Part shown: in pieces, positions 1 to 64,000 of the stretch
How positions within the stretch are numbered: the stretch's first letter is position 1
Layout of the letters: the number at the start of each line of letters is the position of its first letter
Source of the DNA: Selaginella moellendorffii
Lineage: Eukaryota; Plantae; Lycopodiophyta
Length of the DNA: 64,000 bases
Direction: 5' to 3'
Assembly (NCBI RefSeq): GCF_000143415.4
Contig: NW_003314265.1
Coordinates: 135,199 to 199,198, forward strand
Program-made: the position numbers and the translations under genes
The notes under the pieces: model-generated
Told to the model about the DNA's origin: nothing
Database searches by the model: none
Seen by the model: the letters and a program-made list of their open reading frames with translations, nothing else

Positions 1-1478
1 AAATGGCTGCACGCGTTGATCACCTCCACGAATGTGATATCGTCTGGCCTCTCGCCGTGCAGCCGCATTGAGTCGAACAGCGCGAGGGCCTCTTGCCCTA
101 GGCCGTTTCTCGAGTATGCTCCAATCATCGCGTTCCACGCCGCGAGATTCCTCTCAGGCATTCGCTCGAAAAGGGCTCTTGCGGCAGAAAGATCCCCGGA
201 CTCGGCATATGCGGAAGTTATTCCTGTCCATGCCGCGGAATCTGGGTCGGGGATGGAATCGAATACGGCACGTGCGCGGGAAAGATTCCCGGATTGCGCG
301 TGTGCGGTCATTAGCGCAAATGCGGCCAGAAAATGGTTTTGCGGCATTTTGTGGAACAGGGAGCTCGCGTCGCTCAGATACCCGTTCTGAGCATAAGACG
401 ATATCAACGCGTTCCACGACGCCACGTCGCGCTCGATCATGCGGTCGAAGAGAGCCCGGGCCTGGCACAAATTGCCGCTCGCCGCGTGGCCCTGGACGAC
501 AGCCGTCCACGTCACCACGTCGGCGGCCTGGGCCACGTGGGCGAAGAGGGCAAGAGCCACGTGGACGTTCCCGGCCTGGCCCTGCGCCGCGATCATCGCG
601 TTCCAGGAGACGAGGTCCCGCTGGGGAAGGCGATCGAAGACGACCTGTGATTGGTCGAGGTCGCGCGCGTCGATGTGGCACTGGAGGATCGTGTTCCAGG
701 AGATTATGCTGCGCTCCGCCATGGAGTCGAAGAGCTCGCGCGATTCGGCGCATTGCCCTAGCTGGGAATGCGCTGCGAGCATCGTGTTCCAGGAGAAGAG
801 ATTCCGGTAGGACATCCGATCGAAGAACCCTCTGGCGCGATCGATGCCACGGGACTGGCTGAAGCCCTGGATCATCGCCGTCCAGGTGATGACATTGCGC
901 TTGGGCATCTCGTCGAAGAGCGTTGTGGCCTGATCCAGATGCCCTTTCGCGGCAAATGCTGCGACCATTGCATTCCAGCAGGCGAGGTCTCGCTCGGGGA
1001 TTTTCCAGAAAAGCCCGGATGCCTCGCGGAGCTGAGAGTGGTCCGCGTAGATCACGATCATCACTGTCAAAGAGACTACTGTGTGCTGGGGCATCTGGTA
1101 GAAAATTTCTTGCGATTGGGCAAAATGCCCGCTCCTGGCAAATGCCGCAAGGATCGAGTTCCACGACACGGCGTTCCTCTCAGGCGACGAGTCGAACATT
1201 TTCTTGGTTTGGCACGTGAGATTGTTGTGAGCGTAGGCCGCGATCATCATGTTCCAGGAGAAAACATTGGGCTGCGGGATGGATTCGAAGGCCTTGCGCG
1301 CCTCGTCGACGCTCTTGCACCGCCCGTACATCTCCACCACCAGGTTGCGCAGCAGCGTGTCGCCGCCCACACGGCTGCGCAGGAGCCGCTCGTGAATCGC
1401 TCGCGCGTCGCTCAGGCTCTTGCAGCACTTGATCAGGCGCTCGAACGCATCGATCTCGCGCAGGAAGGGTCGTGGCAT
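1..1478 (-). CDS. PLS-class pentatricopeptide repeat protein, probably an organellar RNA-editing factor; 3' end lies outside the window
   Basis: Manual translation from ATG at 1478 (MPRPFLREIDAFERLIKCC...) gives an intronless array of ~31-35 aa PPR motifs (F..MP.R.V.SWNAMI.A....G), ending in RPDDITFVEVINACSH at the window edge. It is missing from the ORF track because there is no stop in the window. Confidence 0.93.
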   Translation of the reverse strand, partial: MPRPFLREIDAFERLIKCCKSLSDARAIHERLLRSRVGGDTLLRNLVVEMYGRCKSVDEARKAFESIPQPNVFSWNMMIAAYAHNNLTCQTKKMFDSSPERNAVSWNSILAAFARSGHFAQSQEIFYQMPQHTVVSLTVMIVIYADHSQLREASGLFWKIPERDLACWNAMVAAFAAKGHLDQATTLFDEMPKRNVITWTAMIQGFSQSRGIDRARGFFDRMSYRNLFSWNTMLAAHSQLGQCAESRELFDSMAERSIISWNTILQCHIDARDLDQSQVVFDRLPQRDLVSWNAMIAAQGQAGNVHVALALFAHVAQAADVVTWTAVVQGHAASGNLCQARALFDRMIERDVASWNALISSYAQNGYLSDASSLFHKMPQNHFLAAFALMTAHAQSGNLSRARAVFDSIPDPDSAAWTGITSAYAESGDLSAARALFERMPERNLAAWNAMIGAYSRNGLGQEALALFDSMRLHGERPDDITFVEVINACSH

Positions 1479-1703
1479 TCATCTCTGTATGGGTAAATGC
1501 GAGAGCTAGAGCTGCCCAAGAGGAAGGAGGTTTCGATCTGACACTCAGTGGATACAAACTGTGTGTGATGCTCATCCAGCAGTCACCACAAAGGCGATCA
1601 TCATCGTGTCAAGAATGCCGCAAACACTAAAACCCTACCCAAGAACCCTAGCATGTTTTACCATTTACCCAAGAGCCCTAGCATTTCCCCATTCGTTTTA
1701 TTC

Positions 1704-3310
1704 ATGAGAGTGGCGGCATCCAAGCTCAGGAAGAGCGGCATTGCGCAGCGCATTTCATCCGGTAAGGTGATCTACCTCTCGATCGACGCGGAGGCTCATA
1801 CGCATTGCAGTGAGTGACGATCTCGTGAAAATCCGTCAAGCCGAGAGGCGCAAGGTCGAGATTGTCACGGATCAATCTTTCGAGCTCCCAGGTGGGAAAT
1901 TTCTCCACATTTCGTCCGATCACAGCAAACACAAGGGCACGAAGTTCGCATTTCTCGGCACTTCTCTCTTCCCTGGAAGAACCGAACCGTGCCTTCTTGT
2001 AAAAAATGGTGAGTTTTTCTCTCTTTTTGTTTTCTTGGCTTTCGAGAACTTTCTTTTAGAAGGACGATGCTTCATTTTTAACTGCGGAGACAATGTGTAT
2101 CGCGAACTTCAGCGTGCCTCTTATCTCGAGAAGCAGTGCACGATTTTTATAACGAGCATGGACATCAACAATGTATCCAAAGAAGGTCTTTTCATTTTTT
2201 TCGTTCTAGCTCGAACCTTGACAAAGAAAATTTCCTCCCAAATGGAACTATCAGATCGTTGGACTCCCTGGTAAGAAGCTCTTTCTTTCTCTCGTTTTAT
2301 TCTTCTCACCGTTGCGATTTATCATCCTTCCAGGTCTTTTGTCGCCTGGAGTTTTACCTCCACCCGTGGTAATCTATGGGCCTCAAGGTCTGCGGCAGTA
2401 CATTAGAGCTACGCTACGAGCCTGCTTTGCTAGAGTTCCCACAAAGTATACCGTGCATGAACTCCTTTTAAACAATGTAAGGACCTTGTGTTGCAGTATG
2501 CTGATTTGTATATGGTTTTTTTTCTTTTCAGGACTTGAGAGTTGGAAATCAGCAATCTCAAGACTTGATGCACGAAGATGAGCTTTATGGAGACGATCTG
2601 CTGTGCTCTGGAAACGATTCATATCCACTGTAAGTCCTTTCGTTATTCGCGTCGTAATGAAGCCTTGTCTAACTCTGTGCAGCGTCGAAGATGACCACCA
2701 CAACGTGATATCCTGGTCTTTGTGCCAAAAGAAACAAAGCTGCGGTTTCATCTACAAGGAAACGGGAACGTAAGTTTTCTATTATGTTCCCAAACACAGT
2801 GGGTAGCAAACTAATGATGTCACTAGAAAGGATTGCAGTTCGGGAAACTCCATTGGTAAGCTCTACGCTAAGCGTCTTTCACTAAAGTTGAGAATTCTAC
2901 GTAGCTTTGGTGAGCCGGAAGAGCGAGAGAGTACCATGGTGCTTGAAAGCCAAAGACGTGGATGTTCTCGTTCATGAAATTGACAATACCATCCATGGAG
3001 CTCGTAAGTGTCCCACCCTCTAATCCAGAGCCTTGAAATAAGAGAACTTCTCATGTCAATCCAGAAATCGCTGGGGATCAAGCCAAGGCTATCAACGCCA
3101 AGTCCCTTGTGATGAGCGGCTGTTCAGTGAGTCTATTTTGTTGCAATGCAACTGTATGTTGACAAATTCTTGGCAGAGAACTGGAAGCCAGGAACTTGAA
3201 GCAGCTAAGTCGAGATTTGGAAAAGCAAGCGTAGCTCTAAGCATGGACCACGTTACCTTCACTTTGAATAACAATGGATGATCAAGCTATTATATGGTTT
3301 GGACACCTTA
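1704..3310 (+). CDS. tRNase Z(S)/ELAC1-like metallo-beta-lactamase-fold protein with degenerate metal-binding motifs; multi-exon, 3' end approximate
   Basis: Spliced reading gives FLGTS..., FIFNCGD, IFITSMDINN|IVGLP|GLL (16-nt microexon 2255-2270), IYGPQGLRQYI, YTVHELL and AKDVDVLVHEID. This is the motif order of RNase Z, but HxHxDH is replaced by SMDINN. Confidence 0.65.
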
Positions 3311-3759
3311 TAATCACTTTAGAAGCTTTCTAAGTATGTTCTAGCATATTTTCACCTTTATACTAAAGTTAAAAAACTCGTTTTATAAGAAAAAATCATC
3401 CCTGTCCAAGACAATGTATTGTATGAAAGCCTTTCCACCCACAAATGGATTATAAAGCCAAGTTTGAGAGCTTGGAGAGGGTGCTCTTGTTTTCTCTTAA
3501 ATATGACATTTTTTGGTTTGTCACAATCCTCTATAGCGAGCTTGCAATGGCCCATATATGTGTAACTAGATAACAATATTGCGTTGCATGGTATTAATTA
3601 AACCTTTTCCCAAAAATTCCTACTTTCCAATATTTTAGCATTTGTTAAGTGATACATAAAATTAAAACAGTTTCCTACTCTTTATCATCCCAATTATTTA
3701 AAGCTATTAATTTATTTTTCTTGTAACAAAACTAAAGAATACCATTCAAAATAAAAAAT

Positions 3760-4330
3760 TAATATTAGTATTCTATACTACATATATTCTAAAAGTAGTA
3801 AAAAACAACCACCCAAAATTTAATTTCTCAATGAAAACAAGAAAATGTAAAATAAATACATTAGTTATATGATTGAGCTTATGTGCCCATACAGGTTTAA
3901 AGACAATTATAAATCTCCTTCTAATATATATAAATATTAAAAAAATTAGTTTCACAAAGAAATATAATTATTTTAAAAATAAATAATTATAAAAAATAAT
4001 CATTAATAAAATATTGGTAATGAGATATTTGTAAAACTATTACCCTTTGCGAAAGAAGAGTGATCCCTCATTTGAAACTTGTTGCCCCTTTTTAGTTTTG
4101 TGATCCTTATCCATAATACAATACCGAGCTGTAACAGCGTATCCTTTTGCAAATAATGCACAAGTCCATTTAATCAACATAGGTAAGTAAACCATATTAT
4201 ACATTATTAAACCATTCATTATGAAAAACAAAATTTCATTAGAAAACTTAATTCACATAATTAATTAATTTATTAATTCTGACTTAACAATAACAATTTA
4301 TATTAAAAGTTTTGTCCTTATGTTTGTCCA
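3760..4330 (-). pseudogene. Decayed copy of the trypsin-like protease gene at 50880-52821
   Basis: ORF 4040-4231 reads CALFAKGYAVTARYCIMDKDHKTKKGQQVSNEG versus CALFAKGYAVTVRHCVTDE...HNTEGGQQVSNER in the intact gene. Flanks are AT-rich and full of stops; boundaries approximate. Confidence 0.8.
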
Positions 4331-5159
4331 AAACTTAAACTTATGAATTTGACTATCAAATTTAATTTCTAAATGTCCTATGATATTTAAATTATATAAT
4401 ATATCAGTTAGTTATGATTTAAATATTAAAAAAAATCTTTAATGTTCTCAATATAAGAAGAAATTAATTAAAAAATTTAAGTCCCCACTTCCTATTTAAA
4501 CTATAATAAGTTAGAGAAGTATTTATTTTGATATCAATTATTACTAAAACTACTGATTGTTATTTCGTTACTTAAATAAAGTCTTCTTCTTTATTCTAAA
4601 TTAGCAACAATGTCTCATACACAAAAATGAATTACTCCCACAAGATATCCCTAAAGTTTTATATTATGATCACTATCTATTAATAGAATGTTAAGCTTCT
4701 TCATTATTTAAATTTTATGTAAATCTCAAATATTTGGTAAATGTATAGAATTTTTTTATATTTAAAAATTTTATTTAGAAAAATATTTTAATCCATATCT
4801 TATTGAAAGAAATGTCATATTATTAATAATAAAATATGTAATAATAAAAGTCCATTAATACAAAAAATAACTTATCATTACCATAGGGATGTAAGAAAAT
4901 TATATTACTTAATAAGCAATACAAGAATGGATGAACCACATTCAATCCCAAATGAATAATTTATATATTATATATTACTATAATAAATGTATTAATTAAG
5001 TAAAGTAATACTTTTATATATTTAAATGTCTCTCAAATTACTCATTTTGGTTGTTTATAATCCACCACACTTCTCTCAATATATGGTGTGATTCCCTTAA
5101 ACCAACAAACACCATTCTAGTATGAAATTTTAAATTTTAAATTAAAACTTCTCAAAAAG

Positions 5160-5830
5160 TTATCCAATCCAATATTACTCAAACCTAAATATCAAATATC
5201 CCAATACCCTTAACCAATTCAAAGAAAAATGCACTTTTATTTATATGCCCTTTCCTTTTATATTTGAGCTCTTTTAAATAATCTTTTGAATCTTTCCTTT
5301 TGGTTATATTCACTCTTCTATATAAGTTAGGGGTTTTGGGTTAATTGTTATTCATATTTTTATATTCCATGCACTCACATAAAGGGTAATTTTGATTATC
5401 TTTGAGGAATGTTTGGATTTGAGATTTTTATTTATATCTAACTTTTGCATTCTTTAAGTTTGACTTTCGTTATAACTTTTTTAATCTCTTCCCTTTTGCT
5501 TTTTCTTTTTTATTCATCTTTATAGTAGAGTAGTAACCTCTTCCTCCTTAACTTTGGAGTAGTAATTAGTGTAGTTACTCAATGTTATATGGTTGTAGTT
5601 GAACAATTATGTAAGTACCTAAAAAGAACAACCCGAAAGACGATCCATAGGGTTCAAATATAAAGAGAAAGAGCCTATAAATAAGAGTGCATTCCCTTTT
5701 CCAATTGGTTAAGAGTTCTTAAAATATTTAAGATTAAGTATCCTTCGGTTTAAATAATACTAGGCTTTTTCAATTCGTTAAGGGTTTTTAAGTGTCTTTA
5801 GGTTTGAATAATGCTAAATTAGGTAGTCCA
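5160..5830. repeat. Diverged inverted repeat (arms ~5160-5272 and ~5650-5830) in the AT-rich tract
   Basis: The reverse complement of ~5211-5272 (ctcaaatataaaaggaaagggcatataaataaaagtgcatt...aattggtta) aligns with ~5652-5711 (ttcaaatataaagagaaagagcctataaataagagtgcatt...aattggtta). Confidence 0.6.
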
Positions 5831-6208
5831 AACTCTGGAGAGTACACTTGATATCAAAGGGTGTAAGCCACAAATTTTTCCTTTCTAATTTGCAAGTTAT
5901 CTTGTCTATCCGACCAACATTGCCTTGGGCTTAACTAAATTCTCTCGCGAAAGTTCTTGTCTATTGCATTAGCTCTTACTTAGTCCTACTTAGTTTTAGC
6001 TACTCACTGCACAAGCAACAGAGCATTAGCTATCCATCTACGGATTCCCAAATCTCTCACTATCCCCCTCCTTATATTAGATTGAACTTAAGTTTTGGCT
6101 ACATTCCCCATAAGCATAATCAGCCAAACATACTAAGCCTCCAAATTCCTAACATCTTTTAGTACAATAAGACTTGATCATGGGACCTTTTAAATCCCAA
6201 GCCTTCGA

Positions 6209-6460
6209 GGGACGTCGAGGGGAAACACCATGGCTTAATGCCCAGTATTTGTACCCCCACTTCCATCCCCAAAAGGAAGGCCCAAGCCCCTAGGTGTAAG
6301 CTCCTTGAATTTGAACTTCTCAGGTGCAACACTTGCTTCGGGACGTCGAGGGGAAACACCATAGCTTAACGCCCAATATTGGTACCCCCACTTCCATCCC
6401 CGACAGGAAGGCCCAAGCCCCTAGGTGTAAGCTCCTTGAATTTGAACTTCTCGGGACGTT
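6209..6460. repeat. Direct tandem duplication, ~113-131 bp unit
   Basis: gggacgtcgaggggaaacacca...tgaatttgaacttctc starts at 6209 and 6340, and gggacgt restarts at 6453. Confidence 0.9.
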
Positions 6461-8546
6461 ACCCAGCCTAGTACTATTTAAACCCAAGGACACTTAACCT
6501 CAAATATCCCCAGGAAGTTTAAATTCAAGAAGTTATAAATATCTAGAAGTTTAGTTTGTTTTAGTTGGGTTAGATAGGAAGTTAAATTCACTTTGTTCAT
6601 TTTCCACTTCAATTTCGAAGCATCATCTCCATTTAGACTCATTTGTGGTTATCCTCATTTTACTATTTATGTTCAGTAGCATTTCACTATCATATTTGTT
6701 CATACTCACTATATTGGGGTTTGATGTTCCCTTTAGACTCACTAAGCTTGTTTCACTTCACAATTAATATCATTTATCTTCACTCCAGTACCATATCCAA
6801 TTGTTGTCAGAAAAAAAAAAAGAGAAATTAAAAAAGGAAAATGTGCTCAAAGCTTGAGGACCTCTTGTTATAAAACACTTCAGCCACCACAAGATAAATA
6901 AATAACATATTTACATTGCTTAACCTCCTTAATACATAATTTAATACTTGAGATAGGAAAAATCAATAAAAAATTCCACACTTTCAAGGAATATATAAAA
7001 TCTTTAGCAATAACAGCAAAACAAAGGCTCTCAATGCCACTCACACTAGGGACATTCACTAAACCCAAAACTATAATAAAAATAACTTAGCCCTAAAAAT
7101 AAAAGAATATGAAGAACTAAAATTGATTAAGAATTTTGCCAATAAACTAAAACAAGATTCTTGGTTTTATGCACATGATCAACACCTAAATTAATATAAA
7201 AAGGACAACTTAACACCAAATTGAGAACAATAGTTACAAATGATCAACATATTAGGAGAAAGAAATGCTACAAATGAAGAAAAAACACTATAAATATGAG
7301 AAGGTGGCTCAAGTTTAAAATAAAAAGTATTAGGAAAAAATAAAAAGCAAAGAGAAAATATTAAATGGTAAATTAAACAATTGACACTTATTTCACAACA
7401 TTTCCAACTAATCACTAAAGTTATCCTTAAAATAATCAAATTCCTCAATGACAGAAATCTATAAACATTGTAGTCCTATATATTTAATCCTCAAACATTC
7501 TCCAAGAATCAAATTGTATCATCCATAACTCCCCAATCAATGTTATGGTCATGCTCCACATCAGTCAAAAATGGTAAAATACCAAAAATAAAAAACACCA
7601 TGTAATTACATCCTATGGAAATTAGAGATGGTAACAAATTAAAGATTTGGAGCATCATGCTATACAACACTAAAAATTTGATTTGAAAAGGGCATAGCTA
7701 CAGAAACAATGTTACTAGGTGACAATAATGATGCATCATCTATAGTCTTGAACAACACTCCTCAATCTACATTAACATAACATAACAAAAGAAAAGAATG
7801 GAATGAGGATCAAAAGAAGAATAGATTAGATAGCTATTTAATCTTGAATCTAGCAAAAAGTTCTAACAAATCTAAAGAAGAAAAAAGAATGATAAAATAA
7901 AAGTAAAACACATTGAGTAAAACATTGTCAAAAAGCTCTACCCTTTAAGAACAAATTACAGTGTTTCTCATGTCCATCAATGTTGATGCTTAAGATATAG
8001 CAATAGATATATTAATTAGGTATATAAAAATGGATGGACTAGATTCAGTCACAAATAGATATGCTATATTATTAGAATTAGTTTATTACCTAGGTAGGGT
8101 TATATGTATATATACACAGAGCTAAATTAATTTAATAAATATAAATGGATACAAATTAATATAGTTGGTTAAAAATTGTGGGGGATTTAGTAGAAGAGAA
8201 AATCTTTGCATTGAGACAAGCAAGTGCAATTCACGCCATGAAGAGCTGTTATTGGAGACAGCCGCAGCATTGAAGAGTGGCATATCCAACAAGATTTTAT
8301 CTACTACCTTATACATTTTCTGCCTTACACTGTTTGAGGAGAATTAGTAATCCAAGGATTGTTGCATTGCAACATTCATTCCAGGCAGCAGAAGCAATGG
8401 GAGAAGTATTTTTCTTGTCACCGAGGTTTCTACCTGTTGCTTCGAGCACATCTCTGAGGCTTTAGAAAAGCATTACGCGAATTTTGCTTAGCCTCCAAAC
8501 AGGCGGCAACATTAATTTTGAAATTTAGGGTTTATGAGCCCTAGCA

Positions 8547-11542
8547 ATGGAGGAAGAGTGGCGAGGCCGCCCTCGTCTTCGGTTGCGTGACCTGGAGCGC
8601 TTCACGGGTCCCTTCACAGTTGCCGCAGATCCAGGTAGTGATGCGCCCGCATTCGGAGTTTCCAAGCGCCAGAAGGTACAAGTAGAGGAATCTAGAGGGG
8701 GTCTGCTGCTGGCTTCAAGGGTTCCGTGGGTAATCGTAGGCAAGATCCAGCTCTGGAACGAGGGGTTTTGCTGCCACTCCTCGTCTGGGCATTCTGGCGA
8801 TAGCTTCGCCCTTGCAGATGATACAGGTGTGGGGTGTTGCTTGCTAAGGAACGTGGATCAGTGTCCTCTGGGTTCCAAAGTGGTGATCACGTCTTTCAAC
8901 TACATTCCCTCTATCCGAAAGCTCAAGCCTGAGAAAGCAAGGGAGGATTGTCTCTCCGTTTGTCTGGAGGTCCATGAGCTTCATGTCGTGCAAGATGGAT
9001 CGATACTTCAGGTTTTTCCACGGTTGTGTCTCAGTCCAGCGTCGGCCGACGTGAAGAATGAGATGCTGGAGACGCCACCTCTGAAACGAAGTGGTGGAAA
9101 GGCTCGGCTCACGCTGCGGGGATGCTTGCATTGTTTTAGCCCATCCTTCGCTCTTCCCTGCACAGGCTCAACGTTTTCCATGGCGAAGAGCTTGTTCGCT
9201 GGGGGTGAAAAGGGCGATGGACAGGTCCTTAAAGGCTTTCTTGTGGAGCTAAGGAACTGTAGTCATCAGCGTCTACGCTCGAAGAAAGATGCGGAAGAAG
9301 ATGGTCAGCTGGTTCGGGTTTTCTTCTCGGGGGCTTTGTCTGCCTGGCGTCCTGTTCTACTGGATTGCGTCGGCAGCTGGATTTGCATCACCGGTCTAAG
9401 AAAGAAAATGATCAGCGTTGGACCGAAAGACTTGCACCTGATTTTGGCGGCCACAAGGACTACTTTCGTCAGCCGAACACCGGATGAACTTGAGCGTCCG
9501 AGAAGCTTGCGGAGTGATCTGGTTCGGGACAAGAAAACTTTTGGCTCCTACGTTGGTGTAGTTACTGGGGTACAATTCGAAGGAAGGATGGTGGAGCTGG
9601 ATGAGAACGTTTGCTTGCTACTGACTCACCAGGAGCATACTTTTCTGCATGGTCTTCGCGTTGGAGCAACGGTAAAAACATTTCCGTTTCTTCTTTACGG
9701 TTTTTTCCTGACTATCCATGGCTTACAGATACTCGCTCTTAATGTACATATCGCTGCTGTAGGCTGGGGTTGGAGAAAGTACCTATTGCTGGGTGCTTGT
9801 TTTCGTTCTACTGTAAAAATTGTTTGTTTTTCTTCGTTAGATACAGTGTAAGTTCTTACGGTCCTTCTAAACTTTGTGTTATCTTCTCTATGTTCAGCAT
9901 TTCAGTGCCTGTGAGAACCGCGTGCCTAAGTAAATTTCAGCACTTATCTTTTACCGAGACATTTGGGTAAGCTTTCCGTTTCCATTCTCACGAAAAAAAA
10001 AATGCGAAGACTTTCTTGAGCAGGTTACTTCGAGCAGTTTTAGATTTGAGAAAGAAGCTGGGCAGTGGACCGGATGTTTTCGATTGCATTCAAACGACGT
10101 CGACGCGTGTTTCTCGGGTATGTACTAATGCAAAGGTCCATGAATTTTAGCTTCCACGTTCAGGATGGTTTGAAGGAGTTTATGTCTCACGAGCAATCTT
10201 GCTTCCTTGGACAAAGGGGAAATATTAAGTCGTCTTTGCAGGTTTCTCTCTTTCCATTTTGAAGCTTCAAACTCCAGGCATCCTGTATCGGCAGAGAATT
10301 CCACCCTTTTTGGAACTCAAAGAATATCTTCAGCAACTCTGGGAGGACTCTAGTTCATTTATCTGGCAGCAAAAACAGCACAGCAACCGTTTCAATCGTT
10401 GCATTATTTCCAGTGACGACTTGAATTTTGTTGTTTTGGGCCGCCTCGAGGTATGCATGCTTCATAAGTTTTGGAAAATAACAAGGCGCTGACAGGTCTC
10501 TAAAACCTCGGGGGCCCTTCAGTTTTTTGATGCGACGCACGAGATACATGTCGTAATTCCGGACCTCCATTGCTCATCGATGCTATATCAAGTTTACAAG
10601 GTTTTGCGCCTTTTATTCTTCTTTGTTCGTGAGTAGTCTTTCTTTCAGGTGTCCAAATTTGATTTAGTGATGGAAGGAACGCCTGGGAGCTGCCATTTTT
10701 ATTTTGTATTCAGCTCCAAAGATGCTTATCGCTGTTCAGCTTTGGGATGCGAAATACCGAAGTCCAGTCCACACTGGATTTCTAGCTTGCCTAACTTACC
10801 GCCGTCACCATCGTCTACAATAAGCTTTCGCGCGAGGGTAAGTTTTGTTTACATACAACATTGTTCATACACTGAAATGCGAGCTTGTACAGGTTGTTGC
10901 CGTATCAAAACTCGTGCTCGTCTGGAATAAATGGTTAGGCTACACTCCTGCCAAAAGTCTCGTGTCCAACATCAATGTCTCTTTTGGTTGTTTCGTCATT
11001 GGTAAGCGATTGCTCCACTTGTACCAACCTGTGCCTCCAAACTTTATATCCAGATGATGGCTCTGGCGTAACCGAGTGCTCGGCTCACGGAGTGCTTGCT
11101 GATCACCTCTTGGGACTGAAATTTGATCGGGACCAATGCGTTACAAGGCACACGAACGCCTTGTGTGCCATTCTTCGCAACTATGAGCGCATTGTCTACG
11201 AAAGAGACCAGAGGAAAGACTTCTCGCAAAGTTATCGAGTTCTAGGCGATGGAAGTACACCTCTAAGCGAGAGCGACCATGCGGTCATCGACATGTTTGC
11301 AACTAGAGCCTGTCATCGTCCTCCTATGGTAAATAATTTGTATACACTTCAAAGGCAGCTTGTATTGACGAGGAGCTTTTTCTTGCTACTTGCAGTCTCT
11401 GGTTTGCGAGATTTGTCCTAGAGAATTTGACAACAAAGCTCGCGTGCTTGTGAGATCAGTAGAAGAGATATCATACGTTAGAGAAGCTCACAATCTCAGC
11501 AAAGAGATCGAGCTTGCACTCAACAAAAACAAGGTTTTGTAG
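8547..11542 (+). CDS. CTC1: CST telomere complex subunit CTC1 (multi-exon)
   Basis: Blocks typical of plant CTC1: FALADDTGVGCC...GSKVVITSFNYIP, VFFSG..SAWRPVL...ITGLRKKM, GSYVGVVTGV...GRMVELDENVCLLLT...HGLRVGA. The last exon ends ...NKNKVL-TAG at 11540-11542. Telo-box (tagggttt) ~20 nt upstream of the ATG. Confidence 0.85.
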
Positions 11543-11548
11543 CTCGTG

Positions 11549-12964
11549 TTAATCTGTGTAGTTGTCTTCCGCTAGAGTCGCTTGGATGACAGTGTAGTGA
11601 TGGTTTAAGCTCGGTTGTCTGTGTAGGAAAAACTTCCCACCGAGAGCTCCATTGTCTGGATTTGAGGTTCTAAAGATGACCCTTCGAAATCTCTGATGCA
11701 CCATAGCCATTGCACACCTGAAGAAGAAAACAAGCTTAGCAAGCAGCAAACAAAGCTCACTTCACGAAAACAACCCTTACATTGCACAGGGCTCCCTCGT
11801 CAAGTATATGTCGAATCCCGTGCAGAGGTAAGGCCGAGAAGCCTCGACCGTGATAGAGGAGGACCTCGACTCGATGTGGATGCTCTCGGCAGCGCTGGCT
11901 TCGCAGCGTTGTCTCTTGACGGATAGCGTAGCTTCGTCGCATTCTTTATCGTCGGGAAACAAACGTCGATCCCTCTCGGACGCTTGCTCAATGGCGACCA
12001 TAGCTGCGTGCCGGAGAGGATGCCAGCCTCCACTGCAAGATGAACAATCCGTGCAAGATGGTGGAGTGGATTCATCATAGCCACTAGCAATTACCTGGCC
12101 GATGGATGGATCAACTATCACAGCACCATTTGAAAGCTGAGCCAAAATAAATAAATCAAAACACATATAAGTTCTTGGGAGGTTTGCATCAACCAAGGTA
12201 ACTTACCCGGCCATGGTCGATTGCCAGTGAAGCTTGATGCATCGCTCTCACCATGAATGCAGCTATCGTTCTCTCTTCGTCTTCGTTAAACTGGATTTTC
12301 GAAGGCCTTGCACTTCGAAGGAAAAACAAAGCTGAGATCACAGCTAGTGGTTTCGCTCACACTTACCTGTTGGGGTGGAACGTTGTCGGCCAGAGATTGC
12401 ATTGGGTAGCCCATTCTTCCCTGTCTGCAGCCGGATGCTTAGGAATCTACAAGGAGAAGTAAGTCACTAGAGTGAAGAACTGATAGAACGTCCTAAACTA
12501 CAGACCTTGGCAATGAAAGTTTCCAAGCTGTGCTTCTCAACCAGCTCGGCTACTTGCGATGGAATCGTGCTTGAATCATCGGTTCGTGTGCACAGAATGA
12601 TCGAAAGGGGACCTGCGTTTGAATCATCTTATACTACCTTCTAAGAAAATGGAGTCACGCACCTTCTGTATCGCGCTTCGATCGAATTCGTTTTATATGG
12701 CTCAAGTCAGTGAGAGGAAACACGACACTAAGCTCCCTAAAAAAAACAACGTAAGATTCTACCTTTCACGATGAGAAAAGAACAAAGAAAACACTCACTT
12801 TATAAGAACACTCGCAAGCTTTCCTTGAATGTGCGCAGCAAAAACATCCACTGCGTCGATATGTTCAGAGACCAAACAATCACACTCTGTCCCATACCTG
12901 TTGCCGATGAATCGACCTCCTCGTGGCCAGGAATGTGGACGATCGACCAGCGCTGTCGATCCAT
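11549..12964 (-). CDS. TAD3: tRNA-specific adenosine deaminase subunit TAD3/ADAT3 (multi-exon)
   Basis: HPLRHAAMVAI, YLCTGFDIYLTREPCAM|CAMAMVHQRFRRV and GALG...LHRQPSLNHHY. N-terminus MDRQRWSIVHIP from ATG 12964. Confidence 0.92.
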
Positions 12965-13119
12965 CTGCCAGGAATTTGTGGGAGCAAGTCTAAGCCGCCT
13001 GGCAAATCGCTCATACCAGCAGCTTTCGCCCTTTCTCCCAGATCGCTGTGGGAAATGCCGATCCGGAGCAGCACGCCGACGCTAGCGCCATTGCCGCTCC
13101 CACGATTTCCCTCTTCCCA

Positions 13120-13206
13120 AGAACCCTAAAAGTTAAACCCTCAATAGTGACGTGGCCACGTAGACGTGGCGTCTACGTCACTGGGATACTTTTTGATATA
13201 TAAAAG
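13120..13206. promoter_or_regulatory. Compact divergent promoter between TAD3 and TAF10: telo-box-like sites, four clustered ACGT cores and a TATA box
   Basis: aaccctaa at ~13122; gacgtggccacgtagacgtggcgtctacgtca at 13149-13180; tatataaaag at 13197, 37 nt upstream of the TAF10 ATG. Confidence 0.55.
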
Positions 13207-13233
13207 CTCCTCCCCAAAGAAGGCTACGCGAAG

Positions 13234-13650
13234 ATGGACAGGGCTGGGGACAAGCTGCTAGTGGATTTCCTCTCTTTCCTCGCCGATTACGTCCCCACAT
13301 TCCCGGACGAGCTCGTCGATTACTACGCCGCGGCGGCGGGATTCCAGTGCTCGGATGTGGGCGTCAAGAGGCTCCTGTCCGTGGCGGCGCAGAAATTCGT
13401 GGCCGAGATCGCCAGCGACGCGATGCAATACTGCAAGATGCGGCAGGGCGTGGGGGGATCGTCGTCGGGGGCCAAGCAGCAGCGCAAGATGGTGCTCAGC
13501 CACGACGATCTTGTGAGCGCGCTCAAGGAATACGGTGTGGAGATGCGGCGTCCGGAATATTTCGCGGATACATCCAGTGCTGGCGCCGCCGCTGGCGCCG
13601 CTGGGAATCTCGCGCCATCGGCCGCCGCCGCTGCTCCCCCGGATCAATGA
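13234..13650 (+). CDS. TAF10: TFIID subunit 10 (histone fold), intronless
   Basis: DFLSFLADYVPTFPDELVDYY...GFQCSD..VKRLLSVAAQKFVAEIASDAMQYCKMR...VLSHDDL..ALKEYGV..RRPEYF. Confidence 0.95.
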   Translation: MDRAGDKLLVDFLSFLADYVPTFPDELVDYYAAAAGFQCSDVGVKRLLSVAAQKFVAEIASDAMQYCKMRQGVGGSSSGAKQQRKMVLSHDDLVSALKEYGVEMRRPEYFADTSSAGAAAGAAGNLAPSAAAAAPPDQ

Positions 13651-13735
13651 TCTTCTCTTCCTTTCTAGGGTTTTGCATAGGGTTTAGATAGATTCCTAGG
13701 CGGGCGATGGCGCTGTGATTTCGTCCAGGCGGAGA

Positions 13736-14813
13736 ATGCGGTGCCTTGCGGCCCATGGCGGCATCCAGCTCCAGCAGCCACGGCTCGTCTCGATCGGAGG
13801 CGGCGTGGGAAGCCTCTCTTCTTGTAGATGGAAGGCGAACAGGTGTCTCCGGGCGAGAAATCTGGAGCTATGGCGCAGCACAGTACGGCATTGGAATGGC
13901 AAAACTCGCTGCCAAGCGTTTTGGAGCGCTGATTCTTCTAGTTCCGGCATCAAAAGCGAGAGCGAGAACTTTGGACAACGCAAAAGACCGGTAAGAGTCG
14001 TTTAGACAAGAAAAAAAAGTCTCTAAGTTCTTCCATCCACAGGTGTTAGAATGGGTTGTGCCTGCTGTTCTCGCGGCCGCCACCATCGTTTTGGCCTTGC
14101 GATCCGGCAGGGCCTTCGCGGCAACGTTTGAGAAGAATGTGGCGAGGGAGGCATCGACAAACCAGCTCGGCATTGCACTGGTGAGTGCTTGGGCTGGATT
14201 GATCGCTGGAGGCCTCCACACTCTCACTGGCCCGGACCACTTGGCAGCTCTAGCTCCCCTTTGCATCGGCCGACGATCAAAGCTCGAGAGTGCCGCCGTT
14301 GGTGCCGTGTGGGGATGCGGTCACGACGCTGGCCAGGTCCTCTTCGGCTTCTTCTTCCTGCTGCTCAAGGACAGGCTCAAGATCGAGGTGCTCCGGACGT
14401 GGGGAGCTCGAGTGGTGGGCTTGACTCTCATCGCGATCGGAGCAGTGGGGATCAAAGAAGCACAGGAATCGCCAGCCGTGGAGGAAGAGGCTGCTGTGAC
14501 GAAGAAGAAATCGCTGGGCTTTACTTTCGCGACCGGGATCGTCTATGGCTTGCAGCCGGACGCGCTTCTCATGATCCTTCCAGCGCTGGCGATGCCGTCC
14601 GGACTGGCCGGGGTCTCCTTCCTCGCGATGTTTCTGGTTGGAACCGTGGCGGCCATGAGCAGCTACACCGTGTTCTTGGGATCTTGCAGCCAGGCGCTTC
14701 ACGAGAAGATCCCGTGGATCACTCGCAAGCTCTCGTGGGCGTCCTCGATCGTAGCCATCGCGTTTGGCTTCGCTGTTCTAGCGGGAGAAATTTTTGGTCT
14801 AAGCTTCTATTAA
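13736..14813 (+). CDS. Plastid membrane protein of the NiCoT/UreH-like family (CGF1/2-like); one intron 13991-14042
   Basis: Transit-peptide-like N-terminus; GGLHTLTGPDHLAALAP, WGCGHDAGQ and GLQPDAL motifs; several hydrophobic segments. Confidence 0.88.
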
Positions 14814-14954
14814 TCGAATATATTGTCTCTAATCCATCTTAAAGAACGTCGCGGGTTCGACTCTCCTAAGTATCGAATCTCCATTGGAGCCACGTGGCAG
14901 GCTCGCGCTTTAGCGTTGGAGATAGATTGCTAGCGCGCGAGCTTCATTGGAGCA

Positions 14955-16613
14955 ATGCCCTGCTCCAAATGCCTTGCGTCGGGCACATTGTGGACGCATG
15001 GCGAGGGTCTGGTTGCGCCATGGCGGCGACGCCTTGCGGCTCCATCGATTTGCAAGCGGCAGAGAGCTTCGATTCGGATCGTAGATCAGGATGTGAGGCT
15101 GCATTCCAGGGTTTCCGACAGGATGCCGCCAGATTTGGCAGGGTCGATCGGCTTCTCGTCGGATTTCCAGGTAGTGTGTGACATTTTCGAGATGTAGAAG
15201 CTCGTTTTCATGGTGATTTTGTCAGCCGAATCGGTTTCCAGCGTTCCCGGGCTCGGATTTCACGAATGTGAGACAGAGAGAAGAAAAGATCAGCAATTTG
15301 CGACGCTTGATCCTCCAGGTGGCGACTGTGAGTGGTTTTTTCGCGTTGCAATCACTCACTCAGGCCTGGGCTGGAAGCTCCATGGCCGACGCTCAACAAA
15401 GCGCATCATTTTTGGGATTTTTGGGAAGCATTGACGAGATTAAAAGCGGTTTTACATTGGTACGTAGAGAATTTTCTTTCATGGAGGAACGATCTTTTGA
15501 AAGTTTTGCAGGCGTTTCTTCTAATATTTTTCTCGGAGTTGGGAGACAAAACATTCTTTATTGCGGTAATCTCCTCCAATCTCGAGTTTCCATGAATTGT
15601 TTTTATGCAGGCAATCCTGGCGAGCAGGAGATCCAATGTTGCTGTTTTTACTGGAACATTTGGAGCTCTTGTGTAAGCTATAGCTATAGTTCATATGATA
15701 TCGTTGCTTGAAGATACGTTGTGCCTTCTTTCATGCAGAGCCATGACATTGATATCTGTGGTTTTAGGACGGGCATTTCATTATATAGACGGTGTTCTAC
15801 CTTTCAGGTAATCAGAAGAACTAGAATCTCAAACCAATCTCCAGATCTCTTGCAGCTTAGGCAGCAACGAAATACCGCTAGACGACCTTGCCGCTGTTGC
15901 TTTGCTGGTAAACATTCCATTTTCGTTTGCGTTTCCTTGTAGTCAAAAGGACTTTCAACTGTAGATTTACTTCGGAGTGTCTACGCTGCTGGACGCTTCT
16001 TCTATGGAAGGATCAAAATCACAAGAAGAGCAACAAGAGGTACGTAAAAGCTCATAGAATTCACGTCCGCTATCTCGTGCTTGCTGACCTCTAGGCGGAA
16101 CTGGCCGTTGCTGGAGTAAACGGTGGCGGCGGCTCGACGAGCAGCGTAGTTATCTCAACATTCGCACTGGTGTTCGTGGCTGAGTGGGGAGACAAGTCGT
16201 TCTTCTCGACAATAGGTGAATGGATCAAACTTCCAGTCCTTTGCTTGGTTCAAACCAACATGAAAAAACTTGACGCGAGTTCTTCGTCCATCAGCTCTAG
16301 CAGCGGCGTCCTCTCCTGTTGGTGTGGTGGCTGGAGCTATCGCTGGTCATGGCGCTGCTACATTGGTAAGAATCTCGACTCCATGGCTCGAACGAGAGTG
16401 TTTTACAAGCTTTCTTCTTTCCAGCTCGCTGTTCTTGGTGGATCGATCATGGGAAACTACATCTCCGAAAAGGTTGGAGCTAAAGCCCAAATCGAGAAAA
16501 ATAATCTTTCGCATTTTTCATCTTTTCTACAGGCGATTGCGTACATTGGCGGGACGCTATTCCTCGTGTTTGCTGGAGAGACGCTCTTCGAGATCCTCAC
16601 TGGGTCCAAGTAA
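14955..16613 (+). CDS. PAM71: GDT1/UPF0016 thylakoid Mn2+/Ca2+ transporter, PAM71-like (multi-exon)
   Basis: Two ExGD motifs (FLLIFFSELGDKTFFIA and FVAEWGDKSFFSTI), plus LDDLAAVALL|IYFGVSTLLDA and AIAGHGAATL. Transit-peptide-like start. Confidence 0.85.
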
Positions 16614-16793
16614 AACGTAAATGATTGCACAGAGACAAGGATTTTTACCAGCGTGACCAAGAGTCAAAATGGCTTTGTTCTACCTCCCAGTAGGGTTTTT
16701 GGTGGAATGGGAATGGCGCGGGGTAATTCAAAGGGATTTCGGCAGGGATTTTCAATGGTAGCGTAGATTGGATCGAAGCGGCGGAAGCGCGAG

Positions 16794-19470
16794 ATGATGA
16801 TCGGCTATGCTGACGATAGCCCGATGCTACACGGCATTGAGCTTTCAGGCCCCCTTTCGCAGCCTCCTTCGATCCGAGCTGAGGATCGGAAGAGGGGAAG
16901 TTCCAAGCGCGTAGCTCCGGATTGCGTCGCCAAGCACGAGCACTTGATCCAGTCGGGTCCTCTGGGAAAATGCGACAATCCGCTGTGTACGACTTGTCCG
17001 GCCTATCTTGACCCCAATTTCCACAAGGAGGAGAAGCGCTCTGTGGTGAGTTTTGAGTGAATTCTCATTGCTCAAGAGTTTCCACTTGTAGGGAAGTGTT
17101 GCGGTGCCTGGATTTTTACGAAAGTTGTGGCTAGTGCTCCGCGAGATTTGGTACCACTTGTCACGCGGAGTCATAAATCCTCACACCAAGTTCGTCCAAC
17201 GCTGGAACAAGTTCTTTGTTCTGTCTTGTCTCACCAGCGTTTTCCTCGATCCACTATTTTTTTTCCTCCTCGCGGTAAAGCAGGTGAGCTTCTTGTTAGC
17301 TTTCGGCATCAGATCGGACAGACTTATTTGGAACTGTTCACTGTTTCATGGCAGTACCAAAAGTGCATTTACATCGACCAGAAAGCTTCCACTGTTTTGC
17401 TAATTTTGAGAAGTATCACTGACACGATTTATCTCATGCACATCCTCCTCCAGGTGACGGTTTTGTCTTTCCCTTTCCTTCTTTCAAGAAATTCAATTTC
17501 ACGTGATTAGATCATCGCAGTTTCGGCTGGCGTATGTTGCTCCATCGGTTCATAAAATCGAGAGGCCAGAGAGGAGATTTTTGTCCGGCCGCGAAGTTTC
17601 CTTTGCAACTCGCGATCTTGTCGACAATCCCAGGAAAATAGCGTGGAAGTACTTGACGGGATGGTTTTTGCTGGATCTTTTGTCAACTTTGCCTCTTCCA
17701 CAAGTAAGCTCAATTTTTTTTCTTGATTTTACGCTAAATCACTTCATGATCATCCAGATTATGATCAAACTTGTTGTGCCGCGTTACATGGGAGCAGCTG
17801 GTGCAAACTACTTCAAAAATGTGCTCCGCGTCACAATGCTACTCCAATGCGTCCCACGCATAATTAGAGTGCTGCCGTTTCTTTCAGGATATACTTCTAT
17901 CGGTTTTATCTTTGAGACCGCTTGGGCGAACTTCGTCATCAATATTCTTCTCTACCTCCTTTCAGGCCACGTCGTTGGCTCTTGCTGGTACCTTTTCGGG
18001 TTGCAGGTATGGTTTTAGTACTTTACCAATCACAAGTATTTCAGGGTAACACTGTTTTCTACGTATGCAGAGAGTGAACCAATGTTTGCATAACGCTTGC
18101 AGAAATGCTACCAGTTCACGATGCATTGGAGACTTTCTAGACTGCGGCAATGGAACCCTGCAAGAACGTCTCATTGGAAATGCCGTCAGGAGCTTGTGGG
18201 TGAACAATGAAAACGCTACTCAGTGCTTTGACAGTCCATCTCGTGTCTTCACATACGGTATATATCAACCTGCTGTGCTGGTGACTACACATAATAACAG
18301 CTTTACCAGATATATTTTCTCCTTGGTTTGGGGGTTTCAGGTAAGTGGAAGTTGGAAGCTGTTGATAGATGTTGCTCGCTTCGTGATCAATGCAGCAAAT
18401 CAGTACGTTAGCTGGAAACCAGATTCCGAGCCTGTTCATCTGGGAGGTCGTTTTTGTGATGACGGTCATTGGACTGGGCCTGCTACTGTTAACGTTGCTC
18501 ATCGGCAACATGCAAAGCTTTCTACAGTCCCTCGGTCGCAGGTATCTTTAGACTTTCGCCTTGGTTCTAACTTCTGTTTTTTTTCTCAGATCCTTGGAAA
18601 TGCAGTTAAAACGATACGAAGTTGAGAAATGGATGACCCGCCGTCATCTGCCTCCAAAATTGAGAAGGTATGACTGAATGTTTTTAGCTTCTCGTGAAAT
18701 TTACTTTGTGTTCTTTCAAGGCGAGTGAGACAATTTGAGAGATTTCACTGGGCAGCAACCACCGGTGTCGGGGAAGAGGAGCTGTTGGAGGACTTACCGG
18801 AAGATCTGCACAGAGATATTCGCAGGCTGCTCTTCACAGATCTCGTGCAAAAGGTTTTTTCCGAGTCCATGATTGACAAACTTCACCATGGTTTTCTATT
18901 TTCCAGGTTCCTCTTCTAAGAGCCATGGGTGAGCACTCGCTCGACCAGATCTTCCAGCGCTTGCGTCAAAAGCTCTACATCGACGGCTGCGAGGTCGCGC
19001 GTCGTGGTGTTCACGTCCACCAGATGCTCATCATCGTCCGAGGAACGCTGCAAAGCAAAAACGAGGACGACTCTTACGCAATGCTGCGAGGCGGAGATAT
19101 CTGCGGCGAAGAGCTGCTGACGATGTCTCTCTTCAACTCTCGCTTCTCCAAGCAAATCCGAGCCATCTCCACTAGAACAGTCGTGTGCCAAGGTAACGTC
19201 GAGGCCTTTTCCATCGGGAGGCAAGCTCTGGAAGAAGTGAGCCGGGACTTTAAGTTGCTACAAGATCCACAAGTGCAAAGAGCTATCAGGTACACAAGTT
19301 TTGTTCTTCCTCGAAGATTTTCTACAAGAAAATTCACGAGTCTTCTTTCTAGATGTGAATCGCACTTCCTGAGATCATGGGGAGCGGGGAAGATCCAAAC
19401 GCTATGGAGATATAGAAAGAAGATGCGCGCAAACAAGAGGTGGCCTAGCGCAATATACAAGAAGGAATGA
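16794..19470 (+). CDS. Cyclic nucleotide-gated channel, group IV (CNGC19/20-like)
   Basis: SGPLGKCDNPLCTTCP N-terminal motif, FLDPLFF, GHVVGSCWYLFGLQRVNQC, pore QISTLAGNQ, CNBD GDICGEELL, IQ motif IQTLWRYRKK. Confidence 0.93.
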
Positions 19471-19689
19471 ACGGCTGGATCATGATGTTTAGTCTGACGG
19501 CTGCGATTCGAGATGGATTTTCCCGCCCGGCGGTAAAACCCGCGTTTCAAGCGCACGCTATGGCTCCCAGATTTTCGCGACGTCCTCGATGATCTGCGCC
19601 ATGAGGGGGAATTGCTACTGCTGCTCGCGCTCTATAAATCCTCTCCACTTGGCCGCCTCCTCAAGCGGATCCATCAATCCGGCTTCACA

Positions 19690-22226
19690 ATGGCGGCGGC
19701 AGACTGGGCGAGGATGATCGATGTCGTTTTGGATGCTAGCAAGGTCCGCAAGCGAGCGGAGGAGGAGGAGAAGGAAGTGGCGGCCAAGGCGACGACATCG
19801 TCCGTGGTTCTGGCATGGCGAGACCTCACGGTCTCGGTTTCTTCCAGTCAGGGAGGGCAGGCGCGCAAGGTTCTTCACGGATTGACAGGCTATGCCGAGC
19901 CCGGGCGATTGCTGGCCGTGATGGGACCGTCCGGCTCCGGGAAATCGACGCTGCTCGACTCCCTCGCTGGTAATATCGTGTGCTTGCATCGATCTCTCTT
20001 GAAATTTCGGGAATCTTGCGTGATCTTGGCGTCACAGGGAGGCTTGCGAGGAATGCCGAGAGAGAAGGGAGCGTGTGGATCAACGGGCAGAAGCAAAAGG
20101 CCTCGTTTGGAACGGCTGTGAGTGATCTTAGTTTTCTTTCTTCTTGGGCCGATTTTTTTCTTTTTCTTTTTCTTTTTCGTGTAGGCTTATGTGACACAGG
20201 AAGATGTTTTGATCGGGACTCTCACAGTTAGAGAGACGATCTTCTACTCAGCGAAGCTGCGGCTGCCTGATGAGATGCCGCTGGCCGAGAAGATCGCCAT
20301 GGTGGAGACGGCGATCTTGGAGATGGGGCTTAGCGAATGCGCCGACACTGTCATTGGGAATTGGCACTTGCGGGGGCTTAGCGGCGGTGAGAAGAGAAGG
20401 GTCAGATTGCTCTGGAGCTCCTTCTAAGGCCACATTTGTTGTTTCTGGACGAGCCCACGAGCGGTCTTGACAGGTATAGCATACACTTCGTGTTCTTCAT
20501 GGAAAACTAAGTTGTCTCTTTCTTGACAATGTTTTTGACATTTGTTGTGTAGTGCTTCGGCGTTTTTCGTGACGAAGACTCTGCAGAAGCTAGCTAGAGA
20601 TGGCCGCACGGTTTTGGCCTCGATTCACCAGCCCAGCAGCGAAGTTTTTGCACTCTTTGACGATCTCTTCCTCCTCGCGAACGGAAGGACTGTTTACTTT
20701 GGTGAATCTCGATCGGCTCACCAGGTACTGGCAACTTCTTCCAAGTTGATTGATCAGCTAAAGAACGCTTAAAACTTTCTTCAGTATTTCTCCGCAGCGG
20801 GATTTCCCTGCCCTCCGCTGCGCAATCCCTCGGACCATTTTCTACGAGCCATCAACTCGGACTTCGACAGAGTCAAGCAAACTCTCAAAGGATCTTACAT
20901 CGATGACCAACTGGATTCCAGTGACCCTCTTAACAAAATCACGGCCACGGAAGTTGTGGCTATACTTTTGGATAGTTATCCGTTGTCGACTCAGGCAGTT
21001 TGGGCCGACTCCAAAGTAAACGAGTATACTTCTCTGGTAAGACTTCCCGTTCCTGGCAACTATTTGACTGATGGATGAGTTTGTTTGCAGAATGGTACTG
21101 TTTCAGAACCGAATGGAAGCCAGGCCAGCTTTCTTACACAGTCTTTGACTCTAACGTGCAGATCTTTCGTCAACATGACCCGAGACATTGGTTACTACTG
21201 GCTTCGGCTTGCGATCTACATGTTGCTGACTCTGTGCATCGGAACCATTTACTTCAAGGTGGGATCGACGTATGAATCCATCGCAGCAAGAGCCTCGTGT
21301 ATGGCTTACGTTGCCGGTTTCCTCACTTTCATGTCGATTGGTGGCTTTCCGTCCTTCGTGGAAGATATGAAGGTGAGTTCGACGTACTGCGTTTTCTTCT
21401 TCGACTCAACCATGTCCATGTCCAGGTTTTTGCTCGAGAAAGATTGAATGGTCACTATGGAGTGGCAGCATTCGTGATTGCGAACACGCTGTCGTCGCTG
21501 CCGTTTCTGTTCCTCATATGCTTCGTCTCGGGATTCATTTGCTACTACATGGTCGGACTTAACCCGGGCTTCGACCACTTCATCTACTTCCTCCTCATTC
21601 TTTTCTGTAGCGTCTCGGTGGTGGAAAGCCTGATGATGGCAGTGGCGAGCGTCGTCCCCAACTTTCTCATGGGTATCATCACTGGAGCTGGAATCCAGGT
21701 AAACTCTCCGGACTAATATGAGTCTCAATGAAAAACTTGTGGTGTTTCCTTCCAGGGGTTTTTCATGCTTGTAGCCGGGTTCTTCCGCCTTCCCAACGAG
21801 ATCCCAAAGGTTTTCTGGAAGTACCCGGTGTCCTACCTCAGCTTCCATATGTTCTCCCTCCAGGGGATGTACCAAAACGATTTCCTGGGCGTTGATTTCT
21901 CGAACAAGTTCCCAGCTCTGCCAACGATCCCCGGCCGCCTCATCCTGTCCGAGTTCTACCAAGTGAACATGCGGCGCTCCAAATGGGCCAACCTCGCCGT
22001 GGTTTTCAGCATGATCGTCATCTATAGGCTCTTCTTCTTCGCGATGATCAAAGCCGGCGAAGATCTGTGGCCGCGAGCCAGGAGACTCACTACCAGTCGC
22101 GCCTCTCTCTGGAGGATCAAGGCCATGGATCTCGTCACGAAGCTCTCGGAGATGCGGCGAAAGAGCAGCTCAATCGCCCACAGATCGAGCAGCGATGAAT
22201 TTCTACCCCCGCCATCGCTGCTCTAA
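19690..22226 (+). CDS. ABCG half-transporter (WBC/ABCG11-like)
   Basis: Walker A GPSGSGKS, signature LSGGEKRR, Walker [54 protein letters not shown]. Confidence 0.95.
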
Positions 22227-22433
22227 GACGCAGCAACTGTAAGGGCTTCAGCTGAAGCGGATTATATTCCCTACCCACGTGGAAGGGCATAAAGCATAGA
22301 ATCTAAAGGTGCCCCTTTTATGGCGGGCTTGCATTTCAAACACTGGCCAATAGGAGGAAATCTAGATAGGTTTTATACTACACGCTCTCTCCGCTTTAGG
22401 AGTGATCTAGCTTAGGGCATCCAAGCAGCGGCG

Positions 22434-23871
22434 ATGAGCGCCATGGACAAGGGCGCCACGGCGATGAATGTGGACGAGCAGCCACATGTCCAGCACGGAC
22501 CATCGCTCGTGGAGCAGCTCCAGGTAAGTGTCGATCGATCGATCGGGCGGCGCTTATTCCAGAAATCTCCCTGTGCTGCAGCACTGTGGCATTTCCGCGG
22601 TGGATGTCAAGAAGCTCCGAGAGGCAGGGTTTTGTACCGTCGAAGCGGTGGCCTATTCGCCCAAGAAGGAGCTGCTCAAGATCAAAGGCATAAGCGAGGC
22701 TAAGGTCGACAAGATCACTGAAGCGGGTATGTACATTTTGGTTCTGTTTTGTTTTTTGTTTTTTTCTCATTGTTCTATGGAACTTGCGTAGCGACCAAGC
22801 TTGTTCCGATGGGATTCACAAGTGCGGCACAAATGCACGAGCAGCGATCCGAGATCATCCAAATAACATCGGGGTCCAAAGAACTCGATAAGATCCTGGA
22901 AGGGGGCATTGAGACGGGCTCCATAACGGAGATCTATGGAGAGTTTCGGACTGGAAAGACCCAGTTGTGTCACACGCTTTGTGTAACATGTCAGGTATGT
23001 ATGGTCGTTTTGACATTATGGATCGCTGAGTTTTGTGTTTTCTTAAAAGCTGCCATTGGATCAAGGAGGCGGTGAAGGCAAAGCGTTGTACATAGATGCC
23101 GAAGGAACGTTCAGGCCACAGAGATTGTTGCAAATCGCCGAGAGGTTGGATCACGTCTTTCTTTCTTTTTCGTGATTCCGTATGATCGTTTCCTTTACAT
23201 AGATATGGGCTGAATGGAGCAGATGTTTTGGACAATATTGCCTACGCGAGAGCATACAACACTGATCATCAATCACAGCTTCTGTTAGAGGCGGCGTCTA
23301 TGATGGCTGAATCGAGGTAAGCATTTTCCTTGATAAGTTAAATACGAACACTCTCCTCGCAGGTTTGCCTTGATGATAGTAGACAGCGCGACTGCTCTGT
23401 ATCGGACCGATTTTTCGGGACGCGGTGAACTATCTGCCAGACAAATGCACCTTGCTAGATTCTTAAGAAGCCTACAGAAACTGGCAGACGAGGTAAGCTC
23501 TCGATCGCTCTCTCGCTCGTTTGCTTTTAGATTTTAGAGTAACATTTCGCTTCACAGTTTGGAGTGGCGGTGGTCCTGACTAACCAAGTTGTGGCACAAG
23601 TCGACGGGTCTGCCGTTTTCGCTGGTCCGCAAGTCAAGCCCATCGGGGGCAACATAATCGCCCATGCCTCCACGACAAGGTACACGGGTGTTTGTCATTT
23701 CATTCTAGCTCTATTTCCTAAACTAATGCTCACTGTTTTCTTCACAGACTCGCATTGCGGAAGGGACGAGGGGAGGAACGGATATGCAAGATCGTTTGCT
23801 CACCATGCCTAGCAGAGCAAGAAGCTCGTTTCCAGATCTCTGGCGACGGCATCATTGATGTCACAGATTAA
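22434..23871 (+). CDS. RAD51: DNA recombinase RAD51, intact, multi-exon
   Basis: [63 protein letters not shown]. Exons splice in frame to TAA at 23869-23871. Confidence 0.97.
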
Positions 23872-24090
23872 TGCCCCACAGCATCATGAAACGCTTTCAC
23901 GTTAAAATATATTCCATGGTTATTTTACTGAATACCACAGCGTACAGTAGAAGTAACCAACGTGCTTGATTATGTGTGTTTAATTAAGTTCAAAACACCT
24001 CGAGCACCACGCTAAGTATTTCTTTATGTGCTCCAATTTGAATATAAATAGGCTCCATGGCTCTTGCACAAGCACAGCAAGCGTACAACA

Positions 24091-24806
24091 ATGTCTGCAA
24101 AATCGAATCTCGTTTCCTTCCTCGTTGCTGCAGTATGCATGCTAGCAGTGACCAATGCACAGCCAGAGGTAAAATTCTATATTTCCTTAGATATGCGATG
24201 AAGAGATTGTATGTGCTTGATTTCAATTACCAGGTGTGCGATTATACGTTGACGATTACAACAGGAAAATGGGGAACTGACGGAACAGTGGGTATATCAG
24301 TTTTCAACAACACATCTAGATTTGGCCCACAATTTCTAGATCTGGACAATCCGGGGGATGATTTCAAGCCTCATACCAAGGATGAGTATCATCGACAGGG
24401 CCCATGCTTGAGAAATATTTGTGGTTTCAAGCTCACCCTTAGGGATCCTTGGCCAAGAGAATGGGAGCCTCGTCGTGCATCTATTGTTTGCAAGAGCAAT
24501 GGTGAAGAGATCTCAAGTTATGCATGTAGCTTTGGCCAATTTGGAGGATACCTGTCGACTCTGCTGATCGGACGAAAATCAGATAGTGTGTGGGTGAGTG
24601 ACTGTGAACAGATGGCATGCAAGACAACGTATGAGAATCCCAAGTGGGACCAATGGTATATCTCTCGAGTGAATAGAATGTGTGCAAGCTTAAATAACTA
24701 CTGTCTGATTGAATTTCTAATAAAAGTTCAGCATATGCACCTCACTCACCATGGACTAATGCATAATGCACTCCCCAATCCTGGAAGACAACATCTATCC
24801 ACCTGA
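24091..24806 (+). CDS. Secreted PLAT/LH2-domain protein; 3' end uncertain
   Basis: Exon 24091-24168 encodes a signal-peptide-like MSAKSNLVSFLVAAVCMLAVTNAQPE. It splices (intron 24169-24233) to VCDYTLTITTG..GTDG.V.I...DF....KDEY...GPCL..IC...L......W, a PLAT pattern. Confidence 0.7.
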
Positions 24807-25076
24807 AACCTTTATTGAGGTCTAGTTTAGATTTGAAAGTTACGAGATGGGAGGGAGTTTGATTGATCGAGAGGGAACTGAACTTGTTCCTTCGTGTGCG
24901 AGGATATTGTAAAATTCGTTTCAAGCTAGCCACGACCGCGCAAATATACTGAAACTCCCAAGCTCCAAACCTTCATTTGTTTGCAGAGCTAACTCCACTC
25001 CAGCCGAAGCTGCCCGATGGCACTGCTCTCCTTTTGTAAGAGAGCTCACTTCTCTCCTTTTGTGCATAGGGTTTCC

Positions 25077-26493
25077 ATGGATTACGTGTGGGTGAGGAAG
25101 GATGGAGAAGGCGAGGCGCTGCGCGTTCCTCTCCACGATTCGAAGCATCTGATGGTGGACAGCATTGCGGCACACTGGGGACTGGACGCCGCCACGCTCC
25201 GTGTGGGTCAGACCGCTCTCTTCAAGGACGCGAATGGGAATTCGGTGATGACGGTGGAGCAAATCGCTGCCAATTCCAATGGCCATGGCGATGGCCAGTC
25301 CCAGCAGAATCCCCTCGTCATCACGGGTAACAGGAATCGCCTCTCCCAGGAAGAAGCAGAGGCGGCATTGGCCAAGACGAAACTCGGGATTGGAATTGCG
25401 AGAGCTCGCGAGCAGCGGAAGGAAGCAGATCGCCGCATCGCTATCTCCAAGCTGTGGCATGATGCGCTGTGTAGAGAGTTCTACCACGGATCAGGGATGT
25501 ATGCCTATTCCATGAAAGGCTTGGTTGGCGAGCCTCCGAGTGTGTTGGGAGAGGTGGTCGGCAGATTCGTCGGTACGGTACATGTAGCTCGCAAGACAGA
25601 AGCTCCCAGCGACAAGAACTGCAAGGGAATGGTGGCGCTTATCAGGCCAGATGGAAGCTGCATCACTGCTCTCCAATGCATCGAAGGGATGTTTAGTGGC
25701 AGTGGCAAGGTGGAAGAAAAGGTGATCGTGGTGAGCTTTCCACGCATCAAAGGAGGAGTTTTGTACGAGTGCAAGGTTGGTTCTCGTCTGTCTTCCTCGG
25801 TGGTGTGCCTGGAGCCGCAAGCCCACTGCTTGCAAGAATTTGAAGGGTGCTTGAAAATGGAAGTAATCAGTCTTCCATTGTTCCAGCGACTGTACACGTT
25901 TGGTGGCCACAAGTCTATGGATCTTATCAACGTCTTCTCGGTGGATCCAGAGGCTTTTCTGCCTGTGTCGGCTGTGCAAGACCTAGGTGCCCCCGTGTTT
26001 GCCGATGGAGGAAGCTTGATCGGTGTTGTTACGAACACGTTCCTTGGGAAGCTTGGTAGAGGAGACACGGACAGGAAGCGCAAGCTGCAATCTTTTCAAG
26101 GGCGGCATCTGGAATGCCAAAAGACTGCAGACTTGGACAAGGAGTTTGAGCATGCAAGGCTTTATCGCAATGTCTCGGAAGAGATGCATGACGTCTACTT
26201 ATGTAAGTTTTCTCTTCTATTTTTGTGTTATTGGATTACTACATTCGCTTGCAGGGGCAAAAGCTGCCATCCATCTGAACCGGGTTGTGCAGTTTGCTCC
26301 AGTGACGTGGAAGACACCGATTGATGAATGGAAGGAAGCTCATCCAGTTGAAAGTAAGTAGAAAGTTTACATCTCGAAATCTAATATCTAAATCCATTTT
26401 CTAGGCTTCGAGAAGGATCTCCCTCAAGAGCTTCCAAGCAGGAGATCCAAGACCGGATCAGCTCCTAGAGCAAAAACCTGTGTACTTGTCTAG
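25077..26493 (+). CDS. Trypsin-like pseudo-protease, copy A (putative ubiquitin-like header + helix + trypsin-like domain); 3 exons
   Basis: GSCITALQCI, SSSVVCLE and QDLGAPVFADGGSLIGVV align with the trypsin-2 motifs TxxH, DxAxL and SGGP, but His, Asp and Ser are replaced. Open frame, GT-AG introns near 26203 and 26354, telo-box just before the ATG. Confidence 0.65.
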
Positions 26494-26539
26494 AGAAACA
26501 ACTTAGTCTTCAGAAACAATGCTTATGCTACAAAGTCTA

Positions 26540-26705
26540 AGGCCTTCGTTTTCCAGCCTGCACCCCCTATTTTCCAGTTGCTCCACCACCCCGGAAGCCA
26601 AGAAGCTTCACCTTCTTGAGGCTTCCACAGTTGAGCAGCGGATTTCCAAAGCATTCCATGGAGACGTTCTTGAGGTGGACGAGCTTCATGTTTTGCATGC
26701 AGCCG
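26540..26705 (-). pseudogene. 3' fragment of the F-box/LRR gene (copy of ~40100-40275)
   Basis: GCMQNMKLVHLKNVSMECFGNPLLNCGSLKKVKLL is near-identical to the last exon of the FBL gene, with an internal deletion. Confidence 0.9.
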
Positions 26706-26959
26706 ATGTTCGCACTCGCTTGATGGCACCTTGCTCCTCCATGTGAGATTCTTGGTACCAATCCTACTTCTTGATAGGCAATTATCCTTACACTAAACTT
26801 AAACTTTCAACCACTGTGATTGGAGGACTAGAATTATAATAACATCTGATTTAATTTCAAGATAGGAAGTATTGTCCTATTGTGACTCAAAGTTGTTCAT
26901 TACAAAAGAAAAGTAAGCATTGCTACACTAAGTCTCACTGGAAAACTTGGTCCAGGGCT

Positions 26960-27085
26960 TCGTGCTTGTTGGCTCTTCTTCCTATCCTAAAGGTTTTCTG
27001 GAACTAACCAGTGTCCTACCTAGCTCTGCCAAGTTTTACCAAGTGGACATGCAGCGTTCCAAATGGGCCAACCTCGCCGGGTTTC
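26960..27085 (+). pseudogene. Deletion-riddled 3' fragment of ABCG
   Basis: [15 protein letters not shown] matches [15 protein letters not shown] at ~21955-22000. Confidence 0.85.
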
Positions 27086-27283
27086 TCGTTTCTTCTTGGG
27101 GTAGAAATTCATCGCTGCGCTCTTTCATCTTCGAGACGAAGAAAACCAACTGTAAAGGCTTCAGCTGAAGGGCATAAAGCATAGCATCTGAAGGTGCCTC
27201 TTTTATGTCTCCGTGGGTGGACAGAGTGGGCGGGCGTGGGGCTCTACTCCTCTTTAGGGCATCCAAGCATCCAAGCAGCGGCG

Positions 27284-28729
27284 ATGAGCGCCATGGTCAA
27301 GGGCCCCGCGGCGATGAATGTGGACGAGCAGCAGCATGTCCAGCACGGGCCATCGCTCGTGGAGCAGCTCCAGGTAAGTGAAATCCTAGAATTGTTAAAG
27401 GTTATTGTGTCTGTGTTGATGTCGATCGATCGCGCTTATTCCAGAAATCTCACTGTGGCATTTCCGCGGTGGATGTCAAGAAGCTCCCAGAGGCAGGGTT
27501 TTGTACCGTTGAAGCGGTGGCCTATTCGCCCAAGAAGGAGCTGCTCAAGATCAAAGGCATAAGCGAGGCTAAGGTCGACAAGATCACTGAAGCGGGTATG
27601 GACCTTTTGGTTTTGTTTTGTTTTTATTTTCTTCTCATTGTTCTATGGAACTTGCGTAGCGAAGCGACCAAGCTTGTTCCAATGGGATTTACAAGCGCCG
27701 CACAAATGCACGAGCAGCGATCGGAGATCATCCAACTAACATCGGGGTCCAAAGAACTCGACAAGATCCTCGAGGGGGGCAGAACTGAGATCTATGGAGA
27801 GTTTCGGACTGGAAAGACTCAGTTGTGTCATACGCTTTGTGTAGCATGTCAGGTATGTATCTTCGTTTTGACTTCATGGATCACTGAGTTTTGTGTCTAT
27901 TTCATTAGATCATGGAGGTGGTGAAGGCAAAGCAGATGCTGAAGGCAAAGCAGATGCTGAAGGAACTTTCAGGCCACAGAGATTGTTGCAAATAGAGGTC
28001 GGATCACGTTTTCCTTTTTTTTTCGTGATTTCTTATGATTGTTTCATTTTCTGGATGATAGATATGGGCTGAATGGAGCAGATGTTTTGGACAATATTCC
28101 CTACGCGAAAGCATACAACACTGATCATCAATCACAGCTGCTGTTGGAGGCGGCGTCTATGATGGCTAAATCGAGGTAAGCATTTCCCTTGATATGTTAA
28201 GCACTCTTGGCCTTCTCCTCGCAGGTTTGCCTTTATGGTAGTAGACAGCGCGACTGCTCTGTATCGCACCGATTTTTCGGGACGCGGTGAACTATCTGCC
28301 AGACAAATGTACCTTGCTAGATTCTTAATAAGCCTACAGAAACTGGCAGACGAGGTAAGCTCTCGATCGCTCTCTCGCTTGCCTTAAAATTTTAGAGTAA
28401 CATTTCGCTTCACAGTTTGGAGTGGCGGTGGTCCTGACTAACCAAGTTGTGGCACAAGTCGACGGGTCTGCCGTTTTCGCTGGTCCGCAAGTCAAGCCCA
28501 TCGGGGGCAACATAATCGCCCATGCCTCCACGACAAGGTACACGGGTGTCTGTCACTTCATTCTAGCTCTATTCTCTAAACTAATACTCACTGCTTTCTT
28601 CACAGACTAGCATTGCAGTATGGACGAGGGGAGGAACGGATATGCAAGATCGTTTGCTCGCCATGCTTAGCAGAGCAAGAAGCTCGTTTCCAGATCTCTG
28701 GCAACGGCATCATTGATGTCACAGATTAA
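27284..28729 (+). pseudogene. RAD51: RAD51 pseudogene 1 (intron-containing duplicate)
   Basis: Colinear with 22434-23871. It has lost the intron-1 acceptor, [10 protein letters not shown] is deleted to GGRTE, and exon 4 carries a deletion plus an 18-bp duplication (gaaggcaaagcagatgct x2). Confidence 0.9.
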
Positions 28730-29039
28730 TGCTCCACAGAAAGCTTCATAAGCTGCTAAACGCTTTCACGTTAAAATATATCCGATGGTTATTTTACCGA
28801 ATACAACAGCGTACAGTAGAAGTAACCACTATAACGTGCTTGATTATGTCTGTTTAATTAAGTTCAAAACACGTTACGTATCCTCCAACTCTTTCACGTT
28901 AAAATATATTCCATGGTTATTTTACCGATTAATGAATACAACAGCGTAGAGTAGAAGTACTATAACGTGCTTGATTATGTCAACGTGGTGCTCGAGCACC
29001 ACGCTAAGTATTTGATTATGTGCTCCAATTTGAATATAT

Positions 29040-29560
29040 CCTTCCTCGTTGCTGCAGTATGCATACTATCTGAGAAAGCAGTGACCAATGCACAGTCAGA
29101 GGTTATGCGATGAATTGCTTGATTTCAATGACCAGGTGCGTTGACGATTACAACAGGAAAATGGGGAACTGACGGAACAGTGGACATATCAGTTTCAACA
29201 ACACATCTGGAATTGGCCCACAATTTCTAGATCTGGACAATCCGGGGGATGATTTCAAGCCTCGTACCGATAATAAGTATCATCGACAAGGTCCATGCTT
29301 GAGAAATATCTGTGGTTTCAAGCTCACCCTTAAGGATTTTGGGCCAAGAGAAAGGGAGCCTCGTGGTGCGTTGATTGTTTGTGAGAGCAATGGTGAAGAG
29401 ATATCAAGATATGCATGTAACTTTGGCGAATTTGGAGGATACCTGTTGACTGAGCTGATCGGATGAAAGTCAGATAGTGTGTGGGTGAGTTACTGTGAAC
29501 AGATGGCATGCAAGACAATATGTGAGAATCCCAAGAGAAACTGATGGTATCTTGAGCTCA
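29040..29560 (+). pseudogene. PLAT gene pseudogene (duplicate of 24091-24670)
   Basis: Colinear with the PLAT gene but lacks the start region and carries indels and stops. Confidence 0.85.
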
Positions 29561-32059
29561 AGTGAATAGATTTTTTGCAATCTTAAATAATCATTGTCTG
29601 ATTGAATTTCTAATAAAAGTTCAGCATATGCACCTCACTCACCATGGACTAATGCATAATGCGCTTGCCATTATGCATGAATCCTGGAAGACACCATCTA
29701 TCCACCTGAAACCTTTATTGAAGTCTGGTTTAAATTTGAAGGGAGTATTGATTGAGAGTGAACTGAACTTGTGAGGCTATTGTAAAATTCTTTTCAAGTG
29801 AGCCAGGACTGTGCAAAAATATTGAAACTCCCAGATATGTAAAACATATCAATCACTGAAAAATCAAGCTAAGGATTTTATGTTTCTAAGTCTGTGGGAA
29901 GAGCTAACTCCAGCTGAAGCTTCCCGGTGGTTGGTGCACCCCAATAGCTTAATTTATTATTTTGTTTGCTAAAAATATATCAACTGGATTTTTCTTTCCC
30001 TAAAATCTTTAGTTTATGTGAATTATTTTAACAGTTTTTATTGACTCTAAACGTTTTCACTTGATTTTCTAACTAGAAAATATGGTTATTTATTGCTACT
30101 TTATTAAAACAAATTATAATTTGAACACTAAAGCTTTATTTTGCATGGGATTAGTGTTATATTCATGAACAGGGTCAAATTATTTGTAGATGGGATAATT
30201 GTTTCTAATAGGTGTATGTGAGATTGATTTACTACATGATTTGTGTCAATCAAAAGAAAATTCTAATTTATTGTATAAGTAACTATCAGTATCACTTGCC
30301 AAAGAATTGATCTTGATATGCATAAATATTTCCATTCTTGGTTATTGGCTATCAAAGAACATTGATTTCTAAGTACTTTTTAAATTTAATAGATTTTAAG
30401 AAAAACTAAAGTTTTAAAGATCTTGCTCTATTGGACATCCCATTTACAAATGAAATTATTAATAACATGCATATTCTTAAATGAAGTAAATACTTTCTTT
30501 CTTCAGATTTAATATTTTTATAAAGGTTTATGAATAAAATGGTGTCAATTGAAAAGAAGCTACCTTGAACATACAAAAACATAAGGTGAATAACAAAATC
30601 TAAAATAAGAAAAAATTATGTTTTTTAGAGGCTTTTTAATCAATAAGATTGTTTATTCAAATATTATCATATTTTTAAAAAATTACAGTAACAGTAAATA
30701 AAAAAAACTATAATAATGAAAAAAATGCCATATTTGGCTCTAACAACTTTAAAAAATAATTAAACTTATAATCAATTGAAAAAGAGAAATATCAATCAAA
30801 GGAAGGATGTGGTTAAAAGATATAAATTGATCAATGAAGAATGTAGTCTTTATTTTGAAAAATTTAAATTTAGTTATTGCTACTTTAAACTTTCTTTAAT
30901 TATTTAACTATAAACATAACTATTCATTATCATTAATATAAACTATCCAATTGAAAGTTTAATATAAAGTAATTTTTAAAAAACTATTAACGTCATTGAC
31001 TTTATGGGATCACTATTACCAAATGGTCAAATATTTCAACAAGTTGAAATATTATAATTTAGTGAAAAATTAGACATAATTATTATTTAATTTAAAATCA
31101 CTAGTCATGCTAGCAATATTTATCTTAAAATTATGCATGGTGAAAAGATCATTATACCTAGTAAAAAAAAAATTAATAAGTGCACTTGAGTCGAATGAAT
31201 ATATAAACCAATGTATAAAAAAATTAAATAACTGCATTTAGAGTTATATAAATAAACAAACTAATGTATAAAATAAAATCGTTGCTTTCATTATATATTT
31301 TATTGAAAGCATAATTTACTAGGTATAATTTTGTTTTCTTCTATCTAAAATAAACTCAACAAAAAATAGGTTTTAAAAGTTTGGCAGTTTAAAAACAAGT
31401 AGAATATACTTTTATATTCTTTGTAGAATAGATTTTACGTGAAAATTCTTCAAGAAATGTTATTAAATTTGTGAGGAGTTAAAAAATATTTTAAAAATGG
31501 AGATACCTTTTTTAAATTTTTCTAAAATAAGTATTTTAAAAATTTATAAGTTCATGATAAAGTACTTTTTTTTCTATTATATGCACTTCTACCTTCATTA
31601 AAATAAAAATCTATTTCAATAGTAAGATTATGAAAGTTTTAATTATAACAATATATTCACTAAAAAAGAATGGCTCTAATTTAATTAAAAAGATGGAATG
31701 ACAATTAAATGATAATACACATACATAACATTAATTAAATGAAAAAGGATTATATTTTTTTAGTTATTATTTAGGTTAAACTGATGTTTTGGGAGAATTG
31801 GCTTTTTTTATCAAAAATATATATAAAAGTTCATGTTAAAGGTTTTTAGCAATATTGTGAAGAGATTAAAGCCAAAATATCACTTAATAAGCTAAAAAAG
31901 AAAATATTAAAATGATAATTATCAACTCTATATATTTCTTTTATCTTTGCTTTATATTATTAATCTCTTTTTTATTATTTAAGAAGAACTCCTAAACAGT
32001 CATAGAAAAAATAAAAAGTAGTTAATAGGTTGAAAAATATTATCTCAAAGGTAGGTGTT

Positions 32060-34200
32060 AAGGATTATTACTTATATTTGCATTAAAATGGTTGGATGAG
32101 GCTAAATTTCCACAATTTGCTAAAGTTTGTATCAGGTAAATTTTGACAATTATAAATATGAAAATTTTAAACCTTTAAATAATGGATTACTCACTCTCTT
32201 TTATAAAATGTAGTGTTATGTTTCTTTATATATTCTTTGTAAACTTTAATTAAATATTTATACATTATTTAAAAAATTATATATTTTCATTATATGCTAT
32301 TATGTTATAAGCAATAATCTCAAGAATAATGGGGAAGCTTTATAACTAACTTTAAACTTTAAGGAAGAAAATATATGTATTACATATTTTCCATGTTTTA
32401 ATGTAAAGGGGGATTTGAAACTGTAAGCAATCAAGTTTTATGTAATTCATGAATTTTAAGATCTAGATGTTGCAATTTTACAACTCAAAAGTTTCAATAA
32501 TAAAATATATATGCTACCAATTTTGATTCCTATGTAGAAAAAATTGGGAAAAAATTAAAAATCAGAAGAAAATAACATAAAATTGATCCTCTTATATTCT
32601 AATATAATATTTAAAATCCACGAATTATGATGATACCTCTTCTTGTTTTGATCTTTGCTATCACTAACTCATAAAAAAAAATTATGTTTTTAGTGATTAT
32701 TTGAGTTAAACTAAAATTTTACGAGTATTGATTTTTTATAAAATTTTTTTCAAGATTAGTTATAGGAGTTTATGTTGAAATTTTTTAGCAAAATTCTAGA
32801 GATATTGAATACATATGTATTACATATTTTCCATGTTTTAATGTAAAAGGGGATTTGAAATTGTAAGCATTCAAGTTTTATGTAATTCATGAATTTGAAG
32901 ATCTAGATGTTGCAATTTTACAACTCAAAATTTTCAATAATAAAATATATATGCTACAACCTTTGATTCCTATGTAGAAAAAATTGGGAAAAAGTTAAAA
33001 ATCAGAAGAAAATAACATAAAATTGATCCTCTTATATTTTAATATAATATTGAAAATCCACGAATTATGATGATACCTCTTCTTGTTTTGATCTTTGCTA
33101 TCACTAACTCATAGAAAAAATTATGTTTTTAGTGACTATTTGTGTTAAATTAATATTTTACGAGTATTGATTTTTTATAATTGTTTTTTCAAGATTAGTT
33201 ATAGGAGTTCATGTTGAAATTTTTTAGCAAAATTTTAAAGATATTGAATACATATGTATTACATATTTTCCATGTTTTAATGTAAAAGGGGATTTGAAAT
33301 TGTAAGCATTCAAGTTTTATGTAATTCATGAATTTGAAGATCTAGATGTTGCAATTTTACAACTCAAAAGTTTCAATAATAAAATATATATGCTACCAAT
33401 TTTGATTCCTATATAGAAAAAATTGGGAAAAAGTTAAAAATCATAAGAAAATAACATAAAATTGATCCTCTTATATTCTAATATAATATTTAAAATCCAC
33501 GAATTATGATGATACCTCTTCTTGTTTTGATCTTTGCTATCACTAACTCATAAAAAAAAATTATGTTTTTAGTGATTATTTGAGTTAACCTAAAATTTTA
33601 CGAGTATTGATTTTTTTTAAATTTTTTTTCAAAATTAGTTATAGGAGTTCATGTTGAAATTTTTTAGCAAAATTCTAGAGATATTGAAGACATATGTATT
33701 ACATATTTTCCATGTTATAATGTAAAAGGGGATTTGAAATTGTAAGCATTCAAGTTTTATGTAGTTCAGAAATTTGAAGATCTAGATGTTGCAATTTTAC
33801 AACTCAAAAGTTTCAATAATAAAATATATATGCTACCAATTTTGATTTCTATATAGAAAAAATTGGGAAAAAGTTAAAAATCAGAAGAAAATAACATAAA
33901 ATTGATCCTCTTATATTTTAATATAATATTAAAAATCCATGAATTATGATGATACCTTTTCTTGTTTTGATCTTTGCTATCACTAACTCATAAAAAAAAT
34001 TATGTTTTTAGTGACTATTTGTGTTAAATTAATATTTTACGAGTATTGATTTTTTATAAAAAAAATTTCAAGATTAGTTATAGGAGTTCATGTTGAAATT
34101 TTTTAGCAAAATTCTCTAGATATTGAAGCTAGAATATCTTGATATACCCAATGATCTAAAAAAGATAACATTAAAATGATAAAGCTGAAGAGAATAAATG
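32060..34200 (+). pseudogene. AT-decayed copy of the trypsin-like protease gene with its Asp/Ser-encoding half amplified four times
   Basis: From ~32075: LLLIFALKWLDEAKFPQFAKVCIR*ILT (intact gene LLYVRPLGWSEEAVPQHARCCVGRILT). Repeat unit: TYFPCFNVKG...AFKFYVIHEFEDLDVAILQLKSFNNKIYMLPI (intact AYFPCYNSAG...AFRFHVVKEDADLDVAILYLEGCNNTVYMQPI). From ~34125: LKLEYLDIPNDL (intact LKPEFLDVPDNL). Confidence 0.85.
32371..34130. repeat. Tandem array, 4 x ~440 bp
   Basis: tacatattttccatg recurs at 32381, 32821, 33260 and 33700; a more diverged unit starts at ~35362. Confidence 0.95.
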
Positions 34201-34209
34201 CATAATATA

Positions 34210-34535
34210 ACGCTCCCCTCTTTTATATGTTTACCCCCTTTGTTATAGCCACTACTCACTCCCTTTGTATTATAGTTGGTTTTCTTTTAGAATAGAGAGA
34301 ATGTAAAAGATGTCAGTGACCGATGAAATATTAACTTGATAATTGAGGTTGTAAAGATGGTTTAAAGTAAAACTATAAACATTGTAATATCACAAGATCT
34401 TTTAGAACTAGCACTTAGTTTGTACATAGTAATTTCAGATTTACTCAAATACTTTAATTGATGTATTGTTAGTGTATTAAAATGCCAGAAGATGAAGCCC
34501 ATATTGAGTATAATATTAAAAGTGAGAACACATAT
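34210..34535 (+). mobile_element. Partial second copy of the Merlin-like element (5' region and N-terminal Zn-finger part)
   Basis: Homologous to ~37705-37780 plus ~38025-38280; reads CKDGLK*NYKHCNITRSFRTST*FVHSNF. Confidence 0.6.
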
Positions 34536-34849
34536 GAAAGTAAAATTTTTATTGACTATTGGCTAAAATGTTTAACTCTTCTAGTATTGTGATTTTATGC
34601 TTTGAGTGAATATGTACTAAAATGAGATGAAATGAATTGCATGACTTTTCCAAAATTGGTGTTTTCTTCCTTTCTAGATCTTATGGTACACAATGGCACA
34701 TAGGGGATATATTTTCGTAGTGGAGTCACCAATTAATATAAAGAGACTTTGATAAAAATAAAGAGTAAAATAATGTATGGGGAAATAAAAGGGGTGAAAA
34801 AATAGATTAGGGAAACATTTTTTACATTTTTTTTATGACATAAATAAGA

Positions 34850-35870
34850 AGTTGAGTGTTGTAATACATGATATTTTCAATGTAGTAGAGGAAAATCATC
34901 TTTATGGGGTTAATATTCATCTTCATCATGAGAATAAATAGTAAAAATAGCAGTGATGGAGACTTTTATTTTTTATTTTTTGCATTACTAATAAAAACTT
35001 TATAAAGTGAAAACTACAATAATAAAGGCTTGAGGGGAAAATTTATTACCTTCACTAAGAATACATAACAGATAATCACGAATAGCAATAGAAATGATAA
35101 GAGTAACAATATAGTAAAACTGTGAAAAATAAAGTGTAAAACAAAGTAAAGAAAAACTTTTTTCATTTGGTCATCAATTATATGGATAACCAAAAATATA
35201 CCTTATTAATTGGGAATTTTCTTATTCACTTATTTTAGATTAAAGTTTTTTACCTTATCACTCTTTATGTCTTTTTTTTTTTAGTTTGCATTGTTAATCT
35301 CTCTTTTGCTTATTCAAGGAAAACACTAAACAGTTATTAAAGGATAGGTTTTGAAAGTTATTACATATTTTCCATGCTTTAATGTAAAGAGGGATTTGTA
35401 ACTGCGAGCATTCAAATTTTATGTAATTTATGAATTTGAAGATTTAGATGTTGCAATTTTGCAGTTTAAAGGTTGCAACAATAGAGCATATATGTTGCTA
35501 CTTTCGACTCTTATACTGGAAAAATTAGAAAAAAAGAAAAAATTACAAGAAAGTAACATAAAATTTATCCATTTTTCAATTTTAAGTTTAAGTTTCATTT
35601 TTTCTCAAACTTATAGACATCACATTTTAGTATAACACTAAAAATTTATGAGTTATGATAATAATTTATTTTGTTTTGACCTTTGCTATCACTAACTCGG
35701 GAGGAAGATTATGTTTTTTGGTGACTAATTTAGCTAAACCAACATTTTGTGAGCATTAAAATTTTTTTTAAGACTATTTATAAGGGTTTATGTTAAATTT
35801 TTTTTAGCAATATTGTAGAGAGCTCTCTAATTTTTTAGAGAGCTTGAAGTCTTTGCTCCAATGATATATA
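34850..35870 (+). pseudogene. Further decayed trypsin-like protease copy; another fragment at ~31740-31940
   Basis: From ~35360: TYFPCFNVKRDL*LRAFKFYVIYEFEDLDVAILQFKGCNNRAYML. The fragment at ~31850 reads SNIVKRLKPKY (intact GNIAERLKPEF). Boundaries approximate. Confidence 0.75.
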
Positions 35871-36982
35871 TCACATATAAAATAGGTTTTAGCATTGATT
35901 TATAATATCATTTATACTTGATTTATTCTTCTATGCACTAATATTCATGGTGACAAGAGTAATAAGCTTTACCTCATTTGTGTAACAAACTTGCTAGGAA
36001 AATGAAAAATTTCTTACTTCAATTCAGCTATAATAAACTTCATAGTAGCCGTTTGTATGCTTTTGAGTCTGCTTATATCTATTAAGAAATCAATTAGGAA
36101 AAGAAAGAGAAATGCAATACATGATAAGAGAGTTACTTTGACATATAAGATTTGTTAAGACATAAATATACATTCCTCAATATCCCATAAAGATTAGCAA
36201 AACTTTCTTGAGCATAGAAGGTTTGACATTACTTATGGTTTTTTTGCCTCCTAATTGATTGCTTTATAAAACTAGAGCTATTTGCTACACTTTAGGGAAA
36301 GTAAGACTCATCTCAAAGTAGACTTCCATTCAATTGTGAAATGTTAAACTATTTTTTGTCAATCAACTTCCTGTTAGAGTGTGCATTTTTCTTATGAAAA
36401 TGATGTATTAAACCACTCCAAAAGAATTTAAATTGCCCATATGAACCCCCTTAATGAAGCACCATATCCACTACACATTTTCGTATTAATCCAGCCAACC
36501 AAGTATATTTATGGAAGTTGTGATTATGAGAGTAGCATTTGCTTAGAGAAGCATAATCATGAGGAAGAACAATATGAAACATACAAGCACCCTCTATTGA
36601 CATAGCAGGAATTACTTAATCCAAAAATTAACCCTAAAAATCTCACAAATCAATTTGAAGCCAATACTAAGCACATTGTTGAAGTCTTTTAGCAAATAGG
36701 TAGTTTGCCCTAGGTTGTTAGCTAACTAGCCCATTTTTCTATGAGTGTGTGTTTTATATAATTTTCTAGAATGGTAGGAGTCAAGTTAGGGAGATTAATA
36801 AAAAAAAAAAATATCATTATATCATTCTAAGGTTCAAAGAGTTGTATCTTCTTCTCTTTGAGTTTATGGTCCATGTCAAGGAGGTGTGAATGCAAATTGT
36901 GACCATATAGCTAAGGTGAACAAAGCCTCACTTTTAGCACCTATAGATATTCTCACAATGGAGGCAAATATTTTATGATCAA

Positions 36983-37680
36983 TTGATCTTGGTTGGAGTG
37001 GCATTTAACTTTGGGAAGCTCATGCCTAAGACAATTAAAATGTTAAGAGAGTGGCAATGTGATCCAAGGCTTGGGAAGATCACCATGCTTGGCCAATCAT
37101 TTGCTCGTTCCAAGGACTATAGTGCAACTAAGGTACAAACTTGGTTCACATCCACATATAATATTGCATGATTAAATCAATGTGATCAACAGCAAGTTAA
37201 TATCATTTTTCTCCTTATCTTCTTCTAGGTTCCTAGCCCTCCTCATAGGTGATACTGATTTCACTCGAGAGCAAATCAACAATAAAGTCGCCAAGTGAAG
37301 GTTTAGGTTCAAGAAGGTATATATGCGAGACATCAAGTGCTTCTCATTCCTTAACCGAGTGCTAGAGAATGAAATGACCCCCATCCTCATTATCACCATA
37401 AGGGCATCATGAAGAACTACAAATTGTCACAACATCCCACTCAATCTTCCAAACTTACTACTTATAATCTTGATGTAATCTTACATAAAGGACAAGATGC
37501 AATGGATTTTGGACATTCAGGTGGGTGGAGATGGCTTGCCAAAGAGCAGCTCACCAAGATTAGGGAGGAGACTTCACTTAGTGGCCTTGGCTTACCAAAA
37601 GTGAAGAGGAAAGCATTAAGGACATCAACAAAGTCTACTCACTTTTCATGGATATGAAGCGATTGACACAATTCTTAGGT
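36983..37680 (+). pseudogene. Inverted, decayed copy of RUVBL2
   Basis: [26 protein letters not shown] and DIKCFSFLNRVLENEMTPILI match 45474-46932. An intron remnant is kept (aacagcaagttaatatc...), so this is a DNA-level duplicate. Confidence 0.88.
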
Positions 37681-37704
37681 TTAAGAGTACAAATGCACAA
37701 TCTA

Positions 37705-38760
37705 GCTCCCCCCCCCCCCCTGCCCCCACCTCTCCTACATAATTACCCCCTTGCTATGCCCACTATTCATTCCTTTTGTTCATACTTAGTGCTGTGCCTT
37801 AAATGTTTAATCACTATAGTTTTATAATTAAGATGAACAGCTATAATCTATGTTTAGCTTAGGTTTTCTCTCATTGTGTTTTATGTTTTTGTTCCTTTCT
37901 ATATTTTCTTTCTTATTTTATTCACTCTCTTAAGTATTCTAACTAGATTGAAATATGTAGATCATGCTTAAAATAATATTTTTTCTTTTTCTAGTCTTAT
38001 TTGAAAAACTAATAATAATACATTTTGTATTATAATTGATTTTCTTTTAGAAGAGAGAGAATATAAAAGATGTTATTGACAAATGAGATATCAACTTGAT
38101 AATTGAAGTTGTAAAGAAGGCTTCAAGTGGAATTGTAAAAATTATAATACCCCAAGATCTCTTAGTTTGCACATAGTAATTTCACATTTACTCAAATGAT
38201 TAAAGTGATGTATTGTTAATGCATTAAAATGCCACAAAATCAAACTCATATTAAGTATAATATTAAAAATGAGCACATAATAATGAATTTGAATAATTTT
38301 TGTTATGATATTTGTATTATCATATTACAATGAGATAGTCAAAAGATTGTCAGTCCAGGAAGAATTGTGGAAATTGATGAAAGAAAGTTTAGTAAGTGGT
38401 AATATAATCATGGTAGAAGAGTAAAACGTCAATGGGTAAATTGAATGTGATTCACATTAAATGTTTATTACAAACTTAACTAATATATATAAGTAAGTTC
38501 TATTTCTATTATTTTCATTATTAACTAATAATTTAATATTGTTATTTTATGAACAATTATATATAGTGATTGTTGGGCTGGTTACGATTCAGAGTGTTTG
38601 AATTAGTTGAACTTCACTCATTATATAGTTAATCACTCCCAAATTTTATTGATTAAATTACTAGAGTTCATATAAATCATATTGAATTGACACGAAATGC
38701 AATGAAAATATATTATGGTATAATAAAAGGATTATACAGTTCTTATTCTTTGGTAAAAAA
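37705..38760 (+). mobile_element. Fossil Merlin/IS1595(ISXO2)-like DDE transposase
   Basis: NNFCYDIC...KIVSPGRIVEIDERKFSKW*YNHGRRVKRQWV (38292-38438) and TIIYSDCWAGY...HYIVNHS/NFID*ITRVHINHIE (38553-38686) match the Merlin motifs VEIDES..KRKYNRGR, I.SD.W..Y and VNHS..FVDP.TG.H.N.IE. Many stops. Confidence 0.8.
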
Positions 38761-39072
38761 AATAAATATTGAAAGGAAGAAACTACAATATTCTAAGCTA
38801 TATAATCAGAATAATGTTGTCATAGTAAAATAAAAATTCTATGGGAATCCAAATAAGCAAAAAGGGCCTGCATTCTACCTGGTTCAAAAAAACCTTGACA
38901 TCAGCAAACAAAGGATCTGCCCTTGCCCGAACCTCCTGCTGTGTTTCTAGGAAATCCAGCTCTATAGATTGCGCATGGGAACTCGGCTATGGACAGTGCA
39001 CTGATGCAGCAAGCCGGGATGAGGAGACATTTCGCAAAGATAGATTTTAGGGTAGACTCACTGTTTAGTACA

Positions 39073-40010
39073 AGGTGGAAGAAGCGTGGAGCTTTCCACG
39101 CATCAAAGGAGGAGTTTTCTACGAGTGCAAGGTTGGTGCTCGTCTGTCTTCCTCGGTGGTGTGCCTGGAGCCGCAAGCCCACTGCTTGCAAGCATTTCAA
39201 GGGTGCTTGAAAATGGAAGTAATCACTCTTCCATTGTTCCAGCGACTGTACACGTTTGGTGGCCACAAGTCTATGGATCTTACCAACGTCTTCTCGGTGG
39301 ATCCAGAGGCTTTTCTGCCTGCGTCGGCTGTGCAAGACCTCGGTGCTCCCGTGTTTGCCGATGGAGGAAGCTTGATTGGTGTTACAAACACGATCTATCT
39401 CATTCTAAGAAACCGTAAGTGAAAGCTTACTTCCAGATTGATCCCAACGAGGATGTGCTGCTTGTGCTTCTTTTGTCGGCAACCATAAGCATGTCCGTGT
39501 CCGATATGCTCGGTAAAACCATTCCTTCGTGGATGACGACGAGTAAACGAGTGATAGTCTCAGAAGAAGAACAAGATCATTGGGAAGCTTGGTAGAGGAG
39601 ACACGGACAGGAAGCGCAAGCTGGAATCTTTTCAAGGGCGGCATCTGGAATGCCAAAAGACTGCAGACTTGGACAAGGAGTTTGAGCACGCAAGACTTTA
39701 TCGCAATGCCTCGGAAGATCCTCTTCTATTTTTGTGTTATTGGATTACTACATTCACTTGCAGGGGCAAAAGCTGCCATCCATCTGAACCGGGTTGTGCA
39801 GTTTGCTCCAGTGACGTGGAAGACACTGATTGATGAATGGAAGGAAGCTCATCCAGTTGAAAGTAAGTAGAAAGTTTACATCTGGAAATCTAACATCTAT
39901 ATCTCTTTTCTAGGCTTTGAGAAGGATCTCCCTCAAGAGTTTCCAAGCAGGAGATCCAAGACCGGATCAGCTCCTAGAAGATCAGCTCCTAGAGCTGTAC
40001 TTGTCTAGAG
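39073..40010 (+). pseudogene. 5'-truncated pseudo-protease copy B, with a ~190-bp foreign insert at 39394-39579
   Basis: Near-identical to ~25705-26500 on both sides of the insert; lacks the N-terminus and the first splice donor. Confidence 0.88.
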
Positions 40011-40079
40011 AAACAATGCTTGTCTACTCTGATGCTCCAAAAACTAAGGCCTTTGTTTTCTTTTACTTAGTCACAGGTC

Positions 40080-42423
40080 CTATGAATCTGGCTTGTCCAT
40101 GCATCGCAGCCTGCACCCCCTATTTTCCAGTTGCTCCACCACCCCCGCAGCCAAGGACTGCTTGACATAGGAAAGAAGCTTCACCTTCTTGAGGCTTCCA
40201 CAGTTGAGCAGCGCGTTTCCAAAGCATTCCATGGAGACGTTCTTGAGGTGGACGAGCTTCATGTTTTGCATGCAGCCGAGCTTGGCGAGCGCCATCATCC
40301 CGTTGTTCGTGAGCGGGCAGTAGGACACATTGATCTGGAAGAACGAAACAAAGCTGAGAACTCGAAGAACTAAAGAGATCAACCTGTCGCAGGTCCGGAC
40401 ACAAGTGTTCTAGCGCAAGAAGTCCGGGATCGCCTATTCTCGTGCAGCGTTTGATGTCTAGCTCTACGAGCCGCTTGCATCCCGCCGCGACTTGCGTGAG
40501 GCCGTCGGAAGTGACGAGTGTGCATCCTCGAATCTCTAGCTGGCTGAGCTTGCTGAGGCGAGCTATGGCTGTCATGGACGCGTCCGAGATTCGAGAGCAG
40601 TAGGACAAGTTCAGTACTCTCAGATCCTGGCAGCCGTTGACGACCGAGATCACTCCGGCATCTCCGACAGATCGACACCTGCGCGAGATCAAATTAATCT
40701 CTTTACAAGTAAAAACTTAAGAGAGAGAACCTGTAGAGATCAAGCTCCATAAGCTTGTGACAACCAGCTCCAACGAAGAAAATCCCATAGTCGGAGATGT
40801 TACAAAATGCCAGCTTCAAGACCCTGAGAAGGACACAATTTCCAATCGGCTCAAGCCCTGGAAAAAAGAAGATAAAAAGAAACCACGCGAGTTAAAAACA
40901 AGGAAGAACCACCGGTATGAGAAAACTCACCAGCACCTGTAAGATTGCAATCTGTGACATCGAGTTCCTCGAGAAGATGGCAGCTCTCGAAAACCATAGG
41001 AAGGCTGTTGTCGGTGACCATGAGGGACGACTCCAGCTTGAGGCTCTTGATGGAGGTGCTGCTCCTGGCGATAGACAGGAGCGAGATTTCAGTGACGTCG
41101 AAGCAGCAAGTAAGGTCGAGCTTCTTCAGGAATTTACATGACGTGATAAGTCGATCGATGCGCTTGTCCGTCACCCCTCGGCTTTTGCACAGGCTGAGCT
41201 CCTTGAGTTCTTGGCATCCCGCCGCGACGCGATCGAGCGAGTCGTGCGTAAATTCGCAGCCATCCAGCCGCAGCGTTTGTATGCCGTTCGGTTTCTCAAA
41301 GTCGAGGAAAGCGTCTTCAGTTACCTGGAACGAAGGTAAGAGTTTTGTCTCGCATTTATCTCAGAAAGAATCGGGAAAGAAGAGCAAGAACCTGAGAGCA
41401 ATGGCAGAGATGTAAGGTGAGCAACGTTGGCAATGCTGCAATCCCAACAGAGCTCACGTTTTGACAACGAGACACGTCCAAATCCTTCACACACCGAAAT
41501 GAAATCACCAAAGAGGAATATTGTGCTATAGTCTTACCACAAGAGACTTGCAGTTCTCCTGCAGATACGAAAGAGCTCTATCTCCAACATTGTTGCAGCC
41601 CATGAGATTTAGAGTTCTCAGTGCCTTGAGCTCCGAAACATACTTAACACCTTCGTCCGTTACCTGCAAAAGCAGAGACACTTAGCTAGCACCCTGAAGA
41701 AATGATAGCTTTACAGTACAAAAGCTACTCGAAAGAAAATAAAAAAAGAACGAACAAAAAAAGACATGCCACTACCTCAGTGAAGGAAAGATCAAGGATC
41801 ATTAGCTCCTCGCTGCGAGCAGCGACGAGCTTAATGCCAGCATCAGTGATCGCCACACAGCCTTTGAGGACGAGAGTTTTCAGCCTGTGACATCCTGCTG
41901 CTAAGCTCTCCAATCCCATGTCTGTGACTCTAATGCAGCCAGTGAGCTTAAGCTTTTCTATCCGGTTGAGCCGAGCTAAGCCGAGAAGTCCATCGTCTTC
42001 CACATAAGAACAATAGCTAAGATCCATCTCTACGAGCGAGAGGCAGTGTTGAGATAAGTAGCGCAGGCCAGTGCTCGTGAACCCACAGATCCTGTTAAGA
42101 TAGATGGCTGCCAGCCGCTTCCCAGCTTTATCCGCGACATGGATGAGATTCTCATCCGTGACACCGGCGCAGCACGTCAAGTCGAGCTCCTCCAAGCGCT
42201 CGTATCGATCGAGAGCTTGGGGGAGGAGCTCGGCCCGGAGAAGCTGGAGCCGCCTGCGCACACTACACTCCAATTTGTAGAAAGTTCTACAGACCATCCG
42301 CCAGCTCCTCCGGTCGAAACTGTCGGAGATCTTTCCCAGGACCTCGAGCAGAATGTGCTCGTCGACGAAATCGAGCAGGCAAGCGCTGGGTCTCCGCGAT
42401 CCTGACGAGCTGCTGCAAGCCAT
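40080..42423 (-). CDS. F-box/LRR-repeat protein (FBL3-like), multi-exon
   Basis: F-box-like DEHILLEVLGKISDSFDRRSWRMVCRTF followed by many cysteine-containing LRRs (L.L..C..VTD.GL). Confidence 0.93.
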
Positions 42424-43183
42424 TACCCACTTTCCTCTTTTTTCTTTGCTCGTCAAGACTCTACGAGATAAAGCGAAAAAGGAGAAACGAGAGCGAGCGA
42501 GATGTGAGAGCCATCATGCCTCAGAAGCGATGGAAACTCCAAGGACTCGGAAAAGAGGGATCGGGTACTGGAAGAGTTAAAGAGCCAAGGTAAAATCATC
42601 ACCATCATCCAGAGGGGAGAACGAAAAGATAAAGCCTCTCTCTAATCGTTCGCCCACGCGAATTCAAATGCCTCGGCGGCCAGATGCTACCTAGAGAAGT
42701 ACCTTCCAATCGTACCCACCGGCCCCAGCTCGCGCGCGCTGCGCTCGCCAAGAACCCTAAAAAGCCATCTAGGTGGTGAACACGTGGCGCCAGGACGCGC
42801 TTGATGTGACGTGTACCACATTGACTTGTCCGCGTGGCGTGCGGTTCGGGGTTCGATCCCAGCGGGCCCGGAAAGAGAAAGAGTTTTTGGGGCTCGCGAG
42901 CGTTTTGCCGAGCGTTTTGGAGGGGCGAAATACAGCACTGGGCCGGGCGTTCGCTTCTTAGGTATGTGCCAGTTTTGTTATAGATCTGGGCGATGGTTCC
43001 TCGTGCCAAAAAAACTTCGTCACGGTTCTTCCGCCCAAGAGATCCATCTCATCTCCACGAATTCATGCATTCTTTTCATTCGAGCCTCTCCTTTTCTTTC
43101 TTTCCCTTTTTTTTCGCGGGGCTTAGCGGCCCATCTCCTTTTCTTCCAGGAGGACAAAGGGATCTGCAAGACTGGCTTTTGCG

Positions 43184-45282
43184 ATGGAAATTCACGACGA
43201 GGAGAGAGTGGTGCACTGCTCCTCCATGGATCCAAATGACGTCGACGAGCTCCATCCAAAGGAAGAGAACGACGAGTTCAACGACGAGGAGGTCGCGCAG
43301 TGCGGCAGCAAAGTCGCGCTCTCGGCTCGCAAGCGCGCTCCGTGCACTGCATGGACGGACAAGGAGGCGTTTGCGCTGCTCGACATCTACTACGAGAAGT
43401 GGATCGAGACGAGGAGTGGTGGCTGCACCGGGCTGAGCGATCGCGAGTGGGCCGAGGTTGGCGAGTCGCTCTACCGGCGCTGCGGTGGCACGCTGCGCAC
43501 CGTGCTGCAGCTCAAGAGCAAGATCGACAAGATGAAGCGGAAGTTTAAGAACGAGCAGCTCAAGGCGAGCACCACAGGGATGGGGAATTCTACGTGGGTG
43601 TTCTACGAGAAGATGAGCAGCTTGTTTGGGCTCATGAAGAAGAAGCGAACGACTCCTTTCTTGAAGAGAGCCGCGGATCGAGAGCTGAGCGGAGACGAGC
43701 AGGCCTGCGATGTGGAGGATCTGGAGAGAGTTGGAGGTGGCGTGGTTGCTCTTGGCGATGTTCCTCAGGATGGTGGCTCGGATTCGCTATATAGGCTGCT
43801 CAAACATCATCTTCCACCGGGTGTTTTCAAGGTAAAAAAGAGTTTTGTTCTTCTTTATTGTTTCTCCGTTTTGTCAGATGATAACACTGATCCTAGGAAG
43901 CAAGCAGGATGATCTTGGGATTAAACAATGGGAGTGTCGTAGGAATGCTGCCTTTGCCTCCAGCAGTAATGGCAATGTCTACTGCTGCCGACTTTGACCT
44001 CCAGGTACTTATTTATTTTCTTTTTCAAAGTTTTTCTAGACCAACTTTTATGTGGGTCTTCTTTGAAGGCTTACAGGTTTACTGCTGCCGAGGAAGAGTT
44101 GCGAGCTCCTCGTATTGTTCGTATAGGCGTCATCCAGAACGCCATAGTTCTCCCAACTGATGCTCCTTTTGCGGATCAGAAGCGAGCCATCATGAAGAGA
44201 GTCGGGGATCTGATCGAAGCTGCTGGAACTGCCGGTGTCAACATACTTTGCTTGCAGGTGAAGGGAAGCTTTTTGCATTTTCCATCTCAACACCCATCTT
44301 TCTTCTTTTCTCGATGTAGGAGGCTTGGACGATGCCTTTCGCGTTTTGTACGCGGGAGAAAACATGGTGCGAGTTTGCCGAGAGCGCGGAGGAAGGCACG
44401 TCGACGAAGTTCTTGCAAATGTTCGCTTGCAAGTTTAAGATGGTGATCATCAGCCCCATCCTGGAGCGCGACGAAGTCCACGGTGGAACCTTGTGGAACA
44501 CGGCCGTGGTGATTGGAAACAATGGAAACGTGATTGGAAAGCACAGAAAGGTCAGGCTCTTTCTCTGTTCTCTCTCGTCTCTGAAAATCCTCCTCCATTT
44601 GCTAGAACCATATCCCTCGCGTTGGAGACTTCAACGAGAGCACGTACTACATGGAAGGCAATACGGGCCATCCAGTGTTTGAGACCGCGTATGGAAAGAT
44701 CGCGGTAAACATATGCTACGGGAGGCACCACACTCTCAACTGGCAGGCGTTTGGGATGAACGGAGCGGAGATCGTGTTTAATCCCTCGGCAACAGTGGGT
44801 GACTTGAGCGAGCCAATGTGGCCGATCGAGGTAAGCACGAAAAAACTCTTTTTTCCCTTCATCGCAATCAAAAATCTCTGTTGGATCATCCATCCATTGT
44901 CCAGGCGAGAAACGCTGCAATAGCAAACAGCTACTTCGTGGCCGCGATCAACCGGGTTGGCACCGAGGTTTTCCCGCGAGCTTTCACGTCGGGTGACGGG
45001 AAGCCGGCTCACAAGGGGTTTGGACACTTTTACGGGTCGAGCTATGTGGCGGCCCCGGACTCTTCGTGCACGCCGAGCCTCTCGAGGCTCCAGGACGGGC
45101 TCATGGTCGTGGATGCCGACTTGAATCTGTGCCAGCAAGTCCGAGACAAATGGGGCTTCCGGATGACCGCTCGCTATGATCTGTATGCCAACTTTTTCAA
45201 TGAGTATACAAAGCACGCGTTCAAACCGCAAGTTATCAGCGATCCCCTCCTCCACTCGGGCCTCGAGGCACACAGCCTCTAA
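43184..45282 (+). CDS. PYD3: Chimeric trihelix (Myb/SANT-like) DNA-binding domain fused to beta-ureidopropionase (nitrilase superfamily)
   Basis: Exon 1 (43184-43831) runs without a stop from [17 protein letters not shown]...W.EV...[17 protein letters not shown] into [13 protein letters not shown], the start of PYD3. Later exons carry [32 protein letters not shown] and NICYGRHH (Glu-Lys-Cys triad). Confidence 0.85.
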
Positions 45283-45473
45283 GATCAAATCAAATAAAAC
45301 ATCTTCAAATTATCTAAAAACGTTTCTCAAAGATATCATTTTTAATCCCTTGCAAACAAAACCAATGTAGAAAAGCTATACTTCAAATGATCTAAAGCTT
45401 TTCTCATTTCTAATCCTTCGCAAACAAAACCAACGTAGAAAAGCTGCGTCGCAGGTGTCGCAAAATTTGATTT

Positions 45474-46980
<1,507 letters not shown>

Positions 46981-47301
46981 TTATAAGGAAAAATAAAAAA
47001 TATATAAAGCTTTACTCACTTTTAAATGAATGAGCCGAGCCTTAGCAGTGACCAAATGGCAATTTTTTTCCATTGCACTTCCAAAGAGCCATAAACCTAC
47101 TAATGTAGCTTCCAGGATTTTAGTTCTTACCCAAATAGAACTTACTTTGTCTCTATGCAACCATCTTAAGGACATATATATATAATAAGTATTTAAATTA
47201 TCTAACATTAAGAAGGTCGAAAAATTATAATAATATATTGCATGTTACATGCAATAACACATGATTTGCTGTATAATAGTGTTATTAGGGGGGCTCTTTC
47301 C

Positions 47302-48708
47302 ATGGATTGCGTCTGGGTGACGAAGGATGGAGAAGGCGAGGCGCTGCGCGTTCCTCTCCACGATTCGAAGCATCTGATGGTGGACAGCATTGCGGCACAC
47401 TGGGGACTGGATGCCGCCACACTCCGTATAGGTCAGATCGCTCTCTTCAAGGACGCGAATGGGAATTCAGTGATGACGATGGAGCAAATCGCTCCCGATC
47501 CCAATGGCGATGGAGATGGCCAGTCCCAGCAGAGTCCCTTCGTCATCACGGGTAAGAGGAATCGGCCCTCCGAGGAAGAAGCAGAGGCGGCATTGGCCAA
47601 GACGAAGCTCGGGATTGGAATTGCGAGAGCTCGCGAGCAGCGGAAGAGAGCAGATCACCTCATCGCTCTCTCCAAGCTGTGCCAGAAAGCGCTGTTCAAA
47701 GAGTTTTATGATGGATCAAGGATGTATTCGTACTCGATCAAAGACTTGGTTGGCAACCCGAGTGTCTTGCGAGAGGAAGTGGCCAATTTCGTCGGGACAG
47801 TACACATAACCAGCAAGGCAGAAGCTTCCAGCGTCAAGAATTGCAAGGGAATGGTGACACTTATCAGGCCAGATGGAAGCTGTATCACAGCTCTTCGATG
47901 CATCGACGAGATCCTTTGTGGTGGTCGCAAGGCAGAAGGAAAGGCGATCGTGGTGAGCTTTCCACGCATCAAAGGAGGAGTTTCCTATGAGTGCAAGGTT
48001 GGTACTCGCCTTTCATCCTCGGTCGTGTGCCTGGAGCCGCAAGCCCATTGCTTACAAGCTTTGGAAGGGTGTTTGAACATGGAAGCTGGCAATCTTCCGT
48101 TCGAGCGGCTGTACACGTTCGGCAGTCATGAGCTTATGAATCTTGTCAACGTCTTCTCCATCGATCCAGAAGCTTTTCTACCTGCGTCGGCTGTGCAAGA
48201 CACAGGTGCTCCCGTGTTTGACGATGGTGGGATCTTGGCTGGCGTTGTCACGAATACGTTCCTTGGGAGGCTTGGTAGAGGAGACACAGACAGGAAGCGC
48301 AAGCTGCAATCTTTTCATGGCAGACATCTTCAATGTCAAAAGACTGCAGATCTGGACAAGGTGTTTCACAGAGCAAAACTCCATTCTAATGCCTCGGAAT
48401 GCATGCGTGAAGTCTTCCTATGTAAGATTTTCTCTCCCTTGCGCACTAAACCCTAAACGCACTTGCAGGCAAACAAGCTGCCATCCATCTGAACCGAGTC
48501 GTCCAGTTTGCTCCAGTGACCTGGAAGACACCCATTGATGAATGGAACGAGGCTCATCCCCTCGAAAGTGAGTAAATCTTAAAATGTGACATCTAAACCT
48601 CTTTTTCTTTTTCTTTCAGGTTTTGAGAAAGATCTCCCTCAAGATCCTCCTGCTTCTCAAGAACCTCCGAGGAGGAAGAACAGATCAGCACCAAGAAAAT
48701 TAATATAG
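47302..48708 (+). CDS. Trypsin-like pseudo-protease, copy C (intact paralog of copy A)
   Basis: Same 3-exon structure and open frame as copy A; CITALRCI, SSSVVCLE and QDTGAPVF at the triad positions. Confidence 0.65.
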
Positions 48709-48918
48709 AGCAAGATATTACCTGGATATTCAGGAAATATTCCTTACAGTATTTAGATCTTCTAAAATATTAACGGTTTTAAAAGAGTGAAAGAAAAATG
48801 TGTGGACTATAACCCGTAAATGAAACTGATAGCTACCTTGAAAAATGAGTATAAATAAGATATATCACTATTGGGAATAAAGAAACCAAAGAAAATTAAA
48901 CATTACTCAAAACTCGTG

Positions 48919-49320
48919 GCTTCATGCTCGTAGCCTGGTTCTTCAACAGGTTTTCTGGAAGTCCCCGGTTTCCTACCTCAGCCTCCATATGTTCTCAAAA
49001 CGAGTTCTAGAGCGGTGGTTTCTCGAACAAGTTCCCTGCTCTGCCAGCGATTCCCGGCCGCCTCATCCTGTCCAAGTTCTACCAGGTGGACATGCGGCGC
49101 TCAAAATGGGCCAACATCGCCGTGGTTTCAGCATGATCGTCATCTATAGGCTCTTCGCGCCGGCGAAGATCTGTGGCCGCGAGCCAGGAGACTCACTACC
49201 AGTCGCGCCTCTCTCTGGAGGATCAAGGCCATGGATCTCGTCACGAAGATCTCGGAGATGCGGCGAAAGAGCAGCTCAATTGCTCACAAATCGAGCAGCG
49301 ATGAATTTCTATCCCCGCCA
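48919..49320 (+). pseudogene. 3' fragment of ABCG
   Basis: Colinear with ~21760-22215, with several small deletions; [26 protein letters not shown]. Confidence 0.88.
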
Positions 49321-49384
49321 AGAAGCAGCAACGGTAAGGGCTGCGGGGTATATTCCCTACGCACGTGGAAGGGCCAATGCGGCG

Positions 49385-50650
49385 ATGAGCGCCATGGACA
49401 AGGGCGCTGCGGCGATGAATGTACGAGCAGCCGGATGTCCAGCACGGGCCATCGCTCGTGGAGCAGCTCCAGGTAAGTGTCGACCGATCGATCGGGCGGC
49501 GCTTATTCCAGAAATCTCCCTGTGTGCAGCACTGTGGCCTTTCCGCGGTGGATATCAAGAAGCTTCGAGAGGCAGAGTTTTGTACCGTCGAAGCGGTGGC
49601 CTATTCGCCCAAGAAGGAGCTGCTCAAGATCAAAGGCATAAGCGAGGCTAAGGTCGACAAGATCACTGAAGCGGGTATGTACATTTTGGTTTTGTTTTGT
49701 TTTTTTCTCATTGTTCTATGGAACTTGCGTAGCTACCAAGCTTGTTCCGATGGGATTCACAAGTGCGGCACAAATGCATGAGCAGCGATCCGAGATCATC
49801 CAAATAACATCGGGGTCCAAGAACTCGATAAGATCCTGGAAGGGGGCATTGAGACCGGCTCCATAACTGAGATGTATGGAGAGTTTCGGACTGGAAAGAC
49901 TCAGCTGTATCACACGCTTTGTGTAACATGTCAGGTATGTATCTTCTTCATTTTGACTTCACGGATCACTGAGTTTTGTGTCTATGTAAAAGCTGCCATT
50001 AGATCAAGGAGGCGGTGAAGACAAAGCACTGTACATGATGCCGAAGGAACTTTCAGGCCACAGAGATTGTTGCAAGTCGCCGAGAGGTTGGATCACGCTT
50101 TTCTTTCTTTTTCGTGATCTCGTATGATCGTTTGCTTTGCATTTGCATGGGCTGAAGCAGATGTTTTGGTATTGCCTAGGCGAGAGCATACAACACTGAT
50201 CATCAATCACATGAATCGAGGTAACCATTTTCCTTGATATGTTAAGCACTCCTCGCAGGTTTGTCTTGATGAGAGGCGACTGCTCTGTATCTGGCCGATT
50301 TTTCGACCTCTGCTACGTTCTTAAGAAGCCTACAGAAACTGGCAGACGAGGTAAGCTCTCGATTTCGTTTGCCTTCAAAATCTAGAGTAACATTTCGCTT
50401 TGCAGTTTGGAGTGGTGGTGGTCCTGTCTTGCTGTGGCACAAGTCGACGGGTCTGCCGTTGCAAGTGCAACATAATCGCCCATGCCTCCACAACAAGGTA
50501 CACGGTTGTGTCTCACTTCATTCTAGCTCTATTCTCTACTAGCATTATGCAAGGGACAGCGGATATACAAGATCGTTTGCTCGTCATGCTTAGCACAGCA
50601 AGAAGCTCGTTTCCAGATCGCTGGCGGCATCATTTGATGTCACAGATTAA
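49385..50650 (+). pseudogene. RAD51: RAD51 pseudogene 2
   Basis: Colinear with RAD51, with a frameshift in exon 1 (gtggac to gtac) and many deletions in the 3' exons. Confidence 0.92.
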
Positions 50651-50879
50651 TGCGAGCGAGTTAGCATACTCTTTTTTCTTTTCTCCGTAGTTTTCTTAAG
50701 ATCAAGCACGGTCAGTGCGTCCTGGAGATCGGGTCCTTGCGGAGATAAAAGCAGTTGATTGAGTGGGGTCTCGGACAGAGATCTTTAAAAGTCTAATCCT
50801 CTATCCTTTAATAAAACAAAGTTAAAAGCGCTAGGGTTTTAAGTTGCCGTTCTTTCAAAACTAGGGGCTTTGCTTGTCA

Positions 50880-52821
50880 ATGGCGCCGAAAGGGAGATCG
50901 GCCGCTTCATCCACGCCAAGCGCAGCAGCAGAATCAGAAGCATCGGAGCCAATAGCGCCGGCTGGAGAAATAGCAGCCGTGGCAAGAGGGGGGGAAGAAA
51001 GGAGAAAAATGGCGACTTCCAAGGAAGCCGGGGGATCGCGGCAAGTACCAGCAGGCCGTGGAAGCTCTTCTTCGGTGCCGGGAAAAAGTGGGGCGTCAGC
51101 TCCATCATCTGGCCGAGCGGTAGGCGCGGCAATGACCGGCAAAGTGGAAAAATCACCTTCTCTGGGAGGGGGAATGGCAGCGGCAACGACCGCAGGGGAA
51201 AAATCGACTTCTTTGCGGCGTCAAGGAACAGCCTCGTCTTCTCCACGAGCGGGAATGGAAGTGGCAGTGCCTGGAAGGGAAAAGGCGTCTTCTTTGCGGG
51301 GTCAAGCAGCTCCGTCTTCTCCAGGAGCGGGAATGGTGTCCAGAGGGGAAAATCCGTCTTCTTTGGAGGATCAAGGAGGAGTTTCATCTTCACCAGGATC
51401 GTCACCAGCAACGGCAGAAGCAACAGGAGCAGCACAAGAACAGGGGCGTGGAAAAGGAGTAGCAGCAGAACAGGGCCATGGAAAATCGTCTTCTTTGGGG
51501 GATCAAGGAGGAGTTTCATCTTCACCAGGATCGTCACCAGCAACGGCAAAAGCAACAGGAGCAGCACAAGAACAGGGGCGTGGAAAAGGAGTAGCAGCAG
51601 AACAGGGCCATGGAAAATCGTCTTCTGTGCCGGCATCATCTCCTTCGTCTGGCTATGGTCGACAGGCAGAATCGTCAAGGGCTGGAGTGGGAGGAGGTAG
51701 AGCTTCTTCATCTGGACGATATGGAGAATCATCAAGGGCTGGAGCAGGACGAGGGAGAGCTTCTTCGTCTGGCAGACATGGTGTTGGAGGGCAAGGTCGG
51801 GGAAAGCTATTGTATGTCCGCCCGTTAGGATGGTCAGAAGAAGCAGTTCCTCAACACGCTCGCTGCTGTGTCGGAAGAATCTTGACTATGAGAAGTGAGG
51901 TGGACCTTAAGAGCCTTCAATCCAAAGACTCCCGACTCTCTTGGATCAACTCTAGTGGTATGTTTTGGTTTGGTTTGGCTTTTATGATATTTACATTTGT
52001 TAATTAAAGGGATTTGTGCCTTATTTGCAAAAGGATACGCTGTTACAGTTCGACATTGTGTTACCGATGAGGATACCGATGAGGATCACAACACTGAGGG
52101 GGGGCAACAAGTTTCAAACGAAAGGGTCGAAAAAGCAGTTTCAAACAATGAAGAAGAGGTTTGGGTTGCTTATTTCCCTTGTTATAATTCGGCTGGGAAA
52201 CCACGTGCTAGAGCTTTTAGATTTCACGTTGTTAAAGAAGATGCAGATTTAGATGTGGCCATCTTATACCTTGAAGGTTGCAACAACACAGTTTACATGC
52301 AGCCAATCACAAATCTCATGCAAGACCAATTACTTGGCAAGAAGGTAAGGAAAAAAGCTATTTGGTAGAATTGATCTCTTTACTAACCTCCAGTTTACAA
52401 GGTTCACATCGCATCGTTCCTCCACCTTGTTGACTTGTCGTTCCAGCAGAATGGCGAAGATGCACTGCTCATCACAATTCCTCCGTTTATTTCATCGTTC
52501 GTTATCGCCAGTCCAAGCGCAGGATTTACTTTCCTCGGAGATTATTTTTGCCAGGCTAACGCATCCGGAGCGCCGATTTTCTTTTGCGATGGGATGGACT
52601 GCTGGTTGGTAGGTGTCCACACAGATAACTTTTATGGAAATATTGCAGAGAGATTGAAGCCCGAATTCCTGGACGTACCAGACAATCTACAAGATAGAAC
52701 ATCAAAATGCCAGCTTCTGTATCCTTGGATAGTGGATAAGGTGAAGTGTTCCAGAGAGCTTGGAGTCTTTGCTCCAATAAAACGAGTGATCGCAAAGACA
52801 GGATTTCGTCTGCTCCAATAA
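50880..52821 (+). CDS. Trypsin-like serine protease with a long Gly/Ser/Ala-rich N-terminus; introns ~51958-52009 and 52345-52401
   Basis: His motif YAVTVRHCV, Asp motif DADLDVAILYL, Ser motif NASGAPIF...LVGVH. No signal peptide seen; telo-box at 50832. Confidence 0.72.
51348..51625 (+). repeat. In-frame 132-bp (44 aa) tandem repeat in the protease N-terminus
   Basis: SSL(E/G)DQGGVSSSPGSSPATA(E/K)ATGAAQEQGRGKGVAAEQGHGK occurs twice. Confidence 0.92.
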
Positions 52822-53367
52822 AACGAGTGATCGCAAAGACAGGATTTCGCCTTTGACTTGTAACATCTTTGATATCAAATCATCTCCATTTTGAAGGAAG
52901 AAGTGAACATTTAGCTTAGATGAAGTGACGTGCCTTGTCGTGGTTGCTTGACGTGCTCCTTCATCTGGGAGAAGAACTCGAGCTCACCATCGCCCGGTTC
53001 AGCTTTGTTTGGTTTTTTGCGAAATTGATAACCGCCTGTGCCAGAAAGTTGCTGGATATCATCGTCTGAAAAATGAAAAGCCTCTTACCTCGATTCAGCC
53101 ATCATGGACGCCGCCTTCTCACGGCAGCCGTGACAGTGTAGTATGCCCATATCTATCAAGAAACCATCAAACAAATCACAGAAACGCTATCCACACCTTT
53201 CTTCGATTTGCAACAATCTCAAGAGTTGCTTCAGCATCTACGTAGAAAGCTTTGGCTTCACCTCTAAATGGCATTTTCGACGAAAACACAAGACTCAGTG
53301 ATCCAAAAAGAAGAAGATAGAACCTGAAGTGTTCCGAAACTAAGATCCCAATGTATGTTTTATGTTT

Positions 53368-54877
53368 TCAATATCGAATGCTTTTTCCAACTTCGAAGAA
53401 GTGAGCTACGTTCTCCTCGGGCGTCCCAACCAACACTCCATGGCCAAGGTTTAGAATGTGCTTTCCTCGGCCAGCCCTGGCCACGGTGTCGATAACTCTT
53501 TGCCGGATAAAATCCTTGGAGCCAAACAAGGCGCCGGGGTCTATGTTGCCTTGCACCGCTACGTCCCTGCCTAATCTTTGCCTCGCCTCGGCCATGTCCA
53601 CTGTCCAGTCCACGCTCACGATGTCCACTCCGGACGACCCCAGCCTCTCGAGGAGGCCGCCGCTGCCGCTGGCGTAGAGGATCAATGGTAGCGACGGGTG
53701 AGTTTTCTTCACCTCGGACACTATCTGCTTGAGATATGGCAGGCTGAATTGCTCGAAATCGATCGGGCTTAGGTGCGTGGCCCACGAGTCGAAGATTTGG
53801 ACGGTTTGAGCTCCCTTGTCTGCCTGGTAACGCACGTAGATGATTATGGACTCGGCCAGTTTCTTGAGCAAAGCGTGTAAAATCTACAAAATGGAGAGTG
53901 AGTGGTAGAAGCAAACTTATCTTGGAGCTGTACACTACCTCAGGGCTGCCAAAGGCTAGTCTTTTTATCTTCGCGAAATGCTTGGATGAGCCTCCTTCTA
54001 TGATATACGAGGCTAGTGTGAATGGTGCGCCAACAAAGCCCAGCACAGCAGCCTCATTGCCCACCTAAAGAGTTATCGATCAAAAAACCAAAAAGATCGA
54101 AGAAGGAAACCTTACTTCAGCTCTGAGAGAGGATAGAGCTTGTCCAACGTAAGGGACGGCCTCCTCGGGACAGAGCTCCGTAACTTCGTCTACATCGGCC
54201 ATGGATGTGATCGGTTTGTGTATAACGGGTCCCTTCCCGGCTAGGATATCAAATGGAATGTTCATTCCCGTCAAGGGTGTCAAGATGTCCGAGAACAAAA
54301 TCACCTGTGAGAAAGAAAGAAAGAGGTAAGCTCGTCAGTCTGCATGAGCTTGTAATCTCAAAGCAGCTGAGAAGAAAAGAAATACCAAATTGAAAACCTT
54401 ACACCATCTGGCCTAAAAGCCTTCCATGGCTGGAGCGAGATCTCAATGGCAAGCTCCGCATTCTCTGATCGCTCTCTAAAAGAAGGATATTTGGCACAGA
54501 GGTCTTGATAAGACTGCATACACAAGAAAGAAATTCATCCACATATCATGAAGCTTCTCTCCAAACACATACCTTCATGTACCTCCCGGCTTGCCGCATC
54601 ATCCACACGGGAGGCCTCTCGACGCTGTCGCCGCGCACTGCTCGTAGCAACAAAGGATCTGCGCCTGCCCGGAGCTCCTGCTGTGAATCTAAGCTCGAAA
54701 TCCAGCTCAAATTTCAGCAAGAGGTCGCATCCGCCGCATGGGAGCTCGCTTACCCGTCGCTGTAGCCGCATCCGCCACGACGGAGCACTGGATCCTCGAT
54801 GGGCGCGAGGAATTCCATTGAACAGCGGCCGCGCCGGGCCTGCATTGCCCGACCAAGCATCCAGACGTCGTCGCCAT
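53368..54877 (-). CDS. hemE: Uroporphyrinogen decarboxylase, plastid (HEME/UROD)
   Basis: [59 protein letters not shown]. Confidence 0.96.
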
Positions 54878-55354
54878 GCCCTAGCTCCAATCCAATCCAA
54901 TAATCCCGAATATACCCCACTCAATCCAATAGTGCCACGTGGAAGGGTAAAGAATGTCCGATTGTAACGATTAATTTGATCGGAGCCCTAGGTCAAGGTT
55001 CCACAATGCGTACGGCTCCTTGTCCAGCCCGTCGGATGTCTAGAATGTGACACGATCTCCGCCGTCCGCGCTTCCCATGGTTTGTTCTCTTGCTCGTGAA
55101 GAAGGGTTCGCCTAGCGCGCTCTCGGCGATGGACCCATCGTGGAGCGGCAGTGCGCGAGGAGCCGAGTCGCCGGCTCTGCGGTGAGTGGAATTTCTTTGC
55201 TTTTGCTCCTTTTCCCGGCGATTATCAGCATCTAGGTCTTAGATTTCAGTGCTTCGGTTCCAGGGAATTTGGTGATCTCGGTTTTCTCCTAAGCATTCTA
55301 GCCTAAATGGTTTTCGGGAAGCAGAATAAGATGAAAGGTAAAAGAATGTAACCG

Positions 55355-58208
55355 ATGAACGTTTTCTGGGCTCTCCAGTTTTTTGTGCTGACGCTGTCAT
55401 TCATTGCTGATCGCGCAGGGGCCGCAGCTACTTACGTCCACGCTGGGAATGTCATCGTCGCCAAGGACCCAGTGCTTGAGTTCTTCCAGGCTCCCAAGCG
55501 AAAGTCGTCCGTGGTTCCCGAGTTTGAAAACGATGGTGATCTCATGCCGGTGACGGTGGAGCCGAGCCAGATGGGGCTCCACAACCAGGAAAGCATAGAA
55601 GTTTCAGGGAGCCGCAGCGACTTTTGCGAGAGCAGCACGTCCGGAAGAGGTGAAAAGAATTTGTCGAACGGGGATTTCTACGCCGGCTCTTTCGAAGGTG
55701 GGATTCCGGAGGGTGACGGCAAGTACTTGTGGTCGGATGGGTGTATGTACGAGGGGCAGTGGGGGAAGGGGAAGAAAACAGGGAGAGGGAAGATCTCTTG
55801 GCCGTCAGGGGCGACTTACGAGGGAGATTTCATGTGTGGTTACATGCATGGATCAGGAACTTTTACTGGGACCGATGGCACCACGTACAAAGGCAGCTGG
55901 AAGATGAACTTGAAGAATGGACTGGGACGGAAGCGTTATGCAAACGGTGATGTCTACGAGGGGTCTTGGAAGGATGGAGCTCAAGAAGGTCCCGGTCGGT
56001 ATGTTTGGGCGAATGGAAACGAGTATATGGGAGACTGGAAAGGAGGTTTGATGTGCGGCAGGGGAGTTCTTACTTGGGCTTCTGGTGATTGTTACGACGG
56101 GCAGTGGCTGGATGGGCTGGAAAACGGGCACGGTGTGTATACTTGGTCGGATGGAACAGTCTACAATGGTAACTGGAGTAAAGGGCTGAAGGATGGCAAA
56201 GGAGTCTACTATCCGCCCGGCAGCTTTAGTGTAGATACTGCAGGTTTTGATAGGAATGCGACGGTAGGAAAACAGTTAGCGGGACCACGTAGGAATCGAG
56301 CTCCTTCTCTTGATTTCGATCAAGCAATCCGGCAACAGCATGATTTTGGTCCGATGAAGTCTTATTCGGCTGAGCAGACTACACTAGAGAAGGCATTACA
56401 GGCAGATTCTGCGGAGAGAATTTTTGATAGTGACGAGTACCACGGTGCAGATCCAGTGGTGGAAAGAGAGTACGTTCAGGGAGTACTGATCAATGAAATC
56501 GTCAAGAAGGTACCAGCTAATGTTGCGAGCACACCGAAAAGTACGAAGCGGCGTTATAAGAAGCATGTGAAAGAGATTAAAAGGCCAGGAGAAACAATTA
56601 TCAAAGGACACAGGAGCTATGATCTTATGCTGAATTTGCAGCTGGGAATAAGGTACCATCTATCCTGAGGTTTCAGAGTTTTAATCGTGTTTGTACGTCG
56701 TGTTCAGGTATACTGTGGGAAAGATAACACCTGAGCCAAAGCATGATATTGAACCTTCAAACTTTGGGAGGAAAGCCAGATTCAGGATGAACTTTCCTCG
56801 TGCAGGGTCTCAACTTACGCCTTCGCACCAGTCAGTGGACTTCAAATGGAAAGATTATTGCCCGATGGTCTTCAGGTCCTACTTTTCCTTAGCTCTTCCG
56901 ATTTCCCATTTGGCATTTCATCTTTTGACGCTCTGTACAGTTTTTTTTGTTGCATGTCAGGCACCTTAGAGAGCTTTTCAAAATCGATGCTGCTGATTAT
57001 ATGCTCTCTCTTTGTGGAAACGATGCTCTTCGAGAACTTTCTTCTCCGGGCAAGAGTGGCAGCGTCTTCTATCTATCGCACGACGATCGATTCATAATCA
57101 AGACCATGCGCAAATCGGAAGTCGAGGTACGCAATATTGGACTTTCTGTTTCGTGGATGCTCAGCTTCTGTTCAGGTCCTACTTGATATGCTTGCTTCTT
57201 ATTATGATCATGTACTTGTACACGAGAACACCTTGATTACAAAGTTTTTTGGCCTTCATCGTATCAAGCCTCAGGGGGGGCGAAAGGTTTGAGTTACTCG
57301 GTCCTTAAATGCGATTACAGTCTAACATGTGCTTTTACAGGTTCGTTTTGTAGTAATGGGAAACATGTTCTGCACAGACCTTCGTATACACCGGAGGTTC
57401 GATTTGAAGGGGTCGTCACTGGGGCGGTCGACGGAAAATGTCGACATTGATGAAAACACGACGTTGAAAGACTTGGACTTGGACTTCGTGTTTCATCTAG
57501 AGCCTACTTGGCGCGATACATTCATGAGGTACATGATTTACCATTGATGTCTGGCTTCTAATCATCTTATAACCAGGCAAATCGAGCTGGATGCAAAGTT
57601 TCTGGAATCCCAGAGGATTATGGATTATAGTCTTCTTCTGGGCGTTCACTTCCGAGCACCCCAGTATCCAGCTGTTTTCTCACCGGTGACCTTCCCCAAG
57701 AAAATCAACAAGTCCGACATTGGTACGTCATATCAAGTTTGCTCGCCTTCTCTTGTTCTTTACTTTTCTTTCCGTTTCTGTAGAGGAGGATTGGCCATCC
57801 AAGAACCTTGTTCTAGTAGCTCACGGAGCTAGTCCAACGGGAGAATCAGGGGCAACAACCCCGGGATCTCACGTCCGGGGCAGTCCGTTAAAACCCGCTG
57901 GAAACGAAGAGGTTGATTTACTTCTTCCCGGCACTGCAAGGCTACGAATCCAGCTTGGCGTGAACATGCCCGCTAGAGCTGACCGAGAGGCACCACACGA
58001 CGGTGGTCAAGAGGAGTCTTTTGGAGAAGTCTATGACGTGGTGCTGTACTTTGGAGTTATTGACATCTTGCAGCGCTACGACATCACCAAGTGGGTGGAG
58101 CACACGTACAAATCGTTGCAGTTCGACGCAGTCTCCATCTCCGCAGTCGATCCAAAAGTGTACGCAAAGAGGTTTCAGGATTTCATCGAGAAAGTTTTCC
58201 CGAGGTGA
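55355..58208 (+). CDS. Phosphatidylinositol 4-phosphate 5-kinase with MORN repeats (subfamily B, PIP5K7-9-like); start uncertain
   Basis: About 8 MORN repeats (YEGxW..G...G.G), [49 protein letters not shown]. Confidence 0.95.
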
Positions 58209-58417
58209 TGTAAGTCGGCATTAGCAACTGTGAAATGCATACTGCTTTTTTTTTTGTGCTGTTTTGGTTTTTGCCTTTTCGCTTTTTTTTCCGTTCGTTC
58301 TCTTGGTTTTAGTTTTTCGGGAGTGGCCACGTGGACAAAGGTGCATGCATGCACAGGTTTGCTTCATGTTTTATTTCCGTGTGCTCTTCTAACCCCTTGT
58401 GTTGGCAGGAGCCGAAC

Positions 58418-59727
58418 ATGGAGACTGGAGTTTGGCTACCAGGAACGTCGCTGCTGGCTCCTAGAGCAAGCGTGAGATGTTCCGGCAGTGTGGCCTTCGT
58501 TGCGGCCAGGTTTGTTGTGCAGACTTCTCATGAATCGATTCGTGAAACTCTTGGTGGCTGGTGCAGGGAAGTGGACGTGTCCGGCTTGCCGAGAACGATA
58601 GAGTCTGCTAGCAGGAAGTGCTACGTCGCTCCCGAAAAAGTACAAGTGTTCAAGAGTTTAGAGGGATGGGCCGAGGAGAAGATGTTGCCGCTGCTCAAGC
58701 CTGTCAACAAATGCTGGCAGCCTCAGGACTTCTTGCCGGATTCATCCTCAGACAGCTTCATGGACGAAGTGGTTGATCTCAGGCAGCGGACGAAAGAGCT
58801 TCCGCGTGACTACCTGGTTTGTCTGGTCGGGGATATGATCACGGAAGAAGCTCTCCCGACGTACCAGACGGTTCTCAACACCTTTGAAGGCGTGAGAGAT
58901 GAAACAGGGGGGAGTGCGTCTCCTTGGGCGACATGGATACGAGCTTGGACGGCAGAGGAGAACAGGCATGGTGATCTTCTTAACAAGTACTTGTATCTAA
59001 CAGGCAGAGTCAACATGAGAGCCATCGAGAAGACGATCCAAAATCTCATCGGTGCCGGCATGGTAAGATCAAATCTCAAGTTTTGGAGCTGTTTTTTTCT
59101 CATCCGGTTGTGTTCTTCATCTTCCTCTTCCAGGCGACTCATATAGACAATGATCCATACAACGGCTTCATCTACACGTCGTTCCAAGAGCGCGCGACTT
59201 TCGTATCACACGGCAACACTGCCAGATTTGCCAAGGAGTATGGCGACTCGCAGCTGGCTACTATCTGCGGGATCATCGCCTCGGACGAGAAGCGACACGA
59301 GATCGCATACACCAGAGTGGTGGAGAAGCTGTTCGAGCTGGATCCAAACGGCACCATGCTGGCGTTGGCAAACATGATGCAGAAGAAGATCACCATGCCG
59401 GCTCACCTGATGCATGACGGCGAGAACGAGAACTTGTTCGAGGACTACAAGTTCGTGGCGCAGAAGTGCAAAGTCTACACGGCGTACGACTACTCCAACA
59501 TCATGGAGCATCTCATCGAAGCCTGGAAGGTGGGAAGCTTGGGTGGATTGAGAGGCGAGGCACAGCGAGCACAGGACTACGTATGCAATCTTCCCGCGCG
59601 GTTCCAGAGGCTAGCGGAGAGATCGGAGGAGAGATTTGGGAAACTGGGAACGCATGCTCTTCACAAGAACCGGGAGTTCAGTTGGATTTTTCAAGGACGA
59701 GACCTCGCTTTAGAGAGTAAAGTTTGA
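58418..59727 (+). CDS. Plastid acyl-ACP desaturase (SAD/FAB2 family); one intron 59063-59133
   Basis: Di-iron motifs [28 protein letters not shown] and DEKRHE. Confidence 0.95.
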
Positions 59728-60038
59728 AGGAAGAAAGAAAAAAGTTGAAAAGGAAGAAAGAAAAAAGTTCTTCCACCTCTGCTTGTTCTGTTCTTGTGAA
59801 TAAGATTCTTTCTTTTTCTGCCATGGAAGCACTTAAAAGGACTTTGTGCTGGCAACGAATATATTATTTCCTTGGTTTGGAGTGAAGTTTCGTGCTTGCA
59901 AAAATTAACTATGGCTGCTAGAGGTAAAACATTCCAACGGTCAAAATATCATGCAATTTTAAATGCCTCCACGTGGAGAGGGACTGACCGTCAGATCCAG
60001 TGCTCTGGGAATTTAGGGCTCTAGCGGCGCCCGGGAGG

Positions 60039-60543
60039 ATGTGTTGCCGAGCCGGCGAGAGCAGCGGCATTGCCTTGCGCGCACTGAGCGGCTTGGTCGA
60101 GGAGGAGGAGATCCGCAAGCGGCGCGCTTCTTGCGCGGAATTCGATCGTCCTGTCTCGGCTGGAGTCGTGGTTCACGATAATCTCCTCTACGATGACTCC
60201 AGCGCGGTAAGTCTGCTATTCCGATGACAGCGATCGATCGATCGAAATATTTTTTCTGGTGTCTATCTTTGCGAAATATTTCCAGGATTGCAAGAGGAAG
60301 CCGGCCACAGCGCTGGAAGCCGCAGCGGTGGAGGCCAACCGAGCGGCAGCGGCAGATTCCATCACGCTGCTGTGCGAAGAAGTGAGCCGGCTTTTCACGC
60401 AGTACAATGCGGCCTTCAAGTGTGCCAGCCCTGGGGACAAGCACAGCGATCAACTAAGGTTGAGGCTCTACGGCTTGCTGAGGTGCGTTGATTCCACCAG
60501 CGATAGCAAGGTCTTGGATGGAGATATTCCTGCTCTGGGCTAG
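60039..60543 (+). CDS. Hypothetical ~140-aa protein, two exons (intron ~60207-60286)
   Basis: GC-rich, with an in-frame GT-AG splice joining ...YDDSSA|DCKRKP...; no recognisable domain. Confidence 0.45.
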
Positions 60544-61911
60544 GATGGTTTTCTCGTCTTAATCTTGCTTGGGTCTTCGTCTTTGTGAGAAAGTAACTTG
60601 GTGGGAGAGCTCTTTTCTTTGTTTAATTTTTTTCTACGTTTCGGTGAGGGATTCCAATAAGACAGGGTGTGGCATCGCAGCAGCAGCCTGAATTTTTGAG
60701 TCAGTGCACAAGAACAAAACGAGAAGGAAGAGAGAAGAGTGAGAGCAGCGGGGTGGGGATAACTGTAAATTACTGCAGCTTGCTGGGCTCTGGCTGTTTT
60801 TCTTCCTTACTATAAGCAAATGGACAATTTGCTAGTCTGCTTTTTCACTCTAGTGCGCTACTTCCAAAGGGAAGGCGGTTTGGTAATGCTTTGCTTTCCT
60901 GGGTCTCTACGACTTTGTGGGCTTTTGTATCAAAGACCATCTGATCTGACAGAAAGAAAAGGCTGCAAAGGTACGTCGGTCTTTCTTTTTATGTTTTTGT
61001 ATTGACTTGCGTTCTGTAGATGTTCCTGTTTAAGCAGGAGAGCCGAGTGAATCAGCCACTTTGTCTTTTGATATCAGTCAGGTAAGAACACGTAGTGATT
61101 CCATTTACTTGCTTCATGCATTTGGTCCTCCTCCTGCAGCGAGCTGCCCTGCCTGTAAAGTCTTTCTGCGTCACCTTGATGCTCGTGCTCATTGCCAGCC
61201 AGCAGTGGCATTCATTCTACCACTCACCGTCTACTACTACCCCGAGTATTATATAATGCATTCTTTTTACACTCTGATTTAGTTGTTAAGTTTGGGCTTT
61301 CCTGATGCTGATGCTGATGCTGATGTGCCTCATTTTGTTCTTACTTTACCAAGTCATCTTGCTGGGAATGTCAGGATCTGGTGTGTGATCTTATATTGCT
61401 TTCCGTTGGTTTTTAGAGATGATTTGAAAATAAATTTCCTGAGTAATCCGATCCGGCAGTGGTCAGAGGTAGGAGAGTGGTACTTTTCATCTCGTGAATC
61501 TTTACTTACAGAAAACAAGAAAAAGAAACCATGCCTGTTTACGAGTGCTGGTCTGCTGTCCGCCTCTGTATCCAGTGCTTTCTTCCCTTCGTCTTTTCTG
61601 TTTGCTGCGCGTTTGTTCAATTGATTCCAGGTTCAGGGCAGCTAGCTGGCGATTTCGCGGCACATAGTTGGAGATAGAGCAATTGGCAATGACTTCGTCT
61701 GCTTCTCGTTGGCTCCAAATCCTTGAGTAAGTCGAGCATTGCAATGGACATTCTCATGTTTTTGCTTGTCCAGTTTACAGGACTCTACACCAAATCTGAA
61801 ACATCTCGAGGATTGCAAAATCATATCGCATTTCCGGTGCATCACGAGTTATACAGGGGCAGTCTGATCTACGGGGCAGTGTGACGGTTCTAGAAAGGAA
61901 AGCAGCAGAGG

Positions 61912-62430
61912 ATGCCCCAACGAGCTACATGGTGTCTAGTAATTCTAGCAACATTAGTAGTAGTAGCAGGCTCCAGCGGCACTTACAGCAGTCGTAGCAA
62001 ACGCAGCAAGTTCTTCCCGGCAGCGACGCACTCCAACTTTTTGAGATCCAACTTTTACCACCACCATTACCACCAGGAGGACGAGGTGCGGTGCCACAAC
62101 AATGCGAGCGTGTGCAGCGACTTAAGCAGGAATCCAGAGGGGCCAGGCGTGTGCTGTTTCAACTGGGTGTGCAAGCAGACACAGAGCGACGGCAACAACT
62201 GCGGGGCTTGCAGCAGGGCCTGCTCCTACGGCCTCAGCTGCTGCGGGGGAGAATGCGTCGATCTCATGACCAGTTCCCGACACTGCGGAAGGTGCAACAC
62301 TTCGTGCCATCGCAATGTGGCTTGCGAATTCGGGCTGTGTGGCTATGGCGGCGGTGGCTACTTCGATCCGGAAGAAGCTCATCGTGATTCTGATGGAGCG
62401 AAGCGGTACAAATTTCCCAAGCAATGGTGA
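61912..62430 (+). CDS. STIG1-family secreted cysteine-rich protein
   Basis: Signal peptide plus CC...C.....D.NNCG.C...C.YG..CC.G.CVD......HCG.C...C.....C..GLC.Y. Confidence 0.92.
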   Translation: MPQRATWCLVILATLVVVAGSSGTYSSRSKRSKFFPAATHSNFLRSNFYHHHYHQEDEVRCHNNASVCSDLSRNPEGPGVCCFNWVCKQTQSDGNNCGACSRACSYGLSCCGGECVDLMTSSRHCGRCNTSCHRNVACEFGLCGYGGGGYFDPEEAHRDSDGAKRYKFPKQW

Positions 62431-62708
62431 AGAAGACACATGTGGATGCTGCTAATTGTGCTACCTAGGCCAGGCACATGGTATGTATATTATGTATGAT
62501 CCACATTTTTTGATCCAGGGGAAAACAATGACACGAAATGTAATACGACGCTGGCGTAAAGAAGACGCGCAGGTCTGGCAAAGTTTCTGGCCACCTGATG
62601 GACCACGAAATTTTTTGTTTTTCCCTGTGGTTGCGGGTTCGATCCCGATTTCAGGCGGATCTTTATAATAAAGCCCCAGATGACATTCTCTTCCTTCGAG
62701 TGTTAAGA

Positions 62709-62781
62709 GCCGGCCTAGCTCAGTTGGTAGAGCGCAAGGCTCTTAACCTTGTGGTCGTGGGTTCGAGCCCCACGGCCGGCG
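62709..62781 (+). tRNA. tRNA-Lys (CTT)
   Basis: 73-nt cloverleaf: acceptor GCCGGCC/GGCCGGC, D-arm GCTC/GAGC, anticodon stem CAAGG/CCTTG with loop CT-CTT-AA, T-arm GTGGG-TTCGAGC-CCCAC. Confidence 0.97.
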
Positions 62782-62784
62782 GAA

Positions 62785-62790
62785 TTTTTT
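62785..62790 (+). terminator. Pol III terminator (T6)
   Basis: tttttt starts 4 nt after the tRNA 3' end. Confidence 0.85.
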
Positions 62791-62829
62791 ATTTTGCAAG
62801 TTGCAAATGCATCCGGCCCAGATGATCTC

Positions 62830-64000
62830 ACTAAGAACCCTAGCTGCACGTATGTGAGTTCCAGGATAAAAAACATTGAACATTATTTAAACATTATTAT
62901 TGTTTGTTTGGTTTTACTATTTTGAATTGCCAATAGTAAATGAAATGTAATTAAAACCTTTTTAACATGATATATGTATTGCTGAAAGCAAGTCACTGAG
63001 TGTTTGGTCTGCTTATTATTTTGAAATAACATTTTCTTTAATTCTCATTTGTACAAAATTGCTCTAGCTTTAACCCTTTCTTATTTGAAAACTATATTGT
63101 TAATGATTAAATCACTATAAAAACTATTTTGATAAAAACAACCAATACTCCAATTGGCATGCTTGGTTAGTTTTAAATATAAATTGCTTCAAAGTGTAAT
63201 TTTGATTAATCATTTCATTCCCTTGCTTTGAAGAGTTTGATCTATTTGTGTTCATATATTAAATTGGCATTATAAAGAAGTATAAAAGCTCTAAATCCCA
63301 TTGGAGGAAAATAAACAGTGCATAATAAAGGTATATAATTATTTATGGCCATAAAGTTTTAAGAGAGTTTATAAATTATAAATAGTATGAGGTCCAAGTG
63401 TACAGCTACAATGCCATATATTAATATTAACGTAATGGGATTTTGGTAACCATCGGATTAGTTTTAATTCAGATTACACACTCTTGTATATAAACTAGAT
63501 TTTTTGGGCTAATTGATATACATATTTTCTGTATTCCCTTTCTATATTCCAAGCACTCACAACAGGAGATTACTATAAATGAATAATAACCATTAGATGG
63601 TAGAATATCAAAGCATAATTATAGGTATATTCAAGCTCATATTTAAAGTTAACTATAACACTGTCATTTTTAACTACTTTCGCATAGAAACTAATTCAAA
63701 TACAAAATTATTGAGTTTTAGTAAATTTAAACCTCAAGATTAACTGAATGTTTTTAATAGAATTTTAACAGAATATTAAAGTAGCTCTTTCAGCACTAAG
63801 AATAGCCATAAGAGTTTTTGAGATTGTGACATATTTATAAATTTTCAAATTTGAGGAAATAGTTTTCTTATAAGCAATAAAAAATAAAACCAAAAGTAAT
63901 TTAATTTATTGCATTTTACTCAAATAAAAATTAATAGTTGTAAGAAGTATAAATATCAAAAATACATTTTAGATGATATTCTAAACAACAGTGCTATACT
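62830..64000. other. AT-rich, CpG-poor tract, probably decayed repeat DNA; unclassified
   Basis: Abrupt composition shift just after the tRNA; no ORFs in the track. Confidence 0.5.

Follow-up and report, generated by a model that had tools for sequence, protein, structure and literature searches.

Genes and gene copies at the locus

The window analyzed is a stretch of 64,000 nucleotides from Selaginella moellendorffii (GCF_000143415.4 NW_003314265.1:135199-199198). Between positions 25077 and 52821 it holds two intact paralogous genes, A and C, a broken copy of the same type, B, and a trypsin-like gene, P, all on the plus strand. Gene A (25077..26493) was modelled from its open reading frame and splice sites with exons at 25077-26202, 26255-26353 and 26405-26493 and encodes 437 aa; LOC9633158 is 97% identical to it, and the family HMM matches it at E 1e-147. 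Gene C (47302..48708) has exons at 47302-48421, 48469-48567 and 48620-48708 and encodes 435 aa, and SELMODRAFT_405463 is the exact translation of this model. Proteins A and C are paralogues with 77% identity, and their open reading frames and GT..AG joints bear out an earlier note on this DNA, which had described two intact paralogues with frame and splice sites kept.

Copy B (39072..40279, plus strand), located by tblastn, is an A/C-type pseudogene, truncated as well as disrupted. Its matches at 39072-39401 and 39570-39830 correspond to residues 211-323 and 320-415 of A; the first 210 or so codons are missing, and in the alignment about 170 bp are inserted and the first donor site is gone. 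It is the truncated third pseudo-protease copy placed at 39073 in the earlier note. Three public gene models of the region are wrong. Searches and folding were carried out with database proteins (SELMODRAFT_405463 and the other-haplotype P protein, P0004) and with single exons.

The A/C protein is predicted to have a PA-clan fold and lacks the catalytic triad

The A/C family protein, of about 435 aa, is laid out as a head (residues 1-85), a long helix (about 91-136) and a barrel region starting at about residue 150, with the conserved C-terminal motif FAPxxWKxPxxEWxxxHPLExF. No signal peptide was found in it, and the protein looks cytosolic. An AF2 run on a 4-sequence alignment was unusable (pLDDT 32), and the run on the 16-sequence family alignment was used instead. 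The pLDDT of this model was 62.8 overall, about 80 in the head and first barrel and below 50 in the second barrel and C-terminus, so its overall confidence is moderate.

Foldseek comparison of the model with the PDB returned 248 matches at E<=1e-3, with HtrA, MucD, DegS and Deg5 at E 3e-6 to 1e-4, and VIA gave Z scores of 11.6 to MamO and 11.5 to HtrA3 over 160-175 aligned residues. The top 50 matches of a wide search independent of Foldseek were PA-clan chains only, the ESM Atlas shape search led to S1 peptidases, and the language-model neighbours of A/C were Trypsin_2 clusters (0.94). The body of the A/C protein is thus modelled, with moderate confidence, as a PA-clan (trypsin/HtrA-like) double beta-barrel. 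Sequence searches, on the other hand, revealed nothing significant for A/C in Pfam, NCBIfam, PADLOC or the PDB, and Trypsin_2 (PF13365) did not match any of the 16 family members at E<=1.

The catalytic His, Asp and Ser of an active PA-clan serine peptidase are missing from this domain: at the motif-equivalent columns none of the 16 members has any of the three residues. In A and C these positions hold R or Q for His, S for Asp (a column that depends on the alignment) and T or L for Ser. Both the loss of all three residues and the modelling of the domain as a PA-clan protease (best Foldseek E 3e-6, VIA Z 11.5 over 163-172 residues) agree with what had been proposed from the sequence.

The head was modelled with the order beta-beta-alpha-beta-beta-alpha-beta at pLDDT 72-83, and its nearest language-model feature neighbours were TDP-43_N, Ubiquitin_GT-1, PB1 and CIDE-N. 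Together, the whole-protein model and these neighbours support a beta-grasp-like or ubiquitin-like head.

By fold, the best-scoring active proteases were HtrA/DegP/DegS/Deg (S1C), including plant Deg1, Deg5 and Deg8. The A/C family differs from them in having no PDZ domain, triad, Trypsin_2 HMM match or targeting peptide; Pfam detected no PDZ domain in A/C, and the C-terminus of the model is helical. FAM111A/B resemble the family in layout, being intracellular proteins in which ubiquitin-like domain(s) precede a Trypsin_2-type domain, and a FAM111A-like cluster was a feature neighbour of A/C at 0.90. FAM111 proteins are animal proteins with two UBLs and an always intact triad (PMC9798293), whereas the spikemoss proteins have a single head domain and have lost the triad, and they match neither the FAM111_N nor the Trypsin_2 HMM. 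The closest parallel is with PA-clan pseudo-proteases such as MamO, the HGF beta-chain, protein Z and the scabies-mite SMIPPs, which share the double-barrel fold, have lost catalytic residues and have a non-catalytic role. MamO, a repurposed protease according to PMC4794232, was the top structural match of the A/C model (Z 11.6); the matches also included HGF, protein Z and SMIPP-S-D1. No sequence relationship to these pseudo-proteases was detectable, and unlike them the spikemoss family looks cytosolic, carries a Ubl-like head and a long helix, and is confined to one plant lineage.

The family is restricted to S. moellendorffii, transcribed and under selection

Exhaustive HMMER searching of 1.84 billion representatives gave 10 matches, nine of them S. 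moellendorffii proteins encoded on different scaffolds and 28-37% identical. The remaining match, to a Dehalococcoidia protein of 2306 aa that has ten weak repeats and Ig-like repeat domains, was ascribed to chance. The database search thus places the family in S. moellendorffii alone, where at least 7 divergent lineages occupy different scaffolds. The other family members are single genes at ordinary loci, dispersed among housekeeping genes.

The dN/dS ratio was 0.39 for A versus C and 0.41 for C versus its allele, which supports the view that these genes remain under purifying selection. Both joints of gene C (48421/48469 and 48567/48620, GT..AG) were found in spliced contigs of four runs from four studies, at depths of 15-147, and all 16 variant letters checked in these contigs were those of the other haplotype's allele. 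Untranscribed copies with a ratio near 1 had been named in the earlier note as evidence against its proposal; dN/dS between A and C is about 0.4, and all four studies show transcription of gene C with the modelled splicing.

These data also bear on the resemblance to Crinkler/RHS-type (CR) proteins that had been suggested for this locus, and on the possible reading of the A/C family as a plant branch of CR proteins, with a Ubl header, a trypsin-type effector and transposon-like spread. The likeness lies in the layout, a Ubl-like head of beta-grasp topology followed by a trypsin-fold C-terminal domain. A review (PMC5289972) credits Zhang et al. 2016 with detecting CR proteins in land plants and counts trypsin peptidase domains among the C-termini of this class; in addition, two Mucoromycota clusters were among the feature neighbours of the head. 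Against this, no Pfam model, Crinkler included, matched any of the 16 members at E<=1, and the LxLFLAK motif of strand 3 is absent, the consensus there being xALxxDxxGNS. Moreover, the best feature neighbours of the head were TDP-43_N and not Crinkler, the supposed effector domain lacks the triad in all members, so that no enzymatic C-terminal domain is present, and the members are single genes at ordinary loci with no transposon link. We therefore regard membership in the CR class as improbable, and the resemblance as one of layout only.

Gene P keeps the triad motifs of an active protease

Gene P (50880..52821, plus strand) has exons at 50880-51957, 52010-52344 and 52402-52821 separated by GT..AG introns, and the join of exons 2 and 3 is confirmed by the other-haplotype protein P0004. 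The motifs TVRHC (His), DLDVAIL (Asp) and NASGAP (Ser) occur in this order, and the His stretch aligns to TAGHC of crayfish trypsin 2f91. Judged from sequence, P carries the triad motifs of an active PA-clan serine peptidase, as the earlier note had reported for 50880-52821. The match to Pfam Trypsin_2 (PF13365), over profile positions 1-135 of 144, scored 20.0 bits (E 0.0012), below the gathering cut-off of 27.6 bits, and the position two residues before the Ser, usually Gly, is Asn. A word search through 5.8 billion proteins revealed no close paralogue of P.

No transcript contigs covered 50940-52366 in the four runs that express C, and the sole contig inside P was unspliced, 174 nt long and of depth 3. 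Contigs of this kind show presence and not absence, and P may perhaps be expressed in tissues or conditions outside the sampled runs. The annotated start codon of P lies in an S/G-rich low-complexity block of 960 bp (50866..51825, plus strand) that contains a 132-bp x2.1 internal repeat and three long overlapping ORFs in different frames. The other haplotype lacks this block but is otherwise collinear with the window.

The lack of contigs, the start codon within a haplotype-specific block that is open on several phases, the sub-threshold Trypsin_2 score with its atypical Asn, and at least three decayed P copies nearby could mean that P is dying or was never functional. The intact triad would then be a leftover of recent origin, and everything at the locus except A and C would be duplication debris. 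The comparison of alleles points the other way. Exon 3 differs by 6 synonymous and 0 nonsynonymous changes, which argues that P is functional, and exon 2 has a dN/dS of 0.25. Furthermore, P has an intact frame and two intact introns in either haplotype, and the other haplotype has a Met 40 residues before the His, which suffices for a minimal domain. A dying P is thus possible but rather unlikely. In our reading P is, from its sequence features, a separate orphan trypsin-like gene that keeps its triad motifs and shows no sign of expression in these data.

Copies of P and of neighbouring genes arose by segmental duplication

Decayed copies of P were found at the places given in the earlier note (about 4.0, 31.8, 32.1 and 35.3 kb), the one at 31.8 kb being an exon-3 look-alike (31753-31918). 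The first (4067..4189, minus strand), a short fragment, runs from the last part of intron 1 into exon 2. One copy (32083..34178, plus strand) lies in AT-rich DNA: its P match at 32083-32521 runs into a 440-bp x4 tandem array (32373-34127) made from a P exon-2 fragment, and a piece of exon 3 follows at 34096-34178. Another fragment (35359..35821, plus strand) extends from exon 2 to early exon 3. Compared with P, the 32083..34178 copy shows a bias towards GC-to-AT substitutions. RIP-like decay was considered as the origin of the AT-rich copies and rejected, since this bias has no dinucleotide context and the genome is that of a plant.

Other genes were copied in the same region. Self-BLAST, ORFs and Pfam matches to HHH_5, Rad51 and ATS3 identified, 5' of A, a block (21808..24960, plus strand) made up of an ABCG 3' end, RAD51 (22417-23998) and an ATS3/PLAT-like ORF (24057-24806). 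A second, degenerate copy of this block (26947..29833, plus strand) holds an ABCG 3' fragment, a RAD51 pseudogene and an ATS3-like sequence. A third (48948..50653, plus strand), with an ABCG 3' fragment and a RAD51 copy that is transcribed and spliced according to joints and contigs, lies between C and P. Birth and decay of copies, as had been proposed for this region, is evident. A transposon-like or module-specific spread finds no support, since the local expansion is segmental duplication that equally copied RAD51, the ABCG 3' end, the ATS3-like gene and a TIP49 fragment.

A/C genes and P do not recur together at six other family loci

It had further been suggested that the active protease and its dead relatives form one module, possibly of a defence or selfish kind. 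On a reading of this type P would be an active cytosolic protease, and C (and A) would serve it as inhibitor, decoy, adaptor or antidote. In both haplotypes C and P do share a strand and are separated by 2.2 kb, each is under purifying selection between alleles, and the older block holds decayed P copies and broken copy B together. P and the family also share a weak, ordered motif similarity that goes slightly beyond generic motifs (GAPxF...GxLxGVxTxxFxG); the motif-level hhalign matches of the A/C profile to P (E 0.0036 and 0.019) are weak and consistent with clan-level homology, and do not prove close kinship.

A two-gene protease/antidote system would be expected to show both types recurring together. 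When six other family loci were searched with P by phmmer and tblastn, +-10 kb around each, no significant P-like sequence was found, and the pairing did not recur at any of them; marginal matches at locus L006 (E 7e-4 and 0.013) failed on inspection. Furthermore, the word search of 5.8 billion proteins gave P no close paralogue, the four runs with C at depth 15-147 contained no P contigs, and the transcribed RAD51 copy separates the two genes. The family itself is catalytically dead across lineages only 28-37% identical, as dispersed single genes among housekeeping genes. A functional pair is therefore very unlikely, and the module proposed in the earlier note is not supported, given that P-like sequence is absent from the six loci and P contigs from the runs that express C. 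Highly improbable in our view is the more specific case of P as a conditionally expressed cytosolic protease (e.g. upon infection or stress) with the Ubl-headed dead paralogues as its dedicated regulators or decoys. If true, such an immune or addiction pair of protease and pseudo-protease would be specific to plants and would evolve through local birth and death.

A dead-protease family probably retained for binding

Taken together, these results make it probable that A and C, with B, belong to a dead-protease family found only in S. moellendorffii, that P is a separate orphan, and that their clustering came about by segmental duplication and involves no two-gene module. A block of about 5 kb with RAD51, the ABCG 3' end and the ATS3-like gene would have been duplicated repeatedly, which would account for the clustering of A, B, C, P and the debris, and older copies of the block would have decayed into AT-rich DNA.

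As all known members are without His, Asp and Ser, the triad was lost long ago and the protein is retained for a non-catalytic function. By analogy with other pseudo-proteases, the A/C protein would most likely use the former substrate cleft to bind peptides or proteins, and the head and helix may mediate partner binding or self-assembly. The family has no Pfam model, and its genes are named in no paper of the literature searched.

Pseudo-enzymes with a protease fold are a recurring route to binding or regulatory proteins. The spikemoss family is a lineage-restricted example with at least seven branches, expressed, selectively maintained and bearing a ubiquitin-like head, and it lends itself well to the question of which ligands a dead HtrA-like barrel has in a plant cell.

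Results and Discussion

Genes A (exons 25077-26202, 26255-26353 and 26405-26493) and C (exons 47302-48421, 48469-48567 and 48620-48708), the two paralogues with a head and a protease-like body, share 83% DNA identity and 77% protein identity. SELMODRAFT_405463 of Selaginella moellendorffii is the exact translation of C. Contigs of C were found in four sequencing runs from four studies, with both introns removed at GT..AG precisely at the modelled sites; C is therefore a transcribed and spliced gene. A second public scaffold, GL377574.1, is collinear with 39611-62697 at approximately 97% identity and is thus the other haplotype, whose allele is matched by all 16 variant letters checked in the C contigs. 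The dN/dS ratio (Nei-Gojobori) was 0.39 for A versus C and 0.41 for C versus its allele, not near 1, indicating purifying selection, somewhat relaxed. The splicing of C and the A-C ratio agree with the earlier note, which had described two intact paralogues keeping frame and splice sites, and the truncated third copy that it listed corresponds to B, a disrupted copy of the same type at 39072-40279. The dS between A and C (25077-26201 versus 47302-48420) was 0.11 over the first 90 codons and 0.43-0.60 downstream, about four times lower at the start than in the protease-like part, a pattern suggestive of 5' gene conversion.

An AlphaFold2 model of A/C, built on an alignment of 16 family sequences, reached a pLDDT of 62.8 across its full length, rising to about 80 over the head and first barrel. 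Residues ~147-401 of the model resembled PA-clan proteases in all four structure searches: Foldseek against the PDB gave MucD, HtrA, Deg5 and DegS (E 3e-6 to 1e-4), VIA-align gave MamO (Z 11.6) and HtrA3 (Z 11.5), a wide search without Foldseek returned only PA-clan chains in its top 50, the pseudo-proteases HGF, protein Z and SMIPP-S-D1 among them, and an ESM Atlas shape search again found PA-clan proteases. The language-model neighbours of A/C were Trypsin_2 clusters. The motif remnants read TAxxC where TAAHC is expected and xG[AG]PV where GDSGGP is expected. Among the aligned family members the His position is occupied by R/Q/G/K/V/A and the Ser position by T/L/R/P/V/C, and none has Asp at the Asp position. 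These results bear out the proposal that A and C carry a trypsin-like domain without its three catalytic residues. Since these residues are missing in every family member, the loss of the triad predates the split of all known family lineages. The closest known kind is a PA-clan pseudo-protease, such as MamO.

Residues 1-85 were modelled as beta-beta-alpha-beta-beta-alpha-beta (pLDDT 72-83), and the nearest feature neighbours of this head were TDP-43_N, GT-1 Ubl, PB1 and CIDE-N, each a beta-grasp domain. The head is thus predicted to be a Ubl-like beta-grasp domain; its profile found no match to PDB entries by sequence. The layout of the family recalls FAM111 (UBLs plus Trypsin_2), whose proteins are animal and always active (PMC9798293), and also CR proteins ending in a trypsin domain, described in a review as present in land plants (PMC5289972). 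However, A/C show neither the defining motif of the CR header nor a match to its profile, so that a Crinkler-type assignment was not upheld.

A/C had no match in Pfam, NCBIfam, PADLOC or PDB sequences, and a word search across 5.8 billion proteins returned two spikemoss clusters and no others. Exhaustive HMMER against 1.84 billion representatives matched ten proteins, nine of them uncharacterised S. moellendorffii proteins from various scaffolds (28-37% identity). The tenth, a 2306-aa protein of a Dehalococcoidia MAG, has ten weak repeats aligning to residues 3-40 of C (E 4e-8 overall); because it bears DUF4232 and MG4 Ig-like repeats, this match is probably due to chance. The genes of the family were unnamed in any paper found by literature search.

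The adjacent trypsin-like gene P (exons 50880-51957, 52010-52344 and 52402-52821) had been put forward as an active protease. Its His/Asp/Ser motifs are present (TVRHC, DLDVAIL, NASGAP), and the His stretch aligns with that of crayfish trypsin; Trypsin_2 aligns along nearly its full profile, yet below threshold (E 0.0012). A word search with P found its own two alleles and no other protein. The join of exons 2 and 3 is confirmed by the protein of the other haplotype. Between the haplotypes, dN/dS is 0.25 in exon 2, and exon 3 has six synonymous and no nonsynonymous differences. No contig, which can show presence only, covered 50940-52366 in the four runs that carry C; the sole contig inside P was unspliced, 174 nt long and of depth 3. 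A 960-bp S/G-rich low-complexity block (50866-51825), with a 132-bp x2.1 repeat and open frames in several phases, contains the annotated start and first ~320 codons. This block is missing from the other haplotype, where a Met is retained 40 residues before the His. In a decayed copy of P at 32083 homology starts exactly at 51825, which suggests that the block was inserted later. The missing contigs, the haplotype-specific start block and the starting point of this decayed copy argue against an active role of P. A perfect 41-bp x2 tandem duplication (52770-52849) spans the stop codon of P, and transcript contigs of its minus-strand neighbour omit one copy.

Errors are apparent in three of the public gene models: LOC9633158 fuses the first exon of an ATS3-like gene to A (24057-26493), SELMODRAFT_408953 fuses a RAD51 copy to P (10001-12310 of the compared GL377574.1 stretch), and SELMODRAFT_405465 has a short alternative end in place of the Ser-bearing exon of P (50880-52821).

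The proposal that protease and pseudo-protease form a module was examined at six other family loci, each with 10 kb flanks on both sides. Each held one family gene among ordinary genes, except one on scaffold GL377631.1 with two decayed, fragmentary copies in tandem (8439-10815 of the stretch examined), and tblastn and phmmer found no credible P-like sequence at any of the six. P and the A/C family are similar at motif level only. Self-comparison of the window revealed that the copying took in more than A, C and B: the duplicated block also included an ABCG 3' end, RAD51 and an ATS3-like ORF, copies of which lie at 21808-24960, 26947-29833 and 48948-50653. Its RAD51 copies lie at 22417-23998, 27267-28872 (degenerate) and 49379-50653; the last of these yields transcripts that are spliced at five GT..AG introns and end near 50830, ~50 bp before the annotated ATG of P. 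The outcome of the co-location test at these six loci and the copying pattern both speak against the module.

GC content is as low as 21-26% in two stretches, 4-8 kb and 30-38 kb, which are AT-rich blocks crowded with decayed gene fragments. An inverted, decayed TIP49/RuvB-like fragment (37315-37674) lies in such a block, and the intact gene is at 45474-46932. The decayed copies of P noticed earlier were recovered as pieces including the copy at 32083 and a 440-bp x4.0 tandem array (32373-34127, 94% matches), whose unit includes a fragment of P exon 2 and which is a gene piece turned small satellite. Relative to P, the decayed pieces carry mainly GC-to-AT changes, without dinucleotide context. 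The tandem copies on GL377631.1 indicate that local duplication and decay of the A/C family occur beyond the window too, and the window itself is best seen as a duplication-prone region, not a travelling unit of protease and pseudo-protease.

What the first reader, a model, noticed from the sequence alone, without database searches (positions are those of the whole stretch)
43184..45282. Trihelix DNA-binding domain fused in-frame to beta-ureidopropionase: a candidate enzyme-regulator
Seen: one uninterrupted exon (43184-43831) encodes an acidic N-terminus, a complete ASIL/GT-type trihelix domain, a basic stretch (KMKRKFK, MKKKR), an acidic/Gly linker and then [17 protein letters not shown]. It splices (GT 43832, AG 43896) into [12 protein letters not shown]..., the normal start of PYD3. 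There is no stop between the two parts and no ATG in the linker; the nearest upstream Mets lie in the trihelix tail. The Glu-Lys-Cys triad is intact. Established: PYD3/UPB1 catalyses step 3 of reductive pyrimidine catabolism, yielding beta-alanine. It is normally a stand-alone cytosolic enzyme, and in animal orthologues oligomerisation responds to substrate and product. Inference: the fusion could be a nuclear metabolite-responsive regulator (PutA-like logic) in which ligand-driven oligomerisation tunes DNA binding, or a new chimeric gene created by deletion in a compacting genome.
Basis: partly seen in the sequence, partly recalled or inferred. Interest (0 to 1): 0.9.

Follow-up and report, generated by a model that had tools for sequence, protein, structure and literature searches.

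The report
Trihelix DNA-binding domain fused to beta-ureidopropionase
In the spikemoss Selaginella moellendorffii the gene for the last enzyme of pyrimidine breakdown is really made as one message and one reading frame with a plant transcription-factor DNA-binding domain on its front end, a combination found in no other organism searched and whose purpose is still untested.

Summary
Six GT-AG exons (43184-45282, +) give one 592-aa frame. It contains an acidic N-terminus, a complete Myb_DNA-bind_4 trihelix domain (res 56-147), a basic stretch, a roughly 45-residue low-confidence linker and a full beta-ureidopropionase (bUP/PYD3). The enzyme keeps its catalytic tetrad and both interface histidines. 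RNA-derived contigs from three independent studies run unbroken from the 5'UTR through the trihelix into PYD3 with the introns removed, and depth is equal over both halves. The model is identical to RefSeq XP_002963936.2 of Selaginella moellendorffii; the second haplotype carries the same fusion in the same gene neighbourhood. All 9 nucleotide differences among three alleles in exon 1 are synonymous, so the trihelix half is under purifying selection. Among bUP proteins of 442 aa or more in 5.8 billion clusters, only this species combines PF13837 with PF00795. No searched paper mentions the fusion. The SIP1/ASIL-type trihelix has lost its family's C-terminal coiled coil, and the oligomeric enzyme sits in that position. 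The ligand-switched, PutA-like regulator idea is untested. Not determined: whether other Selaginella species share the fusion, and whether an unfused PYD3 exists. The scan noted another trihelix chimera elsewhere in this genome (s1-344435, unchecked).

The parts
42933..43183 (+). 5' untranslated region as far as the RNA contigs reach. It contains three out-of-frame upstream ATGs (42964, 42993, 43065) and an indel polymorphism at 43126-43130.
   Evidence: Contigs X1 rec 2 and X3 rec 11 start at 42933, X2 rec 7 at 43084 and X5 rec 15 at 43148. uATG list. Haplotype differences.
43184..43831 (+). Exon 1, 216 codons: acidic N-terminus, trihelix domain, basic stretch, linker and the first ~20 residues of bUP homology.
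   Evidence: ORF and GT donor. Start context gcgATGG. Continuous RNA contigs. 9 of 9 allelic differences are synonymous.
43184..43333 (+). Acidic N-terminal region with low-confidence structure (res 1-50; 15 Asp/Glu in the first 36 residues).
   Evidence: Translation. AF2 block-mean pLDDT 49-61 and no secondary structure.
43349..43624 (+). SIP1/ASIL-type trihelix (Myb_DNA-bind_4) domain, res 56-147, with helices at 59-77, 86-100, 107-131 and 141-149.
   Evidence: Pfam E=1.4e-11. W57, W89, Q109 and W138 are invariant across 40 trihelix sequences. AF2 block-mean pLDDT 89-97 for res 61-150 (81 for 51-60). Best fold matches are the Sap1, GT-1 and Zeste DNA-binding domains, but their E-values are not significant.
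43634..43669 (+). Basic stretch [12 protein letters not shown] (res 151-162), which looks like a nuclear localisation signal.
   Evidence: Translation. The NLS reading is inference from the KKKR pattern and was not tested.
43670..43759 (+). Acidic/Gly-rich flexible linker (res 163-192).
   Evidence: AF2 block-mean pLDDT 48-56 for res 151-200. It aligns only with the variable N-terminal tails of other plant PYD3s.
43760..43831 (+). Start of bUP homology inside exon 1 (res 193-216: [21 protein letters not shown]).
   Evidence: Alignment with plant, algal, animal and bacterial bUPs. PDB matches start at res 201-204.
43832..43896 (+). Intron 1 (65 nt, GT..AG). If retained, the frame stops at 43912, giving a 242-aa trihelix-only product. 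A minor alternative acceptor lies at 43906.
   Evidence: Joint 43829>43895 is present in all 4 runs. The alternative joint 43829>43906 appears only in X1, at depth 17.7 against 249. ORF 43184-43912.
43897..44004 (+). Exon 2 (36 codons), bUP N-terminal arm.
44069..44257 (+). Exon 3 (63 codons).
44320..44550 (+). Exon 4 (77 codons). Its first codon is catalytic Glu316 (44320-44322), it contains His369, and its last codon is Lys392 (44548-44550).
   Evidence: CN_hydrolase E=1.8e-12. Residue mapping to human E119, H173 and K196 (residue roles from PMC10741476).
44606..44830 (+). Exon 5 (75 codons), containing Glu403 and the nucleophile Cys429 (44714-44716).
   Evidence: CN_hydrolase E=3.4e-13. PDB 2vhh E=1.1e-42 for this exon alone. 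Mapping to human E207 and C233.
44905..45282 (+). Exon 6 (125 codons plus stop), containing His503. The only amino-acid difference between the haplotypes, F552L, lies here.

Best explanation
This is a genuine, expressed and selectively maintained chimeric gene of Selaginella moellendorffii.

Shown: one mRNA and one 592-aa reading frame join two parts. The first is the front of a SIP1/ASIL-clade trihelix protein: an acidic tail, a folded DNA-binding domain and a basic NLS-like stretch. The second is a complete beta-ureidopropionase, starting at its conserved N-terminal arm. A tether of about 45 residues modelled with low confidence connects them. The enzyme half keeps the catalytic tetrad (E316, K392, E403, C429) and the two dimer-dimer interface histidines (H369, H503). 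It is about 64-67% identical to other plant PYD3s. The trihelix half keeps the family's invariant Trp/Gln positions, and all differences among alleles are synonymous.

Inferred: the gene arose when an upstream trihelix gene lost its 3' part and was joined in frame to PYD3's first exon. The lost part included the coiled coil that canonical ASIL proteins carry. The protein is an active bUP. Because bUPs work as dimers that stack into larger oligomers, it would display several trihelix domains at once, so the enzyme body would replace the lost coiled coil as the multimerisation module. The most likely mode of action is two modules working side by side, with no proven allosteric link between them: a cytosolic/nuclear enzyme that is also a DNA- or chromatin-binding factor.
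For: The gene model is verified and is identical to RefSeq XP_002963936.2. RNA contigs from three independent studies run unbroken from the 5'UTR through the trihelix into PYD3 with the introns they cross removed: X2 rec 7 (43084-44232, introns 1-2), X3 rec 11 (42933-44831, introns 1-4) and X5 rec 15 (43148-45700, all five). Separate contigs over the trihelix part and the PYD3 body have near-equal depth: X1 254.8 vs 257.4, X2 45.4 vs 49.1, X3 27.5 vs 23.0. The second haplotype (L081) has the same 592-aa gene between the same neighbours, an F-box LRR gene and TIP49, and differs by 1 aa, which lies in the enzyme half. Nine of 9 allelic differences in exon 1 are synonymous, against about 22% expected by chance. 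AF2 gives block-mean pLDDT 89-97 for res 61-150 and 48-56 for res 151-200. PDB 2vhh matches at E=8e-165 over res 204-580. Catalytic and interface residues are mapped, with their roles taken from PMC10741476. Substrate- and product-dependent oligomer shifts of bUP are also from PMC10741476.
Against: No protein-level evidence exists for the 592-aa product. Assembled contigs cannot exclude a minority of PYD3-only transcripts from an internal start. If transcription starts at 42933, three out-of-frame upstream ATGs would reduce initiation at M1. No orthologue of the trihelix half above 36% identity was found anywhere, so selection is shown only on the shallow time scale of alleles. Whether the genome has a second, unfused PYD3 was not determined. 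DNA binding, nuclear localisation, oligomeric state and enzyme activity are all untested. The deletion origin is not documented by any unfused relative.
Confidence: 0.62

Rival explanations
1. A metabolite-switched regulator, as in PutA or other 'trigger enzymes'. N-carbamoyl-beta-alanine and beta-alanine shift the bUP oligomer equilibrium. That shift changes the valency, and so the DNA affinity, of the attached trihelix domains. Transcription would then be coupled to pyrimidine catabolism, beta-alanine or nitrogen status.
For: A DNA-binding domain and an allosterically oligomerising enzyme sit in one polypeptide. Human bUP oligomer equilibria respond to substrate and product, and the interface His residues needed for this are conserved here as H369 and H503. 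The trihelix has lost its own coiled coil, so its valency must depend on the enzyme body. The trihelix half is under purifying selection.
Against: There is no evidence of coupling, of target genes or of nuclear localisation. Ligand-dependent oligomerisation has been shown for animal bUP, not for this enzyme. The fusion was found in a single species, which fits a recent accident better than an evolved regulatory circuit.
Confidence: 0.15
2. The trihelix half is a passenger. The organism uses the locus only for bUP. Either the N-terminal 190 residues are an inert extension, or bUP alone is produced from an internal start (M144/M151) or by cleavage in the linker.
For: Early JGI models of the two haplotype copies of this gene (EFJ31330.1, 442 aa from M151; EFJ34269.1, 372 aa from M221) are unfused. 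bUP tolerates diverse N-terminal additions in other lineages: Chara at 580 aa, Adiantum at 485 aa, and dihydropyrimidinase fusions. Upstream out-of-frame ATGs could lower use of M1. The linker has low model confidence, is probably disordered, and could be cleaved.
Against: Nine of 9 synonymous differences in exon 1 argue against neutral drift. Depth is equal over the trihelix and the PYD3 body, so there is no major internal transcription start. A scanning ribosome would have to skip M1 (gcgATGG), M15, M117 and M133 to reach M144 or M151. The trihelix hallmark residues and fold are intact.
Confidence: 0.18
3. Artefact: an assembly or annotation chimera of two neighbouring genes.
For: Older annotations did not include the trihelix part.
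Against: Two independently assembled haplotypes carry the fusion. Spliced RNA contigs from several studies cross the junction. The junction lies inside one exon with no stop codon.
Confidence: 0.02

Closest known systems
Beta-ureidopropionase / beta-alanine synthase (plant PYD3, human UPB1, Drosophila CG3027; PDB 2vhh, 6ftq, 8pt4)
   Same: There is full-length homology from the N-terminal arm to the C-terminus (E=8e-165 to 2vhh). The CN_hydrolase fold, the catalytic E/K/E/C tetrad and the interface histidines are conserved.
   Different: It carries about 190 extra N-terminal residues containing a folded trihelix domain. Every other bUP of 442 aa or more that was found lacks PF13837.
SIP1-clade trihelix factors (ASIL1, ASIL2, ENAP1/2)
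   Same: It has a Myb_DNA-bind_4 domain with the invariant Trp-Trp-Gln-Trp positions, a fourth short helix, a basic helix 3 and an acidic N-terminal flank. The nearest sequence relatives are ASIL/ENAP-like proteins.
   Different: Identity to any relative is only 24-41%. There is a small insertion (GGCTGLS) in the loop after helix 1, and QLK replaces QCK. The conserved C-terminal coiled coil is absent and an enzyme stands in its place.
Chloroplast RNase J (Arabidopsis At5g63420), the known metallo-beta-lactamase-trihelix chimera
   Same: It is a plant enzyme with a trihelix-type domain in the same polypeptide. There the GT1 domain binds double-stranded nucleic acid without sequence specificity and helps localise the enzyme (PMC4195496; bioRxiv 10.1101/2025.10.15.682605).
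   Different: The enzyme is different (a nuclease, whose substrate is itself nucleic acid). The domain belongs to the GT-1 clade and sits at the C-terminus. That chimera is conserved across land plants and works in plastids. The fusion here is N-terminal, SIP1-type, joined to a small-molecule amidohydrolase, and seen in one species.
PutA and other bacterial 'trigger enzymes' (DNA-binding domain plus metabolic enzyme)
   Same: The architecture is the same in outline: an N-terminal DNA-binding module on a catabolic enzyme.
   Different: There is no homology. The ligand-dependent switch that defines trigger enzymes has not been tested here.
Dihydropyrimidinase-bUP fusions of ciliates, stramenopiles and other protists
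   Same: They are N-terminal fusions onto bUP, which shows the enzyme tolerates large N-terminal partners (PF01979/PF07969 + PF00795, 850-1000 aa).
   Different: Their partner is the preceding enzyme of the same pathway (a Rosetta-stone fusion), not a DNA-binding domain.

Membership tests
Beta-ureidopropionase (EC 3.5.1.6, nitrilase superfamily) | CN_hydrolase domain | tested here: met
   PF00795 is found in exons 4, 5 and 6 (E=1.8e-12, 3.4e-13, 4e-10). PF00795 is also precomputed for the identical protein P0274.
Beta-ureidopropionase (EC 3.5.1.6, nitrilase superfamily) | Catalytic residues equivalent to human E119, K196, E207 and C233 | tested here: met
   E316, K392, E403 and C429 align with them in 8pt4. 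Residue roles are taken from PMC10741476.
Beta-ureidopropionase (EC 3.5.1.6, nitrilase superfamily) | bUP-specific N-terminal arm and full-length similarity to solved bUPs, rather than to other nitrilase-family branches | tested here: met
   2vhh matches at E=7.9e-165 over res 204-580. The next branch, N-carbamoylputrescine amidase, reaches only E=6.9e-24.
Beta-ureidopropionase (EC 3.5.1.6, nitrilase superfamily) | Hydrolysis of N-carbamoyl-beta-alanine | not testable with these tools
   This needs an enzyme assay of the recombinant full-length and ΔN proteins.
Trihelix (Myb/SANT-like, Myb_DNA-bind_4), SIP1/ASIL clade | Pfam PF13837 above the gathering score over the whole profile | tested here: met
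   45 bits against a cut-off of 27; profile positions 3-89 of 89; res 56-147.
Trihelix (Myb/SANT-like, Myb_DNA-bind_4), SIP1/ASIL clade | Conserved tryptophans and Gln of the three helices, plus the fourth-helix Trp | tested here: met
   W57, W89, Q109 and W138 are invariant in a 40-sequence alignment.
Trihelix (Myb/SANT-like, Myb_DNA-bind_4), SIP1/ASIL clade | Helix-loop-helix-loop-helix fold | tested here: met
   AF2 predicts helices at 59-77, 86-100, 107-131 and 141-149 with block-mean pLDDT 89-97 for res 61-150. Foldseek's top matches are the Sap1, GT-1 (2jmw, TM 0.62) and Zeste DNA-binding domains, but with E>0.1, so the fold match alone is weak.
Trihelix (Myb/SANT-like, Myb_DNA-bind_4), SIP1/ASIL clade | C-terminal coiled coil found in canonical ASIL1/ASIL2/ENAP proteins | tested here: not met
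   The ASIL-type rows (P0170, P0175, P0190) carry the conserved ...SIRxFAxSIxKLExAKMEMYKDSER... helix. This protein has no counterpart, and bUP follows the linker instead.
Trihelix (Myb/SANT-like, Myb_DNA-bind_4), SIP1/ASIL clade | Binding to GT-type DNA elements or chromatin; nuclear localisation | not testable with these tools
   This needs EMSA or DAP-seq and GFP localisation.
Trigger enzyme / PutA-like bifunctional regulator | DNA-binding domain and metabolic enzyme in one polypeptide | tested here: met
Trigger enzyme / PutA-like bifunctional regulator | DNA binding switched by the enzyme's substrate or product | not testable with these tools
   Only the prerequisite is shown: the interface residues used in the allosteric oligomerisation of human bUP are conserved.
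RNase J-type enzyme-trihelix chimera (At5g63420) | Metallo-beta-lactamase/beta-CASP nuclease with a C-terminal GT-1 domain | tested here: not met
   There is no MBL domain. The trihelix is N-terminal and SIP1-like. This is an analogue, not a member.

The most novel reading that the evidence does not exclude
The fusion is a eukaryotic 'trigger enzyme'. The substrate- and product-controlled stacking of bUP dimers sets how many trihelix domains are presented together. Pyrimidine-catabolite or beta-alanine levels would then directly control DNA or chromatin binding and transcription, giving a natural, metabolite-gated multivalent transcription factor in a land plant.
Probability: 0.12. Interest if true: 0.85.

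Novelty: new variant of a known kind. Interest (0 to 1): 0.5.

Why it matters
Fusions of an enzyme to a transcription-factor domain are rare in eukaryotes. They are useful because they hint at direct links between metabolism and gene control. Here the enzyme partner is one whose activity is known, in animals, to be set by ligand-driven assembly of dimers into larger oligomers. The DNA-binding partner has lost its own multimerisation helix. That makes a simple hypothesis directly testable in vitro: does N-carbamoyl-beta-alanine or beta-alanine change DNA binding? If the two halves turn out to work independently, the gene is still a clean, RNA-verified example of a new protein architecture arising by in-frame merger in a compact plant genome. 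It also shows that a trihelix gene was hidden from family surveys based on the first Selaginella annotation: the two early JGI models retrieved for this gene are unfused and omit the trihelix.

Tried and rejected
1. phmmer of exon 1 against 1.84 billion representatives gave only 24-40% identical trihelix proteins. None of the top 150 contains a bUP part. The gene's own protein was not returned, presumably because it sits in a cluster represented by an ordinary PYD3. The blank therefore says little about fused relatives.

2. The search for homologous proteins with exon 1 (candidate range 119-378 aa) found nothing.

3. A two-row alignment (a long conifer trihelix protein plus exon 1), used to widen the length window (A1), returned only conifer and angiosperm ASIL/ENAP-like proteins. 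It was useful for clade assignment but not for finding fusions.

4. Placing exon 1 as an N-terminal overhang on a bacterial bUP row failed in local MAFFT trials and was abandoned.

5. What worked: a stop-free, 804-aa extended reading of a bacterial bUP locus (L005) with the search restricted to its bUP part. This limited candidates to bUP proteins of 442 aa or more.

6. A mixed alignment of PYD3s and trihelix fragments for a full-length structure prediction (A2) misaligned every trihelix fragment onto the enzyme and was not used. Only exon 1 was modelled.

7. A gene-structure and neighbourhood comparison with the fern Adiantum failed because no DNA was served.

8. Literature searches gave 0 papers for trihelix + ureidopropionase, the two Pfam names together, beta-ureidopropionase + Selaginella, and the six accession numbers.

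9. Readings rejected. Assembly chimera is excluded by two haplotypes plus RNA. A separate upstream trihelix gene is excluded because there is no stop unless intron 1 is retained. PYD3 starting at exon 2 is excluded because homology starts in exon 1.
Full report
**What is in the sequence**

The region 43184-45282 (+) holds six exons: 43184-43831, 43897-44004, 44069-44257, 44320-44550, 44606-44830 and 44905-45282. All are phase 0 and all are bounded by GT..AG. The introns are 55-74 nt long, AT-richer than the exons, and none is a multiple of three. The joined frame is 592 codons.

Pfam places a complete Myb_DNA-bind_4 domain at residues 56-147 (E=1.4e-11, 45 bits against a cut-off of 27). It places CN_hydrolase in exons 4-6. 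There is no stop codon between the two parts. A stop is reached, at 43912, only if intron 1 is retained.

One detail needs correcting. Homology to beta-ureidopropionase (bUP) does not start at exon 2. It starts inside exon 1 at about residue 193-201 ([21 protein letters not shown]). This is shown by alignments to the solved Drosophila and human enzymes, to plant and algal PYD3s and to bacterial homologues.

**Is it one transcript?**

Assembled contigs of four RNA runs from four studies were laid on 42400-45700. Three contigs cover both halves:

- X2 record 7 covers 43084-44232.
- X3 record 11 covers 42933-44831.
- X5 record 15 covers 43148-45700.

Each runs without a break from upstream of the ATG, through the trihelix and linker, into PYD3. 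Each has every intron it crosses removed, so it derives from spliced RNA and not from DNA.

Where one run gave separate contigs for the two halves, their depths are nearly equal: X1 254.8 against 257.4, X2 45.4 against 49.1, X3 27.5 against 23.0. This argues against a major PYD3-only transcript from an internal start. Contigs cannot exclude a minor one.

A rare alternative acceptor at 43906 would shift the frame (depth 17.7 against 249 in X1). If transcription starts at 42933, the leader holds three out-of-frame upstream ATGs. M1 has a good context (gcgATGG).

**Identity of the organism and the database record**

Ordinary length limits hid the fused protein. I therefore searched with a stop-free 804-aa reading of a bacterial bUP locus, restricted to its bUP part. 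This admits only candidates of 442 aa or more.

Among 153 hits (120 listed), exactly one carries PF13837 together with PF00795. It is P0274, 592 aa, 'beta-ureidopropionase [Selaginella moellendorffii]', XP_002963936.2. It is identical, residue for residue, to my model.

Its 90% cluster holds the other haplotype's copy, XP_002967983.2, which is also 592 aa and differs by one residue (F552L). It also holds two old, unfused JGI models: 372 aa from M221 and 442 aa from M151.

The second haplotype locus (L081) has the same neighbours, an F-box LRR gene upstream and TIP49/RuvBL1 downstream. An assembly chimera is excluded.

The fused model is thus already in RefSeq, but under the enzyme's name only. 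No paper in the searched library mentions the combination or the accessions.

**Is the trihelix half maintained?**

- Between the two haplotypes, exon 1 has 4 substitutions in 648 nt. The 5'UTR has 7 in 251 nt.
- The allele seen in run X5 adds five more differences.
- All nine sites are third-position synonymous changes. About 22% of random changes in this exon would be synonymous.
- The three alleles encode the same exon-1 protein.

This is purifying selection, but only on the shallow time scale of alleles. No relative closer than 36% identity over the whole matched stretch was found for this half, so deeper conservation could not be tested.

**What the two halves look like**

In a 40-sequence alignment with ASIL/ENAP-like trihelix proteins, W57, W89, Q109 and W138 are invariant. 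AlphaFold2 with that alignment gives four helices (59-77, 86-100, 107-131, 141-149) with block-mean pLDDT 89-97 for residues 61-150. Block-mean pLDDT is 49-61 for residues 1-50 and 48-56 for 151-200. The best fold matches are DNA-binding domains (Sap1, Arabidopsis GT-1, Zeste), though with non-significant E-values, as is usual for small helical domains.

Canonical ASIL1/2-type proteins carry a conserved C-terminal coiled coil. This protein does not; the enzyme follows the linker instead.

The enzyme half matches Drosophila bUP at E=8e-165 over residues 204-580. It keeps the residues equivalent to the human catalytic tetrad E119/K196/E207/C233, which here are E316, K392, E403 and C429. It also keeps the dimer-dimer interface histidines H173/H307, here H369 and H503. 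Residue roles are taken from PMC10741476. That paper also documents that substrate and product shift the oligomer equilibrium of human bUP, and that activity requires assembly of dimers into larger oligomers.

**How it most likely works**

Shown: one message, one frame, two intact modules joined by a linker modelled with low confidence, and selection on both halves.

Inferred: an upstream SIP1/ASIL-type gene lost its 3' part and was joined in frame to PYD3's first exon. Other in-frame chimeras have been noted in this compact genome (unchecked notes s1-344435 and s1-337373). The product would be an active bUP whose oligomer presents several trihelix domains, so the enzyme body stands in for the lost coiled coil.

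I rate 'two modules working side by side' as most likely (about 0.6). The ligand-switched, PutA-like regulator comes next at about 0.15. A passenger N-terminus, or a separately produced bUP, is about 0.18. An artefact is about 0.02.

**Comparison with what is known**

Enzyme-trihelix chimeras have a precedent. Land-plant chloroplast RNase J (At5g63420) carries a C-terminal GT-1 domain that binds double-stranded nucleic acid non-specifically and helps localise the enzyme (PMC4195496; bioRxiv 10.1101/2025.10.15.682605).

N-terminal fusions onto bUP also exist. Dihydropyrimidinase-bUP fusions occur in ciliates, stramenopiles and others. The present combination differs from both. It joins a SIP1-type trihelix to the N-terminus of a small-molecule amidohydrolase, and it was seen in one species only. 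I file it as a new variant of a known kind.

**Limits**

- There is no protein-level or functional evidence.
- Conservation in other lycophytes is not determined.
- The presence of a second, unfused PYD3 in this genome is not determined.
- RNA evidence comes from assembled contigs, which show presence but not the absence of minor isoforms.

Noticed in passing
L001-L073 (e.g. L003:1419-2576, L001:1389-2576): Many Myxococcota/Bradymonadales genomes encode a eukaryote-type beta-ureidopropionase. It is 62-66% identical to the Selaginella enzyme over its full length, including the N-terminal SLExxL arm, and 80-87% identical in exon 5. This suggests transfer between eukaryotes and these predatory bacteria.
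   Followed up: partly
proteins P0289, P0290, P0305, P0314, P0319-P0324 and others: Dihydropyrimidinase-bUP fusion proteins (PF01979/PF07969 + PF00795, 850-1000 aa) recur in ciliates, stramenopiles and metagenomic eukaryotes. Chara braunii has a 580-aa bUP with a repeat-rich N-terminal extension that has no Pfam domain.
   Followed up: no
window 45283-45700: RNA contigs X1 rec 5 and X5 rec 15 run from the PYD3 3' end straight into the convergent TIP49/RuvBL1 gene, whose minus-strand ORF ends at 45474. The two genes' 3' ends therefore overlap or abut in transcripts.
   Followed up: no
window 42933-43183: The leader holds three out-of-frame upstream ATGs (42964, 42993, 43065) whose ORFs overlap the main start. 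It also has an indel/SNP cluster at 43126-43130 that differs between haplotypes and breaks RNA contigs.
   Followed up: partly
window 43829-43906: A minor alternative acceptor at 43906 skips 76 nt and shifts the frame. It was seen only in run X1, at about 7% of the main joint.
   Followed up: no
window 43576-43588: The allele in run X5 (organism label C) has four synonymous differences within 13 nt (43576, 43579, 43585, 43588) that neither assembled haplotype has. This may be a third allele or a small conversion tract.
   Followed up: partly
another piece of the same genome (note s1-344435): A first-stage note describes a second trihelix chimera in this genome (EAR-like motif + polyQ + trihelix fused to an MSP1/ATAD1-type AAA+ ATPase). 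Another note describes a fumarase + proteasome-like fusion (s1-337373). I checked neither. Together they suggest in-frame gene mergers may be recurrent in S. moellendorffii.
   Followed up: no
window 41725-42456 (-) and 45474-46932 (-): The flanking genes are an F-box/LRR protein upstream and TIP49/RuvBL1 downstream. Both are syntenic in the second haplotype.
   Followed up: partly
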